In this document: piece by piece, positions 1 to 64,000 of the stretch
Numbering within the stretch: the stretch's first letter is position 1
Layout: the number at the start of each line of letters is the position of its first letter
Origin: Candidatus Chisholmbacteria bacterium RIFCSPHIGHO2_01_FULL_52_32
GTDB taxonomy: Bacteria; Patescibacteriota; Microgenomatia; UBA1400; Chisholmbacteraceae
Direction of reading: 5' to 3'
NCBI GenBank assembly: GCA_001816585.1
Contig: MHCJ01000003.1
Span: 156,228 to 220,227, forward strand
DNA length: 64,000 nt
Notes under the pieces: model-generated
Told to the model about the DNA's origin: nothing
The model's input: the letters and a program-made list of their open reading frames with translations, nothing else
Database searches by the model: none
Position numbers and translations under genes: made by a program

Positions 1-88
1 ACAATACTCCCTATCACACAGCTTCCGGCGGAAACTCCTTAATGACTTTCAAGCCGAAGCGAGGTAAAAAAAGGAGTCTAGTTTCATT

Positions 89-799
89 ATGGCTGAAGAG
101 TATGTTGTTCCTTTAACGGAGCTTTTAGAGGCAGGATCCCATTTTGGGCATCAGGTACGGCGGTGGAACCCCAAGATGGCTCCGTATATTTACGCCGAGC
201 GGGATGGGGTGCATATCTTCGATCTTGCCAAGACCGCAGAGGGCCTGAAGAAGTCGTGCGAATACGTCCGTGACCTCGTGGCCGGCGGAGGAACGCTACT
301 AATAGTCGGAACAAAGCGGCAGGCACGGGAAATCGTAAAGGAAGAAGCGCTCACTGCCGGAGCCCCTTTCGTTTCTGAGCGATGGTTGGGCGGATCGATC
401 ACGAATTGGGAGCAGATAAAGAAAAGCATTGATAAACTACTTGAAATGCGGGGAAAAAGAGATAGTGGTGAGTATAAAAAATATACGAAAAAAGAGAACG
501 TATTAATCGCTCGTGAGGTTGAAAGATTGGAACGTTTTTTCGGCGGTATGGTCGCTTTGAGGAAAATCCCCGACGCGATTTTTGTCGTTGACACCCATCG
601 GGAGATTGTTGCCGTTAAGGAAGCCCGCAGGAACGGGCTGACCGTGGTCGGGATTGTTGATACGAACGCTGATCCCGAGCTGGTTGACCATATTATTCCT
701 GCCAATGATGATGCCGTGCGTTCGATCAAGCTTGTGGTTTCTTCAATTGCGAAAGCCTATGCGGATGGCAAACGGATGGCGGAGAAGAGGAGTCAATAG
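89..799 (+). CDS. rpsB: 30S ribosomal protein S2
   Basis: 236 aa. The N-terminus MAEEYVVPLTELLEAGSHFGHQVRRWNPKMAPYIY is a canonical S2 signature. An AAGGAG RBS lies 16 nt upstream, and tsf follows downstream. Confidence 0.95.
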   Translation: MAEEYVVPLTELLEAGSHFGHQVRRWNPKMAPYIYAERDGVHIFDLAKTAEGLKKSCEYVRDLVAGGGTLLIVGTKRQAREIVKEEALTAGAPFVSERWLGGSITNWEQIKKSIDKLLEMRGKRDSGEYKKYTKKENVLIAREVERLERFFGGMVALRKIPDAIFVVDTHREIVAVKEARRNGLTVVGIVDTNADPELVDHIIPANDDAVRSIKLVVSSIAKAYADGKRMAEKRSQ

Positions 800-803
800 G
801 CAT

Positions 804-935
804 TAGGGTATAGGGTTTAGGGTGTAGGGTATAGAGCATAGAGCATAGAGCATAGAGCATAGAGCATAGAGCATAGAGCGAAGGGCGTAGGGAAGAGAGT
901 TACGATTTAGGATTTACGAATTATCAATAAAACGA
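804..935. repeat. Heptamer-periodic degenerate tandem repeat block: (TAGGGTN)4 then (CATAGAG/TAGAGCA)x~7
   Basis: Direct reading gives tagggta tagggtt tagggtg tagggta tagagca tagagca ... in the rpsB-tsf spacer. The period is 7. Confidence 0.9.
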
Positions 936-969
936 AGGCTAAAGGTTAAAAGTACGGAGTAAAAAGCAA

Positions 970-1434
970 ATGACAAAAATTACCATCGAACAAATCAAGA
1001 AATTACGGGAGAAGACTGGGGTCGGGGTGATGGAGGCAAAGAAAGCCTTGGAGGAGGGCGGCGGGGATGAGAAGAAAGCCATTGCCTGGATTCAAAAGCA
1101 TGGGTTGATGAAGGCTGCCGCGAAAGCAAAACGGAAAGCCGGAGAAGGTCTGATTGCTTCCTATATTCACCATGGCGGCAAGGTTGCTGCTCTGGTTGAG
1201 TTCGCCTGCGAAACCGATTTTGTGGCGCGGACAGAGGAGTTTGGCAGGCTGGCACGAGAGCTTGCAATGCAGGTAGCTTCGATGGATCCCAAAGATGTAG
1301 CGGAACTCCTGAAGCAGGAGTACATTCGGGAGGTAGGGAAAACAGTAGAACAGTTGATTGCCGAAGTAGTGGGAAAAACCGGTGAAAAGATTGAGGTCAA
1401 ACGATTTGTACGGTGGGAGTTGGCGGAGAAATAA
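970..1434 (+). CDS. tsf: Elongation factor Ts, short form
   Basis: 154 aa. The N-terminal UBA-like motif is ITIEQIKKLREKTGVGVMEAKKALEE. It sits directly after rpsB. Confidence 0.9.
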   Translation: MTKITIEQIKKLREKTGVGVMEAKKALEEGGGDEKKAIAWIQKHGLMKAAAKAKRKAGEGLIASYIHHGGKVAALVEFACETDFVARTEEFGRLARELAMQVASMDPKDVAELLKQEYIREVGKTVEQLIAEVVGKTGEKIEVKRFVRWELAEK

Positions 1435-1555
1435 GCAAGGGCTCCACTTCGTTTCATATTCACTCTATCTGTGCCTGTGTTCTCAAATCGCTCCACTCAA
1501 AGGGGGCATTGAGCATGGTTGAAAGAAACCTATAATATGGTATACTGCGCGTCAT

Positions 1556-2206
1556 ATGACGAGTGTTGAAGATGAGCTGAGGACACTTCGCGAACAACAG
1601 CTGCAGGAACGAGTAGAGCAGATGCGTCGAGAGGAGGCTTCCAAAAAGGCGCTTCAGCAGAAGGCCGATCTTCTGAATACCGAAGCCAGACGGCTACTTG
1701 CTCCATACGTCGAGGCCGTGAAACGGTCCCGTTGCGTTGAAGCGATGCAGGAGTTGGCCTTGAGCGAAGGATTATCAATCAAAGACCCTGAGTTGGCTTC
1801 ACCCGATGTCTCGTTCTTTGTGGCTTTTAAGCCGATTGAGGGGCATAGAGGTGCACAAGATCACTGGTACGAGAGATTTCGTGGTTTAGACCTGGCCGGA
1901 GGATTTTATTGGGATAGTTTCAAAGTTCAAAAACTTAAGCCAGGTAATCTGCGACCACTCAGCGGGCAAGTCATGCTCGAATGGGGTTACTTCATGAAGC
2001 ATGTTGGTGGTGAGGACGAACCTCACTGGGACCAGATTCGATGTGTTTTCGATCAAGAGCGTACAGGATTTGTCATGACGGCTCGGACTGATCATGTAGG
2101 TGGGTACGGTCGGGAGCATTTCGTTGGACGACTTCACGAGCGCGGTTGGGGCAACCAGGCAGTTGAGCGTTTGGTCGCCCAGCTTTATCTACATGCGAAT
2201 ACTTGA
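1556..2206 (+). CDS. Hypothetical protein with an N-terminal coiled-coil, occupying the position usually held by pyrH
   Basis: 216-aa ORF between tsf and frr. It has no UMP-kinase motifs. The N-terminus is charged and heptad-like (LRTLREQQLQERVEQMRREEASKK). Confidence 0.55.
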   Translation: MTSVEDELRTLREQQLQERVEQMRREEASKKALQQKADLLNTEARRLLAPYVEAVKRSRCVEAMQELALSEGLSIKDPELASPDVSFFVAFKPIEGHRGAQDHWYERFRGLDLAGGFYWDSFKVQKLKPGNLRPLSGQVMLEWGYFMKHVGGEDEPHWDQIRCVFDQERTGFVMTARTDHVGGYGREHFVGRLHERGWGNQAVERLVAQLYLHANT

Positions 2207-2386
2207 AATACGGTCAGCGATCTGTTTCCTTAAATTCTTTTCGGACACCTTTCAGTATTTGAGTGATTGAATACACTGCTGACTCTTCTTTTCAGTTTCG
2301 CTATAATGGATGTTGTCCACCTTTGCCAAGTCTAACTTGGCTTCTGAGGATTTCGCACTATATTTTGTATTTCTTGAGGAGCTCAT

Positions 2387-2944
2387 ATGGACGACCCTCT
2401 CCTCGTACAGGCCCGAAATGATATGGAAGCGGTGTTGGATGTGGTTCGCGAGGATCTTTCCACTGTCAAAACCGGGCGGGCCAAACCGGCTCTGGTTGAG
2501 CATATTGAGGTTCTCGCCTACAATACCAAGATGCCGTTGATTGAGCTGGCAACGATTTCGGCACCTGACCCCCATCTGTTGGTAATTCAACCTTGGGATG
2601 AAACGGTTCTTGAGAATATTGCCAAAGCAATTGCGACATCGGATCTCCATTTGAACCCAGTGGTGGACCAGTCACTCATCCGTATCCAGATCCCTTCGCT
2701 GACTGAAGAACGGAGGGAGGAGCTGGTCAAGCTTGTTCACCAGAAACTTGAGAGCGGACGGGTGCTCCTGCGGCAGGTGCGGCAGGATGTGAAAAAAAAG
2801 CTTGAAGGGATGAAGGGGCAGCCCGGTGTTTCCGAGGATGATACGCACAGGCAGCTTGAGAATCTTGAGAAGGCAACCGAAGAGTTTATGGGGAAGATCG
2901 TCACACTAGGTGAGGAAAAAGAAGGCGAGCTGAGAACGGTATAG
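2387..2944 (+). CDS. frr: Ribosome recycling factor
   Basis: 185 aa with RRF-typical segments: VKTGRAKPALVEHIEV, LHLNPVVDQSLIRIQIPSLTEERREELVKLV and a C-terminal coiled-coil. Confidence 0.9.
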   Translation: MDDPLLVQARNDMEAVLDVVREDLSTVKTGRAKPALVEHIEVLAYNTKMPLIELATISAPDPHLLVIQPWDETVLENIAKAIATSDLHLNPVVDQSLIRIQIPSLTEERREELVKLVHQKLESGRVLLRQVRQDVKKKLEGMKGQPGVSEDDTHRQLENLEKATEEFMGKIVTLGEEKEGELRTV

Positions 2945-3060
2945 CAGATGGCGAATAGCAAATGGCTAATAGCTGACGGCTAATAGCTTATAACGAATAG
3001 CAGATAACAAATAGCGAAGAGCAAATAGCAGATAGCAGAAAGCAAATGGCGAATTGCGAG
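2945..3060. repeat. Heptamer-periodic degenerate repeat block (NGCNRAT family: agcagat ggcgaat agcaaat ggctaat ...)
   Basis: About 16 consecutive 7-nt units, read directly from the sequence. Confidence 0.85.
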
Positions 3061-3064
3061 TGAC

Positions 3065-3424
3065 ATGAGTTTTCGGTTTGAGGGTTTGGTGATTTGGAGT
3101 GGGTCGAACACTTTTGCTTCGAAGGTTTACAGATTTACCAAGTCCCTTCCTCGGAGTGAGCAATTCGGTCTGAGCGATCAGCTCAGACGAGCAGCGAATT
3201 CGATTCCGGTCAACATAGCCGAGGGCGCTGGAAGTGCGTCCAATAAAGATTTCGCCAATTTCTTAAACATTGCAATCCGTTCTATCTTTGAAGTAGTATC
3301 ATTGTTGTTTCGGTGCGAACAAGAAAGCTATCTTTCTCGCGCCCAGCGCGAACGGTTTTATCAAGAAGCGGAGCTCCTGGTGAAGCAAATCCAAGCCTTT
3401 CGAGCGAAACTCATTCAGCGCTAG
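3065..3424 (+). CDS. Four-helix-bundle protein (23S rRNA intervening-sequence protein / Avd-like family)
   Basis: 119 aa. The motif SDQLRRAANSIPVNIAEGAGSASNKDFANFLNIAIRSIFEV matches the TIGR02436/PF05635 four-helix-bundle signature. Confidence 0.7.
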   Translation: MSFRFEGLVIWSGSNTFASKVYRFTKSLPRSEQFGLSDQLRRAANSIPVNIAEGAGSASNKDFANFLNIAIRSIFEVVSLLFRCEQESYLSRAQRERFYQEAELLVKQIQAFRAKLIQR

Positions 3425-3470
3425 CTTTTTTTGGACTGTTACCATGTGCCATTAGCCATATGCCATACGC

Positions 3471-4598
3471 TTGTTTACGATGACGCTTTTACTTTTTTTG
3501 GCCATTCTGTCGATTTTGGTGTTTGTCCACGAGATGGGGCATTTTATCGTGGCAAAGCGGTCCGGCATCCGCGTCGAAGAGTTCGGATTCGGGCTGCCTC
3601 CCAGAGTTTTCGGGAAGAAAATCGGCGGGACTATCTATTCCTTTAACCTGCTTCCGATCGGGGGATTCGTCCGCTTGTTTGGCGAAGACGGGGATGACGT
3701 AAGGGGAGGGAAAGCCCCCGATACTCAAACCCTCCGGCATGCGTTTTATTCCCAACCGAAGCGTGTCCGCATAGCGGTCGTTGTTGCCGGTGTTGTCATG
3801 AATTTTCTTCTTGGAGTGGTTCTGTTCGGTGCCTTGTATTCTTTTTTGGGTATTCCGACATTGACTGATCGGATACATATCGTCGGCTTGAGTCCGGAGT
3901 CTCCGGCGGCTTCCGTTTTTCAGCTCGGGGATGAAATCATCAGCGTTTCCGGAGAAGCCATTACGACCACGGACCAGTTCAAGACGTTGGTTGATACCCG
4001 TCGGGGGCAGACGGTGACTTTTTCGATTGTCCGGGAGGGTTCTTCCTTGGAGCTTCAGACGGTACCTCGTACCAATCCTCCGGTTGAGGAAGGTTCGCTT
4101 GGGGTTGTGATTTCTCCCAAGATTGAGCTTGTCCGCTACGCCTCATGGCAAATGCCGTTTCGGGGAGCGTGGTACGGCCTCGGTGAGGCAGTTGCTTGGG
4201 GAAATGATATCCTTAAGGGTTTGGGAGGAGTTTTCCGTGAACTTGTTTCCGGAACCGTGCCGAAGGATGTCGGAGGGCCTTTTGAGATTTACTTCTTAGT
4301 TTCCGAGGTGTCGAAAGCGGGGGTTGTTCCCCTGACGCAGTTCATGGCAGTACTTTCCGTGAACCTGGCTATCGTCAACCTCTTACCTCTTCCCGCGCTC
4401 GATGGCGGAAGGCTGCTTTTTATCGGCGTTGAGATGGTGACGGGGCGGCGGGTGCGCGCAAAGGTCGAGCAAATGACTCACACGATCGGGATGGTATTCC
4501 TTTTGGCGGTCATGCTTGCCATTACCGTTCGCGATGTCCTGCGGCATTTTGGGGCGGGAAGCCTGACGGCGCTTTTGGAGAAGGTTGGTCGGATGTAG
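3471..4598 (+). CDS. rseP: RIP metalloprotease RseP (site-2 protease, M50 family with PDZ domain)
   Basis: 375 aa. The HEMGHF zinc motif sits in the first TM helix. There is a central PDZ-like region and the C-terminal LLPLPALDGG motif. It sits between frr and proS, as in many bacteria. Confidence 0.9.
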   Translation: MFTMTLLLFLAILSILVFVHEMGHFIVAKRSGIRVEEFGFGLPPRVFGKKIGGTIYSFNLLPIGGFVRLFGEDGDDVRGGKAPDTQTLRHAFYSQPKRVRIAVVVAGVVMNFLLGVVLFGALYSFLGIPTLTDRIHIVGLSPESPAASVFQLGDEIISVSGEAITTTDQFKTLVDTRRGQTVTFSIVREGSSLELQTVPRTNPPVEEGSLGVVISPKIELVRYASWQMPFRGAWYGLGEAVAWGNDILKGLGGVFRELVSGTVPKDVGGPFEIYFLVSEVSKAGVVPLTQFMAVLSVNLAIVNLLPLPALDGGRLLFIGVEMVTGRRVRAKVEQMTHTIGMVFLLAVMLAITVRDVLRHFGAGSLTALLEKVGRM

Positions 4599-5031
4599 GT
4601 TCGTTTTGTATAGACGTAAAAGATCCGTACTCCCGAAGATTTGTGATCCGCATGGGCGAAATATCCGGTATTTTTCCCCTTGGAGCAAAGGGGATGAAAT
4701 TTGCTGAACTTCCCTGCAGAAGATACATCGGACTTTGTTCCAGTTGTCCCTGCTCGTTTATTCCGAGAACATTGGTTCCGAATTGGAGACGGACGACTTT
4801 TTTTAGGGTTACTTTCCCGCCAGTGGGGTAGTCCTGTTTGACTTCGACCTCATCGAGAAGCCTGGCTCTTATCGGCCGCTTCGCTTTCGCGGGGAATAGC
4901 GCTTCTTCATCTTCTTCGAGGTTGCGTCTCTCTTTAAGGTCTTCTCCTTCCCTTCCGCAACGGAACATCTGAAACTCGAGGGAGGCCTGGAGTTCGCTGG
5001 GTTGGTATGACCCCGTTTCTTTGCCGGTCAT
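4522..5031 (-). CDS. Hypothetical small protein (uncertain ORF in the rseP-proS spacer)
   Basis: 169-aa minus-strand ORF filling an otherwise 480-bp spacer. It overlaps the rseP 3' end by 77 nt. No recognisable motif. Confidence 0.3.
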   Translation of the reverse strand: MTGKETGSYQPSELQASLEFQMFRCGREGEDLKERRNLEEDEEALFPAKAKRPIRARLLDEVEVKQDYPTGGKVTLKKVVRLQFGTNVLGINEQGQLEQSPMYLLQGSSANFIPFAPRGKIPDISPMRITNLREYGSFTSIQNEPTSDQPSPKAPSGFPPQNAAGHRER

Positions 5032-5078
5032 GGTGGCTTATCATAGCATTTCCACCCATGGTTTGTTATTATTGCCCC

Positions 5079-6350
5079 ATGAGACAGAGCCGGCTTTTTC
5101 CGAGGACCATCCGGAGAGAACCCGCAGGGGCGGAGAGTGTCAACCACAAGCTATTGGTACGGGCGGGATTCATCGATCAGCTGATGGCGGGGAGTTGGAC
5201 GCTCCTGCCGTTGGGTTGGCGGGTGGTGGCACGGATCAATCGGATCATTCGGGAGGAGATGAATGCCATAGGCGGACAAGAGATGCTCATGCCGCTTCTG
5301 CACCCGCGCTCAGTTTGGGGCGAGACCGGCAGATGGGGAAGTGCAAAAGATAACCCGCTTGGGGCCAAGGAAGTGATGTATCAATTTAAAGACATCAGAG
5401 GTCGCGAGTACGCGTTATCGTTTACCCACGAGGAGATCGTCATGGACTTACTGAGAAAGAGCATTCAAAGCTTCAAAGATTTGCCTGTTTCTGTTTATCA
5501 TTTTTCCACAAAATTTCGAAATGAACCGCGTGCGAGGAGCGGAATCTTGCGAGGTCGGGAGTTTTTGATGAAGGATCTCTATTCTGCACACGCCACCGAA
5601 GCGGACTTGATGGAGTATTACGAGAAAGTCAAGAATGCCTATTCAAAGATATTTTCGCGGCTTGGTTTTACCTATCGGGTAACAGAGGCTTCAGGAGGAG
5701 TATTCACCGAAAACAGGACTCATGAGCATCAAGTATTGGCAGACACCGGAGAAGACACTATTTTTTACTGTAATACCTGCGAATGGGGGCAGAATAAAGA
5801 GATATTTGAAGGAAAGGAAGGTGAACGGTGCCCGAGTTGTAAAAAGGGCAAAATTATCAAAGCGCGCTCGATTGAGGTCGGGAATATCTTCCCTTTGGGA
5901 ACGTGGTACGCAGAAAAGATGGGGGTTTTATACACGGATCGTGACGGGAAGAGAAAGCCGGTGTGGTTTGGCAGCTACGGTATCGGTCCTACGAGGGTTT
6001 TGGGGGCGCTCGTTGAGGTGTCTCATGATGAGAAGGGGATCATCTGGTTTCCGCAGGTAGCACCGTTTGCAGTTCACCTCATCGAAGTCAAAAGTCAAAA
6101 GTCAAAAGTCAAAAGTTTTGCAGAGGAGGTTTATAACAAATTGAGCGAAGAAAACATCGAGGTGTTGTGGGATGACCGTGATGTCGGGGCGGGGGAGAAG
6201 TTTGCCGACTGTGATTTAATCGGGATTCCGGTACGCCTCGTTGTCTCGGAAAAGACCGGGGAGATGGTTGAATGGAAGGATCGAACGGATGATCGTATCG
6301 AGCTTTTTTCACTTCACAGAGTGATTGACAGGTTGAAGGAAATGCAGTAG
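5079..6350 (+). CDS. proS: Prolyl-tRNA synthetase (short type lacking the editing domain)
   Basis: Start chosen at the MRQSRLFPRTIRREP ATG at 5079, because the ORF-track start at 5007 adds a non-conserved leader. Class II motifs are present, as is the C-terminal zinc region CNTCEWGQNKE...CPSCKKG. Confidence 0.9.
   Translation: MRQSRLFPRTIRREPAGAESVNHKLLVRAGFIDQLMAGSWTLLPLGWRVVARINRIIREEMNAIGGQEMLMPLLHPRSVWGETGRWGSAKDNPLGAKEVMYQFKDIRGREYALSFTHEEIVMDLLRKSIQSFKDLPVSVYHFSTKFRNEPRARSGILRGREFLMKDLYSAHATEADLMEYYEKVKNAYSKIFSRLGFTYRVTEASGGVFTENRTHEHQVLADTGEDTIFYCNTCEWGQNKEIFEGKEGERCPSCKKGKIIKARSIEVGNIFPLGTWYAEKMGVLYTDRDGKRKPVWFGSYGIGPTRVLGALVEVSHDEKGIIWFPQVAPFAVHLIEVKSQKSKVKSFAEEVYNKLSEENIEVLWDDRDVGAGEKFADCDLIGIPVRLVVSEKTGEMVEWKDRTDDRIELFSLHRVIDRLKEMQ
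6087..6114 (+). repeat. (GTCAAAA)x4 heptamer repeat embedded in the proS coding sequence
   Basis: Four perfect tandem copies encoding VKSQKSKVKS in frame. The unit belongs to the same family as the intergenic GTTNAAA repeats. Confidence 0.9.
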
Positions 6351-6376
6351 AACTTCTTTCGACGAGTCACTTCAAT

Positions 6377-7375
6377 ATGACCTCAAAACCAACAATTGTT
6401 GTTGTCGGTGGTGGGACGGGAACGTTTGTTGTCCTTACGGGACTCAAGAAATATCCGGCCGAGCTGACGGCAGTGGTGTCGATGGCAGATAGCGGCGGCA
6501 GCAACCGGGTGATTCGTGATGAGTTTGGGCTTCTCCCGACCTCGGATATCCGCCAATGCATGGTCGCTTTAGCTGAGACGAACGGGGAGGGTGAACTCCT
6601 CCGTAAACTGTTTATGTACCGTTTCCATAAGGGAACGGGGATTTCGGGGATGACGTTCGGGAATCTTTTTATGGCAGCCCTGGCGGATGTGATGGGATCG
6701 CAGGAACGGGCGATTGAAGAAACCGGCAAGATTCTGCGGATACAGGGTAGGATTCTTCCCGTTTCCAACGACAAAACCGATCTTTCCGCTGTCTACGAGG
6801 ATGGTCATACGGTGGTTGGGGAGCATGAGATCGATGAGCCGCGGCATGACGGGCGACTTCGGATTACCCAACTTTCGGCAAAACCTAAGGCGCGGGCGGA
6901 TCCCCACAGCGCGCAGGCAATCAGGGAAGCTGATCTGGTTATTTTGGGACCCGGGGATCTCTATACGAGCGTTTTGGCCGATGTGGTGATCGAGGGCATT
7001 CCGGAGGCCATCAGGCAATCGCGGGGCAAAGTCGTATATGTCGTAAACCTCATGACGCGCTTCGGACAGACGTATAACTTTTCCGCCTTAGATCACGTCA
7101 ACGAGGTCGAGAAATATATCGGGGAAGGGGTACTCGATGCGGTGTTTGTCAATTCCAATATGCAGTTTCCGGCGAACGTTCTGACCGCGTACGCGAAGGA
7201 GCATGCAAAACCCATTGAGGACGATCTCACGGGGCGGAAATACAAGGTTATTCGGGCAGACTTTCTCTCCTCAACGCTCTACAAAAAATCTCCGGGCGAC
7301 GCGCTTACACGGAGCGTGGTTCGTCATGATCCGCATAAATTGGCGAAGGCGTTTTTGGGATACTTGAAGAAGTAA
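6377..7375 (+). CDS. YvcK/CofD-like (UPF0052) gluconeogenesis-factor family protein
   Basis: 332 aa. VVVGGGTG, VVSMADSGGSNRVIRDEFGLLPTSDIRQ and the LVILGPGDLYTS motif are typical of the YvcK/CofD fold. Confidence 0.75.
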   Translation: MTSKPTIVVVGGGTGTFVVLTGLKKYPAELTAVVSMADSGGSNRVIRDEFGLLPTSDIRQCMVALAETNGEGELLRKLFMYRFHKGTGISGMTFGNLFMAALADVMGSQERAIEETGKILRIQGRILPVSNDKTDLSAVYEDGHTVVGEHEIDEPRHDGRLRITQLSAKPKARADPHSAQAIREADLVILGPGDLYTSVLADVVIEGIPEAIRQSRGKVVYVVNLMTRFGQTYNFSALDHVNEVEKYIGEGVLDAVFVNSNMQFPANVLTAYAKEHAKPIEDDLTGRKYKVIRADFLSSTLYKKSPGDALTRSVVRHDPHKLAKAFLGYLKK

Positions 7376-7603
7376 CTTTATATCATATTCATCGCTGCCT
7401 GCTTTGATTTCGTCTAGACCCCATACTCCATACTCCATACCCCTTTTTCCCACTTGTTCTTTTTTCGGCTTTTGACTATACTCGGTTTACCCGGTGAGGA
7501 TTATCCAAAAGCGAAGGAATTGTGGAATTATTTTTATTGGTGTGGGTTAAAGGTTTATGCTTTTTAAAAAAGCACGACCTTCAGGGGAGGGGGTTATGAC
7601 TCA

Positions 7604-8446
7604 ATGCCGAAGAGGATTGTCACTCACCTTAATCCCGATTTGGATGCCATAACTTCTGTCTGGCTTCTGACTCGCTTCGGGGGCAAGGATTTTGCGGATG
7701 CTTCGGTTCAATTTGTTCCGGCCGGAGAACGGCTGCCTGAGGAGGACGCCAATACGGTCCACGTCGACACCGGGCTCGGGGAGTTCGATCATCACCAGAA
7801 CGATAAACGGAGAGCCAAGACTTGCTCGGCGAAGCTTATCTACGAATGGTTGGAGAGAAAAGGCCGTGTTTCAGGAAACGACGCACTCCGTCGGCTGGTC
7901 GATGTGGTGAATGAGATCGACCACTTCAAACATTGCCATTGGCCGGAGGCAGATAACGACCGCTACGAGTTTTTCCTTGAGGAAGTCCTGGCAGGTCTCA
8001 AGACCGGAAGTTATGTACGAAGCGATAATGAGCTTCTTTTGATGGGTATGCGTTTGCTTGACGGGGTGCTGGTTTCGTTTCGCCACAAGGTTGCAGCAGA
8101 AGAGGAGCTTTCGAAAGGTATCGTTTTTGACGCGAAGATTGGGAAGATATTGGTTCTTGAAACCGGAAACGATACGGTAATGAAATTGGCACTAAAGAAA
8201 GGATATGCGCTGTCGGTCCGCCGGGATCCTAAGCGGGGAGCGATCCGGATTAAGGCAGATCCCACAGCTGAGATTGATCTGACGCCGGTGTACGATGCCC
8301 TGCGGAGGAAGGACGCCGAAGCGACATGGTATTTACATCCTTCAAGGCACATGATTCTTAATGGTTCAACCAGGAATCCCAAGATGCGGCCATCGAAATT
8401 GACACTTGCGGATGTAATCGGGATCCTTAAGGAAACTGACAAATAG
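7604..8446 (+). CDS. DHH-family phosphoesterase-like protein
   Basis: 280 aa with DHH motifs I (HLNPDLDAITS), II (HVDTG) and III (FDHHQ). No clear DHHA1 GGGH motif was seen. Confidence 0.5.
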   Translation: MPKRIVTHLNPDLDAITSVWLLTRFGGKDFADASVQFVPAGERLPEEDANTVHVDTGLGEFDHHQNDKRRAKTCSAKLIYEWLERKGRVSGNDALRRLVDVVNEIDHFKHCHWPEADNDRYEFFLEEVLAGLKTGSYVRSDNELLLMGMRLLDGVLVSFRHKVAAEEELSKGIVFDAKIGKILVLETGNDTVMKLALKKGYALSVRRDPKRGAIRIKADPTAEIDLTPVYDALRRKDAEATWYLHPSRHMILNGSTRNPKMRPSKLTLADVIGILKETDK

Positions 8447-8505
8447 CAGGCAGCGAATGGCGTATGGCAGATGGCGTATAGCATATGGCAAATAGTACGA
8501 AGAGG
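8447..8505. repeat. Heptamer repeat block (NGCNRAT family)
   Basis: Direct reading gives agcaggc agcgaat ggcgtat ggcagat ggcgtat agcatat ggcaaat. Confidence 0.8.
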
Positions 8506-8564
8506 GAGATCGGACGGAGATTATACTTATTTCGATTAATGAAAATTATTAACTTGAAACTGAT

Positions 8565-8969
8565 ATGAACGATTGCCCGTTTTGTCAGATTGTTTCTGGA
8601 AAATCTCCGGCGTTTATGGTATACGATGACGACCGATTCATGGCTTTTTTGGATATCCGTCCATGGAGTCGGGGACATACGTTGGTTATCCCGAGGCAAC
8701 ATGCGCGCTGGGTTGATGATGTGCCGGATTTTGGCGCGTACTTTGAGGTTGCCCGTAAGGTGTCGACGGCGCTGAAGCGAGGCTTGGGCGCTGAGCGGAT
8801 TCAGTATTTTACGATAGGGGATGTGGTTTTCCATGCCCACATCCATGTGATCCCACGTTACCCGGGAGACCGGGGACTTCTCCCTCGTTTCCCCGGAGAA
8901 CGGCGGTTCGGCGATCGGGAAATGCGCGAGATGGCGGAGAGGTTACGAAAGAAGATTAACAAAGAATAA
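8565..8969 (+). CDS. HIT-family (histidine triad) nucleotide hydrolase
   Basis: 134 aa with the histidine triad HAHIHVIPR near the C-terminus. The N-terminal CPFCQI matches the HIT fold. Confidence 0.9.
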   Translation: MNDCPFCQIVSGKSPAFMVYDDDRFMAFLDIRPWSRGHTLVIPRQHARWVDDVPDFGAYFEVARKVSTALKRGLGAERIQYFTIGDVVFHAHIHVIPRYPGDRGLLPRFPGERRFGDREMREMAERLRKKINKE

Positions 8970-9011
8970 GAAGTCAAGAGTAAAAAGAAGGGGGGTGTTT
9001 TTTCATCTCGT

Positions 9012-9212
9012 ATGGCAACGATTGTAAAGGCAAAACCCGATGAGACGCCGGACAGCGTGATTCGAAGATTCAAGAAGAAGGTGCTTCAGAATCAGGTGCT
9101 CACCGAGGTTCGGCGGCGAGAATATTACATGAAGCCCAGTGAGGAGCGGAAGGAGCGAAAAAAAGGGATTGAACGCCGACGCTACGCACGCATGAAGGGC
9201 GGGATGGACTAA
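9012..9212 (+). CDS. rpsU: 30S ribosomal protein S21
   Basis: 66 aa, highly basic. VIRRFKKKVLQNQVLTEVRRREYYMKPSEERKERKK matches the S21 pattern. Confidence 0.85.
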   Translation: MATIVKAKPDETPDSVIRRFKKKVLQNQVLTEVRRREYYMKPSEERKERKKGIERRRYARMKGGMD

Positions 9213-9232
9213 TCGTTCTCCTTCTCCGGCAT

Positions 9233-9652
9233 ATGCCGGATACAGAAAGATACCGTATGGCACTTTCGGTTTCGATCATTGCCGATTCCAAATTTCCCGT
9301 GGATCGCAAGCGTCTCCGCGCCGTTCTGGCTTCGGCAGGGGGAACGCTCGGGATTCCGGGAGAGGCAAATGTGTCGGTTGCAGTGGTCGGGACTCGCAAA
9401 ATGGCACAGCTTCATGAGCGGTATCTTAAGAAAGAGGGGCCGACCGATGTCCTGGCTTTTCCTCAGCAGGATTCGTTGGGCGGTCAATTCGGCTTTGTCA
9501 GCCCACACGACTTCCCTTTGGAGCTCGGTGACATTGTTGTCTGTTATCCCCTCGCGCTTTTGCAAGCCGCAGAACAGGGAGTGTTTGTTGACGATCGGAT
9601 CGAGGCGCTGGCTTTGCACGGACTGGGGAACTTACTGGGGGAGGATGAATGA
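9233..9652 (+). CDS. ybeY: YbeY-like rRNA maturation endoribonuclease, degenerate metal site
   Basis: 139 aa. The TDVLAFP motif is conserved, but the H-x3-H-x5-H zinc motif is replaced by LALHGLGNLLGEDE, retaining only one His. The ORF ends inside the dnaX start overlap. Confidence 0.6.
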   Translation: MPDTERYRMALSVSIIADSKFPVDRKRLRAVLASAGGTLGIPGEANVSVAVVGTRKMAQLHERYLKKEGPTDVLAFPQQDSLGGQFGFVSPHDFPLELGDIVVCYPLALLQAAEQGVFVDDRIEALALHGLGNLLGEDE

Positions 9653-11196
9653 CGTTTTATCTGAAGTACAGACCACAAACGGCCGCGGGGCTTGACCTTC
9701 ATTCCGTCCGTCAGGAGTTTGAGGCCATTTTGGCTTCTGGGCGATTTGCCCATGCCTATCTGTTTGCCGGTCCACGGGGAACGGGAAAAACTTCGGCAGC
9801 AAGGATTTTGGCAAAAATTGTCAACTGCAAGCGTAACGAAAAAGCCTCAGATAGTGGAAAGAGGCTTTCGGAACCTTGCAACGTTTGCGTCTCCTGCCGG
9901 GAAATCACGCAAGGGAATGCTTTGGATCTTTTCGAGATTGATGCGGCTTCGAACCGCGGGATTGATGACATTCGGGAGCTTCGGGAGCGGATTAAACTTG
10001 CCCCGGCCCGAAGTCGGTTTAAGGTCTATATTATTGATGAGGTGCATATGCTCACACAGGAGGCCTTCAACGCGCTCTTAAAAACGTTGGAGGAGCCTCC
10101 ACTGCATGCCCTGTTTATCCTTTGCACCACGGAACCGGAGAAGCTTCCTGCTACCGTTTCTTCCCGCTGTACACGGATTACATTTCCTAAGGCATCCGTT
10201 TCGGAGGTGGTTACCAGCCTGACGAAAGGGGTGCGGAGTGAGGGGCTTTCGGTTGCGCCTGAGGTCTTGCAGGCATTGGCGAAGAATGTGGACGGGAGCT
10301 TTCGGGACGGCATGAAGTATTTAGAGCAACTGTCTCTCCGCGCAACCGGACGGCGGAAACGGATCTCTCTTGAGGATGTGCAGCGGGTCGTGGGGGGCGG
10401 CAGACAGGTTTCCGTCCGTCGCTTACTGACGGCCCTGTCGGAGCACAATACCGATCAGGCATTCGGGGAACTGGCTCGGGTAACCGAGGAAGAGGTGAGT
10501 TTGGAAAATTATGCGCGGGAAATCCTCGAAATGTTGCGATTGTTACTGCTTTCGGAGCTTGGGGTGGTGAAGACGGAGCCCATCAAGGGACTGGATCTGG
10601 CTTCTGTCCGGCTACTGATTACGCTTTTTGCTCGCGCGGCCGTCTCCCTGCGTTCGGCCGTGGTGCCCCAATTACCCCTGGAGCTGGCGGTGGCTGAGTG
10701 GCTCGGGTCTTCAAGCGGTAAACAGACATCCGAGCCCGCGGTTGCAGTGGGTATCAAGGCAAGCGCTTCGCCGGCGGATCCCCAAAAGCAGAGGGACAAC
10801 GCCGGCGGAAAAGTACCCGGGAAACCGAGCTCGGTAACTTTCAAAACGGTCGTTGAACGGTGGACGAAGGTATTGGACACCCTGCGGCCGCAGAACCACA
10901 GTTTGGAAGCACTGCTTAAGGCGGCTAAGCCCTTGGAACTTGAAGGCGATAGCCTCGTGGTCGAAGTAGCTTACCCTTTTCATAAGCAGCAGCTTGAACT
11001 CGGGCGCTACAAAACGATGGTTGAGGCCGCAATGGCGGAGGTTTTTTCGACTCCGCTTATTTTGCGGTATGTGTTGCGCAAGGCGACGCCTGCAATTTCC
11101 CCTGCCATGCGCAAGCACGAGAACATCAGCGGCGCGGTTGAGGATGAGGAAATCGTGCGCGTGGCGGAGGAGATTTTTGGAGGAAAAGAGACCTAA
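9649..11196 (+). CDS. dnaX: DNA polymerase III subunit gamma/tau
   Basis: 515 aa. Walker A is GPRGTGKTS, the zinc module is CNVCVSCREI, and DEVHML is present. It is followed by ybaB-recR as in the conserved operon. Confidence 0.95.
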   Translation: MTFYLKYRPQTAAGLDLHSVRQEFEAILASGRFAHAYLFAGPRGTGKTSAARILAKIVNCKRNEKASDSGKRLSEPCNVCVSCREITQGNALDLFEIDAASNRGIDDIRELRERIKLAPARSRFKVYIIDEVHMLTQEAFNALLKTLEEPPLHALFILCTTEPEKLPATVSSRCTRITFPKASVSEVVTSLTKGVRSEGLSVAPEVLQALAKNVDGSFRDGMKYLEQLSLRATGRRKRISLEDVQRVVGGGRQVSVRRLLTALSEHNTDQAFGELARVTEEEVSLENYAREILEMLRLLLLSELGVVKTEPIKGLDLASVRLLITLFARAAVSLRSAVVPQLPLELAVAEWLGSSSGKQTSEPAVAVGIKASASPADPQKQRDNAGGKVPGKPSSVTFKTVVERWTKVLDTLRPQNHSLEALLKAAKPLELEGDSLVVEVAYPFHKQQLELGRYKTMVEAAMAEVFSTPLILRYVLRKATPAISPAMRKHENISGAVEDEEIVRVAEEIFGGKET

Positions 11197-11289
11197 AATT
11201 CAAAATCAAAATGCACAATACAAATTGTTGAATTTGGAATTTCAATTTGAAACTTTTCATTTAAAATATTATCTTGTAAAAGGAGGAAG

Positions 11290-11574
11290 ATGTTTGACAA
11301 ACTCAAACAGCTCGGGGATTTGAAGAAGATGCGCGATCAAGCCCTGGCGATCCAACGGCTGCTGGCTCAGGAGGAGATAACGCTTGAGGAGGGTGATGTG
11401 CGGGTGGTGATCAGCGGTGATCAACGGATCAAGGAATTTGCCGTCAAGGGCTATTCAAGCGAAGCGGCGATTTCGATCCTCAATAAGGCGATTAAAAAAT
11501 CTCAGGAATTGGCGGCGAAGAAGCTCCAAGAGATGCCCGGAGGACTTGGGGGACTCATGGGAGGAGGGAGTTAG
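11290..11574 (+). CDS. ybaB: Nucleoid-associated protein YbaB/EbfC
   Basis: 94 aa with the typical MFDKLKQLGDLKKMRDQA start and a Gly-rich tail. It lies between dnaX and recR. Confidence 0.9.
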   Translation: MFDKLKQLGDLKKMRDQALAIQRLLAQEEITLEEGDVRVVISGDQRIKEFAVKGYSSEAAISILNKAIKKSQELAAKKLQEMPGGLGGLMGGGS

Positions 11575-11690
11575 TAGAGAGCAAATGGCGTATGGCAGAT
11601 GGCGTATAGCGAATAGCGAAGAGGATAGAGAAAATTTCTAATTCCTAATTCCTAAACCCTAATAAGCTAATAAGCTACAAGCTACTTTCC
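11575..11690. repeat. Heptamer repeat block (NGCNRAT then CTAATNC/AAGCTAN families)
   Basis: Direct reading gives agcaaat ggcgtat ggcagat ggcgtat agcgaat ... ctaattc ctaattc ctaaacc ctaataa gctaata agctaca agctac. Confidence 0.85.
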
Positions 11691-11742
11691 TCCTAGACCG
11701 GCGTGCAGCGGCTCTTCAACTGCGTGATATAATGAATGTTCA

Positions 11743-12363
11743 ATGAGAATTCCCAAAGCAGTCGAAAAGCTCGTTGCAGCTTTCGAGCGGCTTCCGGGGA
11801 TCGGCCCAAAAACCGCGCAACGGTTGACGTTTTATCTTCTCCACGTTCCACAGACTGAACTTGATCGCTTTGCGGAAGCGGTGAAGGATCTTCAGGCAAA
11901 GACGAAGGTTTGTTCGCTTTGCTTTAACGTAGGTGAGGCGGATCCCTGCGAGATTTGCTCTGATTACTCTCGAGATAAAAGCACGATTCTCGTGGTTGAA
12001 GAACCTCTGGATGTCCTGGCGATTGAACGGAGTGATGGCTATCACGGTCTTTACCATGTCTTACATGGTAGAATAGAGCCCCTCCGAAATATCGGGCCTG
12101 AGGAACTTCATCTTCATGACTTGCTTCCTCGAGTCAAAGATGGTAGCATCAGTGAACTTATTTTGGCGACCAACCCGACGATGGAGGGTGAGGCGACGGC
12201 GATGTACATTGCGAAATTAATTCGGGAGGACAAAGTGCAAAGCGCAAAGGGTAAAGCGTTACAAATCACCAGAATCGGGAGGGGGTTGCCCGTCGGAGGG
12301 GATCTTGAGTATGCGGATGATGTGACTCTGGCGCGGGCGCTCGAAGGGAGGAAGGAGTTTTAA
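11743..12363 (+). CDS. recR: Recombination protein RecR
   Basis: 206 aa. The HhH motif is LPGIGPKTAQRL, the C4 zinc finger is CSLCFNVGEADPCEIC, and a Toprim region follows. Confidence 0.95.
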   Translation: MRIPKAVEKLVAAFERLPGIGPKTAQRLTFYLLHVPQTELDRFAEAVKDLQAKTKVCSLCFNVGEADPCEICSDYSRDKSTILVVEEPLDVLAIERSDGYHGLYHVLHGRIEPLRNIGPEELHLHDLLPRVKDGSISELILATNPTMEGEATAMYIAKLIREDKVQSAKGKALQITRIGRGLPVGGDLEYADDVTLARALEGRKEF

Positions 12364-13208
12364 TGGCGGTAGGTAGGGTCGAGGCACCAAACCATCCAGA
12401 TCAGGCAAATGGTGGGCTCACGCGGCGGTATGAGCGAGCGACTGCGCTTGCCTTTGTACCATCAGAGTCTGAAATTGCTTCAATTTACGATCGGATAGCT
12501 GAAGAGTTTTTTCACCATCGTCATGATACGACTACCGATTTTGACATCGTTGGTTGGCCCTGGATGCGGACGATCCTCAATGGGAGGGTGAACGGAAAAG
12601 ATGTTCTCGATGTGGCATGCGGAACCGGGGTAGTTTCTCATAAACTTTTCCATGACTTTGAACCGGAGAGCGTTCAAGGGGTCGACATTAGCGGAGAAAT
12701 GATTCGGATTTCCAGGAGGGAAATTCGAGATAAGCGGGCGCGATTCTCTTTACAGTCTGCATCGCAGATGGATTTTCCCGATGATTCCTTTGATTTGGCG
12801 ATATCTACATACGGAATGGATTATATTCCGGACTTGTCTTCGGCTCTTCGCGAGATCAGGCGCGTCCTTCGGCCCGGTGGTTCGTTTGTTTTTCTTGTTC
12901 CTCACCCAAATCGGAATCAGCTTTACTACGAGGGTGGGGGTGGGGAAGGACCTTTTTCAGAGGGTTGGTATGTAGAGACATGGCCAGGTGCCGGCGGTGT
13001 AGAAATCCCTAAGCACTATCTGAAGTTAGGTACTTGGATAAGAGAACTTGATCTTTCCGGATTTAACTTCAAGAGGATGCATGAGCCTCACCCCCTACAA
13101 CCTGCGATGGAAGCGGCTCCAGAAATCTATCAGAGATATATGCGGGGCCCACGGACCGTCATCTTTGATGCGGTGACTGAAGGGGCAAGAGCAACCGCTT
13201 TATCGTGA
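12363..13208 (+). CDS. Class I SAM-dependent methyltransferase
   Basis: 281 aa. Motif I is VLDVACGTGVVS, and the post-I acidic residue is in VQGVDISGEM. The start codon overlaps the recR stop by 1 nt. Confidence 0.8.
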   Translation: MAVGRVEAPNHPDQANGGLTRRYERATALAFVPSESEIASIYDRIAEEFFHHRHDTTTDFDIVGWPWMRTILNGRVNGKDVLDVACGTGVVSHKLFHDFEPESVQGVDISGEMIRISRREIRDKRARFSLQSASQMDFPDDSFDLAISTYGMDYIPDLSSALREIRRVLRPGGSFVFLVPHPNRNQLYYEGGGGEGPFSEGWYVETWPGAGGVEIPKHYLKLGTWIRELDLSGFNFKRMHEPHPLQPAMEAAPEIYQRYMRGPRTVIFDAVTEGARATALS

Positions 13209-13774
13209 TGAAAGTCTATTTCGTCGCCTCTATTCGGGGGAAATCTCAGTTTCTCGAAAACTATAAGAGTATTGTGGGAGCCTTGCGGGCTGGTGGACTC
13301 GAAGTCATCGAGAATATCCTAAAGCCTACCGAGAAAGAGGTCTATGCACTCACCGACGGTGGGAAGATTGAATATTATAAGAGGGTGCTGAAATGGATCA
13401 GTCAGGCAGATATTGTCGTTGCGGAAGCTTCATTTTCCTCCCTCGGGGTAGGATACGAAATATCGCTCGCGCTTGAAAAGAATAAGCCGGTTATTGTCCT
13501 CTATGAAGAAGGTCAAGCCCCGCATTTTCTTGGGGGAATACAATCCGACCGGTTATCGCTCGTAAAGTATACCTTGGTCAAACTTCCGTCGATTCTCAAA
13601 CAGGCATTTGAACATTCGTCTGCCCAAATGGAGACCCGCTTCAATTTCTTTGTCCCTCGACGGCTGGTCGTTTATCTTGACTGGATATCAAAGAATAAGC
13701 GGATTCCTCGGGCCGTTTACCTTCGTCAACTTATCAGGCGCGAGATGCAGCGAAACAGGGATTTCCAATCATGA
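13205..13774 (+). CDS. DNPH1/Rcl-like 2'-deoxynucleoside 5'-phosphate N-hydrolase domain fused to a C-terminal ribbon-helix-helix domain (paralog A)
   Basis: 189 aa. The N-terminus VYFVASIRG...ISQADIVVAEASFSSLGVGYEISLALEKNKPVIVLY closely matches the nucleoside 2-deoxyribosyltransferase/DNPH1 fold (LYFCGSIRG...ADVVVAEVTQPSLGVGYELG), including the catalytic Glu. The C-terminus TRFNFFVPRRLVVYLDWISKNKRIPRAVYLRQLIRRE has the beta-alpha-alpha pattern of an RHH/CopG domain. Confidence 0.7.
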   Translation: MMKVYFVASIRGKSQFLENYKSIVGALRAGGLEVIENILKPTEKEVYALTDGGKIEYYKRVLKWISQADIVVAEASFSSLGVGYEISLALEKNKPVIVLYEEGQAPHFLGGIQSDRLSLVKYTLVKLPSILKQAFEHSSAQMETRFNFFVPRRLVVYLDWISKNKRIPRAVYLRQLIRREMQRNRDFQS

Positions 13775-14361
13775 AGATTTATTTTACCGCCGCCATTACC
13801 GACGTCCCGGCCCCTCAACAGGATAACTACCTAAAGATTGTCGGAGAACTCAAGATCCTGGGTCATCAGGTGGTAGCTGATCATATTTTGGGAAAGACGG
13901 CTCAGTCGCTTGCATCTCAGTCTGAAGCAGATGCGTTAAGGATATACAGAAAACTCATCGTGTGGAAAAACCAGGCAGACCTCGTTGTGGCTGAAACTTC
14001 GTACCCCAGCTTTGGAGTGGGGCAGGAGATCTCGTATGCCTTGATGCATGAGAAACCGGTGATTGCGCTCTACCTTCCGGAGCGGAAGCCACATTTACTG
14101 ACTGCTATTGGCCAGGAGTATCTCCACATCGTTGAGTACGCTCCCGAAACTCTGAAGCGGACGCTTTCCGATTATATCGACTTTGCCAAAGGGGTTGCCG
14201 ATACCCGGTTCAACTTTTTTATTTCCCCAGACCTCGGGAGTTTCTTGGATTGGATTTCAAAGAAGCGCAAACTCCCCAGGGCAGTTTTCCTGCGCCAGTT
14301 GATTGAAGAAGACTTGCGAAAGAACAAGCAGTATCTTCGGGAAACGAAAGGAAGTAAATAA
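13771..14361 (+). CDS. DNPH1/Rcl-like N-glycosidase domain fused to a C-terminal ribbon-helix-helix domain (paralog B)
   Basis: 196 aa with the same architecture as paralog A: KIYFTAAI...NQADLVVAETSYPSFGVGQEISYALMHEKPVIALY plus TRFNFFISPDLGSFLDWISKKRKLPRAVFLRQLIEED. The start overlaps the paralog A stop by 4 nt. Confidence 0.7.
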   Translation: MKIYFTAAITDVPAPQQDNYLKIVGELKILGHQVVADHILGKTAQSLASQSEADALRIYRKLIVWKNQADLVVAETSYPSFGVGQEISYALMHEKPVIALYLPERKPHLLTAIGQEYLHIVEYAPETLKRTLSDYIDFAKGVADTRFNFFISPDLGSFLDWISKKRKLPRAVFLRQLIEEDLRKNKQYLRETKGSK

Positions 14362-14365
14362 TGAC

Positions 14366-14390
14366 AACCGCCTTTGCAGGGCGGTTTTTT
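14366..14390 (+). terminator. Rho-independent terminator candidate
   Basis: aaccgcc-tttgcag-ggcggtt hairpin followed by a T6 run, immediately after the paralog B stop codon. Confidence 0.65.
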
Positions 14391-14511
14391 GCATTTGAAT
14401 CCTTTTTCTTCGACCGGACAACTGAGAAGAAGTGTTTGAGCATCACTGTGAATGAGCACAATAGATGGGGATCCTTCTTCTTTTATCCCTTGATTTGATA
14501 TACTGATTGTC

Positions 14512-15009
14512 ATGGTCAGGCAGATTCTGGGAGAAATCTCGGAGCAGCTCGCGGAGCAGGCGAAGCACACCGCGAAAACCGCAAAACAGGCACCGGTGGT
14601 GATCTTCCAGCGGACGGTCGGAGTGAAGACCGCTGAGGAGAAGAAAGCTTCTAAGGACCAAAGCCAGGAGGCGGTTGAGAAACTGGCTTCCGGCACAGCC
14701 GGTCAGCAACAGCAGGCAGTTTCCCCGGTTGATATCCGACGGCAGCAGATCGAAGCGGAAAAGGAGGCTCATCTGAAGAAAATGCGAAAGATTTTACATA
14801 GACGGTTATTCTCGGAGGCGCAGAAAGTGCGACAACGAAAATCCGAGGAAGAACGTTTGCTTAAAATGGAAGAAGAGAAGAGAAAAAAGGAGAAAGAAAA
14901 GAAGGTTATGGGTGAGCTTGAACAGAAAAAGAAGGAAGAAGCGCTGGCGGTAAAGATGCTCAAACGGGCGAAGGGGGCTGGGGAGTTCGGGCCAAAAAAG
15001 GTGCAATAA
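14512..15009 (+). CDS. Hypothetical K/E-rich coiled-coil protein
   Basis: 165 aa and low-complexity, with charged repeats such as EEEKRKKEKEKKVMGELEQKKKEE. Confidence 0.5.
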   Translation: MVRQILGEISEQLAEQAKHTAKTAKQAPVVIFQRTVGVKTAEEKKASKDQSQEAVEKLASGTAGQQQQAVSPVDIRRQQIEAEKEAHLKKMRKILHRRLFSEAQKVRQRKSEEERLLKMEEEKRKKEKEKKVMGELEQKKKEEALAVKMLKRAKGAGEFGPKKVQ

Positions 15010-15084
15010 GATAGTTAAAAGTTACAATTCAAAGTTTAAAGTTCTGAGAACAATATTATTACTCATAGTTAACACTTTTATACC

Positions 15085-15843
15085 GTGAACAAGATAGATA
15101 TTGGTCGCGTAAAAGGGAAAAAGATACTCGCGATCGGAGCGCATCCCGATGATGTGGACTTTTCTTGCGGTGGGACGCTTCTTTTACTTTCAAAGCAAAA
15201 CCGCATTGTTCTCGCTTGTGTCACGAGCGGGCAAATGGGTACTCACGATGAGGATTCCGATAAAACGGATTTGATGACTGTCCGGGAGAGGGAACAGCGG
15301 GAGGCGGGCGCGAGGTACAAAGCTTCACAAGTCTTATTTCTTCAATTCCCGGACTTTTTCGTGTCGGAACAGCCGAAACGATTGAGGAAGAGGCTTATCA
15401 AGCTTCTGGTTCGAGTGCGGCCCGACATTGTCATTACCCATGATCCGTGGTCGGAGTACTTTCCCTACCATCCGGACCATCGGGTGGTGGGATTTGCCGT
15501 GTATGATGCACTTTTGGCTTCGACGCTTCCGCTTTACCTTCAGAAGAAGAGCGTGGCAGGGGTAGCGCTTTCGCCTCGGCCAGAGCTATGGCTGATGCAT
15601 CCGCATGAACCTTCGCATGCGGTCGACATCACTTCGGTTTACCCGAAGAAAATTGCGGCCATCAAACTACACAAAAGCCAATTTGACGGTGTTTTTGTCT
15701 GGGAGAAAGTGGAGAAGAGGCTTGTAAAGATCTTTTCCGGGGTAGGAAAGGAAATTGGGGCAAGGCAAGCCGAGGCGTTTCGGATTATTTCCCCTGAGGG
15801 GGATGCCGTTTTTTCGACAGAAAGGAAAAGCAAGAGAGCCTGA
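15085..15843 (+). CDS. PIG-L/LmbE-family N-acetylglucosaminyl deacetylase
   Basis: 252 aa with the ILAIGAHPDDVDFSCGG motif and the downstream HPDH motif characteristic of LmbE-like zinc deacetylases. Confidence 0.8.
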   Translation: MNKIDIGRVKGKKILAIGAHPDDVDFSCGGTLLLLSKQNRIVLACVTSGQMGTHDEDSDKTDLMTVREREQREAGARYKASQVLFLQFPDFFVSEQPKRLRKRLIKLLVRVRPDIVITHDPWSEYFPYHPDHRVVGFAVYDALLASTLPLYLQKKSVAGVALSPRPELWLMHPHEPSHAVDITSVYPKKIAAIKLHKSQFDGVFVWEKVEKRLVKIFSGVGKEIGARQAEAFRIISPEGDAVFSTERKSKRA

Positions 15844-15884
15844 TTTCAGTATGGACGAAACTTTTTTGTCCAACCAACCTGTTT

Positions 15885-15916
15885 GACCATTTCTTTGTTT
15901 GTCCAAAGAAATGGTC
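15885..15916 (+). promoter_or_regulatory. Perfect 13-bp stem hairpin (gaccatttctttg / caaagaaatggtc) in the 320-bp cysS leader
   Basis: Read directly from the sequence. The core ttctttg...caaagaa is shared with the hairpin at 34174-34206. Confidence 0.5.
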
Positions 15917-16163
15917 GAAAGAAAGGACGCCCTTGAACGGTCTTTCGAGAACGCGTTTCACTCACATTGTACGATCAAACTCCTCTCCGCCAGCTGGCGG
16001 ATCGTCGAACCCCACATCATTCACTCGACTTGTCGAAGACTGCTTATCCAGCCGTTTCGGCACTCGGGTTCATGAGCGGGGCAGGCAGTGATCGCTTTTC
16101 AGAAGAGTTCGCTCAACTCGTTCTCGACTAGCTGCGTTCAAAGGGAGATAAAATAGAGGGACG

Positions 16164-17594
16164 ATGAGAATCTATAACACCCTATCCAGGAAGATTGAGG
16201 AGTTCGCGCCCATCAATCCTCCCGCGGTCGGGATGTATACCTGCGGGATGACGGTCTACGATTTTGCTCATATCGGACACGGTCGCAAGTACGTCGGTGA
16301 CGATATCCTGCGGCGGACCCTGGCGTATTTGGGATACACGGTGACCCATGTTCAGAATGTGACTGATGTCGGGCATCTCTCTTCCGACGCGGATTCCGGC
16401 GAGGACAAACTGGAAAAGGGAGCGAAGAAGACGGGGAAGAACGTTTGGGAAGTGGCCGAGGAATTCACCACCCATTTTTATAAGTCTATGGATGCCCTGA
16501 ATGTTTTGCGGCCGGATATCATTTGCAAAGCGACTGATCACATCAAGGAACAGGTTGATTTGGTTGGGCGACTGGTTGCAAAAGGTTTTGCCTATGATAC
16601 ATCCGAGGCAGTGTACTTTGATATTTTAAAGTTTCCCTCTTATGCTCGATTATTCGGTCAGAAACTAGAAGAAAAGAAGACCGCAGCACGAAGTGAGGTA
16701 AAAACAGGAGTTCATAAAAAACACCCGGCGGATTTTGCGCTGTGGTTTAAGCGGGTCGGTCGGTTTGCCGATCACTCCATGCATTGGGAGAGCCCCTGGG
16801 GAGATGGATTCCCGGGATGGCATATCGAGTGTTCGGCAATGAGCATGAAATATCTTGGCGATTCGTTTGATATTCATACGGGCGGCACTGACCATATCTC
16901 CATTCACCACCCCAACGAGATTGCACAGAGCGAGGCGGCAACGGGAAAGCCCTTCGTGCGGTACTGGGTGCACCATGCGTTCCTCATCGTGGATGGGAAA
17001 AAAATGAGCAAGAGCTTGGGGAATATCTACACGATCACGGATGTCAAAGCAAAGGGGTTTGATCCGTTGGCTCTGCGGTATTTGTATTTGACGACCCACT
17101 ACCGGAAACTGTTGAACTTTACTTGGGAGGGGCTTGAAGCTGCGGCCAAAGGTTTGGAGCGGTTGCGGGAAGTGATGGCGCAGTTTCGCGAGGCACGGGA
17201 GCGGACGATGCTGTCAGCAGATAAGTTAGCAAAGGTGGACCTGCTGCGGAAGAAATTTACTGAGGCGATTTCCGATGATCTTTCGATGCCCGAAGCTTTG
17301 AGCGTGGTTTGGGAAGTAGTCAAGACCAACATTCCGGGGTACGATAAGTATGACCTACTTTTGGATTTAGACCAGGTGTTAGGACTCAATTTAGCGTCTA
17401 GCGTTCAGCATTCAGCGTCTAGCGTAGTGATTCCAGAAGATGTTGTAAACTTGGTTAATAGAAGGGAAGAGTTGAGAAGGGTGAAGAAGTTCGCGCAAGC
17501 GGACGAAGTGCGCAAAGCAATCGAGAAGAAGGGATTCGCGGTGGAGGATCGGCCGGAGGGGGCGAGAATAAAACAATTAAAAATTACATTTTAG
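16164..17594 (+). CDS. cysS: Cysteinyl-tRNA synthetase
   Basis: 476 aa with the class I HIGH-like [15 protein letters not shown] and KMSKSLGN motifs. A heptamer repeat is embedded near the C-terminus at 17392-17426. Confidence 0.95.
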
Positions 17595-17697
17595 GCGTGA
17601 CTTTGTGATCTACAGCAACTTTATCTCACCTTGAAAGGTCTAACCTTGCAAGGTGGATAGAATTTACTAAACCCTATACCCTATACCCTGAGTCTTT

Positions 17698-18363
17698 ATG
17701 CCTGAACAGAAACAAGATTGGTGGAAGGTCGTCAGTTTGCTTTTAATTCTGGTGACTCTCGCTAATGTATTGGTTTTGGATTACGTGGTGGGGAAGGGAA
17801 AGGATACTTCGGGAACGACTGCGCCGCTTGGAGGGTTGGAGGAGAGGATCGCCTCGCTTGTGACGAGACAACAAGCGCTGGAATCGGCAGTAACCGATAT
17901 TGCAACATTTTCCGCTTTGCCTGTGGCATTACCAACCACGGCACCTTCCGTCGTTGAGAAGACCGTGGTTGAGCGGGTGGTTACACAAGCGCCGAGTTCG
18001 ACGGTGAAGGAGTTCTATATTCCTCTTGGGCAGGCGGCGGCACAAACAGAGAATTTTTCCTGGGTCGATACGGGTGCGGAGGCAACGTTTGATATCGCAA
18101 ATTACGGCAGTGTCAAGGAAGTGAACTTTGAGGCAACCCTTTCTTCCCCGGAGGGACAGGTGGAGGTGAGGCTGTATAACGTTTCTGATAAAAACGCGAT
18201 TTATGGGAGTACGATCGTGGGAGATGCTCAGGATCCGAAGCTCTATCGGTCTTCAAACTTGGTATTACCAGGGGGGCAAAAGACCTACAGAGTTCAGATG
18301 CGCACATCGGTGAAGGTTCTCGCGACGATGCACTCGGGCAGAATACGCATACTCCTCAAGTGA
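17698..18363 (+). CDS. Hypothetical membrane-anchored or secreted protein
   Basis: 221 aa with an N-terminal TM/signal-anchor (WWKVVSLLLILVTLANVLVL) and a Ser/Thr/Val-rich extracytoplasmic region. Confidence 0.55.
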   Translation: MPEQKQDWWKVVSLLLILVTLANVLVLDYVVGKGKDTSGTTAPLGGLEERIASLVTRQQALESAVTDIATFSALPVALPTTAPSVVEKTVVERVVTQAPSSTVKEFYIPLGQAAAQTENFSWVDTGAEATFDIANYGSVKEVNFEATLSSPEGQVEVRLYNVSDKNAIYGSTIVGDAQDPKLYRSSNLVLPGGQKTYRVQMRTSVKVLATMHSGRIRILLK

Positions 18364-18396
18364 TGTACAGGTCGCACCTGTACATCGGGGTTTTTC
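18364..18396 (+). terminator. Intrinsic terminator candidate (9-bp perfect stem tgtacaggt / acctgtaca, then a T-run)
   Basis: The hairpin lies 1 nt after the stop at 18363 and is followed by tcggggtttttctc. Confidence 0.6.
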
Positions 18397-18447
18397 TCGA
18401 AGCTTGTTTCTTGTGAGAGAGGCCGTTTCTCTCTATAATGCCGAATC

Positions 18448-19632
18448 ATGGCAGAGCGGGCATCCGTTGGGATTTTGATTTCCAAACTCCCAAAAAAGAA
18501 TTCGCTGTTTGGCTCAGACTTTCTGCAAACGGGGGAGAAGTCGATACCAGAGATCGAGGCGGTACTGGCGGCGGCTCAAATCCTTCGGAAGTTGAAAAGT
18601 GAGGGGAAGAACACAAGGCTTTTTACTTCGGGGCTGGCGGTCTCTTGGTTTCGGGATAAATCGACGCGAACGCGGTATAGCTTTGCGGCAGCAGCAGATC
18701 TCTTAGGCCTCTCCGTTTTAGATCTCGATGAGGAGAAGACGCAGGTCGCGCATGGGGAAACGGTGCGGGAGACGGCAACAATGCTTTCCTTTCTCACCGA
18801 GGTGTTCGGAATACGGGATGACCTCTATTTGGGAGAAGGGCACGCATTCATGGAGACGGTGGCGCGGGCGGTTGAAGTGGGACACAACGAGGGTGTGTTG
18901 CCAAAACGGCCTAGTGTTTTAAACCTCCAATCGGACCGCGACCATCCTACGCAATCTCTTTCGGACCTTGCGCATCTTACTTCGCACTTCGGGAGCCTTA
19001 AAAATCTGCGGGGGAAAAGATTGGTCATGTCTTGGGCGTACTCGCCGAGCTATGGGAAACCCCTTTCGGTTGCCCAAGGGGTGTGCGGACTCATGACACG
19101 ACTGGGAATGGATGTAGTGCTCGCGTACCCTGATGGGTACGGGTTGATACCGGAGCTCGAGCGGCAGTTTTTCAAGCAAGCGAAAGAGTCGGGCGGCCGA
19201 TTTTCCGTCGTCCATGACATGAAGGAGGCGTTCCGAAATGCCGACAGCGTCTATCCGAAGTCATGGGCTCCGTTTTCCGTCATGGAAGAGGGAACGCGAA
19301 TGCTTCGGAAGGGTGATCGGGAGGCACTGGTGAAGCTAGAGAAGAAAGGATTGGCGATGAACGACAAGCACAAAGATTGGGAGTGTACCGACGCGATGAT
19401 GCGCTCGACAAAAGGAGGGAAGGCGCTATATATGCACTGCCTACCGGCGGATGTATCGGGGGTTAGCTGTAAAGAGGGGGAGGTTGAAAAGAGCGTGTTT
19501 GAGCGGTATCGGAAAGAGCTGTTTTTGCAAGCGGGGCACAAACCTTTTATCATTGCGGCGATGATGATGTTAACCCGATTTGAGAATCCAGCGTTTGTGT
19601 TGAAGAGGACATTGAAGGGTCGGACTTTTTGA
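18448..19632 (+). CDS. Carbamoyltransferase, long YgeW-like member of the OTC/ATC family
   Basis: 394 aa. The STRTR motif is in FRDKSTRTRYSF, with HPTQ and HCLP present. Its length matches the knotted carbamoyltransferase YgeW clade rather than classic ArgF/PyrB. A TATAAT box lies 9 nt upstream of the ATG. Confidence 0.8.
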   Translation: MAERASVGILISKLPKKNSLFGSDFLQTGEKSIPEIEAVLAAAQILRKLKSEGKNTRLFTSGLAVSWFRDKSTRTRYSFAAAADLLGLSVLDLDEEKTQVAHGETVRETATMLSFLTEVFGIRDDLYLGEGHAFMETVARAVEVGHNEGVLPKRPSVLNLQSDRDHPTQSLSDLAHLTSHFGSLKNLRGKRLVMSWAYSPSYGKPLSVAQGVCGLMTRLGMDVVLAYPDGYGLIPELERQFFKQAKESGGRFSVVHDMKEAFRNADSVYPKSWAPFSVMEEGTRMLRKGDREALVKLEKKGLAMNDKHKDWECTDAMMRSTKGGKALYMHCLPADVSGVSCKEGEVEKSVFERYRKELFLQAGHKPFIIAAMMMLTRFENPAFVLKRTLKGRTF

Positions 19633-19733
19633 CGGAAAAAACGGTTATCGGAACGAAAGTGGACACTGGCGTAACTACCGCGTTACAGTGTGCGGTAGTT
19701 GTGCGGGTGAGAGCGGGGTGGCGGAAGGATAGA

Positions 19734-19757
19734 GGGGTTCGTCTTTTCCCCTTGTTT
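19734..19757 (+). terminator. Terminator-like hairpin (gggg-ttcgtctttt-cccc) followed by ttgtttt
   Basis: Read directly in the spacer after the carbamoyltransferase gene. A separate 9-bp perfect hairpin lies upstream at 19684-19711. Confidence 0.45.
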
Positions 19758-19789
19758 TACCCTTGGTAAGCGGTTAGAATTTCCCTCAA

Positions 19790-20761
19790 ATGCACGAGAT
19801 TCACGGTACGCTTCTAAGAATTTCCAAGGAGACCGGTCTGCCGGTGAAAAAAATTCTTGACATGCTGTTTTTCCTGCGGGGCGGTGAGGTAGAGAACAAC
19901 AAGCTGGTTCAGAAGCTCGGGGTGTCGAAGAATGTGCTCAATCAGGTAAAGCAAAAGTTATCCGATCTTTTTGAACCACCTTCGACGGTGACTGCGTTGT
20001 CGGGGAAGGGAAGGGAGCTTACGGATTTGCTGTTTCCGGAGGGGTACCGCCCGGAAGAAGAATTGTGGGTGAATCTCCGGGATGTGCGCTTTATCCAGAT
20101 ACAAAAGCTCTTACAAAAGTACAAGGGTTTGCGACCGGAGCCTTTCAGAAAGTACGATCAATTCACCGCAACTGTTGAAACCACCGCACGAAGGGCAGCT
20201 TTGATCGATTTTTTTGCGGACGTTCAGGGAAAAAATCTACTGTTCTTAGGGGATGATGATTTTACCTCGGTTGCGGTGTCTGCTTATGGGACAGCAAAGA
20301 CCGTTTCGGTTTTGGATATTGATGAGCGGATTCTTCGTGGCATCCGCACCATTTCTGATAAGGATAAATTTCAGATTCGTTGCGAGCGATATGATGCACG
20401 GGGGGAGTTACCAAAAAAGTTTACCGGTGCGTTTGATGTTGTCTTCACTGACCCTCCGTATACCCAGACCGGCATCTCGCTTTTTGTTTCGCGGGCCATT
20501 GAAGCCCTGGATCCGGCAAACCTTGCCGGGCGAATATACTGTTGCTACGGGAACAGCGATCGGGCAAAGGAGCGATTCCTGCCCATTTACGAGGTTTTTG
20601 GGCACTCCGGATTGATGATCCGCTGGATATTCGATAAGCTCAATCGGTATGATGGAGCGGAGTCAATCGGAAGTACGAGCAGCCTGTTTGTCTGTGATGT
20701 GACACCGAAGACCAAACCGGTCATCAAAGGAGATTATGACGGAGCAATCTACACGGGTTAA
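19790..20761 (+). CDS. BpsA/DUF43-like putative aminopropyltransferase (DPPY-motif Rossmann enzyme)
   Basis: 323 aa with LFLGDDDFTSVA and FDVVFTDPPYT motifs. The adjacent gene is a pyruvoyl SAM decarboxylase, which supports a polyamine aminopropyl-transfer role over a DNA methyltransferase. Confidence 0.5.
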   Translation: MHEIHGTLLRISKETGLPVKKILDMLFFLRGGEVENNKLVQKLGVSKNVLNQVKQKLSDLFEPPSTVTALSGKGRELTDLLFPEGYRPEEELWVNLRDVRFIQIQKLLQKYKGLRPEPFRKYDQFTATVETTARRAALIDFFADVQGKNLLFLGDDDFTSVAVSAYGTAKTVSVLDIDERILRGIRTISDKDKFQIRCERYDARGELPKKFTGAFDVVFTDPPYTQTGISLFVSRAIEALDPANLAGRIYCCYGNSDRAKERFLPIYEVFGHSGLMIRWIFDKLNRYDGAESIGSTSSLFVCDVTPKTKPVIKGDYDGAIYTG

Positions 20762-21134
20762 GGGAATAAGAGGCGATCCGCAGGCCCCGAATGTCTATCA
20801 ATTTTCTGCCCTGGCTGTGGTTCGGGACGCAATTCCTGATACAGAAGAGAGGGTAGGGGAATTCGCTCACGGGATTATCAAAGGGCTTCATCTTACGGCT
20901 TTGCAAAAAAGCTCATTCCGGTTTCACCCGAGCGGAATGACCATCGTTTTTATACTTTCCCAATCGCATCTTGCAATCCATACTTGGCCGGAATACCGGA
21001 GTGTCCATATTGATTTGGTGAGTTGTGTGCCGCTCCGGAAAGCGGAGGTTTTAGCGTGTTTTCGTGAGGTTTTTAGGCGGTTTGGCATTGAGCGGTTTAT
21101 TTTCAAGACAGAACGGATGACAACGGGGATTTAG
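20736..21134 (+). CDS. speH: S-adenosylmethionine decarboxylase proenzyme (SpeH-type, pyruvoyl-dependent)
   Basis: 132 aa. FHPSGMTIVFILSQSHLAIHTWPEYRSVHIDLVSC aligns with the SpeH processing and active-site region (..[26 protein letters not shown]). Gln replaces the usual Glu before the cleavage Ser. Confidence 0.8.
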   Translation: MTEQSTRVKGIRGDPQAPNVYQFSALAVVRDAIPDTEERVGEFAHGIIKGLHLTALQKSSFRFHPSGMTIVFILSQSHLAIHTWPEYRSVHIDLVSCVPLRKAEVLACFREVFRRFGIERFIFKTERMTTGI

Positions 21135-21138
21135 GAGT

Positions 21139-21708
21139 ATGCTTGCGGAAGGTTTCACGGAGTTCGTTCGGCGGCATAAGAATATTGCGAGCCTTGTTGC
21201 GGTTTTGGCGGCGCTCGTTATCAGTTGGGGAATATTTGTTTACAGCGACCGACTGGCGTACCTCGCGCGGTATGGCTACATCGGTATCTTCTTTCTCTCG
21301 ATGCTCGGGAATGCAACGATCCTGTTGCCGATGCCGTCGATGGTTTCTGTCTATATTGCGGGCGGGTTGTTTAATCCAATTATCGTCGGCTTTATGGCGA
21401 GTGCCGGGGGCGCTATCGGAGAACTGACGGGGTACCTGGCCGGAGTCGGGGGACACCGGATCATTAAGGAGCGCAAGCTGTTTATCCTGATTGAAAAGTG
21501 GGTGCACCGGTATGGGGTGGTTGGGATTTTTCTGTTTGCCATGATTCCCAACCCTTTTTTTGATATGGTGGGACTCACGGCAGGGCTTATGCGCGTTCCG
21601 GTTTTTCAATTCCTGGTTGCGACCTGGCTAGGGCAGACGGTGAAGTTTCTTTTGATTTCGTATTTGGGGGCGGGATCAACCGGCTTGATGGAGCGATGGT
21701 TGCACTGA
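21139..21708 (+). CDS. DedA/YqaA-family (VTT/SNARE-associated domain) membrane protein
   Basis: 189 aa with about 4 TM helices. The segment YGYIGIFFLSMLGNATILLPMPS...GELTGYLAG fits the DedA core. Confidence 0.6.
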   Translation: MLAEGFTEFVRRHKNIASLVAVLAALVISWGIFVYSDRLAYLARYGYIGIFFLSMLGNATILLPMPSMVSVYIAGGLFNPIIVGFMASAGGAIGELTGYLAGVGGHRIIKERKLFILIEKWVHRYGVVGIFLFAMIPNPFFDMVGLTAGLMRVPVFQFLVATWLGQTVKFLLISYLGAGSTGLMERWLH

Positions 21709-21845
21709 ATTTATTGTACTTTCCTGTGAGCTTCGTTACAGTTTTGTGCACAGGATTTTGAGTAGTGTGAACCATTATCGTGTTGATGTGGGGAGCCACA
21801 GTTGGATAGGAAGGATCTCTCATACATTGACAATACTCGTTCGTA

Positions 21846-21920
21846 GGGGCACCAGTGAGATAGCATAAATGCATCTCACGGTGCCCTCGTGAGATGGCTG
21901 GAAGCCTATCTCACCGAGGG
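21846..21920 (+). promoter_or_regulatory. Tandem overlapping hairpins built from GTGAGAT/ATCTCAC palindromic units, with the 3' arm covering the RBS of the downstream lipoprotein gene
   Basis: gggcaccagtgagat...atctcacggtgccc and ccctcgtgagat...atctcaccgagggg share a strand. The 3' arm (ccgaggggagg) overlaps the GGAGG-like RBS 10 nt before the ATG at 21934. Confidence 0.5.
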
Positions 21921-21933
21921 GAGGTGAAACAGC

Positions 21934-22374
21934 ATGAAAAAGAGTCATCTTCTCGGCTTGGTTTTGGCAGGCTTCTTACTTGCCGGTTGTTTCCATACGG
22001 GCTTGAAGAACCAGACAGGGGTGACGACGACCCAACCGGTAGAACCATCGATAACGGGAACAGAGGCAACGGAGGCAACCGGAGAAGCAGTGCAGGTTGA
22101 AGAGGGCACGACGGTGCGTTATACCGACACGGGATTCGTACCTCAGAGTATTTCCGTGATTGTTGGGGACAGTGTTACCTTTGTCAATGAAAGCGGCAAG
22201 CAGATGTGGGTTGCCTCAGCGGTGCACCCGACGCACCAAGTCCTGCCCGGTTTTGACCAGTTGACGGCCGTGGGCATGGGAGAGTCCTATACCTACACCT
22301 TTGAAATGGCAGGGCAGTGGAAATACCATAACCATGTCTCTCCTGGTGACACCGGGGTTGTAGTTGTGGAATAA
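21934..22374 (+). CDS. Lipoprotein with a cupredoxin-like beta-sandwich domain (no Cys ligand)
   Basis: 146 aa with a lipobox signal peptide (LLAGCF), a Thr/Glu-rich linker, and a C-terminal His-rich beta region (HPTHQ, YHNHVSPGD). Confidence 0.55.
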   Translation: MKKSHLLGLVLAGFLLAGCFHTGLKNQTGVTTTQPVEPSITGTEATEATGEAVQVEEGTTVRYTDTGFVPQSISVIVGDSVTFVNESGKQMWVASAVHPTHQVLPGFDQLTAVGMGESYTYTFEMAGQWKYHNHVSPGDTGVVVVE

Positions 22375-22454
22375 GTCGCCCGGCTCGAAACAGTGCTTGA
22401 CTCTCTCCGCGGTTATCTTGGACGGAGTCTGTCCTTCGGGGTGAGGCTTTGTGG

Positions 22455-22886
22455 TTAGACTTCTTTTTGGGAGGGCGCAAGGGCCAGGATCTGCTGGACT
22501 GAGTGGGTGAGTTCATCCTTTTTCAAGGAAAGATTGGCCTGGGCATCTTCAAATGACTGCAGATATAACTTTTGATTGGTTAAGCCGACTATGAGCATTT
22601 TTGGCTTGCGTTCCCTGATTAGTGGTACGGCCTCAAAGCCCTTCATTTTCCCGTAGCCAAAGTCTCCGTCTATAAAGCAGATATCGTAATCCTCAAGATT
22701 CTCCGCAGTGAGGAATTGCTCGCATGTTAAAAACTGGTGAATGACCGTATCTGTGAGTCCACCTTGTTCGCGGAGAATTTCTTCTGCGAGTTTGGCGAAT
22801 TCCCTCCGATCTTCTATCAAGGCAACCCAGGCTTTCGACCACCAATCTTTGACTTCTGTTGATCTTTGCGACTCGGGTCTTGTCAT
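22455..22886 (-). CDS. Stand-alone response-regulator receiver (REC) domain protein
   Basis: 143 aa. The acidic pocket is ALIEDRRE, the phospho-acceptor is in DICFIDGDFGYG, with MLIVGLT and a downstream K. No output domain. Confidence 0.55.
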   Translation of the reverse strand: MTRPESQRSTEVKDWWSKAWVALIEDRREFAKLAEEILREQGGLTDTVIHQFLTCEQFLTAENLEDYDICFIDGDFGYGKMKGFEAVPLIRERKPKMLIVGLTNQKLYLQSFEDAQANLSLKKDELTHSVQQILALAPSQKEV

Positions 22887-23007
22887 ATTGCTGTACCCCG
22901 CTTTTTTTGAAATACTTCGTTATTATACCAGGAATAATCAAATTTCCTCGAAGCATTGAAGCGACCCTCTTCGTGTTTTCTGGAGAGTGGTATAATCTGT
23001 CCACTTT

Positions 23008-23433
23008 ATGACTTCGAAAGAGAGCGACTTGTCACCGCAGGAGAAAGAGTTCGTAAGGGAAACCATCCGCCGGGCAGCTTCCATGGCCAGACATGATGCC
23101 TACGGGAACGCAATTATGGATTTGGCTGAAAGCCTTGGAAAGAATCCTCTGCAGCAGGTCGAGCTGACCCTTCGAGAACTCGGACTCGGCGTATATATTA
23201 TTGCAGTGCCGGTTGAGGGTGTTGGAGACTTTGAGGCGAGAACGTTTGACATCAAAGAGCGTTGTCGGTACAGCTTTGCCATTATTGAGGGTGATGCAGA
23301 AGGTGCATGGATTAAAATGGCGGAGAACGGAACAACTCCGGAGGAAAATCTCGCCAATCTCGCCCAAGCCGGGGTGCTTGTACCCGTCCCGGGAACGGGG
23401 TATGCCCGGATGATCCATGCGAAGGATAACTGA
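23008..23433 (+). CDS. Hypothetical protein
   Basis: 141-aa ORF with a plausible start, divergent from the REC gene. No recognisable motif. Confidence 0.45.
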   Translation: MTSKESDLSPQEKEFVRETIRRAASMARHDAYGNAIMDLAESLGKNPLQQVELTLRELGLGVYIIAVPVEGVGDFEARTFDIKERCRYSFAIIEGDAEGAWIKMAENGTTPEENLANLAQAGVLVPVPGTGYARMIHAKDN

Positions 23434-23535
23434 CTTTTCGGAGTATCCTTGGCGGTTCGGGGATTTTGAGCAACTCCAGGTAGGATGCTGCTGAAAAGTA
23501 TTGGCGATCCCTCGTTTGGCAGAGCATGATACAAT

Positions 23536-25281
23536 ATGCTCTCCATGGTTCGGAAGCTTGTTGCTGTCATTTTCGTCGTTGTCGTCTATAACCTCTTCTT
23601 TTACAGACAATTCTTTCCGTTTCCAGGCACGATTGCGTTTCTCCTCCTCATTTTTTCTCTCCATGCCTTTCTCTGGACTGCATTTTTCCCAAAAACGTTC
23701 TCCGAGAAGCACAGGCTTGCCGGTGCGGCAACGTTTCTCTCGCTTCTGATGGCCGCCATCTCCGTTTTTCGAGCCAGTGAGGTTGATCTTTTCGTTTTCT
23801 TCTTTGCAAGCCTTGGTCTGTCCCTCATTTCCCTCTATTTTCTGGCGCTCAGGCATCGGGAGTTCGGGGCTGTTTCCGAGTTTGTGAGCATGCCGTTTGT
23901 CATTGCGATGGAATGGATACGCGAATTTTTTCTTTTGTGTTTTGAGAGGATGCCGGGTTTATTGGGATGGTTGGGAGCGTTCTTCAGGCATTCAGGAAAG
24001 CCGCCCTCTCCCAGGCGCCGGTTGGCATCGGGGGTCATTCGAGGGCTATTGCTCGCTGGGCCGGTCGTATTGGTGATCACGGTTCTTCTGCGCGCGGCTG
24101 ACCCTATCTTTACCCAGATGACTGATCGGATCCTCAGGCTTCTGCCGAAGCTTCAATCGGACGTTCTGCGGAGGATTGTAGAAAGCATCAGCATTACCGT
24201 GCTGGTCACGCCGATGGCCCTGCTTGCCGTACGCCGTAAGTTTGTGTCACCGCTTCTCAGGCAAGACATCGGGAGACTGCGTGTTGAAGCGCTGACGATG
24301 GTTGGGTTGATCGCAATGGTTCTTACTGCCTTCCTGGTCATCCAATTCCGCTATCTGTTTGCCACAGTCCCCGAGGTGGAACTTCAGCAGTTCGGGGTCA
24401 TGACGTACTCAGAGTACGTGCGGCGGGGATTTGTTGAGCTTATCGTTGTCTCGGTCATTGTCTACTTGGTCGCCAACGCTGGCTATCTCATTATGCGAGC
24501 AACTCAGGCAGGAGAAGGTGTGTGGCTCAAGCGGATGAATTTGGCACTCCTTGCGGAGATCTTGATTTTTGTCGTCTCCATATACCGGCGGGTTTCCCTC
24601 TATCAGATGTATCACGGTCTGACACGTATTCGGATTTATGGGAGTGTGTTTCTTGTGGTTCTGGTTGCCCTCACCGCTGTTTTGATCCTGCGGCACCTGT
24701 GGACTGGTGTTTGCAAATGGTATCGCTACGAAGCAGGGATTATCGTCGGGGGAGTCCTTCTCATTGCTTGTCTCAATCCTGATCGGCTGATTGCCACGAC
24801 GTTTCCGCCGACGGTCAACGGGGAGGTTGACGAGGTCTATATCGCTAGACTTTCGGCAAGCGCGGTTGAGGGGTGGCTTGAGGCCTACCAGGCAGCTGAA
24901 AGGACCGCTACGCAGTATCGGGGACGCGATCCACTGCGGATTTTTCCGGATGAAACGCGGAAACTCATCTATACCCAGCGGTCGCTTCAGGCGTTGCGAA
25001 GCCGCTACCGCTCACTTATCGGACGGTACGGGAGTGCGGGGGAGTATGAGCAGATTGAATATCGGGATTCGGAAAGGAGTTCCATACCGACTGCCCTGTC
25101 TCCGCGGCCGACACTGTGGGTCAATCTTGCCGAACTTGCGGCCTACCGAAAGCTCTCCTTTTCCGTTCCGCCTTCAGCCCTGGTAACGAGGGAGGAGGAA
25201 ATCTCTACGCTCCTTGAGGCGATACCGAAAGAACATTATCCCGAGAGTCTCGATCGCTCCAGCAATACCCCGCTTCTTTGA
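23536..25281 (+). CDS. Large polytopic membrane protein of unknown function with a C-terminal soluble domain
   Basis: 581 aa with 10 or more predicted TM helices across the first ~400 residues, then a hydrophilic ~150-aa tail. Confidence 0.6.
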   Translation: MLSMVRKLVAVIFVVVVYNLFFYRQFFPFPGTIAFLLLIFSLHAFLWTAFFPKTFSEKHRLAGAATFLSLLMAAISVFRASEVDLFVFFFASLGLSLISLYFLALRHREFGAVSEFVSMPFVIAMEWIREFFLLCFERMPGLLGWLGAFFRHSGKPPSPRRRLASGVIRGLLLAGPVVLVITVLLRAADPIFTQMTDRILRLLPKLQSDVLRRIVESISITVLVTPMALLAVRRKFVSPLLRQDIGRLRVEALTMVGLIAMVLTAFLVIQFRYLFATVPEVELQQFGVMTYSEYVRRGFVELIVVSVIVYLVANAGYLIMRATQAGEGVWLKRMNLALLAEILIFVVSIYRRVSLYQMYHGLTRIRIYGSVFLVVLVALTAVLILRHLWTGVCKWYRYEAGIIVGGVLLIACLNPDRLIATTFPPTVNGEVDEVYIARLSASAVEGWLEAYQAAERTATQYRGRDPLRIFPDETRKLIYTQRSLQALRSRYRSLIGRYGSAGEYEQIEYRDSERSSIPTALSPRPTLWVNLAELAAYRKLSFSVPPSALVTREEEISTLLEAIPKEHYPESLDRSSNTPLL

Positions 25282-25297
25282 TTGTGGTTTATAATAC

Positions 25298-25570
25298 ATG
25301 CAGATCCAAAGGAGAAGTATGTCTGTAGACGACCAAGAAAAGCCAACGAAGGGGACGGATCCGGAGGCCCATATTGCGATTGGGAAGAAGCGGATGTTTC
25401 AGGTAACGGATGAAGCAACGATCCGTAGGCTGGAGAAGCTTGCGGCCGATCTGGTCGAGAGTGGGCAAGACGGTGTCGGAAATCCTCGCGGAGTAGAAAT
25501 TATGGGCCCCGACCAACTGGACGACCGGGCTGCCCACAAGATTGATGATGAAACGCCCACGGCACGGTAA
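25298..25570 (+). CDS. Hypothetical small acidic protein
   Basis: 90-aa ORF with a GGAG-like RBS (caaaggagaagtATG). Confidence 0.35.
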   Translation: MQIQRRSMSVDDQEKPTKGTDPEAHIAIGKKRMFQVTDEATIRRLEKLAADLVESGQDGVGNPRGVEIMGPDQLDDRAAHKIDDETPTAR

Positions 25571-25587
25571 GGAGATCCGCAGGGCTT

Positions 25588-26001
25588 TCAGGAAAACCTG
25601 ATCTTGGGGATTTCTAATTCTTCTTCCTGTTTCTGAGGTTTGTTGTCAGGGTTGTTTCTCTCCTTTGACGGTACTTGGGGAGGACCGTTTACGGCTGCCT
25701 TCTTGATTCCGACGCGATCGATCATCGGGAAGCGGTCGGAGACTGCTTCGCGGAATTTCTCCGCAAGCTTGGGGGTGAAGCTCGCGTAACCCGAGCCTTG
25801 GGAGCGGGAGCAGAGACGATCTTCGTAGTCGCGAATGACCTCAAGTACCGCTTCGCCTTCAGTATTGAACTGTTCCTGCCACATGTCCGGGTCGAGCGCG
25901 TATTGAGCATGGACCTCCTCGAATGATTTGAAGAGTTCTTGGTGTTTTTTTAGCATTTCTTTGAAGATTTTCTGATATTTGGTCATTTTACAATTATACA
26001 A
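25588..26001 (-). CDS. Hypothetical protein
   Basis: 137-aa ORF downstream of the holin-like gene on the same strand. The likely start is MTKYQKIF. No motif recognised. Confidence 0.45.
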   Translation of the reverse strand: MYNCKMTKYQKIFKEMLKKHQELFKSFEEVHAQYALDPDMWQEQFNTEGEAVLEVIRDYEDRLCSRSQGSGYASFTPKLAEKFREAVSDRFPMIDRVGIKKAAVNGPPQVPSKERNNPDNKPQKQEEELEIPKIRFS

Positions 26002-26085
26002 TGCGATGAAGACGATGGATGGTTTTGTGGCATAAACGGAAGTTGGGGGAAACGGCCTGAGCTTTTTTCCCTGAAGCGGCCGTCG

Positions 26086-26412
26086 TCAGGTGTGGTTGAG
26101 CTTGGTTAAGGGGAAGCACTGGAGAATGAGGTTTTGGGCATCTTCGTACTTTTTGAGCTTTGCGCTTTCCATGAGCTCGTGGGTGGCATACTCCAACTTC
26201 TTCGGTCCGTTTCCTGGTCCCGGATATTTTTGTTCAGCCATTTCAATTGCTTTAAATGCCGTTTCTGTGCGGTGATGGAGGACAGTAATCTGGTGCTTAT
26301 GATTCAAGCGGCTAAACAGCCTGCTCGTGGCGTAGCCGGCGAGGTAGATGACCAAGGCTGCGGTGAGCTCGCCGGGGAGAGAGGAAAATAGAGCGGCAAA
26401 GGATTGCTCCAT
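26086..26412 (-). CDS. Phage-type holin, LL-H-like family (putative)
   Basis: 108 aa with an N-terminal TM (LTAALVIYLAGYATSRLF). The central AIEMAEQKYPGPGNGPKKLEYATHELME resembles the LL-H holin signature (A.EQ...G.G..K..yA). Confidence 0.5.
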   Translation of the reverse strand: MEQSFAALFSSLPGELTAALVIYLAGYATSRLFSRLNHKHQITVLHHRTETAFKAIEMAEQKYPGPGNGPKKLEYATHELMESAKLKKYEDAQNLILQCFPLTKLNHT

Positions 26413-26478
26413 GGTTTACTCCTTCTTTTTCTATCATATCGATGATTCTGTCCTTAAACAATGGTTGGAGATGATTAG

Positions 26479-27354
26479 ATGACGGAATACGAGTCTTGCT
26501 TTAACATGGCGTTTTTCAATGTCATAATAGACCGTATGGAACCGTTTTTGGCGACTCTGTTTCGCTATGCTCTGGCGATTTTGCCCTGGGTTCTCGTGGG
26601 GATGTGCCTCGCGTTTTTTCTTGAGAAAAAGATCAACAGAAAGGCAATTCGGGATCATTTCAGCCGCGTCAGTATCCGAGGGTTGTTTGTTGTTCAGATT
26701 CTCGGGATGATTTCTCCTTTAAGCATTATGTCGTTTTTGCCGATGGCGTCGGAGCTTGAAGGAATGGGCTTCAATCCGGGAATACTGCTTTCTTTCCTGA
26801 TTGCCGAACGGGCCTACGATCTGCAATCCTTCTTTATTGTTTCCGGCTTGTTCGGGATTCGCTATGCTCTGTTGAACGGACTCGCTATCTTTCTGACTCT
26901 TTTGGTTACCGGGTTGTTCTTACGGAAAACCCTGGTACGCTTTACCGCTGTGCATAAACTATTTCATCATGGTTTCTGGCAGAGGCAGGGTCGTTTGTTT
27001 GTGCTTGTGGTTTTGGGGATCGTGGCCGGGGCGATTGTGCGGACCGTTATCCCGGAAGGACAATTTCATGCGTATACCGGGGGTAATACGGGGGGGTTTT
27101 TGGTCGCACTTCTTACAGGTTTCCTTTTCTATTTCGGCCCGATTGTAGGGAATTACCCCGTGGCCAAGGCCTTTGCTGAACTTGGGATGTCTCCGATGGG
27201 TACCTTTGCGTTCCTTACGGTGTCTCCGATCCTGAATCTCGTGGTCATCATGCTGTTTGGTGCAAGTGTAGGATGGAGAAACACACTGAAAGCTTTTTTC
27301 GTCTATGCTGTTACGGCATCCATCGTGACCGTTCTGCTTTCATTCCTTTTGTAA
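26479..27354 (+). CDS. Putative permease (DUF318/ArsP-like, COG0701)
   Basis: 291 aa with about 8 TM helices. The N-terminus LATLFRYALAILPWVLVGMCLAFFLEKKI resembles COG0701 permeases. Confidence 0.5.
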   Translation: MTEYESCFNMAFFNVIIDRMEPFLATLFRYALAILPWVLVGMCLAFFLEKKINRKAIRDHFSRVSIRGLFVVQILGMISPLSIMSFLPMASELEGMGFNPGILLSFLIAERAYDLQSFFIVSGLFGIRYALLNGLAIFLTLLVTGLFLRKTLVRFTAVHKLFHHGFWQRQGRLFVLVVLGIVAGAIVRTVIPEGQFHAYTGGNTGGFLVALLTGFLFYFGPIVGNYPVAKAFAELGMSPMGTFAFLTVSPILNLVVIMLFGASVGWRNTLKAFFVYAVTASIVTVLLSFLL

Positions 27355-27410
27355 CGGCTGCTCTTGAGGGTCTTTTTATCCCGAGCATATTTTGATATTA
27401 TATTTATCTG

Positions 27411-28043
27411 ATGATTAGAAAGTTTCTTTCCGTCACCTTGTTGTTTTTCGCTTTCGTGTTGATCGATGCAATTCACGTATTTGCCGCTTCTTCTCCGGTC
27501 ACGAGTCGGAAAATCGTCATCGACCCGGGGCACGGCGGGACAGATTGGGGTTCGACTGAGTGTCCGGGCCTGGCTGAAAAGGACGCCAACTTGGATATTT
27601 CCCGGAGACTACAGGAGCTGCTTGCGAACGACGGTGCGCAGGTTCTCATGACAAGGACCGATGACTCGTATAAATCCAACAATGACCGGTATACCCAAGC
27701 CAATCAATTCGGCGGTCAGGTACTTGTTTCGGTACACCTTAACGGTTCGACCAACCATACCAAGAATGGAACGTTGGGACTTTATGGCAAAAGAAACAAA
27801 GATCTGGAATTCGCAAAAACTCTTCACCAACGGATGGTTTCGGAGGTCGGTGTGCCGGATTTGGGGATTACCAATTTTGCTTCCGGGGTACTGCTGAAAG
27901 CCAACATGCCGGCGACCATTGCGGAAACGGTTTTTATCTCCAATACCGCTGAGTGCAGCCTCCTTACGGACGGAACCGGCAACCGTCAGCAGAAGATTGC
28001 GCAGTCGCTCTACTACGGCATATCTGACTGGTTTGCCAGATAA
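27411..28043 (+). CDS. N-acetylmuramoyl-L-alanine amidase (Amidase_3 family), secreted
   Basis: 210 aa with a signal peptide, then KIVIDPGHGGTDWGS...EKDANLDISRRLQELL and the zinc-ligand pattern of Amidase_3. Confidence 0.85.
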   Translation: MIRKFLSVTLLFFAFVLIDAIHVFAASSPVTSRKIVIDPGHGGTDWGSTECPGLAEKDANLDISRRLQELLANDGAQVLMTRTDDSYKSNNDRYTQANQFGGQVLVSVHLNGSTNHTKNGTLGLYGKRNKDLEFAKTLHQRMVSEVGVPDLGITNFASGVLLKANMPATIAETVFISNTAECSLLTDGTGNRQQKIAQSLYYGISDWFAR

Positions 28044-28350
28044 ATTCGATTTTCAGGGTCTACTTTAAAGCGATAATTAATAAGGTGTAAAACTTCATGA
28101 TGTCAGAAAAGAAGGTTGCTTCTCTACAATCTTTGGGATTTCTACAAGCAATTTGAAGGCAAGAAAAAAGAAGCCGCCGATTTGGTGGTCTACACGACCG
28201 GTTGGCTGTTTGTCTTCTTTTTAGTTTTCCTAATCTTTGCCGCGTTTCTCCGTCAACGGTGAACTTGATTTCTCATGATCTTCGAAGAGAAACGGTTTTT
28301 ATTCCCTATTTGTTGCGTGGGTTCTATTGATTTCCTGATATACTTCAGAT

Positions 28351-28959
28351 ATGGATAAGAGGGTTGTTTTAATTGGTGGACAGCCTCTGGCAGGGAAAAG
28401 TTATCTTGCTCGAAAATTGAGCCGGAAGCTCAATCTCCCTTGGATTTCAACGGATACGATTCGGGAACAAATGAGACAACTAGTGAGAAAAGAAGATTAT
28501 CCCAAACTATTCTTCTTTTCGGATCCGAAAATTAAAGTTGTAGATTATTTGACAAAAAATTCACCAGAAAAAATTGTTGAAGATCAAAATAACGAAAGTG
28601 CGGAAGTTTGGAAGGGAGTAGAGGCTATTGTGAAAACCGATTATGCTTGGGGGTCATTTATTATAGAAGGGGTCGCGATTCTTCCGAGCTTAGTTAAAAA
28701 ACTTACAGCAGAACTCTCTTATGTTAGATCGGTATTCCTGATTGACGAAGATGAAAGTCGGATACGGGACCTTGTTTTTGCCCGTGGGCTTTGGGATGAT
28801 GCTTATAAATACCCCGACAGCGTAAAAGAGAAGGAAGTTGAATGGGCAGGAGCCTTCAGTAAATGGCTGGTAAAAGAATGTGAGAAATATTCTCTGCCTG
28901 TGGTCTACATAAAAGATAGAGCTTCGTACATTGAAGAGGTTAAAAGGCTAGCTCTTTAA
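28351..28959 (+). CDS. 2-phosphoglycerate-kinase-like P-loop NTPase (COG2074 family)
   Basis: 202 aa. Walker A GGQPLAGKSYLA is followed by ISTDTIREQMRQLV, matching the 2PGK core (GxxGxGKST...iSTDsIRevmR). The gene and its flanks (28044-29280) have visibly lower GC than their neighbours. Confidence 0.55.
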   Translation: MDKRVVLIGGQPLAGKSYLARKLSRKLNLPWISTDTIREQMRQLVRKEDYPKLFFFSDPKIKVVDYLTKNSPEKIVEDQNNESAEVWKGVEAIVKTDYAWGSFIIEGVAILPSLVKKLTAELSYVRSVFLIDEDESRIRDLVFARGLWDDAYKYPDSVKEKEVEWAGAFSKWLVKECEKYSLPVVYIKDRASYIEEVKRLAL

Positions 28960-29018
28960 TAGAGACCCCATTTCCTGTGAGGGCTCTGGTTTGATCTCTG
29001 TCCAAATACAATTTATTT

Positions 29019-29252
29019 ATGATTATTGAAGTTCTCGGCTGGGCTGGAACTTTGGCTGTCTTACTTGCTTATTTCCTGGTTTCTACCAAAAAAATATCGC
29101 CCAGCGATAAAAGATACCAGTTCCTGAATTTGGCAGGCGCTACCGGAATTATCATTAATTCGGCAGTGCATGGGGCTATTCCTTCGGTAGGGCTCAATGC
29201 TATCTGGTTATTGATTGCTCTGTACGGGTTGATGAACGTTGTGAAAAAATAA
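29019..29252 (+). CDS. Small 2-TM membrane protein
   Basis: 77 aa with two hydrophobic helices (LGWAGTLAVLLAYFLV; LNAIWLLIALYGL). It lies in the same low-GC islet. Confidence 0.5.
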   Translation: MIIEVLGWAGTLAVLLAYFLVSTKKISPSDKRYQFLNLAGATGIIINSAVHGAIPSVGLNAIWLLIALYGLMNVVKK

Positions 29253-29323
29253 ACACTTCGGACTTATTTTCTTCGTGGTTTTACATGGTAGGTCTTCACT
29301 TCAAGTACGGGTCGATACGGCCG

Positions 29324-29350
29324 AGGATTTTTAGGGTGAGTGTAAATTTT
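29324..29350 (+). promoter_or_regulatory. Candidate metalloregulator operator: TGTAAAT-N13-ATTTACA palindrome upstream of znuC
   Basis: Perfect 7-bp inverted repeat half-sites ending 26 nt before the znuC ATG. The location and AT-rich dyad fit a Zur/Fur-type box, but this is not proven. Confidence 0.35.
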
Positions 29351-29375
29351 CGGCGAAACCATTTACAATGGAAGC

Positions 29376-30119
29376 ATGACCGAAGGCAATATACTTTCCG
29401 TATCAAACCTCAAGGTTACCTTTAATACCCATGTCATTTTGGATGGCATTCGTTTTGACGTGAGGCGGGACGGAACCTTGGCCGTCATCGGCCCGAATGG
29501 GGCAGGGAAGACCGTTCTGTTTCGGGCGATTTTAGGGCTCATCCCATACGAGGGTACGGTCGAATGGGCGCCTGATGTCCGGGTGGGGTATGTGCCGCAG
29601 AAGCTTTACGTAGGCAAGGATATTCCATTGACTGTCTCCGAATTTTTTCAGTTTAAGGAAAACGATTCCCGGAAGATTGCAGCTGTCCTTACCAGCGTGG
29701 GCCTGGGAGAAGGCGAATCCAAAGACTTCCATCGGGGCCAGAGGCTGCTACGGACCCGACTCGGAGTGTTATCGGGAGGGGAGCTGCAGAGGGTGCTGAT
29801 TGCGTTTGCGCTTTTGGGGAAGCCCAATGTGTTGCTGTTTGACGAACCGACAAGCGGGGTCGATATTTCCGGGGAAGAGACGGTTTATGCACTGATTGAT
29901 AAGCTCAAAAAAGAAAAAGATTTGACGATCATTTTTATCAGCCATGAGCTTGAGGTTGTTTATAATTATGCCGATACCGTGTTATGTCTCAACAAAGAGC
30001 AGGTTTGTTTCGGGCCGCCGAAGCAAGTTGTTGATAAAGAAAGTTTAGAAGCACTTTACGGTGAGAACGTTCAGGTATACCGGCATCAAAATCAGGGAGG
30101 CCATCATCATGGACATTAA
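29376..30119 (+). CDS. znuC: Metal (Zn/Mn) ABC transporter ATP-binding protein
   Basis: 247 aa. Walker A is GPNGAGKT, the ABC signature is LSGGELQRV, Walker B is LLFDEPTSGVD, and the C-terminal tail is His-rich (GGHHHGH). Confidence 0.9.
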   Translation: MTEGNILSVSNLKVTFNTHVILDGIRFDVRRDGTLAVIGPNGAGKTVLFRAILGLIPYEGTVEWAPDVRVGYVPQKLYVGKDIPLTVSEFFQFKENDSRKIAAVLTSVGLGEGESKDFHRGQRLLRTRLGVLSGGELQRVLIAFALLGKPNVLLFDEPTSGVDISGEETVYALIDKLKKEKDLTIIFISHELEVVYNYADTVLCLNKEQVCFGPPKQVVDKESLEALYGENVQVYRHQNQGGHHHGH

Positions 30120-30879
30120 GCTTTTGCTACTTATCACCACCGGAGCGTTCGTAGGGGCCGCCTCGGGTTACTTGGGTTCGTTTATGGTGCTGAAACGCAT
30201 GTCTTTGGTTGGGGATGCGTTGAGCCATGTGGCGCTGCCGGGAATAGCGATTGCGTTGGCTTTGGGGATCGATCCGTTGCTGGGAGCCCTGGTGGCTCTG
30301 ACCTTGGCGGTGATCGGGATATGGTATTTGGGTGAACACTCGGAGATTTATCCGGAGGCTTTGGTGGGAGTCTTTTTTACCGCGAGCTTGGCAATCGGAA
30401 TATTAGTCACTCCGGAGCCGGAACTTCTCGAAGCTCTGTTTGGCGATTTGGAAAGGATCGGCTATTGGGATGGCCTTTTAACCATTGTTTTGGCAATGCT
30501 TATTTTTGTGGTGACCCGGAGGATTTCCAGAAGGTTACTCTTGGGGGTGGTTTCGGAAGACCTCGCGAGTTCAACCGGGGTGAACACCTCTCACGTCAAC
30601 TTCATTTATCTTCTGTTGGTAGGGGTGGTGGTGGCCTTGGGCGTAAAGTTTGTGGGCACTCTGCTGACGGGTGCGTTGGTGATTGTACCGGCGGTTGCAG
30701 CAAAGAATTTGGCAAAAAGCATCAATCATTTTTATGTCTTGGCTTCGCTAATCGGGGTCGTTTCGGTGGCAGTGGGGATTGTGATCGCCAAATTTGTCAG
30801 TGTTCCTTCCGGTCCGGCGGTGGTTTTGGTCAGCATTGCGATATTTATTTTGAGTTACGTTCTTAAAAACCGGAATTAA
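30109..30879 (+). CDS. znuB: Metal ABC transporter permease (ABC-3 / ZnuB-MntB family)
   Basis: Start chosen at the MDIKLLLLITTGAFVGAASGYLGSFMVLKRMSLVGDALSHVALPG ATG at 30109 with an AGGGAGG RBS. It has 8 TM helices typical of ABC-3. Confidence 0.85.
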   Translation: MDIKLLLLITTGAFVGAASGYLGSFMVLKRMSLVGDALSHVALPGIAIALALGIDPLLGALVALTLAVIGIWYLGEHSEIYPEALVGVFFTASLAIGILVTPEPELLEALFGDLERIGYWDGLLTIVLAMLIFVVTRRISRRLLLGVVSEDLASSTGVNTSHVNFIYLLLVGVVVALGVKFVGTLLTGALVIVPAVAAKNLAKSINHFYVLASLIGVVSVAVGIVIAKFVSVPSGPAVVLVSIAIFILSYVLKNRN

Positions 30880-31025
30880 GAGAAGATGAATATTGATAAA
30901 ATGGGCTATCAAGTAGAGACCCTTGTACTCTGCACTCTCGCGGAACATCATACCTGCCAGGACGTTGTCTTCCGTTTCCCTTTCGCGTAATCTTTCAGTC
31001 TTCCCTTGCTCCAGAGGTCGAATTT

Positions 31026-31526
31026 TTGTACACTTGCAGCATGAAGGAGAAAGATCTCAAGAAGTTCGTGCAAGAAATTGTCAATTATGCAAAGTCGATC
31101 AAGGACAAGCATACGGGGGAGGCGGATGCGCCGGTGAATTATGCCTGTATCTTCGCACAGAGCCAGGAGGAATTTGATGATCTGCTTACCACCGCCCGCA
31201 ATCTTGGAAAGGTAATCAAGGAGACTCCGACCGGTCCGCTGTTTCGGATTGAACCACTAAGGACCGTTTCCGGCCCCCTTCGACTACTCAAAGTACGAAA
31301 ACCTGATGTGACGAGAATAGAGAGAGGCGATGCGGATTTCACCGTTTCAGACTATCCTTCTTTCAAGAAAAGCGTTTTGAAGAAACCCGGATTTACGCTC
31401 ATTGAGCGTGAGGAATTTGAGATGATTGAACTCATGGATCCGGGGTTTGATGTCCGGGCGTATTTTTCCCATCCAACCTTGGACCGGCAGCTTGAGTTAC
31501 CATTGGTTGAGGATAGCAATCTTTGA
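31026..31526 (+). CDS. Hypothetical protein
   Basis: 166-aa ORF. Cytoplasmic, with no recognisable motif. Confidence 0.45.
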   Translation: MYTCSMKEKDLKKFVQEIVNYAKSIKDKHTGEADAPVNYACIFAQSQEEFDDLLTTARNLGKVIKETPTGPLFRIEPLRTVSGPLRLLKVRKPDVTRIERGDADFTVSDYPSFKKSVLKKPGFTLIEREEFEMIELMDPGFDVRAYFSHPTLDRQLELPLVEDSNL

Positions 31527-31548
31527 AGAAGGATAGGTGATTGACAAG

Positions 31549-31578
31549 GCGGTAAGAAGGTTATAACATTGTTCTAAC
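31549..31578 (+). promoter_or_regulatory. Sigma70-like promoter candidate for the antitoxin-toxin operon
   Basis: TTGACA, then a ~16-nt spacer, then ATAACA/TATAAC. A partial dyad ttataacattgttctaa overlaps the -10 and could be an autoregulatory operator. Confidence 0.4.
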
Positions 31579-31599
31579 TTAGACAATCGGGGAGGGAGT

Positions 31600-31848
31600 A
31601 TGGAGCAGAGGGTGATTAAGATCGGGAATTCGGTTGGCGTTATTATTCCACAGCCATTAAGACGACAAATCAGGCTTCGTCCTGGGGAGAAGGTTATCGT
31701 TGAGGCAGATGTTGTCGCTAGGGAGATTGTCGTTCGCCGTAAGGGAACTATTTCCAAGCGTTCCTCTGTCACTCCCGAGTTTTACAAATGGCTTGAGAAA
31801 TTTAACCAGCGCTACGCAGGGGCACTTCGGGAACTTGCTGACCGTTAA
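31600..31848 (+). CDS. AbrB/MazE/SpoVT-family antitoxin
   Basis: 82 aa. VIKIGNSVGVIIPQPLRRQIRLRPGEKVIVE is a SpoVT/AbrB swapped-hairpin domain. The stop overlaps the Doc toxin start. Confidence 0.8.
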   Translation: MEQRVIKIGNSVGVIIPQPLRRQIRLRPGEKVIVEADVVAREIVVRRKGTISKRSSVTPEFYKWLEKFNQRYAGALRELADR

Positions 31849-32273
31849 TGGATCAGTCACCTCTCTTTCTTACGCTTGAACAAGTGCTGGCAATCCACGA
31901 TGACCAGATTGAGAGATACGGTGGAAGCCATGGTGTTCGAGACCTCTCTCTTCTGTTGTCCGCGATTGCCAGACCTCAAGCTACGTTTGGAGGCGAAGAT
32001 CTCTACCCTCATATTTTTCTCAAGGCGGCGGTTTTGATGCAAGGGATCATTCTCAATCACCCGTTTGTCGATGGGAATAAACGCACGGGTGTGGTGTCTG
32101 CCGCCAGATTTCTTTTTGTCAATGGATACCAATTTCATGCGAGCGGTGCGGCATTGATTCAAATGGCTCTCAAAGTCGAAGCGAAAACTATTTCTCCAGA
32201 AGAACTTGTCGGTTGGCTGCAGAAGAACTCGAGGAAGATGAGGAGGCGTTATTTGACGGTTAATCAAACCTAG
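31848..32273 (+). CDS. doc: Doc (death-on-curing) Fic-family toxin
   Basis: 141 aa with the Fic motif HPFVDGNKRTG. It sits immediately downstream of, and overlapping, the antitoxin. Confidence 0.9.
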   Translation: MDQSPLFLTLEQVLAIHDDQIERYGGSHGVRDLSLLLSAIARPQATFGGEDLYPHIFLKAAVLMQGIILNHPFVDGNKRTGVVSAARFLFVNGYQFHASGAALIQMALKVEAKTISPEELVGWLQKNSRKMRRRYLTVNQT

Positions 32274-32291
32274 TGGTATATTTATCTTGAT

Positions 32292-32867
32292 ATGGATCAA
32301 GGTGAGCAACCCAAACCGAGCTGGGAGGAAGCTTTTAAAGGCAAGGATGTTGTGCAAGGGGGGGAATTGGTAGACAAACTTCTTTCCGAGAGCATAGGTG
32401 TGCCGGTTTATGAACGACGCTTAGGAGACAGAAAAACTAAGGTTCTGGTCGATCGTCATCCTGGTGAGGAAGATGTTACAATTAGGCAAAAAGACGAGCA
32501 GGATAGAAGACTTTTGGGTCTGATCGTTCCAACAGAATCAAAAAATGAGTTTGTGTATTTAGGTGTTAACGAAGGAGGCTTTGTCTTCTGGGCATCGGAC
32601 GACAAAGTAGGCGACTTTCACCCGGATACAGCCCTCTCTTATGCGCTTAACTACAAGAGATTTGGGGATTATGCGGCTACTTCTATTAGCACTAAAGTGC
32701 TAAAAGATTTAAGGCTGACTTTCAGAGAGGAAGATGATCCAAACCGCTTTATGGAAATGGTTGTCTCAGCCGTTCACAAAGAACGTGAGAGACTGCAGTC
32801 AGTCAGGGGAAGGAGAGCTGTTGTTCGAGGAGAACTATTAAAAAAGTTGTTTGGTGAACAGGGCTAG
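32292..32867 (+). CDS. Hypothetical protein
   Basis: 191-aa ORF after the TA pair. No motif recognised. Confidence 0.45.
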   Translation: MDQGEQPKPSWEEAFKGKDVVQGGELVDKLLSESIGVPVYERRLGDRKTKVLVDRHPGEEDVTIRQKDEQDRRLLGLIVPTESKNEFVYLGVNEGGFVFWASDDKVGDFHPDTALSYALNYKRFGDYAATSISTKVLKDLRLTFREEDDPNRFMEMVVSAVHKERERLQSVRGRRAVVRGELLKKLFGEQG

Positions 32868-33039
32868 CTTCAGGGGGTTCTTAAGGTTTGATTTCCAAGA
32901 TTCTGTTTATTTGCCCATGCAGATGATAAAATTCGGCCATGTCGTATCTTTCTTGCGGGATAGGAGGTCTTTCTAATGCTCGCCCCGAACCAGAGCGGAT
33001 CTCGGTACGGGGTAGGGAAGCTTGGTATGGGGCTCGAAT

Positions 33040-33120
33040 GCGGAGTTTACTGGAGGTGGAGATTGTAGAGATTAGAGGATGTTAGAGGAGATCAGAGGAG
33101 GTTAGAGGAGGAAATAGAGC
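33040..33120. repeat. Decamer/heptamer degenerate repeat block (TTAGAGGAGN family)
   Basis: Direct reading gives gattgtagag attagaggat gttagaggag atcagaggag gttagaggag g. Confidence 0.8.
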
Positions 33121-33121
33121 T

Positions 33122-34120
33122 ATGTCATTAAGTGTAGGAATTGTAGGGCTTCCGAATGCGGGGAAGAGTACTCTCTTTAATGCGCTCGCCGCACGGCGGC
33201 TGGCGGAGACTGCGGCCCGGCCGTTTACGACGATTGAGCCGCACGAGGCGGTTGTGCCGGTGCCCGACGAGCGCCTGCGCAGGCTTTCCGGGCTTGTGAA
33301 ACCCCAGGAGACCGTTCCCGCGACCGTGACGTTCATTGACATCGCAGGACTAGTCAAAGGGGCCCATCAGGGTGAGGGGTTGGGGAATCAATTCTTGGCA
33401 AAAATCCGGGAGGTGGATGCCCTTGTTCATGTCGTTCGGGCGTTTGTCGATCCGGGAGTTTCCCATACAGGCGCGACGCACGAGCCCGGGAGTGCGGAGC
33501 AAATAATCGAAGATATCGAGAATGTGAATATGGAGCTTGAGCTCGGAGGAATTGCAAAAAGGCCGACCATTTACGTTCTCAATATCGGCGAGCAGAATGT
33601 CGGAGCTTCGGAATCCCAGCGGCTCACCGAGCTTGTCGAGGGAAAGTTCGGCAATACGGCAATTGCTGTTTCGGCAAAGCTTGAGGAGGAGCTCATCGAT
33701 TTAGCGCCTGATGAAAGAAAGCAATATCTGGCCGAGGTTGGTGCTCAAGAGTCCGGTCTTATACAGATTATCAAAAGAGCGTATGAGCTGTTAAGCCTCG
33801 TCACGTTCTATACCATCAAAGGCGGAGTTGAGCTCCATGCGTGGAGCATCAAGCAGGGGGAGAGTGCTCTTCAGGCAGCGGCCAAGGTTCACAGCGACTT
33901 TGCCAAGGGGTTTATCAAGGCAGAGGTGATTGGAGTGGAGGAGCTTCTGGGATTCGGCGGACCCGCCTCGACTCGCGGAGAGGAGCCAGCTTCGCAGAAT
34001 CTAGGTGAGTCGACACAAGGCGGGTGGAAGGCGGCGAAGGAGCATGGGAAGGTGAGACTCGAGGGAAGGGATTATGCGGTTGCGGATGGAGATGTGATTG
34101 AGTTTAAGGTGGGTGGATAG
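33122..34120 (+). CDS. ychF: Ribosome-binding ATPase YchF (Obg family)
   Basis: 332 aa. The N-terminus SVGIVGLPNAGKSTLFNAL is the YchF G1 motif. The TGS-like C-terminus is GRDYAVADGDVIEFKV, and there is a ~30-aa Gly/Ser-rich insertion before the TGS domain. Confidence 0.9.
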   Translation: MSLSVGIVGLPNAGKSTLFNALAARRLAETAARPFTTIEPHEAVVPVPDERLRRLSGLVKPQETVPATVTFIDIAGLVKGAHQGEGLGNQFLAKIREVDALVHVVRAFVDPGVSHTGATHEPGSAEQIIEDIENVNMELELGGIAKRPTIYVLNIGEQNVGASESQRLTELVEGKFGNTAIAVSAKLEEELIDLAPDERKQYLAEVGAQESGLIQIIKRAYELLSLVTFYTIKGGVELHAWSIKQGESALQAAAKVHSDFAKGFIKAEVIGVEELLGFGGPASTRGEEPASQNLGESTQGGWKAAKEHGKVRLEGRDYAVADGDVIEFKVGG

Positions 34121-34173
34121 GGTATTTTTGTCCTTAAGGACTAAAGAATTGTCTTCGCTTGTTCCAAGCAGCG

Positions 34174-34206
34174 AGTTCCTTCTTTGCTCACCCAAAGAAG
34201 GAACTA
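34174..34206 (+). promoter_or_regulatory. Perfect 13-bp stem hairpin (agttccttctttg / caaagaaggaact) at the start of a 320-bp noncoding region
   Basis: Read directly from the sequence. No U-tract follows. It shares the ttctttg/caaagaa core with the hairpin at 15885-15916. Confidence 0.5.
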
Positions 34207-34442
34207 AGAAAGGGTGCCCCGTGCTTCGTCGGTGGCTTCACCTTCGCTTTTTGCTTCGGGAACTCCTTCCGAAATTCACTCGAGGCCTTTCAGTCTCGGG
34301 TTCAGTTTCGGCTTTCCTCTCGTAAAAAGCGGGTTCAGCTACCCCGACTTCGCAAAGGGGATTAAAAGGGAAAAGAATAGGTCTGTTTCCAGGTAGGAGG
34401 CTGGGTCTTGAAGATCGGGACTCCAGCCTGGGTATAAGGCTC

Positions 34443-34955
34443 TTAATCCGGTTTCCCGGTTGTTGCTAAGTTGCGAAGCGTGGTTTTTATGAGTGCTAAC
34501 GTTTCACCTCTTCTGTTTTCCGGATAGATGATCCCCCCGCCAGAATTTCGTGCCTGGTCGAGTTGTCTGAAGAAGCCGACCCAGATGCGTGGTTCTTGCG
34601 GATCAATGCCGAGGAAGAGTCCGGTTACGTCAAGCAGCCAACGAGACAGGGGTGCGGGGATTTCCCGAGGTGAGTTCGCAAAGAAAAAAAGCTGACGGTG
34701 GGTGTTATCAAAGATGAGGCTGTGAACCGGGATTCCTCTGGTATCTTGTTCAAGCGGTTTGTCCTTGTCTTCTCGGAGTCGAAGCTCAACGCTCTGCTCT
34801 CCCCGTACGACCAATATCCCTCGTTCCCTCTGGATCTCGGAGTACGGAAAATGCTCTTTCAGTCCTCGGCCAACCTCATCAAGGATCGTTTTTGGATACA
34901 GGGAGGAGACGATCTCCTCAGGAATTCTTGGTCGCTCTGGCTCTACCATCACCAC
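34443..34955 (-). CDS. Hypothetical protein
   Basis: 170-aa ORF with a plausible size and codon usage. No motif recognised. Confidence 0.45.
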   Translation of the reverse strand: MVMVEPERPRIPEEIVSSLYPKTILDEVGRGLKEHFPYSEIQRERGILVVRGEQSVELRLREDKDKPLEQDTRGIPVHSLIFDNTHRQLFFFANSPREIPAPLSRWLLDVTGLFLGIDPQEPRIWVGFFRQLDQARNSGGGIIYPENRRGETLALIKTTLRNLATTGKPD

Positions 34956-35064
34956 CGTTCACCTCCATTTCAGGCGAGGGGATTATAGCATTTTCCGCCA
35001 TCTGGCCAGCTTCGCTTTGGTATGCTATACTACGTCCTGTTTATAAGCAATGGGTTTGGGTGTG

Positions 35065-35343
35065 ATGAAGAGAACATACGAGTTGACGGTTGTCTTCCCG
35101 CAAGCCTCCGTAGACCTCACAAAAATAACTAAGTCCCTGGAAAACCTCATCGGGAAAGCAGAAGGGAAGGTCGTTTCTCGCGAAGATTGGGGGGAGCGGG
35201 AGCTTGCCTATCCCATAAAGAAGCAGAAAAAAGGGGTCTACTTCCTCTATCTTGTGGAACTTTCGGTTGACAAGGTCGCACAATTGGATAAAGAATTGAG
35301 GCTTATGTCTGAGCTTTTACGTTACCTTATTGTATGCGTTTAA
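35065..35343 (+). CDS. rpsF: 30S ribosomal protein S6
   Basis: Start chosen at the MKRTYELTVVF ATG at 35065 (typical S6 N-terminus MRxYEl..i). The rpsF-ssb-rpsR order is conserved. Confidence 0.9.
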   Translation: MKRTYELTVVFPQASVDLTKITKSLENLIGKAEGKVVSREDWGERELAYPIKKQKKGVYFLYLVELSVDKVAQLDKELRLMSELLRYLIVCV

Positions 35344-35428
35344 TTATTCGTTAATTAAATAGTTTTTGGAAGGCCCGCCATCGCCCATTCGACTACGCTC
35401 AGGGTTGCGGCGAGGCAAAGGAGGAAGG

Positions 35429-36004
35429 ATGTCCGTACGATCTTTAAACAAGGTGATGCTGATAGGGAACCTTACCCGGGATCCGGAGCTCCGGTATACC
35501 CCGCAAGGAACGGCCGTCTGTACGTTCGGGGTTGCAACCAACCGGCAATGGACACCTTCCGAAGGGGGAGAACGCCAGGAAGAAGTCGAGTTCCACCGGA
35601 TTGTCGCTTGGGCGAAGCTCGCGGAAATTTGCGCCCAGATCCTTCACAAAGGACGGAAGGTCTACGTTGAAGGGAGACTGCAAACGAGAAACTGGACAGG
35701 CCAGGACGGGCAGGAACGGACGACAACCGAGATTGTCATTGATACGATGATTGCCATGGGACCGCCGCGTCCCGGTATGCCGGAGGAGTCTGAGGAATTT
35801 TCACAAGGAGAAGCCGCTTCGAAACCGAAACCGGCTGCAGTGCCGGATGAGGTATCAGCTCCCGAGAAGGCCGATGAGTCTGAGAAGAAAAAGGCGCCGG
35901 TAAAGCCGACGAAACCGGCAAAGGAAGCAGCAGCTCCGGAGCCCGCGGACGGGGAAGAGAAAAAGGCGGACGAAGAGTTTTCAGAGGACGATATTCCGTT
36001 TTGA
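35429..36004 (+). CDS. ssb: Single-stranded DNA-binding protein
   Basis: Start at the MSVRSLNKVMLIGNLTRDPELRYTPQG ATG at 35429 with an AAGGAGGAAGG RBS. It has an OB fold, an acidic and Pro/Ala/Lys-rich linker, and the C-terminal DDIPF tail. Confidence 0.95.
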   Translation: MSVRSLNKVMLIGNLTRDPELRYTPQGTAVCTFGVATNRQWTPSEGGERQEEVEFHRIVAWAKLAEICAQILHKGRKVYVEGRLQTRNWTGQDGQERTTTEIVIDTMIAMGPPRPGMPEESEEFSQGEAASKPKPAAVPDEVSAPEKADESEKKKAPVKPTKPAKEAAAPEPADGEEKKADEEFSEDDIPF

Positions 36005-36005
36005 G

Positions 36006-36145
36006 GAGGAGTGAGGGGGATAAGTTAAAAATTCAAAGTTAAAAGTTAAAAATTACAATTCAAAATTAAAAGTTTCTCTCCTAACTTGTAACTTTAAACT
36101 GCAACTTTGAACTTTACACTTTACACTTTAAACTTTTTACCCCTA
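36006..36145. repeat. Inverted heptamer-repeat block: (GTTNAAA)n followed by its reverse-complement (AACTTTN)n
   Basis: The forward part is gttaaaa attcaaa gttaaaa gttaaaa attacaa ttcaaaa ttaaaag. The reverse part is aacttgt aacttta aactgca actttga actttac actttac actttaa. The block could fold into a long imperfect hairpin. Confidence 0.85.
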
Positions 36146-36163
36146 TACCCTAACCGATATCTT

Positions 36164-36427
36164 ATGCGAAGACGAAGACGAGAAGAACCAGAACGACCGC
36201 AGCGGGGACCGAGGATGCCATCGGTGCCGAAAGTCTGCCCGTTTTGCACGTCAAAGACTACTCCTGATTACAAGAAGGTGGAGTTTCTTTTGCCGCACCT
36301 TACCGATCGGGGAAAGATTGTCGGCCGGGGACGCAGCGGTCTCTGCGCCACGCATCAACGGAGGCTTACTGTCGCCGTGAAGCGGGCTCGACATTTGGCG
36401 CTCCTTCCGTTTGTTCAAACTGTTTAG
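36164..36427 (+). CDS. rpsR: 30S ribosomal protein S18
   Basis: Start at the [18 protein letters not shown] at 36164. The conserved S18 core is [44 protein letters not shown]. Confidence 0.9.
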
Positions 36428-36493
36428 GCTTTTAAAACTAACCATGAAACTGCCCTTTGTGGAACTGTCTTCCTTGCTTTTGACATACACCGT

Positions 36494-37801
36494 ATGATTG
36501 TCCGACCAATTTCGCTGGTGAGAATCCGTTCGTTCTTCCTTGTACTTTCTTTGATTGTCCTTTCGGTTGGTACCGGCTTTTGGTATGGGCGGCGATCGAT
36601 CACGACAGACTTTTCAAAACTTCCGCCGAAAGTTGAAATCATCAATCGTGCCCAGCCCCCAGAGCACCGGACGGTTGATTTTTCCCTGTTTTGGCAGGTT
36701 TGGGATGAGCTTGCCGGTAGCTATATTACTCCTGACTCGCTTGATCCCGAGAAGATGGTTTTTGGGGCGATTTCAGGAATGACCTCCGCAATTGGGGATC
36801 CCTACACGGTTTTCTTGCCGCCCATGGAAAACAAACAGACAAAAGAGAATCTATCCGGGAAGTTTGGGGGAGTAGGAATTCAGCTCGGATTTAGGGATCG
36901 TGCACTCTCCGTTGTCGCCCCGCTCTCCGGAATGCCCGCGGAGCGGGCTGGGATAAAGGCGGGGGATTTTATTCTCCACATCAAGGATGAGGGCGCAGGT
37001 GTTGATAAGGATACCCAAGGTATGCCCCTGCCTGAGGCCGTGAACTTGATCCGGGGGAAGCTCGGGACAAAGGTTCTCTTGACTTTGATCCGCGAGGGAC
37101 AGACCAAACCGTTCGATGTCGAGCTTGTCCGCGAAGAGATTGTGATTCCGAGTATCGAACTCACGTGGTTACCTCCAGATGAGGCGGCTCGGAAACTGGT
37201 AACCAAAGAGACGGAAATCCCGGTCGGCGAAAAGGTTGTAGCCCATCTTGCGGTGGCGCAATTTGGTGACCAGACTGATGGGGAATGGGACCGCGCTGTT
37301 TCGGACATTCTCGACCGGGAAAGCGATGTTGTCGGGATCGTCCTTGATTTTCGAAATAATCCCGGCGGCTACTTGTCCGGAGCTATTCGTATGGCTTCTG
37401 AGTTCCTTTCGGAAGGAACTGTGGTGGTGCAACAGGGAAGGGTCCGCAGCGAGACCTTCCCGGTAGAGGAACCTGGTCGCTTGACCGATCTTCCGTTCGT
37501 CGTTCTTGTCAACGGCGGGAGTGCCTCCGCTTCCGAGATTGTGGCCGGAGCTCTGCGTGACCGACGTGGCGCAGTGCTGGTTGGGGAGAAGACGTTCGGA
37601 AAAGGAACGGTTCAGGAAGCGAGGGATTTGCCCGGAGGGGCAGGACTCCACGTGACGACGTCGAAATGGATTCTGCCCAGCGGTGAAGCAATTAACGCCA
37701 AGGGTTTGACCCCGAATATCGAGGTTACCCTGACGGAGGAGGAGAATGGCATTGATGAACAGCTTGAGAAGGCGATCGAAACCTTGCTGAAGCAACAGTA
37801 A
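36494..37801 (+). CDS. ctpA: Carboxyl-terminal processing protease (S41 family, CtpA/Prc-like) with PDZ domain
   Basis: 435 aa with an N-terminal TM anchor and a PDZ domain. The S41 catalytic region is GGYLSGAIRMASEFL...VLVNGGSASASEIVAGALRDRRGAVLVGEKTFGKGTVQ. Confidence 0.9.
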   Translation: MIVRPISLVRIRSFFLVLSLIVLSVGTGFWYGRRSITTDFSKLPPKVEIINRAQPPEHRTVDFSLFWQVWDELAGSYITPDSLDPEKMVFGAISGMTSAIGDPYTVFLPPMENKQTKENLSGKFGGVGIQLGFRDRALSVVAPLSGMPAERAGIKAGDFILHIKDEGAGVDKDTQGMPLPEAVNLIRGKLGTKVLLTLIREGQTKPFDVELVREEIVIPSIELTWLPPDEAARKLVTKETEIPVGEKVVAHLAVAQFGDQTDGEWDRAVSDILDRESDVVGIVLDFRNNPGGYLSGAIRMASEFLSEGTVVVQQGRVRSETFPVEEPGRLTDLPFVVLVNGGSASASEIVAGALRDRRGAVLVGEKTFGKGTVQEARDLPGGAGLHVTTSKWILPSGEAINAKGLTPNIEVTLTEEENGIDEQLEKAIETLLKQQ

Positions 37802-37839
37802 ATTAGTTCTATGGTTCTATTGCTTTATAGCTTAAGAAA

Positions 37840-38997
37840 ATGAGACGGTTTTTCATCGGCTTGGCAAGCGGTGTCCTTCTTGTCGTCGTTCTGCTTTCGG
37901 GGGCGACGATGGATCGGTTGTGGGGAATCCCACTCCTTGATCGTCTTTTTTCCCGTCAGGTGGGGACAATCGGCGGGAAATCTACGCTTGAGCAGCGAAT
38001 TCTTACAGAGGAATCGGCCGTCATTGAGGTTGCGGAAAAAGTAAGCCCTTCCGTAGTCACCGTTTCGGTGGTTCGGCAAAGTGACAGTTTCGACCCGTTA
38101 TCGGATCCTTTCGGGTCGCTTCGGCTTCCGGGGCGGGGACAACCTGCGACCCAAGACCGGGATATCGGCTCGGGATTCATCATCGATGCCGATGGGCTTG
38201 TCGTTACCAATAAGCATGTTGTCGATGATCCTTCCGAGACGTATCGGGTCGCGACCAAAGATGATACGGTCTATGAAGTGAAGAAGATCTACCGGGATCC
38301 CACGAATGATCTGGCGATCTTAAAGATTGATCCGCCAGCCGGCGGACTGCGGCCGATTGAATTGGGAGACTCGGGTGCCCTCAAGGTCGGACAGTTCGTT
38401 ATTGCGATCGGAACAGCCCTGGGAGAATTTCGGCATACGGTGACAACTGGGGTCATCTCCGGCTTGGGAAGAGGGATTCAGGCAGGTGATCCTTTCAGCG
38501 TTACTGTTGAAGAGCTTGATAATGTGATTCAGACTGATGCGGCCATCAACCCTGGAAACTCGGGCGGACCGCTGTTAAACAGCGCCGGTCAGGTCATCGG
38601 CGTGAACGCTGCGATTGCCGGAGGTGCCGAGAATATAGGATTTGCCATCCCGATTAATGTGGTGAAGGCGTCGCTTGAGACGTTTAACGCGACCGGAAAG
38701 TTTTCGCGGGCATTCCTTGGGGTTCGCTATCAAATGATCCCGAAGGAGTCGGCGCTCCTCAACGAAGTGCCTCAGGGAGCATACGTCATCGACGTTGTTG
38801 AAGGCTCCCCGGCTGACGGGGCAGGGATTGAGCAGCAAGATATCATTACCGCGTTTGACGGACAGGATGTTAATACCGACGGAGGTTTGGCCGCGATCAT
38901 CGGGAAGAAAAAGGTCGGGGATAGGGTTAGTTTTCAGGTTTGGAGAGATGGCAAGACGCTTGATCTTTCGGTTGTGCTCGGGGAGGCAGGGGAGTAA
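37840..38997 (+). CDS. htrA: HtrA/DegP-family serine protease with C-terminal PDZ domain
   Basis: 385 aa with a signal/TM, the catalytic triad context (VVTNKHVV; DLAILKI; GNSGGPLL) and a PDZ domain at the C-terminus. Confidence 0.9.
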   Translation: MRRFFIGLASGVLLVVVLLSGATMDRLWGIPLLDRLFSRQVGTIGGKSTLEQRILTEESAVIEVAEKVSPSVVTVSVVRQSDSFDPLSDPFGSLRLPGRGQPATQDRDIGSGFIIDADGLVVTNKHVVDDPSETYRVATKDDTVYEVKKIYRDPTNDLAILKIDPPAGGLRPIELGDSGALKVGQFVIAIGTALGEFRHTVTTGVISGLGRGIQAGDPFSVTVEELDNVIQTDAAINPGNSGGPLLNSAGQVIGVNAAIAGGAENIGFAIPINVVKASLETFNATGKFSRAFLGVRYQMIPKESALLNEVPQGAYVIDVVEGSPADGAGIEQQDIITAFDGQDVNTDGGLAAIIGKKKVGDRVSFQVWRDGKTLDLSVVLGEAGE

Positions 38998-39061
38998 GCG
39001 AGCGGAGCTCGCTCAGTTAAAAGTTTAAAGTTCAAAATTTAAAGTTATCCCAGTGCCAGCT

Positions 39062-39088
39062 CCGTGAGAAAAGTGAACATCTCACCGG
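39062..39088. repeat. REP-like palindrome CCGTGAGA-N11-TCTCACCGG between convergent genes
   Basis: The same GTGAGA/TCTCAC dyad family occurs at 21846-21920 and flanking the tRNA-Leu. Here it lies between htrA (+) and the MFS gene (-) and could act as a bidirectional terminator. Confidence 0.5.
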
Positions 39089-39155
39089 ACGGGTGAGGGT
39101 TTGGTCTTGAATATTGTTGATCCTCAAACCTCATAAGTGAAGCGACCAACCTTTT

Positions 39156-40322
39156 TCATGAGATTTTGCGGGAAGTGTAAAAGAGCACAAATGCAGTAGC
39201 TGCCATGACGCTTCCGTACCAGAACGTGGCGGACGCGCCAAACTTCGTCCAGAGAACTCCGCCGATAAATGAGGCCAGAAATCCGGCAACGGCGGTTAAA
39301 GTCTGGTGCAGACCGAAGAAGGTTCCTGATTCTTCCTTTTTGATAAATTCCGAAATATAGGCTTTGGAGACACCGTCGGTTGCGGCTATGTAGAGCCCAT
39401 ACACCGGAAACAACAGCCAAAGCCAGTCGGATGTTTGAATTAAGCCGAACGCAGCGTAGACTACGGAAAACACCAGAAGACCTCCAGCGAAAACCTTTCT
39501 TGCCCCGATAGTATCGGCAAGGCTTCCCAATGGTGTTGCAAAGAGTGTTTGGGTGACGTTATAGAGCACGTAGACCAATACAACGAGTGTCGTGGTGAGC
39601 CCGAGCTCTTTTGCCCTAAGCAGCAGAAACACATCGGAGCTGTTGCCGATTGCGAAGAGAAAGCTCACCAAGAGAAACAGTTTGAGCCTTGGCGAAATTG
39701 ATCCCCATGATAGATTGACCAGCAGGTGAGTATCGCCGTTCCAGTCTCTCTTTTTCCTTTCGCGAACGAAGAGGAGGAGCAGGAGGACCCCGATAGATGA
39801 CGGGATAAATGCCAGAAAAAACATCAGACGCATGTTTTCCTTCAGGAGGTAGAGAAGAATTAGAGCCAGAAGCGGACCCAGGACCGCGCCGAGGCTGTCA
39901 AACGCCCGGTGAAAACCGAAGATGAAGCCTTTGTTTTCGGGAGTAGCGTTTTCGAGGAGCAAGCTGTCGCGGGCGGCCGTCCGCAACCCTTTACCAAGAC
40001 GATCGCTGAACCTGGCAACGAGAACTAAATGCCAGGAATAGGCAAGGCCGATCAGCATTTTCGAGATTGTCCCGAGGGAGTAGCCGGCAACCACAAACGG
40101 TTTTCGTTTTTTCAGATAATCAGAGATGTAGCCGAAGATGAACTTTGAGAGGCTTGCCGTTGCTTCGGCAATGCCCTCGATCAGTCCTACGATGGCAATC
40201 GGCGTGCCCAGGACTGTTGTCAGGAAAATCGGAACGATCGGATAGATCATTTCCGCGGCGATGTCGTTGAAGAAACTTACCAAGCCCAGGAGAAAGACAT
40301 TGCGCGGGATTTTTTTACTCAC
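39156..40322 (-). CDS. MFS transporter
   Basis: 388 aa with 12 predicted TM helices and the MFS motif region GRLSDRLGKG-like in loop 2-3 (FSDRLGKGLRTA). Confidence 0.85.
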   Translation of the reverse strand: MSKKIPRNVFLLGLVSFFNDIAAEMIYPIVPIFLTTVLGTPIAIVGLIEGIAEATASLSKFIFGYISDYLKKRKPFVVAGYSLGTISKMLIGLAYSWHLVLVARFSDRLGKGLRTAARDSLLLENATPENKGFIFGFHRAFDSLGAVLGPLLALILLYLLKENMRLMFFLAFIPSSIGVLLLLLFVRERKKRDWNGDTHLLVNLSWGSISPRLKLFLLVSFLFAIGNSSDVFLLLRAKELGLTTTLVVLVYVLYNVTQTLFATPLGSLADTIGARKVFAGGLLVFSVVYAAFGLIQTSDWLWLLFPVYGLYIAATDGVSKAYISEFIKKEESGTFFGLHQTLTAVAGFLASFIGGVLWTKFGASATFWYGSVMAATAFVLFYTSRKIS

Positions 40323-40344
40323 GGACTTATTCTAGCGAAGTCCT

Positions 40345-41250
40345 TTACAAACCTCTACCGTCACCTTCGCTTTGCCCTTTCAATACTTCGATGATCTCGT
40401 CGAGATCTCCGTCGAGAACTCGCTCCAGTGAGTGCCAGGATTTGTTGAGGCGATGGTCGGTAATACGGTTTTGGGGAAAGTTGTAGGTACGGATCTTCTC
40501 GGCCCGCATCCCACGACCGACGGCGGTTTTTCTGGCAGAATCAATGGTTCGGAGGCGTTTTTCTTCTTCGAGCTCCCAGAGCTTTGCCCGGAGAAGTTCG
40601 AGCGCGATGGCTTTGTTCTGCTGCTGAAACCGTTCCTGGCGGACATTGACGATTGTACCGGTCAGCTTATGGGTGAGTCTTACGGCGGTGTTCACTTTGT
40701 TGACGTTTTGACCGCCGTGCCCTCCGGACCTGGTGAATTGCCACTCCAGGTCATCGGGGTTTACAACAATTTCTGATTCCGGGATTTCCGGAAGCACCGC
40801 GACGCTCGCGGTTGAGGTGTGGATTCTTCCTCCCCGCTCCGTCTCCGGTATCCGTTGGACCCGGTGGACACCGGACTCGTATTTGAGGAGGCCGTAGGCG
40901 TTTCGGCCTTTCACTTTGAGGGTGTCGTTGTCGAGTTCCAGAGTCTCTAATCCTCGAATAGATGCGAAGCGCATGTACATCCGCCTGAGATCCTTAGCCC
41001 AGATTTTTGCTTCATCACCTCCGGCTGCGCCTCTGATTTCAATGAGGGCGTTTGAAGCGTCGGTTTGAGATGTCCTGGTTTCTTGGCGTGGAGACGGAGT
41101 GTTTGTGCGTGTACTTAAAAGAAGTCGTCTTTGGTCCTCGAGCCTTGTAATTTCGTCGTTGGCAAGCGGGAAGAGTTCAGGGTCAGCGAGCAATTCCCGG
41201 TTTTTTCGGATCTCTTCGTCGAGGCGGTTTACTTCGTCCTGAATGGACAT
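40345..41250 (-). CDS. prfA: Peptide chain release factor 1 (short N-terminal domain)
   Basis: 301 aa. The GGQ motif is SGGHGGQNVNKVNTAVRLTH. The RF1-type RTYNFPQNRITDHRLN and HRVQRIPETE context replace RF2's SPF region. The anticodon tripeptide reads PET. Confidence 0.85.
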   Translation of the reverse strand: MSIQDEVNRLDEEIRKNRELLADPELFPLANDEITRLEDQRRLLLSTRTNTPSPRQETRTSQTDASNALIEIRGAAGGDEAKIWAKDLRRMYMRFASIRGLETLELDNDTLKVKGRNAYGLLKYESGVHRVQRIPETERGGRIHTSTASVAVLPEIPESEIVVNPDDLEWQFTRSGGHGGQNVNKVNTAVRLTHKLTGTIVNVRQERFQQQNKAIALELLRAKLWELEEEKRLRTIDSARKTAVGRGMRAEKIRTYNFPQNRITDHRLNKSWHSLERVLDGDLDEIIEVLKGQSEGDGRGL

Positions 41251-41329
41251 AGAGAAAATAAATTACAAATTACAAATACGTGACAAACTTCAAGTTACAA
41301 ATTTCTTTGAAATATTGCAATGGGGATAC

Positions 41330-41620
41330 TTACTGAGCAGGTTTCTGGAGCATTTCCTTGAGTGTCAGCGGGCGAGGGGATTTCCTTTCTTCCAGCTTCT
41401 TTTTCCTTGGCCTGAGCACGGCTTGTTGCTGTTTTTTCATAAAGCGTTCGATTCTTCCTTGGGTATCCACGAGCCTCAACTCGCCGGTGTAGAAGGGGTG
41501 GCAGTTATAACACAGGTCAACCTGGATTTCCGGTTTCGTTGAACCGATGGTAAAGGTATTCCCGCAGGCACAAGTCACCTTGGCTTCGGGGTAGTAGGTG
41601 GGGTGGATGTCTGATTTCAT
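41330..41620 (-). CDS. rpmE: 50S ribosomal protein L31 (zinc-binding type) with a basic C-terminal extension
   Basis: 96 aa. The start [23 protein letters not shown] with CxxC...C is typical of L31 type A. It is adjacent to prfA, as is common. Confidence 0.9.
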
Positions 41621-41703
41621 ACTTCTGCAAGCTCAGTATTTTTAGCTTATCGGAGAGGATTTTAGCACCTTTGAAGGTAAAACACAAAAGTACTGGAGTG
41701 CTT

Positions 41704-42915
41704 TCAGGAATGCTTTGTCGTGTTTTTCTTCCGGTAGATCGCGAGGGCCTTTTTGATGATTTCAACAGAACGGGCGAGGGCGCGGGAGTTGAGGACGTAG
41801 GCGATACGGACTTCGTCTTTGCCATGGTTTTTCGAGAGGTAAAAGCCATCTGCGGGGGCGAGCATGACCGTTTCGCCCCGGTCGCGGAAATCCGTGAGCA
41901 ACCACTTGGCAAAGGCTTCTGCATTTTTGACCGGAAGTCTAGCAACACAGTAGAAGGCTCCTTCCGGCTTTTGCACGAAGACCCCTGGGATTTTTTGCAA
42001 AGCCCTAATGAGAACATTCCGTCTTTTCTTGTACTCGCGGTTGACTTTGGCAAAGTAGCTGGTTTGGGTTTTGAGGGCTTCTACAGCTGCGTATTGTTCG
42101 ACTGACGGAGAGGCAAGTCTGGCTTGGGCGAACTTTGTCACTGATTCCAGGATTTTCTGATTATATGTTACCAAGCAACCCAAGCGTGCTCCGCAGAGGC
42201 TATACCGTTTTGAGAAGCTGTCAACCAAGATGACGTGCCGCGGTGTTTTTCCGTAGGTGAGAAGACTTTTGGGCAGAGTCCGTTCATAAGCAAACTCCCG
42301 ATAGGTTTCATCGGAGATCACGAACAACTCATGTTTGATGGCAAGGTTGTTGACCATGGCAAGCTCTGAAGGTGTGTAGAGGGTTCCGGTTGGATTATTG
42401 GGGTTGTTGATGATGATCGCCTTGGTGTTCGAAGTGATGTGGCGTTTGATCACATCAGGGCGGGGGAGGTGAAAGCCAGTCTCAGCACGTGTGGTGATGG
42501 CTCGAAGGCTAACCGCGGCCATCGCGGCAAAGCCAAGGTAGTTCGCGTAGGTCGGCTCAAAGACGAGCAGTTCATCTCCCGGATCGCAGGTTGCGAGAAT
42601 CGCGAAGAGGATCGCTTCGGATCCTCCGGTTGTGACGATGATGTTCTCAGGGTCTGCGGGAATACCAACGCCATGGTAATAGCTTGCCAGTCCCAAACGG
42701 AGCTTGGGGTTCCCGAGGGAATTCTCATAGGCAACAACTGACTTCGGATAGGAACGGATGGCTTTGAGGAATTTCGGAGGAGATTTAATATCCGGTTGGC
42801 CGATGTTGAGGTGGTAGATCTTTACCCCTTGTTTGGTTGCCGCATCTGCGAAGGGAACCAGCTTTCGGATAGGGGAGGCAGGGGTGATGACGGCGCGGCG
42901 GGAGATGGATGGCAT
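41704..42915 (-). CDS. Pyridoxal-phosphate-dependent aminotransferase, class I (aspartate/aromatic aminotransferase-like)
   Basis: 403 aa. The PLP-lysine motif is SFSKRYSLCGARLG, with an upstream NPxNPTG-like NPNNPTG. Confidence 0.85.
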   Translation of the reverse strand: MPSISRRAVITPASPIRKLVPFADAATKQGVKIYHLNIGQPDIKSPPKFLKAIRSYPKSVVAYENSLGNPKLRLGLASYYHGVGIPADPENIIVTTGGSEAILFAILATCDPGDELLVFEPTYANYLGFAAMAAVSLRAITTRAETGFHLPRPDVIKRHITSNTKAIIINNPNNPTGTLYTPSELAMVNNLAIKHELFVISDETYREFAYERTLPKSLLTYGKTPRHVILVDSFSKRYSLCGARLGCLVTYNQKILESVTKFAQARLASPSVEQYAAVEALKTQTSYFAKVNREYKKRRNVLIRALQKIPGVFVQKPEGAFYCVARLPVKNAEAFAKWLLTDFRDRGETVMLAPADGFYLSKNHGKDEVRIAYVLNSRALARSVEIIKKALAIYRKKNTTKHS

Positions 42916-42924
42916 ATGGCTTAT

Positions 42925-43014
42925 GGCTGATGGCTAATGGCTGATGGCTAAATGCTTATAGCATAGGGGAGGGAGAATATCTAATTTCTAAACCCTAAAC
43001 CCTAAACCCTATCT
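42925..43014. repeat. Heptamer repeat block ending in a telomere-like (CCCTAAA)3
   Basis: Direct reading gives tggctta tggctga tggctaa tggctga tggctaa ... ctaaaccctaaaccctaaaccct. Confidence 0.85.
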
Positions 43015-43924
43015 CCCTTCTTCTCGGTTTGTATTCCGTGAGGAAGACGCCTAGGGCGATAAGGATGGCACCGACGAGAAAGGGGAAGGTGATAGGTTCT
43101 CCCAGCCAGAAGATTGCCAGAGGCGCGGCAAACAGGGGTTGAAGATAGACAAACAGAGCTGTTTCTGAGGCCTCGATGGTCCTTAAGCCCACGTAGTGGG
43201 TGTAGTAAGCAATAAGGTACGAGAAGATCGCCATGAAGCCAATGCCTAAGAGTGCGCCTGAGTTGGTGAGAACCAAACGGACCTCAGCAGGTGCCAGGAA
43301 GTTCGGATTTTCCCAGAGTGCCAGGGGAAGAAAAGTTGCGAGGGCGACGAACGACGACCAGGCTGTATGGAGAAATGGAGGGTGCTTGCGGAGATCCTCT
43401 TTGGCGATCAGGGTGTAGGCGGCCCATTCGATGCCTGCCGTAAGGATCAACAGGTTCCCGATGAGGTTTTGTCTGGCGAAAGCAGCCTCTTCCAGGAACG
43501 GTTGCAGGATGGTGACGGTCGTGCCGGTTATGGCGATTGCCAGGCCGATCCTCTCGATTTTCGTGACTTTTTCTTTGAGAAACATGACTCCGCCGATGAC
43601 AATGAAAATCGGGGTGAGGCTGTTTATCAGGGTTCCGTCCAGGGCACTGGTCTTATCGAACCCGAGAAAAATGAGCCCCAGGTTGATCGTGGTGGCGAGG
43701 ATCGCAAGGAAGGTGAGCTTCGGAAGGTCTTTGATTCGGATGGAATTTTTCCTAAGGTGCCAGATAAATGGGAGCACAATCACAAGTGAAGAGAGCAGGA
43801 AACGGTAAAAAAGGAAGGTGAATGGAGGAACGAAACCTAGGGTGAATTTGATCACGGGGCCGGCAAACCCCCAAATGGCTGTGGCGATTAAGAGGGCAAT
43901 GTAGGCAGAGCGTCTCTTTGGCAT
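42995..43924 (-). CDS. DMT-superfamily (EamA-like) transporter
   Basis: 309 aa with 10 TM helices and two EamA-like halves (IATAIWGFAGPVIKF...). Confidence 0.8.
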   Translation of the reverse strand: MPKRRSAYIALLIATAIWGFAGPVIKFTLGFVPPFTFLFYRFLLSSLVIVLPFIWHLRKNSIRIKDLPKLTFLAILATTINLGLIFLGFDKTSALDGTLINSLTPIFIVIGGVMFLKEKVTKIERIGLAIAITGTTVTILQPFLEEAAFARQNLIGNLLILTAGIEWAAYTLIAKEDLRKHPPFLHTAWSSFVALATFLPLALWENPNFLAPAEVRLVLTNSGALLGIGFMAIFSYLIAYYTHYVGLRTIEASETALFVYLQPLFAAPLAIFWLGEPITFPFLVGAILIALGVFLTEYKPRRREIGFRV

Positions 43925-43927
43925 GGA

Positions 43928-45247
43928 TTACTTTGGAGTTAGTCTGTGGGGAAGATCCGAGCGGGAAATGGTTTCCTGGATGCCCGAGCGCAGATCCTTG
44001 ACCGTTACCGTCCCATTGGCGGCTTCGTCCGGGCCAATGATGACCACAACGGGAATCCCTTTTTTGTCGGCGTATTTGATTTGGTGGGCCAGATTTTCCT
44101 TCGGATCTAGGTAGATTTCGGTATTGATCCCCAGACTGCGAAGCTCGTTTGCCAGTTCGGTTGAGGGTGCGATGAGATTTTCGTTGAAAATGGTAACGAG
44201 GACCCGGCTGGTGGTAGTTTCTTTCGGAAGCAGGTTTGCTTTCCCCATTGCTTCGATGAGGCGCTCGATGCCGAAGGCAAAGCCGACCGCGGGAATTTGC
44301 TTGCCAGAGAAGATGCCGATCAATTTATCGTACCGTCCGCCTCCGCCTACCGAACCTACCTCATACCCTTCAATGGTGGCTTCGATGATCATGCCCGTGT
44401 AGTAGTCGAGACCCCTGGCAAGAGTGGGAGTGTAGAACACGTGCTTTTGTGGGACGTTGAAGTCTTTCAGATGGTTCATGACGGCATCAATCGGCTCGAG
44501 GGAAAGATCACTTTGCTTTTTCTTGGGGAGGAGGGGTCTCCTGCCGAGAAGTCCCATGAGCGTTTCGATCTTCGTTTGGGGAATCCCCTTGTCTGTAAGC
44601 TCCGCAATGACCTTTTCCTCGCCGACTTTTTCCAACGTATCAAGGACGCGGGTGACCGGCGCGGTCATCGAGGTTGTGATCCCGCTCTCCCGAATGGCGC
44701 TTTCGAGAACACGGCGATCGTTTAATAGGATCAGGAATTTCGTGAAGCCAAGGTTCGTTAAGATCGCGTCAACGACGGCGATAATCTCGGCGTCGGCGAT
44801 GGGGGAGGAAAGACCGACGATATCAAAATCGCACTGGAGAAATTCTCTGTACCGGCCGGCCTGCGGCTTTTCGGCGCGCCAAGCCGGTTGGAGCTGATAG
44901 CGCTTGAACGGCATGGGGAGCTTCAGTCCGTGCTGGGCTACCACTCGGGCCAAAGGAACGGTTTGGTCGTAGCGGAGCGCCACCTCGCGGCCCCCTCGAT
45001 CTTGGAACTTGAAGATAAGATGTTCGTCCTGGCCATATTTTCCCTCGAGGATCGAGGTGTACTCCAGGGCGGGAGTTTCGAGGGGATCGTATCCGAATCG
45101 TTCCAAAACAGCGGTCATTTTGCTGAGAACGAACCGCCGCTTGGAGGCCTCCTCGGGGAGCGTATCGCGGAATCCTTTGGGCGTTTGGGGGGTCGCTCTG
45201 GTCTTGGTTATAGATTGATGATAACACCTCCGCAGGCTTGGGGACAA
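43928..45247 (-). CDS. hisS: Histidyl-tRNA synthetase
   Basis: 439 aa. The class II motifs are KGFRDTLPEE and FRYDQ-like ALRYDQTVPLARV, then RYREFLQCDFDIVG and a C-terminal anticodon-binding domain. Confidence 0.95.
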   Translation of the reverse strand: MSPSLRRCYHQSITKTRATPQTPKGFRDTLPEEASKRRFVLSKMTAVLERFGYDPLETPALEYTSILEGKYGQDEHLIFKFQDRGGREVALRYDQTVPLARVVAQHGLKLPMPFKRYQLQPAWRAEKPQAGRYREFLQCDFDIVGLSSPIADAEIIAVVDAILTNLGFTKFLILLNDRRVLESAIRESGITTSMTAPVTRVLDTLEKVGEEKVIAELTDKGIPQTKIETLMGLLGRRPLLPKKKQSDLSLEPIDAVMNHLKDFNVPQKHVFYTPTLARGLDYYTGMIIEATIEGYEVGSVGGGGRYDKLIGIFSGKQIPAVGFAFGIERLIEAMGKANLLPKETTTSRVLVTIFNENLIAPSTELANELRSLGINTEIYLDPKENLAHQIKYADKKGIPVVVIIGPDEAANGTVTVKDLRSGIQETISRSDLPHRLTPK

Positions 45248-45267
45248 GGGAGGGGGAATATAAGAAG

Positions 45268-46089
45268 CTATTCTGTGGGTGATGGAGAGGTATCCGGGAG
45301 TTCTCTCGGTCTTTCGGAGGGAGTACTGGCTTCCGGTTCTTCCTGAAGCGATTCTTCTCCCCCTTGGGGCGCAAGAAGGTGGATGTTGACAAGGGTGGGG
45401 GATTGCCCTTTCGCGCTTTCGGTTTTTACGATAGCGACGGCCCGTCGTCCCTCGACGAGGTCATCTGTTGAGGCTTTTTTCACCGCTCCCCCTTCTGCAG
45501 TTGTGAGGATCGTGTCTTTCGTGAGTAGAGCTGTGAGGGTTTCTTGGGTTGGGAGTTCACCGGTGAGGAGATCTTTCTTCATATCAAACTTGAGGATTTT
45601 GATGAAATGAGGGAGGCGGTCGGCTGGCGGAGGAACCTCTTTCTCCACGATGATGCGCAGGGCCGCGAGGACCTGGTTGCCGTTTAAATGTCCCATCGCT
45701 ACGGTGTAGGAACCGAGCTCAAGGTCCGCGAGCTTTATGGTTTCTCTTTTCGGCATGCGAACAAACGTCGTTTCTGCGGAGACGCTCGCAAGGCGCGGTC
45801 CCTCTCTCGTTTCGATAGTTAAGGTGTGGTTTGCGATCGAGTCGAGGGTGCCAACCCAGGCTCGTTTGAGTTGGAGCGGTTGGTTGTCTTTGGCGGCCTT
45901 TTCCAACCTATCTTTAAGATTTTCTTTGATTTGTTCCTGAGGAATGGATGCATCGGTTGCACTGTCTTCCGTTGCTATTCCTCCTACGAGGTTTGCGCTC
46001 CCGAGGTAAAGGATTAGCGCGATGCATCCAACAAACACTATGATGGGCGAAAGAGACTTGGTTCTTCGATCGTTTCGTGATTTTCTCAT
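45268..46089 (-). CDS. Hypothetical membrane-anchored extracytoplasmic protein
   Basis: 273 aa with an N-terminal TM (IIVFVGCIALILYLG) and a C-terminal Pro/Glu/Ser-rich tail. Confidence 0.5.
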   Translation of the reverse strand: MRKSRNDRRTKSLSPIIVFVGCIALILYLGSANLVGGIATEDSATDASIPQEQIKENLKDRLEKAAKDNQPLQLKRAWVGTLDSIANHTLTIETREGPRLASVSAETTFVRMPKRETIKLADLELGSYTVAMGHLNGNQVLAALRIIVEKEVPPPADRLPHFIKILKFDMKKDLLTGELPTQETLTALLTKDTILTTAEGGAVKKASTDDLVEGRRAVAIVKTESAKGQSPTLVNIHLLAPQGGEESLQEEPEASTPSERPRELPDTSPSPTE

Positions 46090-46520
46090 AATTTGGCTGT
46101 CGAATACACGATGGTGAGCACAGTTTCGGCCTTTTTCCCTTCCGAATCAAAGGCGGTGATTGCAAGGTCGTTGGCGCCTCCCACGAGGGAGACGGCTGTA
46201 CTGAACTTGCCGCTCGCATCGGCTGTCAGCAGGTATTCATTCTCCTCGGCGATGATGGTTACCACCGAGTTCGGAGAGGTTACACCGGCTACCGTGATTT
46301 CATCCTGATCAACGAGGCTATTATTTTCCGGTTCACTGATGGAAAGGCTTTGAGTGGTTTGTTCGGGAGACTCAGCAGGGACGGGCGCCGTTTCAACCAC
46401 CTCGGCGGGTGGTTTCGTTTTGTTTTCTTTGATTGCTTTCCTGGCAGTGTACACCCCGAAAGCGACAAGAATTCCGATTCCGATGCCAACGAGGATGACG
46501 ATGACAATTTCTTTCCGCAT
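46086..46520 (-). CDS. Membrane-anchored protein with a bacterial Ig-like domain
   Basis: Start chosen at the MRKEIVIVILVGIGIGILVAF ATG at 46520, because the longer ORF-track version would overlap the divergent MBL gene. The C-terminal beta-rich segment is ITVAGVTSPNSVVTI...ADASGKFSTAVSLVGGANDLAITAFD. Confidence 0.55.
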   Translation of the reverse strand: MRKEIVIVILVGIGIGILVAFGVYTARKAIKENKTKPPAEVVETAPVPAESPEQTTQSLSISEPENNSLVDQDEITVAGVTSPNSVVTIIAEENEYLLTADASGKFSTAVSLVGGANDLAITAFDSEGKKAETVLTIVYSTAKL

Positions 46521-46692
46521 AGATGGGGTGTCAGGATATTGGCCGTTCCGGCAGAACAGGAGGATAGCGGAGGGTACTCTAACAAATGAGTCTCGTATTG
46601 TCAAGAAAACCGGGCTGTGATAGGATGCAAGATAGTTTAAAGTGTAAAGTTCAAAGTGAAAAGTTTGTCTTCCTGTCTTTTCACTGACAATC

Positions 46693-47355
46693 ATGGACAT
46701 TACGTACCTTGGGCACAGCTGTTTTAAGCTTCGCGGGAGAGAAGCGAGCTTAGTCACCGATCCCTATGCGTCTTCGGTTGGCTTTGCCATGCCGCGCGTC
46801 TCTGCTGACATCGTAACGGTATCTCATTTCCATAAGGATCACTGCTACACCTCGGGCGTGTCCGGCACCGCGCGCCGAACAGAACCGTTTTTGATTCAAG
46901 CTCCCGGAGAATATGAAATCTCCGGCATCTCTGTGTTCGGCGTGTCCTGCTTCCATGACGGGAAAAGTGGGACAGAAAGAGGGAAGAATACCGTTTTTAC
47001 CATTCATGTAGATGACGTTTCGATTGTTCATCTCGGGGATCTGGGGCATCGGCTTTCCGACCAAGAGATAGAGGCGATGGGGAGCTGTGATATCCTGCTT
47101 GTTCCGGTCGGAGGCGTTTATTCCCTTGACCCGAAGGAGGCGATCGAGGTCGTAAACCAGCTTCAACCTGCTGTGGTTATTCCCATGCATTACCGAACAC
47201 CGAAGCATAATCCAAAAGTTTTCGGCAAATTGGCAACCCTTGAAGATTTCCTTCATGAAGGCGGATTTGAGCAGGCAGCGCGAACGGAAAAGTTGACGCT
47301 CGCAAAGGGGAGTCTACCCAGTGAAATGGAAGTGGTGGTGCTAGAGAAAAGTTAA
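46693..47355 (+). CDS. MBL-fold metallo-hydrolase (UPF0173-like)
   Basis: 220 aa with the metal-binding motif VSHFHKDH and downstream HLGD and PMHY motifs. Confidence 0.85.
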   Translation: MDITYLGHSCFKLRGREASLVTDPYASSVGFAMPRVSADIVTVSHFHKDHCYTSGVSGTARRTEPFLIQAPGEYEISGISVFGVSCFHDGKSGTERGKNTVFTIHVDDVSIVHLGDLGHRLSDQEIEAMGSCDILLVPVGGVYSLDPKEAIEVVNQLQPAVVIPMHYRTPKHNPKVFGKLATLEDFLHEGGFEQAARTEKLTLAKGSLPSEMEVVVLEKS

Positions 47356-47440
47356 AAGTGAAAAGTGAAAAGTGAAAAGTTAAAGAGAGAGGAAGAAGCA
47401 CAGGGTGGCGGAGACGGAAGAGTTAAAAGTTTAAAGTTCC
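47352..47440. repeat. Heptamer repeat block (GTTNAAA/GTGAAAA family)
   Basis: Direct reading gives gttaaaa gtgaaaa gtgaaaa gtgaaaa gttaaag ... gttaaaa gtttaaa gtt. Confidence 0.85.
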
Positions 47441-47603
47441 TCCTTCGCTTCAGCCGGCGCTGAAGCTACGGCGGACAGGGAAAAGTTAATATTTTCAAAC
47501 AAAGTCAACAAAAGAAAACACTTTAAGTCTCGAAATTCCAAGGAAACGTGAAATCGAAGCTTTGGAATTTTTGTTGCTTCAAGCCTTTGAAACTTTGAAA
47601 TTT

Positions 47604-48920
47604 ATGGCTGAAGGTCGCATTCCCCCCCATAGTGATGATGTTGAGCGGTCAGTATTGGGCGCATTCCTTATTGATCGAGAAGCGATCATTGAGGTTGCGG
47701 AATTTTTACGGCCTGAACATTTCTACGATGAGTCGCACCGGCGGATTTACCGTTCGGCGCTCGATCTCTACGAATCCGGTAAGCCGATCGACCTGGTTAC
47801 CATATCAGAGCGACTTCGGCAGCAGAAAAATCTTGCCAAAATCGGCGGGTCCTCCTATTTGGCACAACTTGCGGCTGCGGTTCCGACAGCCTCGAATGTG
47901 GAGCAGTACGGGCAGATCGTACGAGATCTAGCAACGAAGCGTGAGCTCATTAACGTTGCCGGTAAACTCGCTGAGTACGCTTTTGATGAAGCACGGCATG
48001 CGACAGAGGCACTCGATTTGGCGGAGCAGCAGATATTCTCGCTCTCCCAGAGGCATATGCAGCGGGTATTTATTCCCATCCGGGATGCTTTGGCGGAGAG
48101 TTTTGATCGACTTGATGAGTTGCACAAGACCGCCGGAGGTCTTCGGGGAGTGTCTACGGGTTTTGCCGACCTGGACGATACGCTCGCCGGAATGCAGAAC
48201 TCGAACCTCCTGATTCTTGCCGGCCGACCGGGATTGGGAAAAACCGCCATGGCGCTCAATATTGCTCAGTTCGTTGCGGTTACCTCGAAGATGCCGGTTG
48301 GGTTTTTTTCCTTGGAGATGAGCCGTGAGGAGTTGGTTGATCGGCTTCTCGTGTCGCAAGCAGATATTGATGCATGGAGGCTCAAGACGGGCAAGCTTAC
48401 CCCGGAGGATTTCGAGCGTCTCTCGAACGCGATGGGAATGTTGGCGGAGGCGCCGCTTTACATCGACGATACGCCGGCCTTGTCTGTTCTTGAGATGCGG
48501 ACCAAGGCCCGCAGGCTTATGGCAGAGGAGGGATTGCGGCTATTGGTGATTGATTATCTTCAGCTTGCTGTCGGAAGGCATTTGGAAAACCGCGTCCAGG
48601 AAGTAACGGAGATCAGCCAGGGCTTGAAAAATTTGGCGCGTGAGTTGAAGTTGCCTATTTTAGCTTTGTCTCAATTGTCGAGGGCAGTGGAACACCGAGG
48701 TTCAAGTCAACCGCAACTGGCGGATCTTCGGGAATCGGGCGCGATTGAGCAAGATGCGGATGTTGTCATGTTCCTTTACCGACAGGATGAAGAGGATCGG
48801 GAAAATCTCAAGCTTTGGGTTGCCAAGCACAGAAACGGGCCCTTACGGACAATTGACCTTCGATTCCGAGGGGACCGGATCCGGTTCTTTGGGACGGAGA
48901 AGAAGAGGGGAGAGAAGTAG
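47604..48920 (+). CDS. dnaB: Replicative DNA helicase DnaB
   Basis: Start chosen at MAEGRIPPHSDDVERSVLGAFLID. Walker A is GRPGLGKTA, with the DnaB H2-H4 motifs (SLEMS; IDYLQL; the SQLSR arginine finger region). Confidence 0.95.
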   Translation: MAEGRIPPHSDDVERSVLGAFLIDREAIIEVAEFLRPEHFYDESHRRIYRSALDLYESGKPIDLVTISERLRQQKNLAKIGGSSYLAQLAAAVPTASNVEQYGQIVRDLATKRELINVAGKLAEYAFDEARHATEALDLAEQQIFSLSQRHMQRVFIPIRDALAESFDRLDELHKTAGGLRGVSTGFADLDDTLAGMQNSNLLILAGRPGLGKTAMALNIAQFVAVTSKMPVGFFSLEMSREELVDRLLVSQADIDAWRLKTGKLTPEDFERLSNAMGMLAEAPLYIDDTPALSVLEMRTKARRLMAEEGLRLLVIDYLQLAVGRHLENRVQEVTEISQGLKNLARELKLPILALSQLSRAVEHRGSSQPQLADLRESGAIEQDADVVMFLYRQDEEDRENLKLWVAKHRNGPLRTIDLRFRGDRIRFFGTEKKRGEK

Positions 48921-49075
48921 TAAAGGGATTTTAGCCCACGGTGGTGCCGAGGGAGGGAGTCCCTCCTTCGCAATACTGCCTTCTCAAGACTGCTATCTAG
49001 CCGTTTTCGAAGCCGTTTGCTTTGGCGGGCAGGCGAACCCACATGAGGTGTGAACCTCACCCCGTGAGATATCTG

Positions 49076-49159
49076 TGGCCAAGGAGAGAGTCGAACTCTC
49101 ATGAGGTTACCCTCACACGATTTTGAGTCGTGCGCGTCTGCCAGTTCCGCCACTTGGCC
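49076..49159 (-). tRNA. tRNA-Leu (anticodon CAA), class II with a long variable arm
   Basis: Minus-strand read: GGCCAAG-TG-GCGG-AACTGGCAG-ACGC-G-CACGA-CTCAAAA-TCGTG-TGAGGGTAACCTCATGA-GAGAG-TTCGACT-CTCTC-CTTGGCC-A. It has a 7-bp acceptor stem, a GAGAG/CTCTC T-stem with a TTCGACT loop, and anticodon loop CUCAAAA. CCA is not encoded. Confidence 0.8.
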
Positions 49160-49315
49160 GTTATCTCACGGGGCGCGTCTGCCCGCCTCGCGTCAACTCG
49201 TCTCCGCGAGTCGAGGCGGGCCAATTCCGCCACCTCGGCCTGGTTATCTATTGGCAATTGGCAAACTGTCTTTCTTCTGGTATTTTACCAAAATATTTTT
49301 TATAATTCTTTCCTT

Positions 49316-49876
49316 ATGATTTCAGTGACTAAACTGCGCGTCGGCGTGACCTTTGAACACCTGGGGGATCCCTGGAGGGTGATCGAATATAAGCATGTCC
49401 ATCTCTCCCGGGGGTCGGGGACGATCACGGTTCGGGCGCGGAACCTTCGTACGGGCAATGTTCAGACTCTCGCATTCCGATCTGGCGATCGGGTGGAGGA
49501 TATTTCGGTCGAGCGACGTTTGCTTACTTATCTCTACAAAGATGGGGACTGGTTGGTATTTATGCATCCTAGGAACTTTGAGCAATCCATGGTTCCCTTA
49601 CACGGGGTCGGAGAAGGGATCCGATTCGTGGTGGAAGGGCAGGAGGCATGGGTGCTGTTTTGGGAAGAAAAGCCGCTGGATGTTGAAATTCCCCCTAAAG
49701 TGACTCTTGAGGTCGCGGAGGCCAGTCCCGGCGTTCGGGGTGATACCGTCGCAGGGGCAACAAAGGATGTCGTCCTCATTACGGGCATGCATCTTCGGGT
49801 TCCATTATTCATTCATAAGGGAGACCGTGTGGTTGTGGATACGAGGACCGGGAAGTACGTAGAAAGAGCAAGTTAA
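49316..49876 (+). CDS. efp: Elongation factor P
   Basis: 186 aa, start at MISVTKLRVG. The three OB/KOW-like domains align with EF-P (..TYLYKDGDWLVFMHPRNFEQ.., GDTVAGATK, VDTRTGKYVERAS). The loop residue that aligns with E. coli K34 is Arg, in HLSRGSG. Confidence 0.85.
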   Translation: MISVTKLRVGVTFEHLGDPWRVIEYKHVHLSRGSGTITVRARNLRTGNVQTLAFRSGDRVEDISVERRLLTYLYKDGDWLVFMHPRNFEQSMVPLHGVGEGIRFVVEGQEAWVLFWEEKPLDVEIPPKVTLEVAEASPGVRGDTVAGATKDVVLITGMHLRVPLFIHKGDRVVVDTRTGKYVERAS

Positions 49877-49990
49877 AAGTTAAAAGTGAAAAGTTATAAA
49901 TTACAATTTAAAATTTAATATTTCTCTGTCAACTTGGAACTTTAAACTGCAACTTTGAATTTTGCACTTTAAACTTTAAATTTATTGACC
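49862..49990. repeat. Inverted heptamer-repeat block: (GTTNAAA)n then reverse-complement units, then GACCCTG repeats
   Basis: The forward part is gttaaaa gttaaaa gtgaaaa gttataa attacaa tttaaaa. The reverse part is aacttgg aacttta aactgca actttga attttgc actttaa actttaa. It has the same architecture as 36006-36145. Confidence 0.85.
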
Positions 49991-50020
49991 CTGGACCCTG
50001 AGAAGCTACAAGCTAAAAAG

Positions 50021-50455
50021 CTATTTTGTGATGAGAAGAAGGAAGAAGACGAGGATAACTTGGACCAGCAGGCCGTCGGGGAAGGGTAGCTTTTGATGGA
50101 GAATATGTTGGATGGTTTTGACCCAGGAAAATGGGGGGAATCTCCAGCGAAAGATGACATACGGAGCCTCGATCCAGTCGGGAAGTTGGGCCGAGAACAT
50201 GGTGAGGAAGAGGAGTAGGGGGGAAACCGTTCTTGGGATGAGTAAAAAACCGACCGTAAATCCTATCACTGCATCGAGAAGAGAATAGAGGATTACCCGG
50301 TTCCTTCCCCTGTTTTTATGGCGAGTTCTTAAATCCCAGTGGGGAACACAGTCAAGGAGCGGGTGGGACAACAGCGCAGCAACGACACCGATTGCGGGAG
50401 AAGGGGCAAGATTGGCAATGGCGGCTCCGGCTATGGCGTGGGTTGCTGCCAGCAT
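50021..50455 (-). CDS. YdjM-like membrane-bound metal-dependent hydrolase (DUF457) candidate
   Basis: 144 aa and multi-TM. The N-terminus MLAATHAIAGAAIA...LSHPLLDCVPHWD resembles the DUF457 His/Asp motif arrangement. Confidence 0.45.
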   Translation of the reverse strand: MLAATHAIAGAAIANLAPSPAIGVVAALLSHPLLDCVPHWDLRTRHKNRGRNRVILYSLLDAVIGFTVGFLLIPRTVSPLLLFLTMFSAQLPDWIEAPYVIFRWRFPPFSWVKTIQHILHQKLPFPDGLLVQVILVFFLLLITK

Positions 50456-50530
50456 AAGGGGAGTTTAGGACACTTGTAGCTTTTCTGTCAAATGGGTTTT
50501 TCTGTTTTTTGGTATAGTCTTGTATAGGGT

Positions 50531-51421
50531 ATGTATCCTGTTTTGTTTTCTCTGGGGAAAATTTCAATGTTCACATTTGGCATTTTTGCATCTCTGGGTT
50601 TTTTCTTTGCCAGCTTCGTCATCTGGAAGCGGGCTCGGGAAACCCATTTTTCCGAAGAGGAGATTTTTGATGCCATCCTTTTGGTTGCCCTCTCGGGGGT
50701 GTTTGGAGCACGGCTCCTGTATGTTCTCCTTCACTTCCCCCGCTTCGGTTTTCAGCTCCTCAATTGGTTTTCGATCTTCCGTGTTCCCGGCATGACCTTC
50801 TTTGGAGGGCTGGCGCTCGGGGTAGTCTCGCTTTTCTTTCTTGCCCGTCGAAAACATTGGGATTTCTTTGAGATATCCGACATTTTTGTCACCGGGATTG
50901 CCCTGGGGCAGGCAATTGGGTGGTTGGGAGCCTTCTTTGCCGGGACGGGGGTTGGGAGGGAATCGAAGATCGGCCTGGTTTTCCCCGGATACGAAACGGC
51001 TCGACTCCCAACGCAGTTGATTTGGGTCGTGGGAGCCTTAGGCTTGTTTATTTTTCTCTGGAGGGTTGAGCAGCGCTACCGCATTTTTGAGTGGTACCGG
51101 GCTGGAAAAGTCTCTGCCGCAAGCGGGTTTTTAACCTTTTCCTACCTGGTAGGGTTAGGAGTCCTTGCAACACTCGTTTCTCTTTTTACCGGGGCTCGTG
51201 TATACTTGACGGTGCCCATTGAGCTTTTCACCGGTGTTGTTACTACCAGCATCGGTATCGGTGGACTCTACATTCGAAGCGGAAGGGACCTTCGGGAGGA
51301 CGGGAGGAAGATGTCCGATTCATTTAAGCGCGGAGTCCGAAACGGGTTCGTTTCCATGAAGCAATTAGGACGAAAGCTGCGGGCCCCCCTTGGACGCACA
51401 AAAAACAAGCCATTTTCCTGA
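50531..51421 (+). CDS. lgt: Prolipoprotein diacylglyceryl transferase
   Basis: 296 aa. The N-terminus is the canonical MYPVLFSLGKISMFTFGIFASLGFFFA, and the Lgt signature G-x-x-R region is present (FGARLLYVLLHF). Confidence 0.9.
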   Translation: MYPVLFSLGKISMFTFGIFASLGFFFASFVIWKRARETHFSEEEIFDAILLVALSGVFGARLLYVLLHFPRFGFQLLNWFSIFRVPGMTFFGGLALGVVSLFFLARRKHWDFFEISDIFVTGIALGQAIGWLGAFFAGTGVGRESKIGLVFPGYETARLPTQLIWVVGALGLFIFLWRVEQRYRIFEWYRAGKVSAASGFLTFSYLVGLGVLATLVSLFTGARVYLTVPIELFTGVVTTSIGIGGLYIRSGRDLREDGRKMSDSFKRGVRNGFVSMKQLGRKLRAPLGRTKNKPFS

Positions 51422-51433
51422 GAGAGGAGTATT

Positions 51434-51814
51434 ATGCGGGCTGTAAAGCGAATGTTTGCGTTTCCGGCTCAGGTTCTGGCGCCGATTCGACAATACCTCT
51501 TATCAGCGAAGAAACGGCTGGAGCTTAGGAGACGCACGATTCGTTCAGAGGATCCGTTCTCGAATCCCGATCGGGTTGATGATAATGCTGCTACGGATGC
51601 CGATGCGGCCGAGATTTCCGGGCATGATCGCGCCGAGGCACTTCGTTATGAGGTTGATCGGCGGTTGATTACCATTCGAAAAGCCCTTACCAAAATAAAA
51701 ATTGGGAGGTACGGGTTGTGCGAGAACTGCGGAAAGATGATTGATACCGACAGACTTGCCGTCAACCCCATGGCCGAGTTGTGTATGGATTGCGAGAAGA
51801 AGAGGAAGAGGTGA
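51434..51814 (+). CDS. DksA/TraR-family C4 zinc-finger protein
   Basis: 126 aa with a C-terminal CENCGKMI...CMDCEKK four-Cys zinc finger, preceded by a coiled-coil. Confidence 0.8.
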   Translation: MRAVKRMFAFPAQVLAPIRQYLLSAKKRLELRRRTIRSEDPFSNPDRVDDNAATDADAAEISGHDRAEALRYEVDRRLITIRKALTKIKIGRYGLCENCGKMIDTDRLAVNPMAELCMDCEKKRKR

Positions 51815-52230
51815 GGCTTCGGGGCATCGGTTTGTCGTTGGCTTTTTTGTCCCTCGTTGTCGTAGCAGATCAATTGTCAAAGTGGCTTGCCGTCTGGATG
51901 GATTTCGGGTTTACCGAGAACCGCGGGATTGCGTTCGGGCTGTTTCCATCCTTTGACTGGGTTTTCCTTCTTGCTGCTGTGGTTCTTGGGCTTGGTTGGT
52001 TCTTGCGAGTAAAAAAGTTCTCTTCTCCCCTCACTTCGGTTGGACTGGGACTTTTTATTGGAGGCGGCTCCAGTAATCTTGTCGATCGCGTCGTCCGGGG
52101 GAGCGTCTTCGATTTCCTCTGGATTGGGATTGGGCCCCGGTTTAACTTGGCTGATTTCGCCATCACTTTCGGTTTGGCGCTTCTGTCCTGGTCAATTCTG
52201 GTTGGGAAGGATAGAGTGAAAGCACAATGA
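51811..52230 (+). CDS. lspA: Lipoprotein signal peptidase (signal peptidase II)
   Basis: LspA motifs ENRGIAFG, the SS region of FIGGGSSNLVDR, and FNLADFAI. The start is ambiguous. A GTG at 51811 gives a 4-nt overlap with the dksA-like stop, while the ORF track uses an upstream GTG at 51781. Confidence 0.85.
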   Translation: MRLRGIGLSLAFLSLVVVADQLSKWLAVWMDFGFTENRGIAFGLFPSFDWVFLLAAVVLGLGWFLRVKKFSSPLTSVGLGLFIGGGSSNLVDRVVRGSVFDFLWIGIGPRFNLADFAITFGLALLSWSILVGKDRVKAQ

Positions 52231-52976
52231 TCTCCCCGACGGTTGTTTACGAAGATGAGGTTCTTTGTGTCATCAACAAGCCTGCCGGGATGGTGGTCAA
52301 CCGGTCGTCGACCGCTCCGGAGGAGACCGTCCAGGATTGGGTTGAGGCGAGACCATTTTTTTCCTCCCAGAAGACGGGGTATACGCCCCCTAATACCTAT
52401 TTTTCGGATCGGAGCGGGATCGTGCACCGACTCGATAAGGAGACCAGCGGTGTCTTGGTAGTGGCAAAAACTCCCGAAGCATTTTCAGGTCTTTTGGCGC
52501 AGTTTCGGGAACGCAAGGTCACAAAGACGTATCTTGCTTTGGTACACGGAATGCTTGAGCCGAAGGTTGGGGACGTACGTTTGCCATTGGCCCGCAACCC
52601 CCGTGATCGAAAGCGATTCGCGGTTTCCGCCTTCGGCAAGCTGTCACATACCGCGTGGAAGGTGGTTCGTGTTTACCATGAGTGCGTGAAGCCTGGCGTT
52701 CGTACCAAAGGATATCAAGGGTTTTCCCTGGTTGAGGTCGAACCGCAGACGGGACGTACCCATCAGATACGGGTTCATTTTTCCCACCTCGGACATCCGG
52801 TGGTTTCTGATCAGCGGTACGCCGGACGACGAGCCCGGGAAGACAGTCTGTGGTGCCCACGGCAATTTTTGCACGCTTTTCGGATCTCATTCTTTCATCC
52901 TGTCCGTGGAGTGCGGTTGGAGTTTGAGGCGGAGTTACCAGCGGATCTCAAAACGGCGTTGACATTACTTCGGTAA
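52227..52976 (+). CDS. rluD: RluA-family 23S rRNA pseudouridine synthase (RluD-like)
   Basis: 249 aa. VINKPAGMVV and the catalytic Asp motif HRLDKETSGVLVVAK are present. It follows lspA, as in the conserved lspA-rluD pair. Confidence 0.9.
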   Translation: MISPTVVYEDEVLCVINKPAGMVVNRSSTAPEETVQDWVEARPFFSSQKTGYTPPNTYFSDRSGIVHRLDKETSGVLVVAKTPEAFSGLLAQFRERKVTKTYLALVHGMLEPKVGDVRLPLARNPRDRKRFAVSAFGKLSHTAWKVVRVYHECVKPGVRTKGYQGFSLVEVEPQTGRTHQIRVHFSHLGHPVVSDQRYAGRRAREDSLWCPRQFLHAFRISFFHPVRGVRLEFEAELPADLKTALTLLR

Positions 52977-52985
52977 AATACATGA

Positions 52986-54155
52986 TTGATGCTTAAGGGT
53001 TTCTCTTTTTCGGTTGTTGTAAAGGCTCATAAGACCCGGGCCAGGGCCGGGGAGCTCTATACGCCGCACGGGTTGGTTCGTACGCCGGTGTTTATGCCCG
53101 TCGGGACCGCCGGGTCGGTAAAGGCTCTGGCTCCGGGAGATCTTTCGGACGCCGGTGTTCAAATTCTCTTGGGAAATACATACCATCTCTATTTACGGCC
53201 CGGAGATACTGCAGTCCGCAGGCTCGGGGGCTTGCACCGATTTATGGCATGGACGGGACCGATTCTGACGGACTCCGGAGGATACCAGGTTTCATCCCTG
53301 GGTAAATTCCGGGATGAGGGATTTCCGGTCATGTCACGGATTGATGATCATGGCGTGACCTTTAAATCCCATCTTGACGGGAGTATGCACCGCTTTACTC
53401 CAGAAAAAGCCATACGGATTCAAGAGAACCTTGGGGCCGATATCATCATGGCATTTGATGAGGCAACACCGGCACGGGGCAAGGCATATGCTCGGCACGC
53501 CATGGAACGGACCCACCGCTGGCTTGATCGGTGTGTTTCCGAATGGAAGAAGTGTGAGGAACGAAAGCAGGGAAAAGCTTTGCCTCAGGCGCTTTTCGGG
53601 ATCATCCAAGGCGGTAATTATCGGGATCTCCGGTGCGAGTCCGCAGAGTTTGTAGTCTCGAGAGACCTGATGGGAATTGCCATCGGTGGAGCCTCAATCG
53701 GAAAAAATCCTGAGGAAACAGCCGAAAATGTTTCGTGGGTTGCCGATTTGTTGCCCTCCAACAACCCGCTTTATCTCATGGGAGTTGGCGTTAATCCCGA
53801 GGATGTGATCGGCGCCGTTCTCTGCGGAGCGGACCTCATCGATTGTGTGGCTCCGACCAGGCTAGCGCGGATGGGGCATTTGTACAGCGGCAAGCTACGG
53901 GGGAAAGCAGGGAAGTGGGGTTTTACCTCGGAGTTTTCCAGAGGGAGGCTGAATATCGACCAGGCGCGATTCCGACTTGACGACCACGTTATTGATGAAG
54001 GCTGCGATTGTTATACCTGTGCTATGGGGTTTTCGCGGGCATACCTACACCATCTGTTTCGAAGCAGGGAACTTCTGTATTACCGCCTGGCCAGTCTCCA
54101 TAACGTGCGGTTCATGGTGCGGCTGACGGAGGGGTTGCGGCGGACTATTGTCTAG
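52986..54155 (+). CDS. tgt: Queuine tRNA-ribosyltransferase (tRNA-guanine transglycosylase)
   Basis: 389 aa. The motifs are TPVFMPVGT, LLGNTYHLYLRPG and DSGGYQV, and the zinc site is CDCYTCAMGFSRAYLHHL. Confidence 0.9.
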   Translation: MMLKGFSFSVVVKAHKTRARAGELYTPHGLVRTPVFMPVGTAGSVKALAPGDLSDAGVQILLGNTYHLYLRPGDTAVRRLGGLHRFMAWTGPILTDSGGYQVSSLGKFRDEGFPVMSRIDDHGVTFKSHLDGSMHRFTPEKAIRIQENLGADIIMAFDEATPARGKAYARHAMERTHRWLDRCVSEWKKCEERKQGKALPQALFGIIQGGNYRDLRCESAEFVVSRDLMGIAIGGASIGKNPEETAENVSWVADLLPSNNPLYLMGVGVNPEDVIGAVLCGADLIDCVAPTRLARMGHLYSGKLRGKAGKWGFTSEFSRGRLNIDQARFRLDDHVIDEGCDCYTCAMGFSRAYLHHLFRSRELLYYRLASLHNVRFMVRLTEGLRRTIV

Positions 54156-54314
54156 CGAACAAACAGAGAAGGTAGCCGGTAATTACCCTGTACTTCAAGC
54201 GAGAAGCTGTGATCCTTTCATAGGTTTACCAAGGCCTATGTGACTGGCGAAATTTGTTCCGCGCTCTCCTTCTGAAGGTTCCAATGTACGAAACTCGTAT
54301 GATACGATAGAACT

Positions 54315-55373
54315 ATGACCAAACGGAGACTGCCCCTCCGGCACGTTAAGGGTGCTTCACACGGCCGCCAAGCCAAACATGGCTATGAACGTATTCAACG
54401 CGGCCGCCGTGTCCTTGCGCATCTCCCATTTGTACGGTTTTCCTTCCGGTTTATCGCGGTTGTCTTCCTTTTCACGCTGGCTATTTTGACCATTCGATTG
54501 ATTTCCCAAAGTGACTGGAACGGCCGGGATCGTATCACGTTTACTTTGCAGGACTTTTCAGAGAGTCAGGTTGGCGGGGAAGTGTTTCTGGTGTCGTACC
54601 TTCCGCCCGAAGGGCTGTCGGTTGTTGTGCTTCCCGCAACACTTCAAATTGAGACCATCGGCGGTTTTGGCCTCTGGAAAGCAGGCTCTGTCTATCAGCT
54701 CGGGGAGCTCGAGGGGAGGGGAGGTGCGCTTCTCTCCGGGACACTAGCTGAATTTTTCGGTGTCAATGTGGACGGGTGGGTGGTTTCTCCTGAGAAAGTT
54801 CAGCTCTCATCAGACACATTGAAGACGTCATTAAAGACATCGCTTATGAGGACTCTGTTCGGAAGGGGACGGTCCAATTTGGGAGTCTGGGATCTTTTCC
54901 GTCTGTGGTTTTCGCTTGGGAAGGTACGCTTAAGCCAGGCAACGCTGGTCGATCTCTCCACCGCTTCGGTGCTTCGTGAGGAAACGCTTCCGGACGGAAG
55001 TACGACCTATCGAACCGACCCGGAGCGGCTTGATCAGCTCGCCCGGCGACTGTTTGCTTTGCCTGAGATTACCAGAGAGGGGTTATCCGTTTCGGTTCTC
55101 AACGCCACCGGACATCCGCGACTTGGCAACCGAGCGGCCCGGGCGATTGAGAACTCTGGCGGGGATGTCGTGTCTATCGCTGACTTTAGGACGCTGGAGG
55201 AGCAAACCACGATTGTGGTTTCTTCCGATTCACTCCGCGAGTACGCAACCGTAGGGGTTCTTCGGAAGTTTTTTGCCTCTGAGAGGGTCTCTGTTGGGGA
55301 GACTGCTTCAGCGCGGGCTGACATTCTGCTCGTTGTTGGTGAAGACTACTTCAGGAAGCTTTCGGAATTTTAG
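54315..55373 (+). CDS. LCP-family (LytR-CpsA-Psr) cell-envelope phosphotransferase with LytR_C domain
   Basis: 352 aa with an N-terminal TM anchor. The LCP core is ITFTLQDFSESQVGGEVFLVSYLPPEGLSVVVLP...GVNVDGWVV, and the C-terminal LytR_C-like region is VSVLNATGHPRLGNRAARAIENSGGDVVSIADF. Confidence 0.7.
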   Translation: MTKRRLPLRHVKGASHGRQAKHGYERIQRGRRVLAHLPFVRFSFRFIAVVFLFTLAILTIRLISQSDWNGRDRITFTLQDFSESQVGGEVFLVSYLPPEGLSVVVLPATLQIETIGGFGLWKAGSVYQLGELEGRGGALLSGTLAEFFGVNVDGWVVSPEKVQLSSDTLKTSLKTSLMRTLFGRGRSNLGVWDLFRLWFSLGKVRLSQATLVDLSTASVLREETLPDGSTTYRTDPERLDQLARRLFALPEITREGLSVSVLNATGHPRLGNRAARAIENSGGDVVSIADFRTLEEQTTIVVSSDSLREYATVGVLRKFFASERVSVGETASARADILLVVGEDYFRKLSEF

Positions 55374-55388
55374 GCTGCAGCTTTTCTG

Positions 55389-56096
55389 TCAACTCTCGTC
55401 TATCCCTTCTCCCGTTTCCCGAATATCTACCGGCTCTTCTTGAAATACGCTCGGATTAATGTCTGCGTAGTACATCGTGTGCGAAGTTGGTGGGAAGGAG
55501 GGAATGTTTTTGAAGCGGGTACTTTTTTGGGTTTCCCGGATAAAGACTTGTACGTTACTTCCTTCGAGGCCTTTGACGAAGACGTCGTACCGGTTCCCTC
55601 CATGGATAAACTTCCGTAACCTGTAGGAAAGGTCGTCGGGCAATGACCCGATGTAGACATCTTCGGGGGCTTTTACCGCGATGAGTCTTCGTTTTGCGTC
55701 GAACATGAGCGACTGACCAATCTTTAACTCGGCGAGGATATCGGCATCCGCCAGGCGGACGAGTTGGGCAGTTTTGGTTTTCCCTGGTTCCTCCAAGAAA
55801 TTGGCGTAGATGGGTGGAGATTTGATAATGCGGTTTTCTGCCGTTTGAGGTCGTTTGGCCTTGAGGCGTTTGAGATTTTTCGTGGCTATCGGATTGTATT
55901 TATCGAGTGTCAGGACCTGTTTGTAGGTGTCAAAAGCTCTTCCTGTTTCTCCAAGCTCTGTAAAGGCACGTGCAAGACGGTTGAGCGAGTCGAGGTCGCG
56001 AGGGTCCTCCTTGAGGATTTGGTGGTTTAACTCTACCGCTTCCTCCCATTTTCCCTTGAGAGCAGCTTGGATGGCTTTTTCGCTTAGGCTTTGCAT
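55389..56096 (-). CDS. TPR-repeat protein with a C-terminal domain of unknown function
   Basis: 235 aa. The N-terminal ~90 aa show TPR-like helices (WEEAVELNHQILKEDPRDLDSLNRLARAFTELGETGRAFDTYKQVL). Confidence 0.5.
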   Translation of the reverse strand: MQSLSEKAIQAALKGKWEEAVELNHQILKEDPRDLDSLNRLARAFTELGETGRAFDTYKQVLTLDKYNPIATKNLKRLKAKRPQTAENRIIKSPPIYANFLEEPGKTKTAQLVRLADADILAELKIGQSLMFDAKRRLIAVKAPEDVYIGSLPDDLSYRLRKFIHGGNRYDVFVKGLEGSNVQVFIRETQKSTRFKNIPSFPPTSHTMYYADINPSVFQEEPVDIRETGEGIDES

Positions 56097-56147
56097 TTCC
56101 TTTACGCTACATTAGATTGAACAGACCTGTCAAGAGTGTTACACTAA

Positions 56148-56200
56148 AGCAAGTTAAAAGTTCAAAGTTAAAAGTTTAAAGTTACAACTCAAAATTCAAG
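56148..56200. repeat. Heptamer repeat block (GTTNAAA family)
   Basis: Direct reading gives gttaaaa gttcaaa gttaaaa gtttaaa gttacaa ctcaaaa ttcaagg. Confidence 0.85.
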
Positions 56201-56207
56201 GACAACG

Positions 56208-56759
56208 ATGAGCGGTCACTCAAAGTGGGCAACGATTAAACACCAGAAAGGGGCGGCGGATCAGAAACGAGGGATTCTTTTTAGTAAACTCTCATCAGAG
56301 ATCGCGATCGCCGTCTCGGAAGGGAAGAGTGGAGATCCGACGCAGAACCCGAGGCTTCGATCGGTGCTTGAAAAGGCAAGGGCTGCGAATATGCCTTCCG
56401 ACAATGTCGGGCGCGCCATCAAGCGAGGGCTTGGGGTTGTGAGTGGGGAAGGGCTCGAGGAAGTGATGTATGAAGGCTACGGACCATCGGGAGTTGCTGT
56501 GCTTATTACGGTACAAACAGACAATCGACACCGGACGACGGCACAAGTAAAGAACCTTTATGAACTCTATGGAGGAAGTCTCGGCGGTCCCGGATCGTGC
56601 GCTTTTCTGTTCGAGCGCTCGGGAGGGGAGTTTGTTCCGAAGGTCCGGCTTCCTCTCCATGAGGCTTCAACGATTCAAAAACTGACTACCTTTTTTCAAG
56701 CTCTCCACGCTCTTACGGAGGTCAAGGCCGTCTATTCCAATGCCGAGCTTCAAGCATGA
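56208..56759 (+). CDS. YebC/PmpR-family transcriptional regulator (short form)
   Basis: 183 aa. The N-terminus MSGHSKWATIKHQKGAADQKRGILFSKL is the YebC signature. The protein is shorter than the usual ~240 aa. Confidence 0.8.
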   Translation: MSGHSKWATIKHQKGAADQKRGILFSKLSSEIAIAVSEGKSGDPTQNPRLRSVLEKARAANMPSDNVGRAIKRGLGVVSGEGLEEVMYEGYGPSGVAVLITVQTDNRHRTTAQVKNLYELYGGSLGGPGSCAFLFERSGGEFVPKVRLPLHEASTIQKLTTFFQALHALTEVKAVYSNAELQA

Positions 56760-57526
56760 GTAAGCGAAAGCGATTCGTTCTTGTTTCGCTTCTACTGACC
56801 CTTGGTCTTTTCGGTATACAGTTCATACGGGTTGACTATCGTTATCAGGCTATTTTGCTTCTTGGCGGACTTGCGTACGTTTTCTGCGGTTGGGCGCTCT
56901 CCGAAGATCTGCACAAGATAGAGTGGCTGACAGCATTGACCCTTCCGGTTATCTATCCTGTTTCGGTCGGGCTGTTCTATTTCCTGTTACCTGAGCGCAT
57001 GTTGTCACGACTTATCATCTTGGGAATTTTCGGCGTTGGTATGTATGCTCTCCTTTTAACAGAGAACATCTTTACGGTTGCCGCAATTCGAACGATTCAG
57101 TTATTGCGCGCGGCGCGTGCGGTGGGGTTTCTTCTGACGCTGGTGACTGCGTTTTTCTTGTTCGACACGATTTGGTCGTTCCGCTTGCCCTTTTATGCCA
57201 ACGCCATTCTGGTTGGCTTGGCTTCGGTTCCGCTCATCTTTCAGGCTCTTTGGTCCGTGGAGCTGACGGAGGATCGGATTGAACGGCGTACGGTTGTTTA
57301 CAGCCTGTGTTTATCTTTGGCGATTGGGGAGCTGGCGCTCGCGCTGTCATTCTGGCCGGTTACGGTTTCAGTGGGCTCTCTCTTTTTGGTGACCATGGCC
57401 TACGTTGGCTTGGGGATAAGCCAATATCATTTCTCCGGTCGACTTTTCAGGCGGACCTTGTACGAGTACTTGGGTGTTGGTATGATTGTGCTCCTGACTA
57501 CTTATTTGGTGACCAAATGGGGGTAG
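56756..57526 (+). CDS. Hypothetical polytopic membrane protein
   Basis: 256 aa with 7-8 predicted TM helices. The start overlaps the YebC-like stop by 4 nt. Confidence 0.55.
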   Translation: MSKRKRFVLVSLLLTLGLFGIQFIRVDYRYQAILLLGGLAYVFCGWALSEDLHKIEWLTALTLPVIYPVSVGLFYFLLPERMLSRLIILGIFGVGMYALLLTENIFTVAAIRTIQLLRAARAVGFLLTLVTAFFLFDTIWSFRLPFYANAILVGLASVPLIFQALWSVELTEDRIERRTVVYSLCLSLAIGELALALSFWPVTVSVGSLFLVTMAYVGLGISQYHFSGRLFRRTLYEYLGVGMIVLLTTYLVTKWG

Positions 57527-57532
57527 AAAGCG

Positions 57533-57838
57533 ATGACGAACCACGGTGAAGGAGAGCCCAGTCAAGCAGAGTTACCCGGCATGCCGGATCGGCAACAAAA
57601 GCGGAGTGGTATTCGAGGCAGATGGGGTGCCCGGACAATTCCCACAATTCAGGATCACCAGCGTCATCGGGTACATCCGGAGAATATAACCCGCATGAGA
57701 CGCATCAAAGATATGGCGATGCAAGGCATACCTAAAGCGGAAATCGATCGGAGGATTGCAGAGGAGTTGGCTGCCGAAGCGGAAATTGAGCACGAGCTGA
57801 CCCCCGAACTTCCGGGAATGGATGAATCCGATGGATGA
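57533..57838 (+). CDS. Hypothetical small protein
   Basis: 101-aa ORF, basic in the middle and acidic at the C-terminus. Codon usage is plausible, but there is no recognisable motif. Confidence 0.35.
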   Translation: MTNHGEGEPSQAELPGMPDRQQKRSGIRGRWGARTIPTIQDHQRHRVHPENITRMRRIKDMAMQGIPKAEIDRRIAEELAAEAEIEHELTPELPGMDESDG

Positions 57839-58453
57839 AATTCTCCGATAATTCCTTCCGGCACGTTTTTATTTTTTTCATGAGGGCATGAGATAGGGGA
57901 GAGACACCCGTTATTTCCCGGTACGGACAGCGTTGAACCAACATTCTTCAAGAGTAATAACCTATAATAATTATTATTTTCACGGTATCGGTGATTATGT
58001 TTTCACAGAATAGCAATTGGGGAGCCTGACTGCTTTTTGCCCACTATTTCCTTGAGATGATATGATCGTTTATTCTGATGTACCCGTCTTATTTGAATTT
58101 GCCGATTGAAGGGTACAGATTGTGTGCAGCTCTCCGAAACGGTCGCCCCGGTTTTATTTGTGGATAACCTAAGGCTTCATCTTGAGGAAATGATATAGTT
58201 TGTATCACTGAAAAAGTCTCCGGGCACATCCTTTGGGGAGCAGTGTTGAGAATAATACCCGAATAAGACTTTGCCGGCTTTTGAAGAAGCGGTGAAGGAT
58301 CATAGGCTCGTTCAATTTCCATATCGTCTCAGATAGATTTTTTATTTGCATCAGTGGAGATAAATGTGCGTTATTTTGTCCTGCTTTAGCAAAATGGTCC
58401 ACTTCTCCAAGGGAGGTGTGTATATGGGGAAGGAAGGCTTTCCAGGCTCATTA

Positions 58454-58481
58454 ATGTCGCACAATATAACTTTTACGACAT
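58454..58481. other. dif-like 28-bp imperfect palindrome (11-6-11): ATGTCGCACAA-TATAAC-TTTTACGACAT
   Basis: The arms atgtcgcacaa and atgtcgtaaaa (reverse complement of the right arm) flank a 6-bp centre. It lies ~0.9 kb upstream of the XerC/D-like recombinase gene. A partial second copy (atgtcgcacaatat) occurs at 59161-59174. Confidence 0.4.
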
Positions 58482-59402
58482 TGAAGCAGGATGGCTTGGG
58501 GCAGAGTGTTCGGAGCTTCCAGCTCATCATGTGCTATGGTTTCGCCCCGGTTACTTTCCCTCATTTACTCACAATTCTTTGGTTTTGTTCCTGCCCCGAA
58601 TTTCCCGGCTGCTTAAAATCCTTCAATTCGGAGAAAAACCCGAAGAGTTATGCATATTAGCGCTTCGTATCCGCCTTTTTGCAAATTCTCCACCGGTTTT
58701 TACCTTAGCTATCTAACACTAGTGGTTCAGCAGCCGTTTTAGACCTATCACAGAGCGTCTGCCAGATGTAAAACGCTTGTTTTTTGAGGTGATTCAAGGG
58801 TTTTCCGCAAGTAATAAGACGTGTTCAACATTAGATAGGGTGTTTCGGTGCGGGCCGGCGGGAAAATCCGCCAGTTGTGGCGTGCCGTTTCCAGTGGAAC
58901 TTCAATCTTTCGTTATCGATGCTGCTGATTCTTTCATTCATTCAATGTGCAATAGTGGTTCATGGTTATTGGTGCGTTGCTTTCTTAGGTTCCGGACGTT
59001 TCTTTCGCTTAGCCACTTTCGTTTATGCCCGCTTTTTAAGTGCAATTAGGGTCCACGACCGATCGAATCCCTGTTTTCCCGTTATTTGTTTGAAGAATAG
59101 TGACAAACGTTTCGCTTCCCCACCGTGGTTGACAATGGGGCTCATCCGTTTACATCGATCATGTCGCACAATATTGACATGGCCTCTCCGGATTTAGTAA
59201 GATGGTTTTCTATGCATCCGTTTTCTTTGCAAAGTGTCGTTCCTGCGGTCTCCCCTCCTCCCTACCGCATGTTTGCGGTTGGTCATCGCCCACCCTGCTT
59301 TCTATCTTATTGTATTTATCTCTCGGATAATGAACGATCACACTTATAGGCCTTCTCGATATTCGAATCCGGTGTGTAACCAAAACACACAATCAAAATG
59401 GA

Positions 59403-60446
59403 TTGGTGCATCAATCCAATTTCAAAAATATACCTTTTTGGCAAGTCATGTCTGAGACTGCTAACAAAACCCGAAAACCTATAGGAAAAACCTTCCTGAA
59501 AGCAAATTTTGACTCCAATCGTGAGCTTGATGAGCTGATGTTGCAGTTTCTCGAGTATCTTGAAGTTGAGCGGGGGGCAAGCCCTTACACAATCCGTAAC
59601 TATGCCTTTTACCTTAAGCGGTTCGATCAATGGTACACCCGTTCTTCTCCGCCCGGGGATATTCGGAAGCTTGATCTACCCATTATCCGTAAGTACCGCC
59701 TGTTTCTCTCCCGTTTTGTTGACGATCGGGGTCGATCGCTTTCCCGTGTGACCCAGAGTTATCATGCCATTGCCCTGCGATCGTGGTTAAAATGGCTAGT
59801 TCGGCACGGCTACGATGTCATTGCCCCCGACAATATCGAACTACCCAAGGTCCAGAGCCGCAGTTTGAAATTCCTTCCGAGAGAGGAAGTCGAGCGACTG
59901 CTTTCCCAACCGTCCATTTCCAATATCCGCGGTCTGCGGGATAAGGCGATCCTTGAGGTTCTCTTTTCCACCGGGCTTCGGGTATCAGAATTGGTTGGTT
60001 TAAACAGGGCTTCTATCGATCTTAAACGGAGAGAGTTCGGAGTGATCGGAAAAGGCGGTCGGGCGCGTGTCGTGTTTCTCTCAAAACGGGCTTCGTCTTG
60101 GACCGAGCGATACCTTGGTGCGCGGGTTGATCACTTCAAACCGCTGTTTATCCGGTTTGCCAAATGGAAGGTCGAACCACCGGCCGGCGGAGAAGCGGTG
60201 CGCCTGACCGTGCGAACGGTCCAGCGCATCGTCGAACGGTACGCCCGAGCTGCTCACCTTTCGGTCCGGATTACGCCCCATGGCCTGCGTCACAGCTTCG
60301 CAACAGACTTGTTGTCAGCAGGAGCCGGTATTCGTGAAGTTCAGGAGATGCTTGGACACAAGAACATCGCGACAACCCAGATTTATACGCATATAACGAA
60401 CCCGCAACTTCGCAATGTGCATGAGACGTTTCACGGAAAGAGCTAG
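59403..60446 (+). CDS. xerC: Tyrosine site-specific recombinase, XerC/XerD-like
   Basis: 347 aa. The catalytic motifs are R (LRVSE), HGLRHSFAT, REVQEMLGH and the Tyr nucleophile context ATTQIYTHI. The N-terminal SAM-like core-binding domain is ~40 aa longer than usual. Confidence 0.85.
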   Translation: MVHQSNFKNIPFWQVMSETANKTRKPIGKTFLKANFDSNRELDELMLQFLEYLEVERGASPYTIRNYAFYLKRFDQWYTRSSPPGDIRKLDLPIIRKYRLFLSRFVDDRGRSLSRVTQSYHAIALRSWLKWLVRHGYDVIAPDNIELPKVQSRSLKFLPREEVERLLSQPSISNIRGLRDKAILEVLFSTGLRVSELVGLNRASIDLKRREFGVIGKGGRARVVFLSKRASSWTERYLGARVDHFKPLFIRFAKWKVEPPAGGEAVRLTVRTVQRIVERYARAAHLSVRITPHGLRHSFATDLLSAGAGIREVQEMLGHKNIATTQIYTHITNPQLRNVHETFHGKS

Positions 60447-60458
60447 AGACGTTTTCGG

Positions 60459-63044
60459 TTATCGTTTCGGAGCGGCCGGGGTTTGATCAGCTTCATCTTC
60501 TTTTACCAGACTGGCAACGGCGGCAACCTTGTCGCCGGCTTTGGCGAAGCGCATGAGGATAACACCTTGGGTGGCTCGCTTGAGACGTGGTATATTTTTA
60601 AGGGGAAGCTTGATGACTTGGGCTTTGTGACTGGTCAGGATTATCTGATCGGTCGTTTGGTCGACAAACATGGCGCTTGTTATGTCGCCTGTCCGGTCGC
60701 TTAATGTGGCGACCTTGACCCCTTGCCCTCCCCGATGCTGGAGAGGGTATTGATCCAGGGGTGTCCGCTTCCCCATCCCCCGGTCGGTAACTACGAAAAG
60801 ATCTTTGAAGAATTTTTTCCTTCGATCCTTCGGTTGCTTTCCCAAAGGGGTGAACACTTCGACACCGACGACGAGGTCGTTTGCGGCAAGTTCGATCCCC
60901 CGAACACCCATGGTGTCGCGGGCGGTCGGCCGCACCTGGCTTTCCGAGAAGCGGATGGATTTGCCTTTCTTCGTCGCCAGGATCACGTGATCGTTTTCCT
61001 TGGCGACTTTGACCCAGACGAGCTCATCGCCTTCCGTAAGGACAATCGCAATGAGGCCATTCGACTTGATGTTTGCATATCCAGATAGCCGGCTCTTCTT
61101 CACGACCCCTTTCCGGGTTGCCATGAGCAGATACTGGTTTTGTGAAGCAAACCGCATCTCCGGGATCGGCAGGATGGTTTGGATTCTTTCATCCTGGTTG
61201 ATGTTGATGAGATTAATGACAGCCTGGCCTTTCGACTGTCGTGAACCCTGAGGGATTTCGTGGGTTACCAATTTATAGACCTTGCCGCGGTCGGTGAAAA
61301 ATAAGATCGCGTCGTGGGTATTGGCAGTCAGAAGATGCGCGACCGTATCTTCCTCCTTAGTGGTCATGCCGCTGACCCCTTTCCCTCCGCGGTGCTGAGA
61401 CCGGTAGGTTCCGATCGGCATGCGTTTGAGGTAGCCTGTTTCGGTCACGGTAACGAGAACCTCTTCGGACGGCACTAAATCTTTCATTCCCAATTCCTTT
61501 AACTTTGCCGGGTTGACCCTGGTACGTCGATCGTCGGCGAATTCGTGCCTGACTTTCCGAAGCTCCGCTCCTATGGCGCTTAAGATCTTTTTGGGGTCCT
61601 TAAGCAATGCAAGCAGCTCTTCGATGGTGAGGCGGATCGCCTTGTATTCGTCCTGGATTTTTTGTCTCTCAAGTGCGGCTAGCCGCCGAAGTTGCATATC
61701 CAAAATAGCCTGCGCTTGGATATCCGTGAGCTTGAAGTTTTTCATCAACCGCTCCTTTGCGATGTCCGCATCCGGAGAGCGGCGGATGGTTGAAATGACG
61801 GCGTCAAGATGGTCGAGGGCGATGATTAGCCCTTCAAGAATGTGGGCCCTCGCGCGTGCAGCCCTCAGCTCGAACTGGCTTCTGCGGACGACCACCAATT
61901 GTCGGTGTCGGATGTACTCCGAGAGGATGGTCTTTAAGGTCATCAGTTGCGGCGTGCCTTCATGATTTAGAGCCACCATGTTGGCGGGGAAGGACTGCTC
62001 AAGCTCCGTGTGTTTGAAGAGGTTGTTTAAAATTGCTTTGGGTTTGGCATCGCGTTTGAGATCTATCGCAACCCGCATCCCGTGGCGATCCGATTCATCC
62101 CGAAGGTCCGCGATACCCACGATGCGCTTGTCTTTGACCAGGTCCGCGATCTTTTCGACGAGACGGGCCTTGTTGACCTGATACGGGAGTTCGGTGATGA
62201 CAATTTGCATTTTCCCGCTCTTCGTTTGCTCGATTTCCGCCATTCCCCGAACCATGATTTTGCCCTTGCCCGTGGCATACACCTCGTGGATTGCCTCTGA
62301 ATCGTAAATGGTTCCGCCGGTTGGGAAATCCGGGCCTTTGATGGAGTTCAGGAGCTCGTCGGTTGAAACTTCCGAGACGAAGGTGCCGATGATGCTTTGG
62401 GGATCCGAAGTTTCCGGATTTTCGACTGGCTCCGGGTGATCCACTTTGCCAGTCTTTAAGAGCGCGTCAATTGCGTCCGCCACTTCGCCGAGGTTGTGCG
62501 GCGGGATTTTGGTCGCCATGCCAACGGCAATACCGTCTGAACCCATGATAAGGAGGTTTGGCAGAAGTCCCGGAAGCACGCTTGGTTCTTTCTGGGATCC
62601 GTCAAAATTATCGGTGAAATTAACCGTTTCTTTTTCAAGATCCGCGAGGAGCGCTTGGGAGATGCGGGCGAGTCTTGCCTCGGTATAGCGCATTGCAGCC
62701 GGAGAATCTCCGTCCACCGAGCCAAAGTTTCCCTGCCCATCGACGAGTGGGTAGCGCATGGAGAAGTCTTGGGCGAGGCGTACCAAGGCATCGTAGACCG
62801 CCATATCACCGTGCGGGTGGTATTTTCCCAGGACCTCTCCTACTATACGGGCGGATTTCTTGTAGGCAGAAGCGTGGGTAAGGTTCATCCCATGCATGGC
62901 AAACAGGATGCGGCGGTGAACCGGCTTTAACCCGTCGCGGACGTCTGGGAGTGCCCGGGCCACGATGACGCTCATCGCGTAATCCAAGTAACTGCGCTGC
63001 ATCTCTTGGGAGATTTCCGTCGGGAGAAGTTTTCCGATATCCAT
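60459..63044 (-). CDS. gyrA: DNA gyrase subunit A
   Basis: 861 aa. The N-terminus is [26 protein letters not shown], the active-site Tyr region and the GyrA-box beta-pinwheel repeats in the C-terminal domain are present, and the tail is acidic. Confidence 0.97.
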
Positions 63045-63113
63045 TTAATTAAACTTTCAACTTTTTCACTCTATACCATAAGAAGCCAAGAGACTGCAAA
63101 ATAGGAAGCTAAT

Positions 63114-64000
63114 CTAGGTGGTGGTTTGTTGGGCCTTATTGATGGAGAATACCAGGATTGCCGCACCTATCCCGAGCATGAGCCAATGGAGTGGGGTTAA
63201 GGTCTTGGTGGCAACGATCATAGGAGCAATCAGGAGCGCGACCAAATTCATCACTTTGATTAAAGGATTCATGGCAGGACCGGAAGTATCTTTCAGCGGG
63301 TCGCCAACGGTATCTCCGACCACCGTAGCCTTGTGCGGATCGGACCCCTTTCCTCCGTATAAACCTTCCTCAATCATCTTTTTGGCATTGTCCCAGGCAC
63401 CTCCGGTATTGGCCATGAAAACGGCCAAGAGTTGTCCGGTGAGGATCGTTCCCGCCAGGTACGCGCCCAAAGCTTCGGCCTTCAGCAAAAATCCGACCAA
63501 GATGGGAACGATGATGGCGATAAGGGCCGGGGCTGTCAATGCTCCGAGGGCGGCCTTGGTGGTGAGATCAACGACCCTGGCGTAGTCGGGTTTCTGGGTT
63601 CCCTCCATGATGCCTGGCATTTCTTTAAATTGGCGTCTGACCTCGTTGATGATCGCGAAGGCACTGTCAGAGACGGCCTTGATGGTCAGGGACGAGAAGA
63701 GGAAGGGGATGGCTCCGCCGATCAGGAAACCGACGAAGACCGCGGGGTGGGCGATGTTTATTCCCGGAAGGTGGGCGTCGGTGAGGTACGATTCAAACAG
63801 CGAAACCGCTGCCACGACAGCCGAGGCGATGGCAAAGCCTTTGGTTGTGGCTTTGGTGGTATTCCCGATGGCATCCAGTTTCGGTAATACATCGAGTGCC
63901 TTCCCCTTGATGCCTGTCAGCTCGGCGATTCCTTGGGCGTTATCGGCAACTGGCCCGAACGAGTCCATGGAAACGATAAACCCGGTAGTGGTCAGCATTC
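63114..64000 (-). CDS. hppA: Membrane-bound proton/sodium-translocating pyrophosphatase (partial; C-terminal ~294 aa in window)
   Basis: The signature GDTVGDPLKDTSGPAMNPLIKVMNLVALLIAP and the upstream DNAKK...GGKGSD loop are diagnostic for H+-PPase. The gene continues beyond the window end on the minus strand. Confidence 0.9.
   Translation of the reverse strand, partial: MLTTTGFIVSMDSFGPVADNAQGIAELTGIKGKALDVLPKLDAIGNTTKATTKGFAIASAVVAAVSLFESYLTDAHLPGINIAHPAVFVGFLIGGAIPFLFSSLTIKAVSDSAFAIINEVRRQFKEMPGIMEGTQKPDYARVVDLTTKAALGALTAPALIAIIVPILVGFLLKAEALGAYLAGTILTGQLLAVFMANTGGAWDNAKKMIEEGLYGGKGSDPHKATVVGDTVGDPLKDTSGPAMNPLIKVMNLVALLIAPMIVATKTLTPLHWLMLGIGAAILVFSINKAQQTTT

Follow-up and report, generated by a model that had tools for sequence, protein, structure and literature searches.

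What gives rise to the runs of 7-nt units between the genes of this Candidatus Chisholmbacteria (CPR) genome, in which tandem-repeat families of that period occur in about a third of gene spacers? Heptanucleotide arrays are an already known, so far unexplained type of bacterial repeat: long SSRs of this unit length were previously described in cyanobacteria (STRR), Xanthomonas and Beggiatoaceae (PMC4692102, PMC4679880), and a literature search found no report of such repeats in CPR/Patescibacteria.

We analyzed a stretch of 64,000 nucleotides (hereinafter the window), in which Tandem Repeats Finder (TRF) called some 25 arrays of period 7 whose coordinates equal, or differ by a few bases from, those of blocks recognized in a prior sequence-only reading. 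Most of those blocks were recovered (804-834, TAGGGTA x4.4; 831-879, ATAGAGC x7.0, 100%; 2941-3054; 8457-8495; 11581-11620; 36022-36136; 39015-39046; 42908-42951; 42988-43011, CTAAACC x3.4, 100%; 46634-46664; 47346-47384; 49870-49984; 56151-56194), those at 15010-15045 and 63043-63075 fell below the TRF score, and a decamer block placed near 33040-33120 was found at 33068-33111. The periodicity, which that reading had proposed to check by TRF and autocorrelation, exceeds chance: in intergenic DNA the same-base autocorrelation peaks at lag 7 (0.327 versus 0.2645±0.0054 in dinucleotide shuffles, z=11.5), with harmonics at lags 14, 21 and 28 (z=8.6, 5.3 and 3.8), and the lag-7 signal is absent from the coding DNA of the window. 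With a run defined by at least 11 of 14 lag-7 matches, the window holds 27 runs covering 945 nt, the other lags from 4 to 12 each giving at most 8 runs and 218 nt by the same criterion; the density of lag-7 runs is 14.8 nt/kb, whereas unrelated bacterial loci totaling 1.22 Mb give 1.5 nt/kb. Identical arrays are carried by contigs of several independent assemblies (NCBI GCA_001816955.1, ENA, JGI, Logan), which rules out the assembly artefact that had been raised as a possibility. The statement that almost every spacer of at least 100 bp bears such blocks proved too strong: arrays occupy 13 of the 34 spacers of at least 100 nt between called genes (16 of 50 at a minimum of 50 nt), none of the roughly 20 spacers at 18-35 kb has one, and the 10 kb upstream of the window has no array. 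Nor is the period strictly seven, an 8-mer (11659-11677) and a 10-mer (33068-33111) also being present; the exclusion of a CRISPR was borne out.

The window arrays comprise 3-17 units each; among the genes whose stop or start codon they adjoin are rpsB, frr, efp, ssb, dnaB and yebC. The features, in window coordinates, are:

802..929, + strand, rpsB-tsf spacer, composite array whose parts keep a single 7-nt register (TRF)
804-834, + strand, its first part, TAGGGTN x4.4, with four G3 tracts, G-quadruplex-capable
832-880, + strand, its second part, TAGAGCA x7, perfect (TRF)
900-923, + strand, TTACGAT/TTAGGAT, among the degenerate units of its third part (register view)
2941..3059, + strand, family B array (ATAGCNN/ATGGCNN) of 17 units, 5′ arm of the S23p cassette, starting at the frr stop codon (TRF)
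3065..3424, + strand, S23p gene ("23S rRNA intervening-sequence protein", four-helix bundle), 119 aa (PF05635, TIGR02436)
3439..3470, + strand, 3′ arm of the cassette, reverse-complement family B, NNGCCAT x3.5-4 (TRF, lag-7 runs, fold)
6085..6116, + strand, perfect AAGTCAA x4.6 inside proS (TRF)
7418..7445, + strand, CCATACT-type array (reverse complement AGTATGG, B-like), cofD-hyp280 spacer (TRF, lag-7 runs)
8450..8498, + strand, solo family B array, hyp280-HIT spacer (TRF)
11578..11677, + strand, ybaB-recR spacer, composite of family B x7 and, after a linker, family C in reverse complement (CTAATTC/CTAAACC) followed by the 8-mer CTAATAAG x2.4 (TRF)
15012..15046, + strand, weak family A array, AAGTTAA type, below TRF score (BLAST, 90% over 31 nt to 36044-36074)
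17667..17694, + strand, family C reverse complement, CTATACC x3.3, abutting the next gene's start, with a 17-23-nt inverted match to 804-827 (TRF)
33068..33111, + strand, decamer GAGGTTAGAG x4.4, period 10, directly upstream of ychF (TRF)
36022..36151, + strand, copy 1 of the ORF-less palindromic element, ssb-rpsR spacer; a 15-nt loop separates the family A arm (36022-36074) from the inverted arm (36090-36137); RNA fold z -1.3 (TRF, alignment to copy 2)
39015..39049, + strand, solo family A array after htrA (TRF, BLAST)
41258..41278, + strand, short AAATTAC x2.6 array, prf-rpmE spacer (TRF, lag-7 runs)
42908..43011, + strand, composite: family B NATGGCT x8, linker, perfect CTAAACC x3.4 (TRF)
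46634..46665, + strand, family A array upstream of the MBL-fold gene, divergent spacer (TRF)
47346..47439, + strand, two family A arrays, GAAAAGT x5.6 (containing the MBL stop codon) and AGTTAAAAGTTTAAAGTTC, MBL-dnaB spacer (TRF)
49870..49999, + strand, copy 2 of the ORF-less palindromic element, beginning at the efp stop codon; a 20-nt loop separates the family A arm from the inverted arm; z -2.8 for the minus-strand RNA fold (TRF, alignment to copy 1)
56151..56199, + strand, solo family A array 8 nt upstream of yebC, 90% identical to 36022-36070 (TRF)
63045..63075, - strand, weak family A units, GAAAGTT type, upstream of gyrA, below TRF threshold (sequence view)

Judged by their sequences, these arrays are three or four dispersed families and were not made afresh at each site: an exact 27-mer is common to 8456-8482 and 11584-11610, further 17-22-mers are common to different arrays, the 130-nt palindromic element occurs twice (84-89% identity; 83.8% over 130 nt, E 9e-37; 89% column identity), and the composite at 11585-11661 resembles 42930-43004 (74% identity over 77 nt). 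Separate unit families had been proposed and do exist, but they are fewer than was thought: the TAGGGTN, TAGAGCA and later units of the rpsB-tsf spacer run on in one continuous 7-nt register, and the supposedly distinct CATACTC reads AGTATGG on the opposite strand, a unit similar to ATGGCNN. Within family B the variation is position-specific (A1, C5 and mostly G4 kept; positions 3, 6 and 7 variable), and TRF also called higher-order periods of 14, 21 and 28 in the window arrays. Families B and C lie in both orientations relative to transcription. Inverted pairs are frequent, for which a long hairpin is predicted to be possible; the hairpin scores of the two ORF-less elements are modest, most arrays are solo, with no stem possible, and the composites at 11578-11667 and 42908-43011 juxtapose non-complementary families. 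The CTAAACC units at 42988-43011 do perfectly match the plant-telomere unit; the likeness is a coincidence, and we rejected a plant-type telomere repeat, these being 3.4 internal copies of a family C variant that overlap the EamA stop codon.

Comparison with related genomes supports slippage on the 7-nt register over the timescale of species. The orthologous array next to frr has 17 units in the window, 6 in L120 and 8 in L121-124; variation is similar for the array at the efp stop codon, which is kept in three species (solo in L206, with a degenerate inverted arm in L207). Unit number is constant across the same-species contigs that span an array, even in one carrying 26 SNPs over 3.8 kb, and there is no sign of slippage being active now; the array at 802..929 is identical in every such contig that covers it and has an orthologue in L120. 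Most orthologous spacers in relatives are without arrays, unit sequences differ between close relatives, and some spacers keep an array while its unit family changes: the hyp280-HIT spacer of L092 bears arrays of another family, and in L207 the counterparts of 46634..46665 and of the MBL-dnaB spacer hold AAATTAC x5 and an inverted CGAAATN/TTTCGAA pair, respectively. The in-gene AAGTCAA repeat of proS encodes KSQKSKVKS, a 5-aa insertion relative to L093, with a degenerate form in L092.

The frr-rseP spacer joins the repeats to a gene. The protein encoded at 3065..3424 is an S23p (PF05635, E 4.6e-31; TIGR02436, 104.7 bits versus a cutoff of 24; match to XCC0516, PDB 2GSC, E 3.6e-14), and family B units form inverted arms around it. 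That one repeat family provides the arms of an S23p cassette had gone unnoticed in the sequence-only reading. The syntenic orthologues in L120 and L121-124, as well as L125 in another context, likewise have ATAGC/ATGGC-type units upstream and GCTAT/GCCAT-type units downstream. In all three loci folded (window, L121, L120) the arms are paired around the ORF in both MFE and centroid structures, the duplex z-scores being -2.3 in the window (-33 kcal/mol), -4.1 in L120, -5.9 in L121 and -4.0 in L125. The same spacer in L092, L093 and L094 is 6-17 nt long with no array, and the more distant L121 (frr 64% identical) has the cassette; gene and arms thus behave as a single indel unit, gained or lost together. 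In the 64-kb window only family B is S23p-linked; for families A and C neither an S23p gene nor a remnant of one was found there. The cassette has the anatomy of a 23S-rRNA intervening sequence (IVS) but sits in an operon spacer outside rRNA.

This anatomy extends well beyond the present lineage. In a survey of 76 non-redundant metagenome S23p loci (GC 0.30-0.64), 40 of which were scanned without an rRNA or other Rfam match, lag-7 autocorrelation over the 60 nt next to the gene reaches 0.384 on the upstream and 0.404 on the downstream side, versus 0.24-0.27 beyond 180 nt, and the periodicity does not extend past about 100 nt from the gene. Windows of strong lag-7 signal are present in 21 of 75 upstream and 28 of 72 downstream flanks versus 1 of 120 controls, and TRF arrays reach about 3.0/kb near the gene versus 0.31/kb far away, with periods of 7 (43 arrays), 14 (23) and 21 (1) versus 8 (12), 6 (3) and 9 (5); about 30 of the 76 loci lack a TRF-detectable array of period 7n. 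The flanks are complementary (Smith-Waterman score of at least 30 in 26 of 71 inverted comparisons versus 0 of 71 shuffled; RNA duplex z<-2 at 41 of 71 loci versus 2 of 61 controls) and polar: GC skew is positive in 29 of 32 5′ arms (G-rich) and negative in 30 of the 35 non-zero 3′ arms (36 in total, one zero; C-rich), with a median arm length of 4.4 units on both sides. Other arrays on the same contig share the arm unit (distance ≤1) in 16 of 33 cases, against 2.8% expected, and 5-6 of 8 S23p loci in IMG/VR show the same arrangement. S23p is co-oriented with both neighbors in 33 of 47 loci, only modestly above what gene clustering predicts. A purine/G-rich heptamer array, an S23p ORF and a complementary C-rich array in succession are therefore a general anatomy in unrelated bacteria.

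Since the arm-ORF-arm anatomy is so general, we read the window arrays, on balance, as probably the arms of a family of IVS-like selfish elements. The family would be present in three states: arms paired around the ORF (2941-3470), arms paired without an ORF (36022-36151, 49870-49999) and solo arrays derived from the same elements. S23p-ORF IVSs of 23S rRNA are known from Coxiella, Leptospira, Brucella and others; that of Coxiella has a stem of 28 bp, which RNase III cleaves, and a strain-dependent number of GACAGAT heptamers (PMC4990558). The window cassette resembles these elements, regarded as selfish, in its PF05635 ORF with a poor or absent Shine-Dalgarno inside terminal inverted repeats (a stem of about 28 bp) and in the tandem heptamers, found in the 5′ arm in Coxiella; it differs in its location, in having multi-unit heptamer arrays as both arms and in that the array families are also dispersed genome-wide without an ORF. 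By analogy with the Coxiella and Leptospira IVSs, the arms may pair in read-through transcripts and be cut by RNase III. Unit number may drift by replication slippage favoring 7 nt. Because the period is 7 nt, a stop codon in a unit recurs in all three reading frames, and the stop codons in many units may partly explain why arrays are tolerated beside genes. Causality might also run in reverse, S23p cassettes inserting preferentially into, or recruiting, pre-existing arrays. Avd of diversity-generating retroelements belongs to the same four-helix-bundle family (PF05635), but no reverse transcriptase or template/variable repeat pair lies near the window gene, and the array variability is not adenine-specific.

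In kind, the window arrays are the same repeats as bacterial long SSRs and cyanobacterial STRRs (Mazel 1990; Mrazek 2007), which, in the accounts given in PMC4692102 and PMC4679880, are likewise head-to-tail 7-nt arrays of few to tens of copies, with several lineage-specific unit families per genome, an almost wholly intergenic location and inverted pairs; a control locus of Microcoleus (L083) gives the same picture. The units are not canonical STRR units, however, and the host phylum is CPR/Patescibacteria. Each array could have arisen and grown in place by slippage favoring 7 nt, the proposal attributed in those accounts to Mrazek 2007, as a functionless sequence unrelated to genes, the S23p association arising because permissive spacers collect arrays and S23p genes alike. 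Heptamers being, by the same accounts, the most abundant long-SSR class in many bacteria, the species differences in unit number, the perfect x7 block at 832-880 and heptamer-rich controls such as L083, whose retrieved 20 kb contain no S23p gene, all fit this account. We nevertheless hold it to be unlikely, if a serious contender: it does not lead one to expect the dispersed copies with common multi-unit blocks, cassette arms included, the 130-nt composite at distant loci, or the inverted pairing, strand polarity and tenfold local enrichment at the 76 S23p loci, and the fixed length within the population and the empty frr-rseP sites without any array speak against it as well. More doubtful still is a binding platform at the RNA or DNA level for a host protein that reads the 7-nt register (an RNA binder of the S1/CspA/CsrA type, a nucleoid protein or S23p itself) and tunes the expression or mRNA fate of neighboring housekeeping genes, as proposed for TAACTGA in marine Beggiatoaceae (MacGregor 2015, PMC4679880). 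Those, too, are abundant intergenic direct heptamers near housekeeping and ribosomal protein genes, but of one unit in forward orientation, mostly one to a few nt upstream of start codons, whereas the window arrays belong to several families, lie in either orientation and mostly begin at the stop codon of the upstream gene. Direct arrays predicted to be unstructured (z 0 to +1.3), purine-rich single strands, their abutment on stop and start codons, the position-specific variation within units, and the retention of arrays at some orthologous sites, as at the efp stop codon, suit a platform; the two orientations of families B and C, the emptiness of most orthologous spacers and unit sequences that diverge even among close relatives, where a conserved reader would require constancy, do not, and the position-specific variation could also come from amplified two- to four-unit higher-order repeats.

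We regard as improbable that the arrays are mobile palindromes like REP/BIME or MITEs, moved as ssDNA by a RAYT or IS200/IS605-type transposase encoded elsewhere with S23p as a passenger. The claim that they are neither REP nor MITE was half right: they are short, dispersed, intergenic, imperfectly palindromic and in several copies, the shared blocks and twice-present element included, and strong heptamer-array hairpins occur in other genomes (z=-13.6 in L042, -4.9 in L083, -4.7 in L092). Against this, their stems are tandem heptamers, neither target-site duplications nor defined termini were identified, the only recombinase in the window is a Xer-type integrase (59448-60446) with no transposase, and the polarity relative to the S23p ORF and predominantly sense orientation point to RNA-level or transcription-linked constraints. 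Least credible are regulatory G-quadruplexes, as proposed for the Xanthomonas GGGAATC and Nostoc GGGGAYT heptamers (Rehm et al. 2015, PMC4692102), which share with the window arrays fixed-position degeneracy, a typical length of about four units (as in our S23p-arm survey), proximity to ORF ends, occasional inverted pairing, length differences among related species and the lack of association with phase-variable genes. Four G3 tracts with 4-5-nt loops do occur at 804-834 (GGG N4 x4) and, on the minus strand, at 42988-43020; G-richness is confined to family C, however, and families A and B, with most S23p arms elsewhere, have the same length and arrangement while being incapable of forming them. 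For the repeat class as a whole, the inverted heptamer pairs that surround S23p genes in many unrelated bacteria offer a hint at the origin of such repeats.

Around 25 period-7 arrays were recovered in the window with Tandem Repeats Finder where the sequence-only reading had placed heptamer blocks, along with a decamer array at 33068-33111. In intergenic DNA, the same-base autocorrelation at lag 7 was 0.327, against 0.2645±0.0054 in dinucleotide-preserving shuffles (z=11.5), with harmonics at lags 14, 21, and 28; the signal was absent from the coding DNA of the window. The 7-nt periodicity noted earlier is thus borne out against shuffled controls. Runs with at least 11 of 14 lag-7 matches numbered 27 and totaled 945 nt, as against no more than 8 runs for each of the other lags from 4 to 12, and their density (14.8 nt/kb) was about tenfold that in a control set of 1.22 Mb of unrelated bacterial rpsB loci (1.5 nt/kb; rpsB matches of at most 50% identity). 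The richest control locus came from the cyanobacterium Microcoleus (L083; 23 nt/kb), which fits the known cyanobacterial heptamer repeats and hence acts as a positive control. Heptamer arrays take up ~1.5% of the window DNA, and their identity across the NCBI, ENA, JGI, and Logan assemblies rules out an assembly artefact. They show a non-coding bias, the in-gene runs left after gene calling being few and short:

6085-6116, lag-7 run in proS
12227-12259, lag-7 run in recR
17392-17425, lag-7 run in cysS
two further in-gene runs of 21 nt each

The proS run is a perfect in-frame AAGTCAA repeat (4.6 copies) encoding KSQKSKVKS; it constitutes a 5-aa insertion relative to the related locus L093, and a degenerate form is common to the relative L092, which points to a heptamer array domesticated as a linker.

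The earlier observation is real but overstated: nearly every spacer was said to be filled, and we find arrays in only 13 of the 34 spacers of at least 100 nt and 16 of the 50 of at least 50 nt between called genes. None occurs in ~20 consecutive spacers at 18000-35000, nor in the 10 kb upstream (locus L001, 1-9912); the distribution is patchy, with the regions adjoining the empty 18000-35000 stretch holding arrays in about half of their spacers. No bias toward a spacer type was seen (9/30 tandem-plus, 2/6 tandem-minus, 2/6 convergent, and 3/8 divergent). The gene content is ordinary housekeeping (rpsB-tsf-frr-rseP-proS, dnaX-ybaB-recR, rpsF-ssb-rpsR, efp, dnaB, gyrA), and rpsB, tsf, frr, efp, ssb, dnaB, and yebC are among the direct neighbors of arrays. 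Many arrays start at −9 to +18 nt relative to the upstream stop codon, which lies inside the first array unit at frr, efp, MBL, and EamA. As units with TAG, TAA, or TGA at period 7 put a stop in all three frames, array invasion of gene 3′ ends would be harmless.

Several other features of the window were recorded alongside the arrays. Its genes lie mostly on the plus strand, and on that strand most array units are rich in purines; the GC skew, between +0.08 and +0.23 over the first 58 kb, drops to between ~0 and +0.07 over the final 6 kb. The 1.1 kb at 58323-59447 lacks a called gene, shows a fall in GC to 0.46, and lies upstream of a Xer-type integrase (59448-60446) abutting gyrA; this stretch may mark the border of an integrated element. 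Searches against Rfam gave nothing credible in the gene-poor 58-59.5 kb and only tRNA-Leu in the whole window. A MazE-like antitoxin and a Fic-domain gene form a pair with a 1-nt overlap at 31600-32273. The decamer array (33068-33111; GAGGTTAGAG, 4.4 copies) is directly upstream of the ychF start codon and yields several tandem GGAGG Shine-Dalgarno-like motifs. Finally, an exact 20-nt inverted match, CCCGCCTCGACTCGCGGAGA, links 33962-33981, a local hairpin within the 3′ part of ychF that looks like an in-frame insertion, to 49201-49220, inside a tRNA-like stretch (49160-49243) beside tRNA-Leu that is not called by ARAGORN and looks as if a GC-rich hairpin of ~35 nt had entered a tRNA gene. These two sites may represent a second, unrelated small hairpin element.

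By unit sequence the arrays fall mainly into family A (AAGTTAA, AAGTGAA, AAGTTCA; 8 loci), family B (ATAGCNN, ATGGCNN; 5 loci), and family C (TAGGGTN; 4 loci). Arrays at different loci have in common blocks longer than one unit, with variant units in the same order, and an exact 27-mer is common to 8456-8482 and 11584-11610, with 17-22-mers recurring between other arrays. Such multi-unit blocks at distant loci indicate dispersed repeat families rather than products of independent local slippage. The rpsB-tsf spacer holds TAGGGTN units, seven perfect copies of TAGAGCA, and later degenerate units in a single continuous register. A 130-nt element, in which a loop of 15-20 nt separates a family A arm from an inverted arm, is found twice with 84-89% identity, in the ssb-rpsR spacer (36022-36151) and behind efp (49870-49999). 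A second composite, in which a linker joins a B array to a CTAAACC array, is found at 11578-11667 and 42908-43011. Families B and C follow no orientation rule relative to transcription, both orientations being present. The 130-nt copies are dispersed, intergenic, and imperfectly palindromic, as in REP/BIME or MITE families; no defined termini, target-site duplication, or cognate transposase (RAYT or IS) for them was seen within the 64 kb. The initial dismissal of a REP or MITE family needs qualifying in view of the dispersed palindromic copies.

One family B array forms part of a cassette between frr and rseP, built around a gene for S23p:

2941-3059, 5′ arm, a 17-unit family B array
3065-3424, S23p gene (PF05635/TIGR02436), encoding a 119-aa four-helix bundle with a homologue in PDB 2GSC (Xanthomonas)
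3439-3470, 3′ arm, a short reverse-complement family B array

This small protein, very widespread and of no known function, is familiar chiefly from 23S rRNA intervening sequences (IVSs) and as the Avd partner of the reverse transcriptases of diversity-generating retroelements. In the syntenic orthologues (L120 and L121-124), ATAGC/ATGGC-type units precede the S23p gene and GCTAT/GCCAT-type units follow it, and arms of the same types flank a 56% identical S23p homologue in another genomic context (L125). The arms are predicted to pair around the ORF in both MFE and centroid RNA folds of the three loci folded (the window, L121, and L120), and the computed arm-arm duplex energy is 2.3-5.9 SD under shuffles in the window, L120, L121, and L125. 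Cassette and arms are gained or lost as one: the frr-rseP spacer is a mere 6-17 nt without an array in the relatives L092, L093, and L094, and the cassette is present in the more distant L121. Between the window and L121, S23p shows 72% identity, whereas the adjoining frr is only 64% identical and the intermediate relatives L092 and L094 have no cassette; these sequence comparisons suggest either that the cassette moved laterally into the same site or that it was precisely lost more than once. No S23p homologue was detected in the ORFs of 80 control loci, a family HMM run on six-frame fragments found no S23p remnants near other arrays, and PADLOC gave no match of S23p to a known defense gene; a cluster look-up supplied no names for homologues of S23p.

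The association extends well beyond this genome: away from rRNA, an S23p gene typically sits between heptamer arrays that are inverted and polar and that belong to the same unit family as the dispersed arrays of the host genome. We took 80 further metagenome S23p loci, of which 76 had a definable ORF (non-redundant, GC 0.30-0.64). Lag-7 autocorrelation in the 60 nt adjoining S23p was 0.384 upstream and 0.404 downstream, falling to 0.24-0.27 beyond 180 nt, with lags 6 and 8 holding at 0.28-0.31. Strong lag-7 windows marked 21/75 upstream and 28/72 downstream flanks, versus 1/120 control windows. Arrays reported by Tandem Repeats Finder within 100 nt of S23p had a density of ~3.0/kb, versus 0.31/kb farther off, and their periods were 7 (43 arrays), 14 (23), and 21 (1), versus 8 (12), 6 (3), and 9 (5); as period-8 arrays also occur, the preference for 7 is soft. 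At least one side carried a 7n array in 46 of the 76 loci, ~40% being without a detectable one. The two flanks are complementary (Smith-Waterman score of at least 30 in 26/71 inverted comparisons vs 0/71 shuffled) and were predicted to form an RNA duplex with z<−2 in 41/71 loci, as compared with 2/61 controls. A strand rule also emerged: sense-strand GC skew was positive in 29/32 arrays of the 5′ arm and negative in 30/35 of the 3′ arm with non-zero skew (36 arrays, one with zero). The median for both arms was 4.4 units (~31 nt). Other heptamer arrays on the same contig matched the arm unit (distance of at most 1) in 16/33 cases, versus 2.8% across contigs. S23p is co-oriented with both neighbors in 33/47 loci, with gaps of ~60 nt, and the same arrangement recurred in 5-6 of the 8 loci of an independent IMG/VR set. 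We also encountered strong hairpins with an inverted heptamer-array stem and no S23p ORF in the loop in an Eubacteriales MAG (L042 1660-1915, z −13.6), in Microcoleus (L083 10840-10930, z −4.9), and in the Patescibacteria relative L092 (18130-18275, z −4.7).

The arrays proved stable within the population and variable between species. The window is 99.995-100% identical to MHCM01000003.1 (1.158 Mb; GCA_001816955.1; Candidatus Chisholmbacteria bacterium RIFCSPLOWO2_01_FULL_50_28), a CPR/Patescibacteria contig from an aquifer metagenome with an identical rpsB product, and likewise to the ENA, JGI, and Logan assemblies. Among 28 same-species contigs from many samples (99.3-100% identity), with variants reaching 26 SNPs in 3.8 kb (0.7%), none of the listed arrays that a contig spanned changed in length, these being consensus assemblies of which several break inside arrays; the only array-flagged differences were a SNP and a 2-nt insertion, both limited to one contig each, in the marginal 21-nt run at 49244-49264. 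Several independent short-read assemblies end exactly inside arrays at ~860, 36079-36110, and 43002 of the window and at position 1 of L120, reflecting either assembly-graph tangling or minority length variants masked by the consensus. In relatives, the array at the frr stop has 17 units in the window, 6 in L120 (frr 90% identical), and 8 in L121-124, and the family A array at the efp stop is kept in L206 (efp 79% identical; solo, 5 units) and L207 (68%; with a degenerate inverted arm). The units partly differ from those of the window in L092 and L207: L092 has an array of another family, GAAATNC, in the hyp280-HIT spacer, and L207 an inverted CGAAATN/TTTCGAA pair in the MBL-dnaB spacer. Other orthologous spacers in L092, L093, and L094 are mostly short and without an array. 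Copy-number variation among related genomes, proposed as a sign of active slippage, is therefore found between species, with constancy across the 28 contigs of the population.

With no unit-number change in same-species contigs spanning the arrays, at up to 0.7% SNPs, we reject active slippage or phase variation; the arrays are not contingency loci, nor do they lie in promoters or 5′ coding regions of surface or virulence genes as phase-variable repeats would, their neighbors being housekeeping genes. The units are 7 nt and contiguous, which, in agreement with the first reading, sets them apart from CRISPR arrays with their 21-48-nt repeats and unique spacers of similar length. A telomeric role is rejected for the 3.4 copies of a family C variant, which are internal to a 1.16-Mb contig and overlap a stop codon. 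As for G-quadruplex heptamer repeats, at least four G3 tracts with short loops occur at 804-834 and on the minus strand of 42988-43020 only; families A and B cannot form G4 structures. Intrinsic terminators are disfavored: the direct arrays are predicted to be unstructured (z 0 to +1.3) and carry no U-tract, and terminator-like sites did not exceed the shuffle expectation, none being in the array-bearing spacers of the first 20 kb. A diversity-generating retroelement lacks its reverse transcriptase among the called genes, and adenine mutagenesis of that type, prompted by the homology to Avd, does not fit a variability of 11.5% at A, 15.5% at C, 8% at G, and 7.5% at T.

As a repeat class, the window arrays are already known. 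Bacterial tandem repeats of heptamers date back to 1990 in the literature, and a 2007 survey reportedly ranked heptamers first among long SSR classes by over-representation. The window arrays resemble the cyanobacterial STRRs and other heptanucleotide long SSRs in their head-to-tail 7-nt units, in being more numerous and longer than chance predicts, in their strong non-coding bias, and in families that recur across one genome and differ between lineages. None of the window consensus units matches the canonical STRR units CCCCAGT, TTGGTCA, and CAACAGT, and hence the arrays are STRR-like rather than strict STRRs. Work cited by PMC4679880 and PMC4692102 is described there as showing that heptamers dominate among long SSRs and as proposing polymerase slippage, and neither an origin nor a function is established for bacterial heptamer repeats (PMC4679880, PMC4692102). 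The Coxiella 23S IVS combines an S23p ORF and inverted repeats, which form a 28-bp stem that RNase III cuts, with tandem GACAGAT heptamers in its 5′ part, which differ in number between strains, and mobility of IVSs is an old idea (PMC4990558). The window cassette is like such IVSs in its PF05635/TIGR02436 ORF and in terminal inverted repeats that, as folded in silico, would enclose the ORF in a stem; it differs in lying between frr and rseP, whereas IVSs sit in helix 25 or 45 of the 23S rRNA gene. We found no rRNA in the window, and neither rRNA nor other Rfam matches in the 40 other S23p loci scanned. Our literature search, itself incomplete and no proof of novelty, returned no paper that connects heptamer arrays or STRRs with S23p genes at large, and nothing on Patescibacteria with heptamer repeats; what sets the window arrays apart within the known class is the CPR occurrence, the dispersed-family structure, and the general link between S23p and arms.

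The best-supported explanation treats the window arrays as the arms of a family of selfish elements resembling IVSs, which would exist in three states: with an ORF (2941-3470), as ORF-less hairpins (36022-36151 and 49870-49999), and as solo arrays at the remaining sites. If rRNA IVSs are a guide, pairing of the arms in read-through transcripts would create a stem of ~28-40 bp, a possible target of RNase III. Unit number drifts over evolutionary time, as the 17, 6, and 8 units at frr attest, presumably by slippage, and a stem of tandem repeats could tolerate such drift by re-pairing in shifted registers. The explanation is weakened in that only family B is tied to S23p within the 64 kb, that the window arrays are mostly solo and predicted to be unstructured, and that ~40% of the S23p loci show no 7n array. 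Causality could also be reversed, with S23p cassettes inserting into arrays. The selfish-element explanation has a broader form, which we consider improbable, wherein the heptanucleotide excess of STRRs, Xanthomonas, Beggiatoaceae, and this CPR genome is the footprint of one selfish family with S23p and inverted arrays as its autonomous form. S23p, as an Avd-like pentameric four-helix bundle, would then recognize or maintain array hairpins, possibly on RNA released by RNase III, and solo arrays and ORF-less hairpins would be non-autonomous derivatives.

If the link reflects only a common preference for permissive spacers, the finding comes down to a known repeat class in a new host. The heptamer phenomenon now extends to a small CPR genome, and the link between S23p and the arrays joins two open problems, the heptamer repeats and S23p, and makes both testable.

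Follow-up and report, generated by a model that had tools for sequence, protein, structure and literature searches.

A complete tRNA-Leu gene nested in the anticodon arm of a broken tRNA-Leu gene, and a small set of related palindromic dyads, in Candidatus Chisholmbacteria

The 12-bp palindromic clamp around the tRNA-Leu(CAA) gene near 49 kb of the window, the whole 64-kb stretch of DNA that was analysed, is the 5-bp anticodon stem (CCCCG/CGGGG) of a broken ancestral tRNA-Leu(CAA) gene, extended by 7 bp. In place of its anticodon loop, this older gene now has approximately 106 nt in which a second tRNA-Leu(CAA) gene, complete and different from the first, is located. The overall reading that we favour, at a probability of roughly 0.55, combines a small family of GTGAGAT/ATCTCAC dyads, a clamp that is the broken outer tRNA-Leu anticodon stem, an inner tRNA-Leu that is the replacement of the outer one, and a locus that is a hot spot for such replacement.

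The host branch is the Microgenomates, within the candidate phyla radiation (CPR), and the nearest species representative is another Chisholmbacteria MAG, with a DnaB identity of 78%. Motif and transposase scans covered 84 kb, comprising the 64-kb window and 10 kb on either side, of a genome of more than 1.16 Mb. Approximately 700 kb of related Microgenomates DNA was scanned for the dyad, and 23 distinct tRNA-Leu(CAA) loci (relatives, Microgenomates) were collected for comparison.

The tRNA-Leu(CAA) gene is located on the minus strand between dnaB (47562-48920, plus strand) and efp (49316-49876, plus strand). The annotated tRNA is enclosed by a disrupted outer tRNA-Leu gene, which the first-pass annotation had missed. 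The perfect 12-bp pair described there is present; its second arm, however, lies at 49162-49173, one position away from where it had been placed, and the arms are 4 nt and 2 nt from the tRNA ends, not 4 nt and 3 nt. The elements of the nest are listed below in the order of the minus strand.

49282-49290, minus strand: TGGTAAAAT, which resembles an extended -10 element and precedes the outer 5' half, a putative promoter read from the sequence
49221-49239, minus strand: outer tRNA piece 5a, with acceptor 5' strand GCCGAGG, TG and the D-arm start GCGGAATTGG
49182-49220, minus strand: D-loop palindrome (family B) of 39 nt, CCCGCCTCGACTCGCGGAGA...GGCGGG, in the outer D loop and missing in allele 2
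49169-49181, minus strand: outer tRNA piece 5b, CAGACGC G CCCCG, being the D-arm end, position 26 and the anticodon-stem 5' strand
49162-49173, minus strand: clamp 5' arm (RNA sense), CCCCGTGAGATA, made of the outer anticodon-stem 5' strand CCCCG and TGAGATA
49076-49159, minus strand: inner intact tRNA-Leu(CAA) (Rfam, 54.7 bits), acceptor GGCCAAG/CTTGGCC
49060-49071, minus strand: clamp 3' arm (RNA sense), TATCTCACGGGG, made of TATCTCA and the outer anticodon-stem 3' strand CGGGG
49034-49064, minus strand: outer tRNA piece 3a, with CGGGG, the variable arm TGAGGTTCACACCTCAT, and the T-stem 5' strand and first T-loop half GTGGGTTCG
48961-49033, minus strand: T-loop insert of 73 nt in the outer T loop, homologous to the insert of locus L014
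48942-48960, minus strand: outer tRNA piece 3b, ACT CCCTC CCTCGGC A CCA, being the T-loop end, T-stem 3' strand, acceptor 3' strand, discriminator A and CCA

The outer pieces are collinear on the minus strand from 49239 to 48942, on the same strand and in the right order, and the two outer acceptor strands are complementary at all seven positions (CCTCGGC with GCCGAGG). When the whole window was searched with a tRNA-Leu profile, outer pieces accounted for three of the five best non-self matches. When the three inserts were removed from the outer sequence and a placeholder loop was added, ARAGORN folded the remainder into a complete class II tRNA-Leu, and this reconstructed tRNA is 78-79% identical to the tRNA-Leu(CAA) of relatives. 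Its acceptor GCCGAGG/CCTCGGC is that of the intact gene found between dnaB and efp in three of the compared loci (L015, L016 and L041). Because the outer pieces are present and their acceptor matches the intact gene of relatives, the clamp is identified as the anticodon stem of an older tRNA-Leu, extended by TGAGATA/TATCTCA. On the minus strand, the sequence between this stem and the inner tRNA reads TGAGATA then AC on the 5' side, and CAGA then TATCTCA on the 3' side. The leader and trailer of the inner tRNA form a duplex of -35.7 kcal/mol (z -5.3), in which the 12-bp pair is dominant. Rfam searches at the gathering threshold (the window and four loci of relatives) and at E<=10 (48880-49320) returned the inner tRNA as the only real match, and ARAGORN in intron mode, with introns up to 300 nt, called the inner tRNA only and left the outer gene uncalled.

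Sister strains, represented by contigs L010-L012 of other samples, match the window at 99.8% identity over the stretch that runs from 49220 to past 51100, and they diverge from it exactly in the outer D loop. In this second arrangement (allele 2), the outer 5' half is kept with the loss of four bases, the 39-nt palindrome is absent, TATAT stands in place of GTGAGATA, and there is no clamp. The enclosed tRNA-Leu(CAA) gene differs from the inner gene of the window: its acceptor strand is GCCGCGG and its T arm GTCGG/CCGAC. Contigs recovered from the dnaB side, by an exact DnaB or the neighbouring lactamase-fold protein, all carry the arrangement of the window (allele 1) or end inside the inner tRNA, and the latter is consistent with population heterogeneity at that point. 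The differences between the alleles indicate that the outer gene is decaying differently in near-identical strains, and the palindrome in its D loop, the insert in its T loop and its replaced anticodon loop mark it as a relic. Judged from these sequences, the clamp and the palindrome of the D loop are recent and dispensable, as is the inner gene. Among the tRNA-Leu loci compared, a significant leader/trailer duplex occurs in the window alone, and the clamp was therefore rejected as a conserved feature of tRNA-Leu precursors.

Fragments of tRNA-Leu lie beside the intact gene in about half of the 23 loci (L014, L016, L018, L019, L030, L037, L044, L047, L049 and L056). Both outer halves are present in two of them (L019 and L049), 5' halves ending at or near the anticodon loop in three (L056, L018 and L030), and 3' parts in five (L014, L016, L037, L044 and L047). 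The 5' and 3' fragments around the inner gene of L049 are identical to the matching parts of the intact L044 gene, and in L044 the tRNA-Leu is followed by the 3' end of the inner type of L049. Loci L047 and L049 share their promoter and inner tRNA, and their outer 3' halves correspond as far as GGGTTCGA. The divergence sets in precisely there, within the T loop of that half, and the sequences beyond are unrelated; a 112-nt block with the outer 5' half is found in L049 alone. In L037, the T-loop position is occupied by 1.2 kb of inserted DNA that includes a nucleotidyltransferase gene. Downstream of the tRNA, RNAalifold found only five weak pairs in an alignment of the window with L014, L016 and L037, and thus no conserved structured RNA. 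On sequence comparison, the locus appears to be a hypervariable hot spot of tRNA-Leu replacement, with nests that recur in related candidate-phyla bacteria.

In a mechanism that would fit these observations, the whole 320-nt unit is probably one transcript, driven by the conserved -10 element that precedes the outer 5' half; in L014, the homologous TGCTAAAATACCA is found immediately before the tRNA. The clamp helix would probably insulate the folding domain of the inner tRNA from the 78%-similar outer halves. The insulated inner tRNA would then be released by RNase P and a 3' nuclease, with the outer pieces as by-products, and tRNA-Leu genes at this locus would be replaced repeatedly.

Several known systems resemble the nest in part. 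In known islands, the split gene is restored by a matching fragment, and the displaced piece marks the far end of a kilobase-sized, integrase-bearing element. The anticodon-loop and T-loop sublocations reportedly described by Williams in 2002 are said to be those used by tRNA-gene integrases. Displaced tRNA-gene fragments are the usual scars of integrases that target tRNA genes (Islander, PMC4383910). Like such scars, the present locus has a partial tRNA copy beside an intact gene (outer pieces 49239-49169 and 49064-48942) and breaks in the anticodon and T loops, and it is a hot spot at which different DNA is attached in different genomes. Unlike them, both old halves here enclose a complete, different tRNA within 320 nt. 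Neither an island nor an adjacent integrase is present between the outer halves, which are separated by the 106-nt insert only, and the nearest tyrosine recombinase gene is approximately 10 kb away. By this comparison, a complete, non-matching tRNA between both old halves, with no island, does not appear to be a product of the integrase mechanism.

Archaea and algae possess intron-containing, split and permuted tRNA genes (PMC4033280, PMC3978253). The nest shares with them a break in the anticodon loop, breaks also in the D and T loops, and a helix that flanks the insert; it differs in its bacterial host and in that the insert is itself a complete tRNA. A bulge-helix-bulge (BHB) is absent from the nest, where an internal loop of 2 nt against 5 nt lies beside the perfect 12-bp helix, and no group I intron was matched there by Rfam at E<=10. 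Since the outer pieces, when joined, give a 6-nt loop that lacks U33, a spliced decoding tRNA is unlikely. Readings of the nest as Y RNA-like, as a tmRNA or as a BHB intron were rejected, there being no G3:U70 pair, no tmRNA call by Rfam or ARAGORN, and no BHB. Bacterial rRNA intervening sequences are extended stem-loops that replace a native loop and are excised without religation. The nest likewise has an extended stem-loop in place of a native loop of a structural RNA; the host rRNA is functional in those cases, whereas the host RNA here is an apparent relic. The Rickettsia palindromic elements, which Ogata and colleagues reportedly described in 2000, are said to be numerous and 100-150 bp in length. 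Palindromes inside genes are a shared trait, since family B occurs here in the D loop of the outer tRNA and in frame within ychF; the elements here, however, measure 39-66 nt and two copies were seen. A search of the openly accessible literature returned no description of nested or split tRNA genes in bacteria.

The first-pass annotation had reported the dyad at three places. All three sites are present, and the window contains four dyads, of which the clamp is one. Site 1 follows a VTT/DedA-type gene (21139-21708) and precedes a cupredoxin-like lipoprotein gene (21934-22374), both on the plus strand (ORFs, annotation). Site 2 lies between the convergent htrA-like (37840-38997, plus strand) and MFS (39156-40322, minus strand) genes, where a single copy had been proposed and is confirmed, as a weak hairpin. 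The features outside the tRNA locus are as follows.

21824-21891, no strand assigned: 68-bp indel, missing in strain contig L004, whose sequence on either side agrees at 100% identity
21846-21887, plus strand: hairpin 1, GGGGCACCaGTGAGAT-11 nt-ATCTCACGGTGCCCT (-28.4 kcal/mol, z -7.7)
21884-21920, plus strand: hairpin 2, CCCTCGTGAGAT-12 nt-ATCTCACcGAGGG (-24.5 kcal/mol, z -5.2)
21920-21927, plus strand: Shine-Dalgarno (SD) sequence GGAGGTGA, 6 nt before ATG 21934 of the lipoprotein gene and unpaired save for its first G
33959-34027, plus strand: second copy of the family B palindrome, in frame inside the ychF-like gene
39062-39088, no strand assigned: site 2 dyad, CCGTGAGAa-8 nt-aTCTCACcGG, a single copy between the htrA-like and MFS genes

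Hairpin 1 is composed of GGGGCACC-a-GTGAGAT paired with ATCTCAC-GGTGCCCT, and its 11-nt loop has a GCA/TGC mini-stem. Hairpin 2 is composed of CCCTC-GTGAGAT paired with ATCTCAC-c-GAGGG, with a GGCT/AGCC mini-stem in its 12-nt loop. The site 2 hairpin is weak (-9.5 to -10.5 kcal/mol, z approximately -1.5), and its left arm, GTGAGAa, matches the heptamer at six of seven positions. No polymorphism of site 2 or of the ychF palindrome was found in strain contigs. Arm spacing across the four dyads is 8, 11, 12 and 92 nt. The core common to the copies is only approximately 7-10 nt long, and the outer stems and loops are unrelated; CCGTGAGAT is common to three sites, the similarity reaching CCGTGAGAT(A), and the 8-nt arms GTGAGATA and TATCTCAC of the tRNA clamp are found again in hairpins 1 and 2. 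Each of the eight arms is flanked by a short pairing extension that is C-rich (G-rich on the partner arm) and variable in sequence. The palindromic unit has the rough consensus CYCS-GTGAGAT-loop-ATCTCAC-SGRG, and its copies are located in intergenic spacers.

The pattern GTGAGA-N0-30-TCTCAC occurs three times in the window against an expectation of 0.06, a count that none of 100 shuffles reached; when one mismatch and gaps as long as 120 nt are allowed, the window has five pairs where approximately one is expected. With the motif defined by site 1, the joint occurrence of sites 2 and 3 by chance has a probability of approximately 1e-3, as a rough estimate. No further copies are present in the 20 kb of extra DNA from the same genome, and the dyad is absent from the approximately 700 kb of related Microgenomates DNA scanned. 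The counts and the shared extensions place the set beyond chance, yet its members are few and are conserved in the core only. The dyads are thus related stem-loops that form a non-random set: a tiny family in which one short palindromic unit, specific to the lineage, occurs in four copies. Duplication or insertion of the palindrome within the present lineage is the probable origin of the copies, and the hairpins at 21.9 kb and 39 kb are probably at most generic RNA stem-loops that protect transcript ends or aid termination. By itself, the hairpin family matters little, being a minor repeat specific to the lineage.

The family had been called REP-like; the earlier interpretation as a whole holds only in part. 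REPs are conserved over their whole length of approximately 35 nt, have a 5' GTAG-type head, occur in tens to hundreds of copies per genome and flank a RAYT gene. The present dyads resemble the REP and REPIN elements of enterobacteria and pseudomonads as short, imperfect intergenic palindromes, at times in tandem (hairpins of 27-42 nt, in spacers, within the 20-40 nt typical of imperfect extragenic palindromes or close to it), and as stable RNA stem-loops able to protect mRNA ends. Unlike REPs, they have four copies in 84 kb and share a 7-10-nt core rather than their full length, and a RAYT was not seen in those 84 kb. A GTAG-type 5' head is absent from the element ends, the arms starting with variable C-rich stems, and no target-site duplication was found at the dyads. 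No Y1_Tnp, RAYT, DDE or other transposase was found among Pfam matches of ORFs of at least approximately 130 aa in the 84 kb, a few ORFs at 42.9-46.8 kb excepted. Because only 7-10 nt are shared, the DNA scanned has no further copies and the ORFs checked in the 84 kb include no RAYT or transposase, the dyads are not a REP family as defined. A selfish family of REP/RAYT or MITE-like type, mobilized by a transposase whose gene lies elsewhere in the genome, is accordingly an unlikely source of the dyads. It would account for dispersed, imperfect intergenic palindromes of 35-42 nt; the presence/absence polymorphism of 68 bp, which takes in hairpin 1, is behaviour that could be shown by a repeat family; and the second palindrome family, B, is clearly insertional, being found in the outer D loop of allele 1 only and in frame in ychF. 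Its difficulties, beyond the short core, the unrelated outer stems and loops, and the missing head, duplication and Y1 or DDE transposase, are that four copies in 84 kb have no counterpart in relatives and that the ends of the 68-bp indel differ from the hairpin boundaries.

Chance combined with local duplication is likewise improbable. Here hairpins 1 and 2 would be a tandem or inverted duplicate, and the heptamer at sites 2 and 3 a coincidence. The heptamer by itself is not enriched in the window (10 against 7.5 expected), site 2 is weak with one arm at six of seven matches, and other 7-mers also recur in hairpin stems of the window, for example TTCTTTG and AGTTCCT. Against this, once site 1 is given, approximately 0.06 further dyads are expected at spacings of up to 30 nt and approximately 0.02 at 31-120 nt, and both occur; the likeness also extends to CCGTGAGAT(A) at three sites. 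With so short a core, and a z-score of -1.5 at site 2, part of the resemblance could nevertheless be due to chance. An origin of the site 1 and site 2 hairpins as tRNA-Leu fragments was considered on account of the word CCGTGAGA, which occurs at the junction of the V arm and T stem in the tRNA-Leu of some relatives, and was rejected: a profile search for tRNA-Leu remnants in these hairpins was empty, and local alignment of the hairpins with the tRNA locus beyond the core was not significant (p 0.06-0.13).

Two broader readings of the nest are, taken jointly, quite unlikely: that the tRNA-Leu(CAA) genes of Microgenomates are replacement cassettes or, alternatively, that the outer halves form a functional two-piece, anticodon-less tRNA-like RNA. 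In the first version, a cassette would enter the resident gene at its anticodon loop, inactivating that gene and assuming its role, a turnover of tRNA genes within tRNA genes that is possibly addictive; its ends here would be the GTGAGATA/TATCTCAC inverted repeat and its solo copies the other hairpins. As to the second, paired outer acceptors are found in distant lineages (GCCGAGG/CCTCGGC in the window, GCCGCGG/CCGCGGC in L019 and GGCCGGG/CCCGGCC in L049), and a D-loop hairpin occupies the same position in the window, L019 and L056; the outer RNA could thus be functional rather than a relic. The persistence of paired acceptors and D-loop hairpins across lineages is the reason for which a functional outer RNA and an active cassette are kept as minority readings.

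It is more doubtful still that GTGAGATA-tRNA-Leu-TATCTCAC is a mobile miniature inverted-repeat cassette that homes into a resident anticodon loop, with the hairpins as its empty copies or footprints. Such a cassette would explain the placement of the 7-bp inverted repeat, precisely where the outer anticodon stem gives way to the inner tRNA, the different inner tRNA in strains that are 99.8% identical, the reciprocal inner and outer types of L044 and L049, and the recurrence of both 8-nt arms in hairpins 1 and 2. A clamp of this sequence, however, occurs at no other locus, and the clamps of the other nests are weak or absent; there is no target duplication and no candidate enzyme; and the profile search found no tRNA remnants in the hairpin loops. 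A phage-borne cassette was rejected, as a search of viral contigs gave no exact match to the inner tRNA.

Site 1 had also been proposed to act as a translational attenuator, with two overlapping, mutually exclusive hairpins of which the last arm covers the ribosome-binding site. The overlap exists and is confined to CCC 21884-21886; mutual exclusion does not follow, since the minimum free energy (MFE) structure of 21835-21945 holds both hairpins together at -47.7 kcal/mol. Four alternating arms do permit 1:2, 2:3 and 3:4 pairings, and the sole true competitor is the hairpin of arms 2 and 3, at -14.3 kcal/mol against approximately -48 kcal/mol for hairpins 1 and 2, a gap of more than 30 kcal/mol, so that the suggested competition between alternative folds is not borne out. 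Although the end of hairpin 2 coincides with the SD, the only base of GGAGGTGA that is paired is its first, G21920; the remainder lies outside the hairpin, and SD and AUG are free in the predicted MFE structure of the leader. No leader ORF with its own SD is present upstream of the lipoprotein gene. Scans of 21500-22100 gave no match to a sigma-70 promoter and, for terminators, a single hairpin-plus-T-run match, which is the 2:3 hairpin on the minus strand. The closest orthologues fetched (L033 and L034; protein 64-68% identical) have other upstream genes and leaders that lack the hairpins and are alignable in the SD region only, so the alignment with relatives, which had been suggested as a check, showed no conservation of the site 1 dyads. 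The 68 bp missing in L004 take in the whole of hairpin 1 and, besides a TTGACA hexamer, the 5' arm of hairpin 2. The free SD, the stable pair of hairpins, the lack of conservation and this natural deletion do not fit a conserved translational switch at site 1. The alternative of a palindromic operator for one regulator fares no better: spacings of 8, 11, 12 and 92 nt are unsuited to one dimeric DNA-binding protein, the motif is absent from the approximately 700 kb of relatives' DNA, and the spacing, together with extensions that pair and yet vary in sequence, points to stem-loops rather than a DNA site of a dimeric regulator. An attenuator or RBS-sequestering switch of the lipoprotein gene, or such an operator, is accordingly very improbable.

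The more notable structure is the nest itself, in which an intact tRNA gene occupies the anticodon arm of another, broken gene with the same tRNA identity. Its alleles differ in near-identical strains, and similar nests or half-tRNA scars are found across Microgenomates. If this is general, essential tRNA genes in tiny genomes would be turned over by insertion and replacement and not by point mutation, and tRNA annotation of CPR genomes would overlook such relics. Loci of this kind would also offer a natural system for the study of pre-tRNA folding and processing when the tRNA is flanked by near-copies of itself.

An intact tRNA-Leu(CAA) gene is flanked or enclosed by half-tRNA-Leu fragments in about half of the sampled Microgenomates loci. 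The loci with such fragments in the flanks of the gene are on the following contigs of relatives.

L019:11779-12003
L049, L044, L047, L056, L018, L030, L014, L016 and L037

L044 and L049 have reciprocal inner and outer tRNA-Leu types, and the window, L019 and L056 all carry a hairpin insert at one shared position of the D loop. In L037, a nucleotidyltransferase gene lies between the tRNA-Leu, accompanied by a single 3' remnant, and GGAGGGATTCCCGCCCTCGGCA, a 3' remnant of greater age. Its position is that of the T-loop insert in the outer, broken tRNA gene of the window.

L037:2984-4084, minus strand, NTP_transf_2 nucleotidyltransferase gene, 366 aa

The D-loop insert of the window's outer tRNA gene belongs to a second palindrome family, family B, with a 20-nt head (CCCGCCTCGACTCGCGGAGA) common to both copies.

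33959-34027, family-B copy 1, in frame within the ychF-like gene 33122-34120
49182-49220, family-B copy 2, D loop of the outer tRNA gene

The copy in the ychF-like gene, fixed across the strain contigs seen, gives the product about 15-21 residues that E. coli YchF (PDB 8kie_y) lacks and splits the product's Pfam C-terminal domain match. A MazE-like/Fic pair is located upstream of ychF (31600-32273).

The tRNA locus has a second allele in co-occurring strains (window 49220 and below; contigs L010:1-95, L011:1-75 and L012:1-75). On the efp side it is 99.8% identical to the window in all three contigs, its inner tRNA-Leu(CAA) differs from that of the window, and it has neither the 12-bp clamp around the inner tRNA nor the D-loop palindrome. 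This allele is known without its 3' side, with contigs from both directions ending within the inner tRNA.

In orthologous leaders of the cupredoxin-like lipoprotein gene, the sequence of the SD region is GGGGGTGAGATGGAATG or GGGAGGTGAGATGGAATG (L033:3195-3215, L034:785-800), and therefore GTGAGATGG already adjoins the start codon there. Hairpin 2 (21884-21920) has the same word in its 5' arm and may have grown through an inverted duplication of the lipoprotein SD region. The strain contig with the 68-bp leader deletion, L004, continues past window position 23008 as unrelated DNA (L004:1964-3231) that begins a permease-like ORF. The DUF4153 gene and the 141-aa gene are skipped in this contig, through either a genuine rearrangement or chimerism of the assembly.

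Recurrent stem words (AGTTCCTTCTTTG/CAAAGAAGGAACT and TTCTTTG/CAAAGAA) are present at 34174-34205, 15882-15919 and 37401-37420. Two of these sites lie in terminator-like hairpins 3' of the ychF gene and of a PIG-L gene, and the third (37401-37420) is within the S41-peptidase ORF 36494-37801. Elsewhere, a gene for a 23S rRNA intervening-sequence protein (PF05635) is annotated in the NCBI record at ~3065-3424 (L071:12977-13336).

A motif resembling the heptad AAAGTTN is located upstream of the tRNA in the relative L043. In the window, tandems of this heptad (pattern AAAGTTNAAA) occur 18 times against 1.1 expected.

AAAGTTN tandems: 36035-36136, 39020-39036, 47348-47435, 49876-49977, 56157-56180, 15031-15040 and others

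Most copies are directly downstream of stop codons, and the tandem may represent a 3'-end or terminator-associated signal of this lineage.
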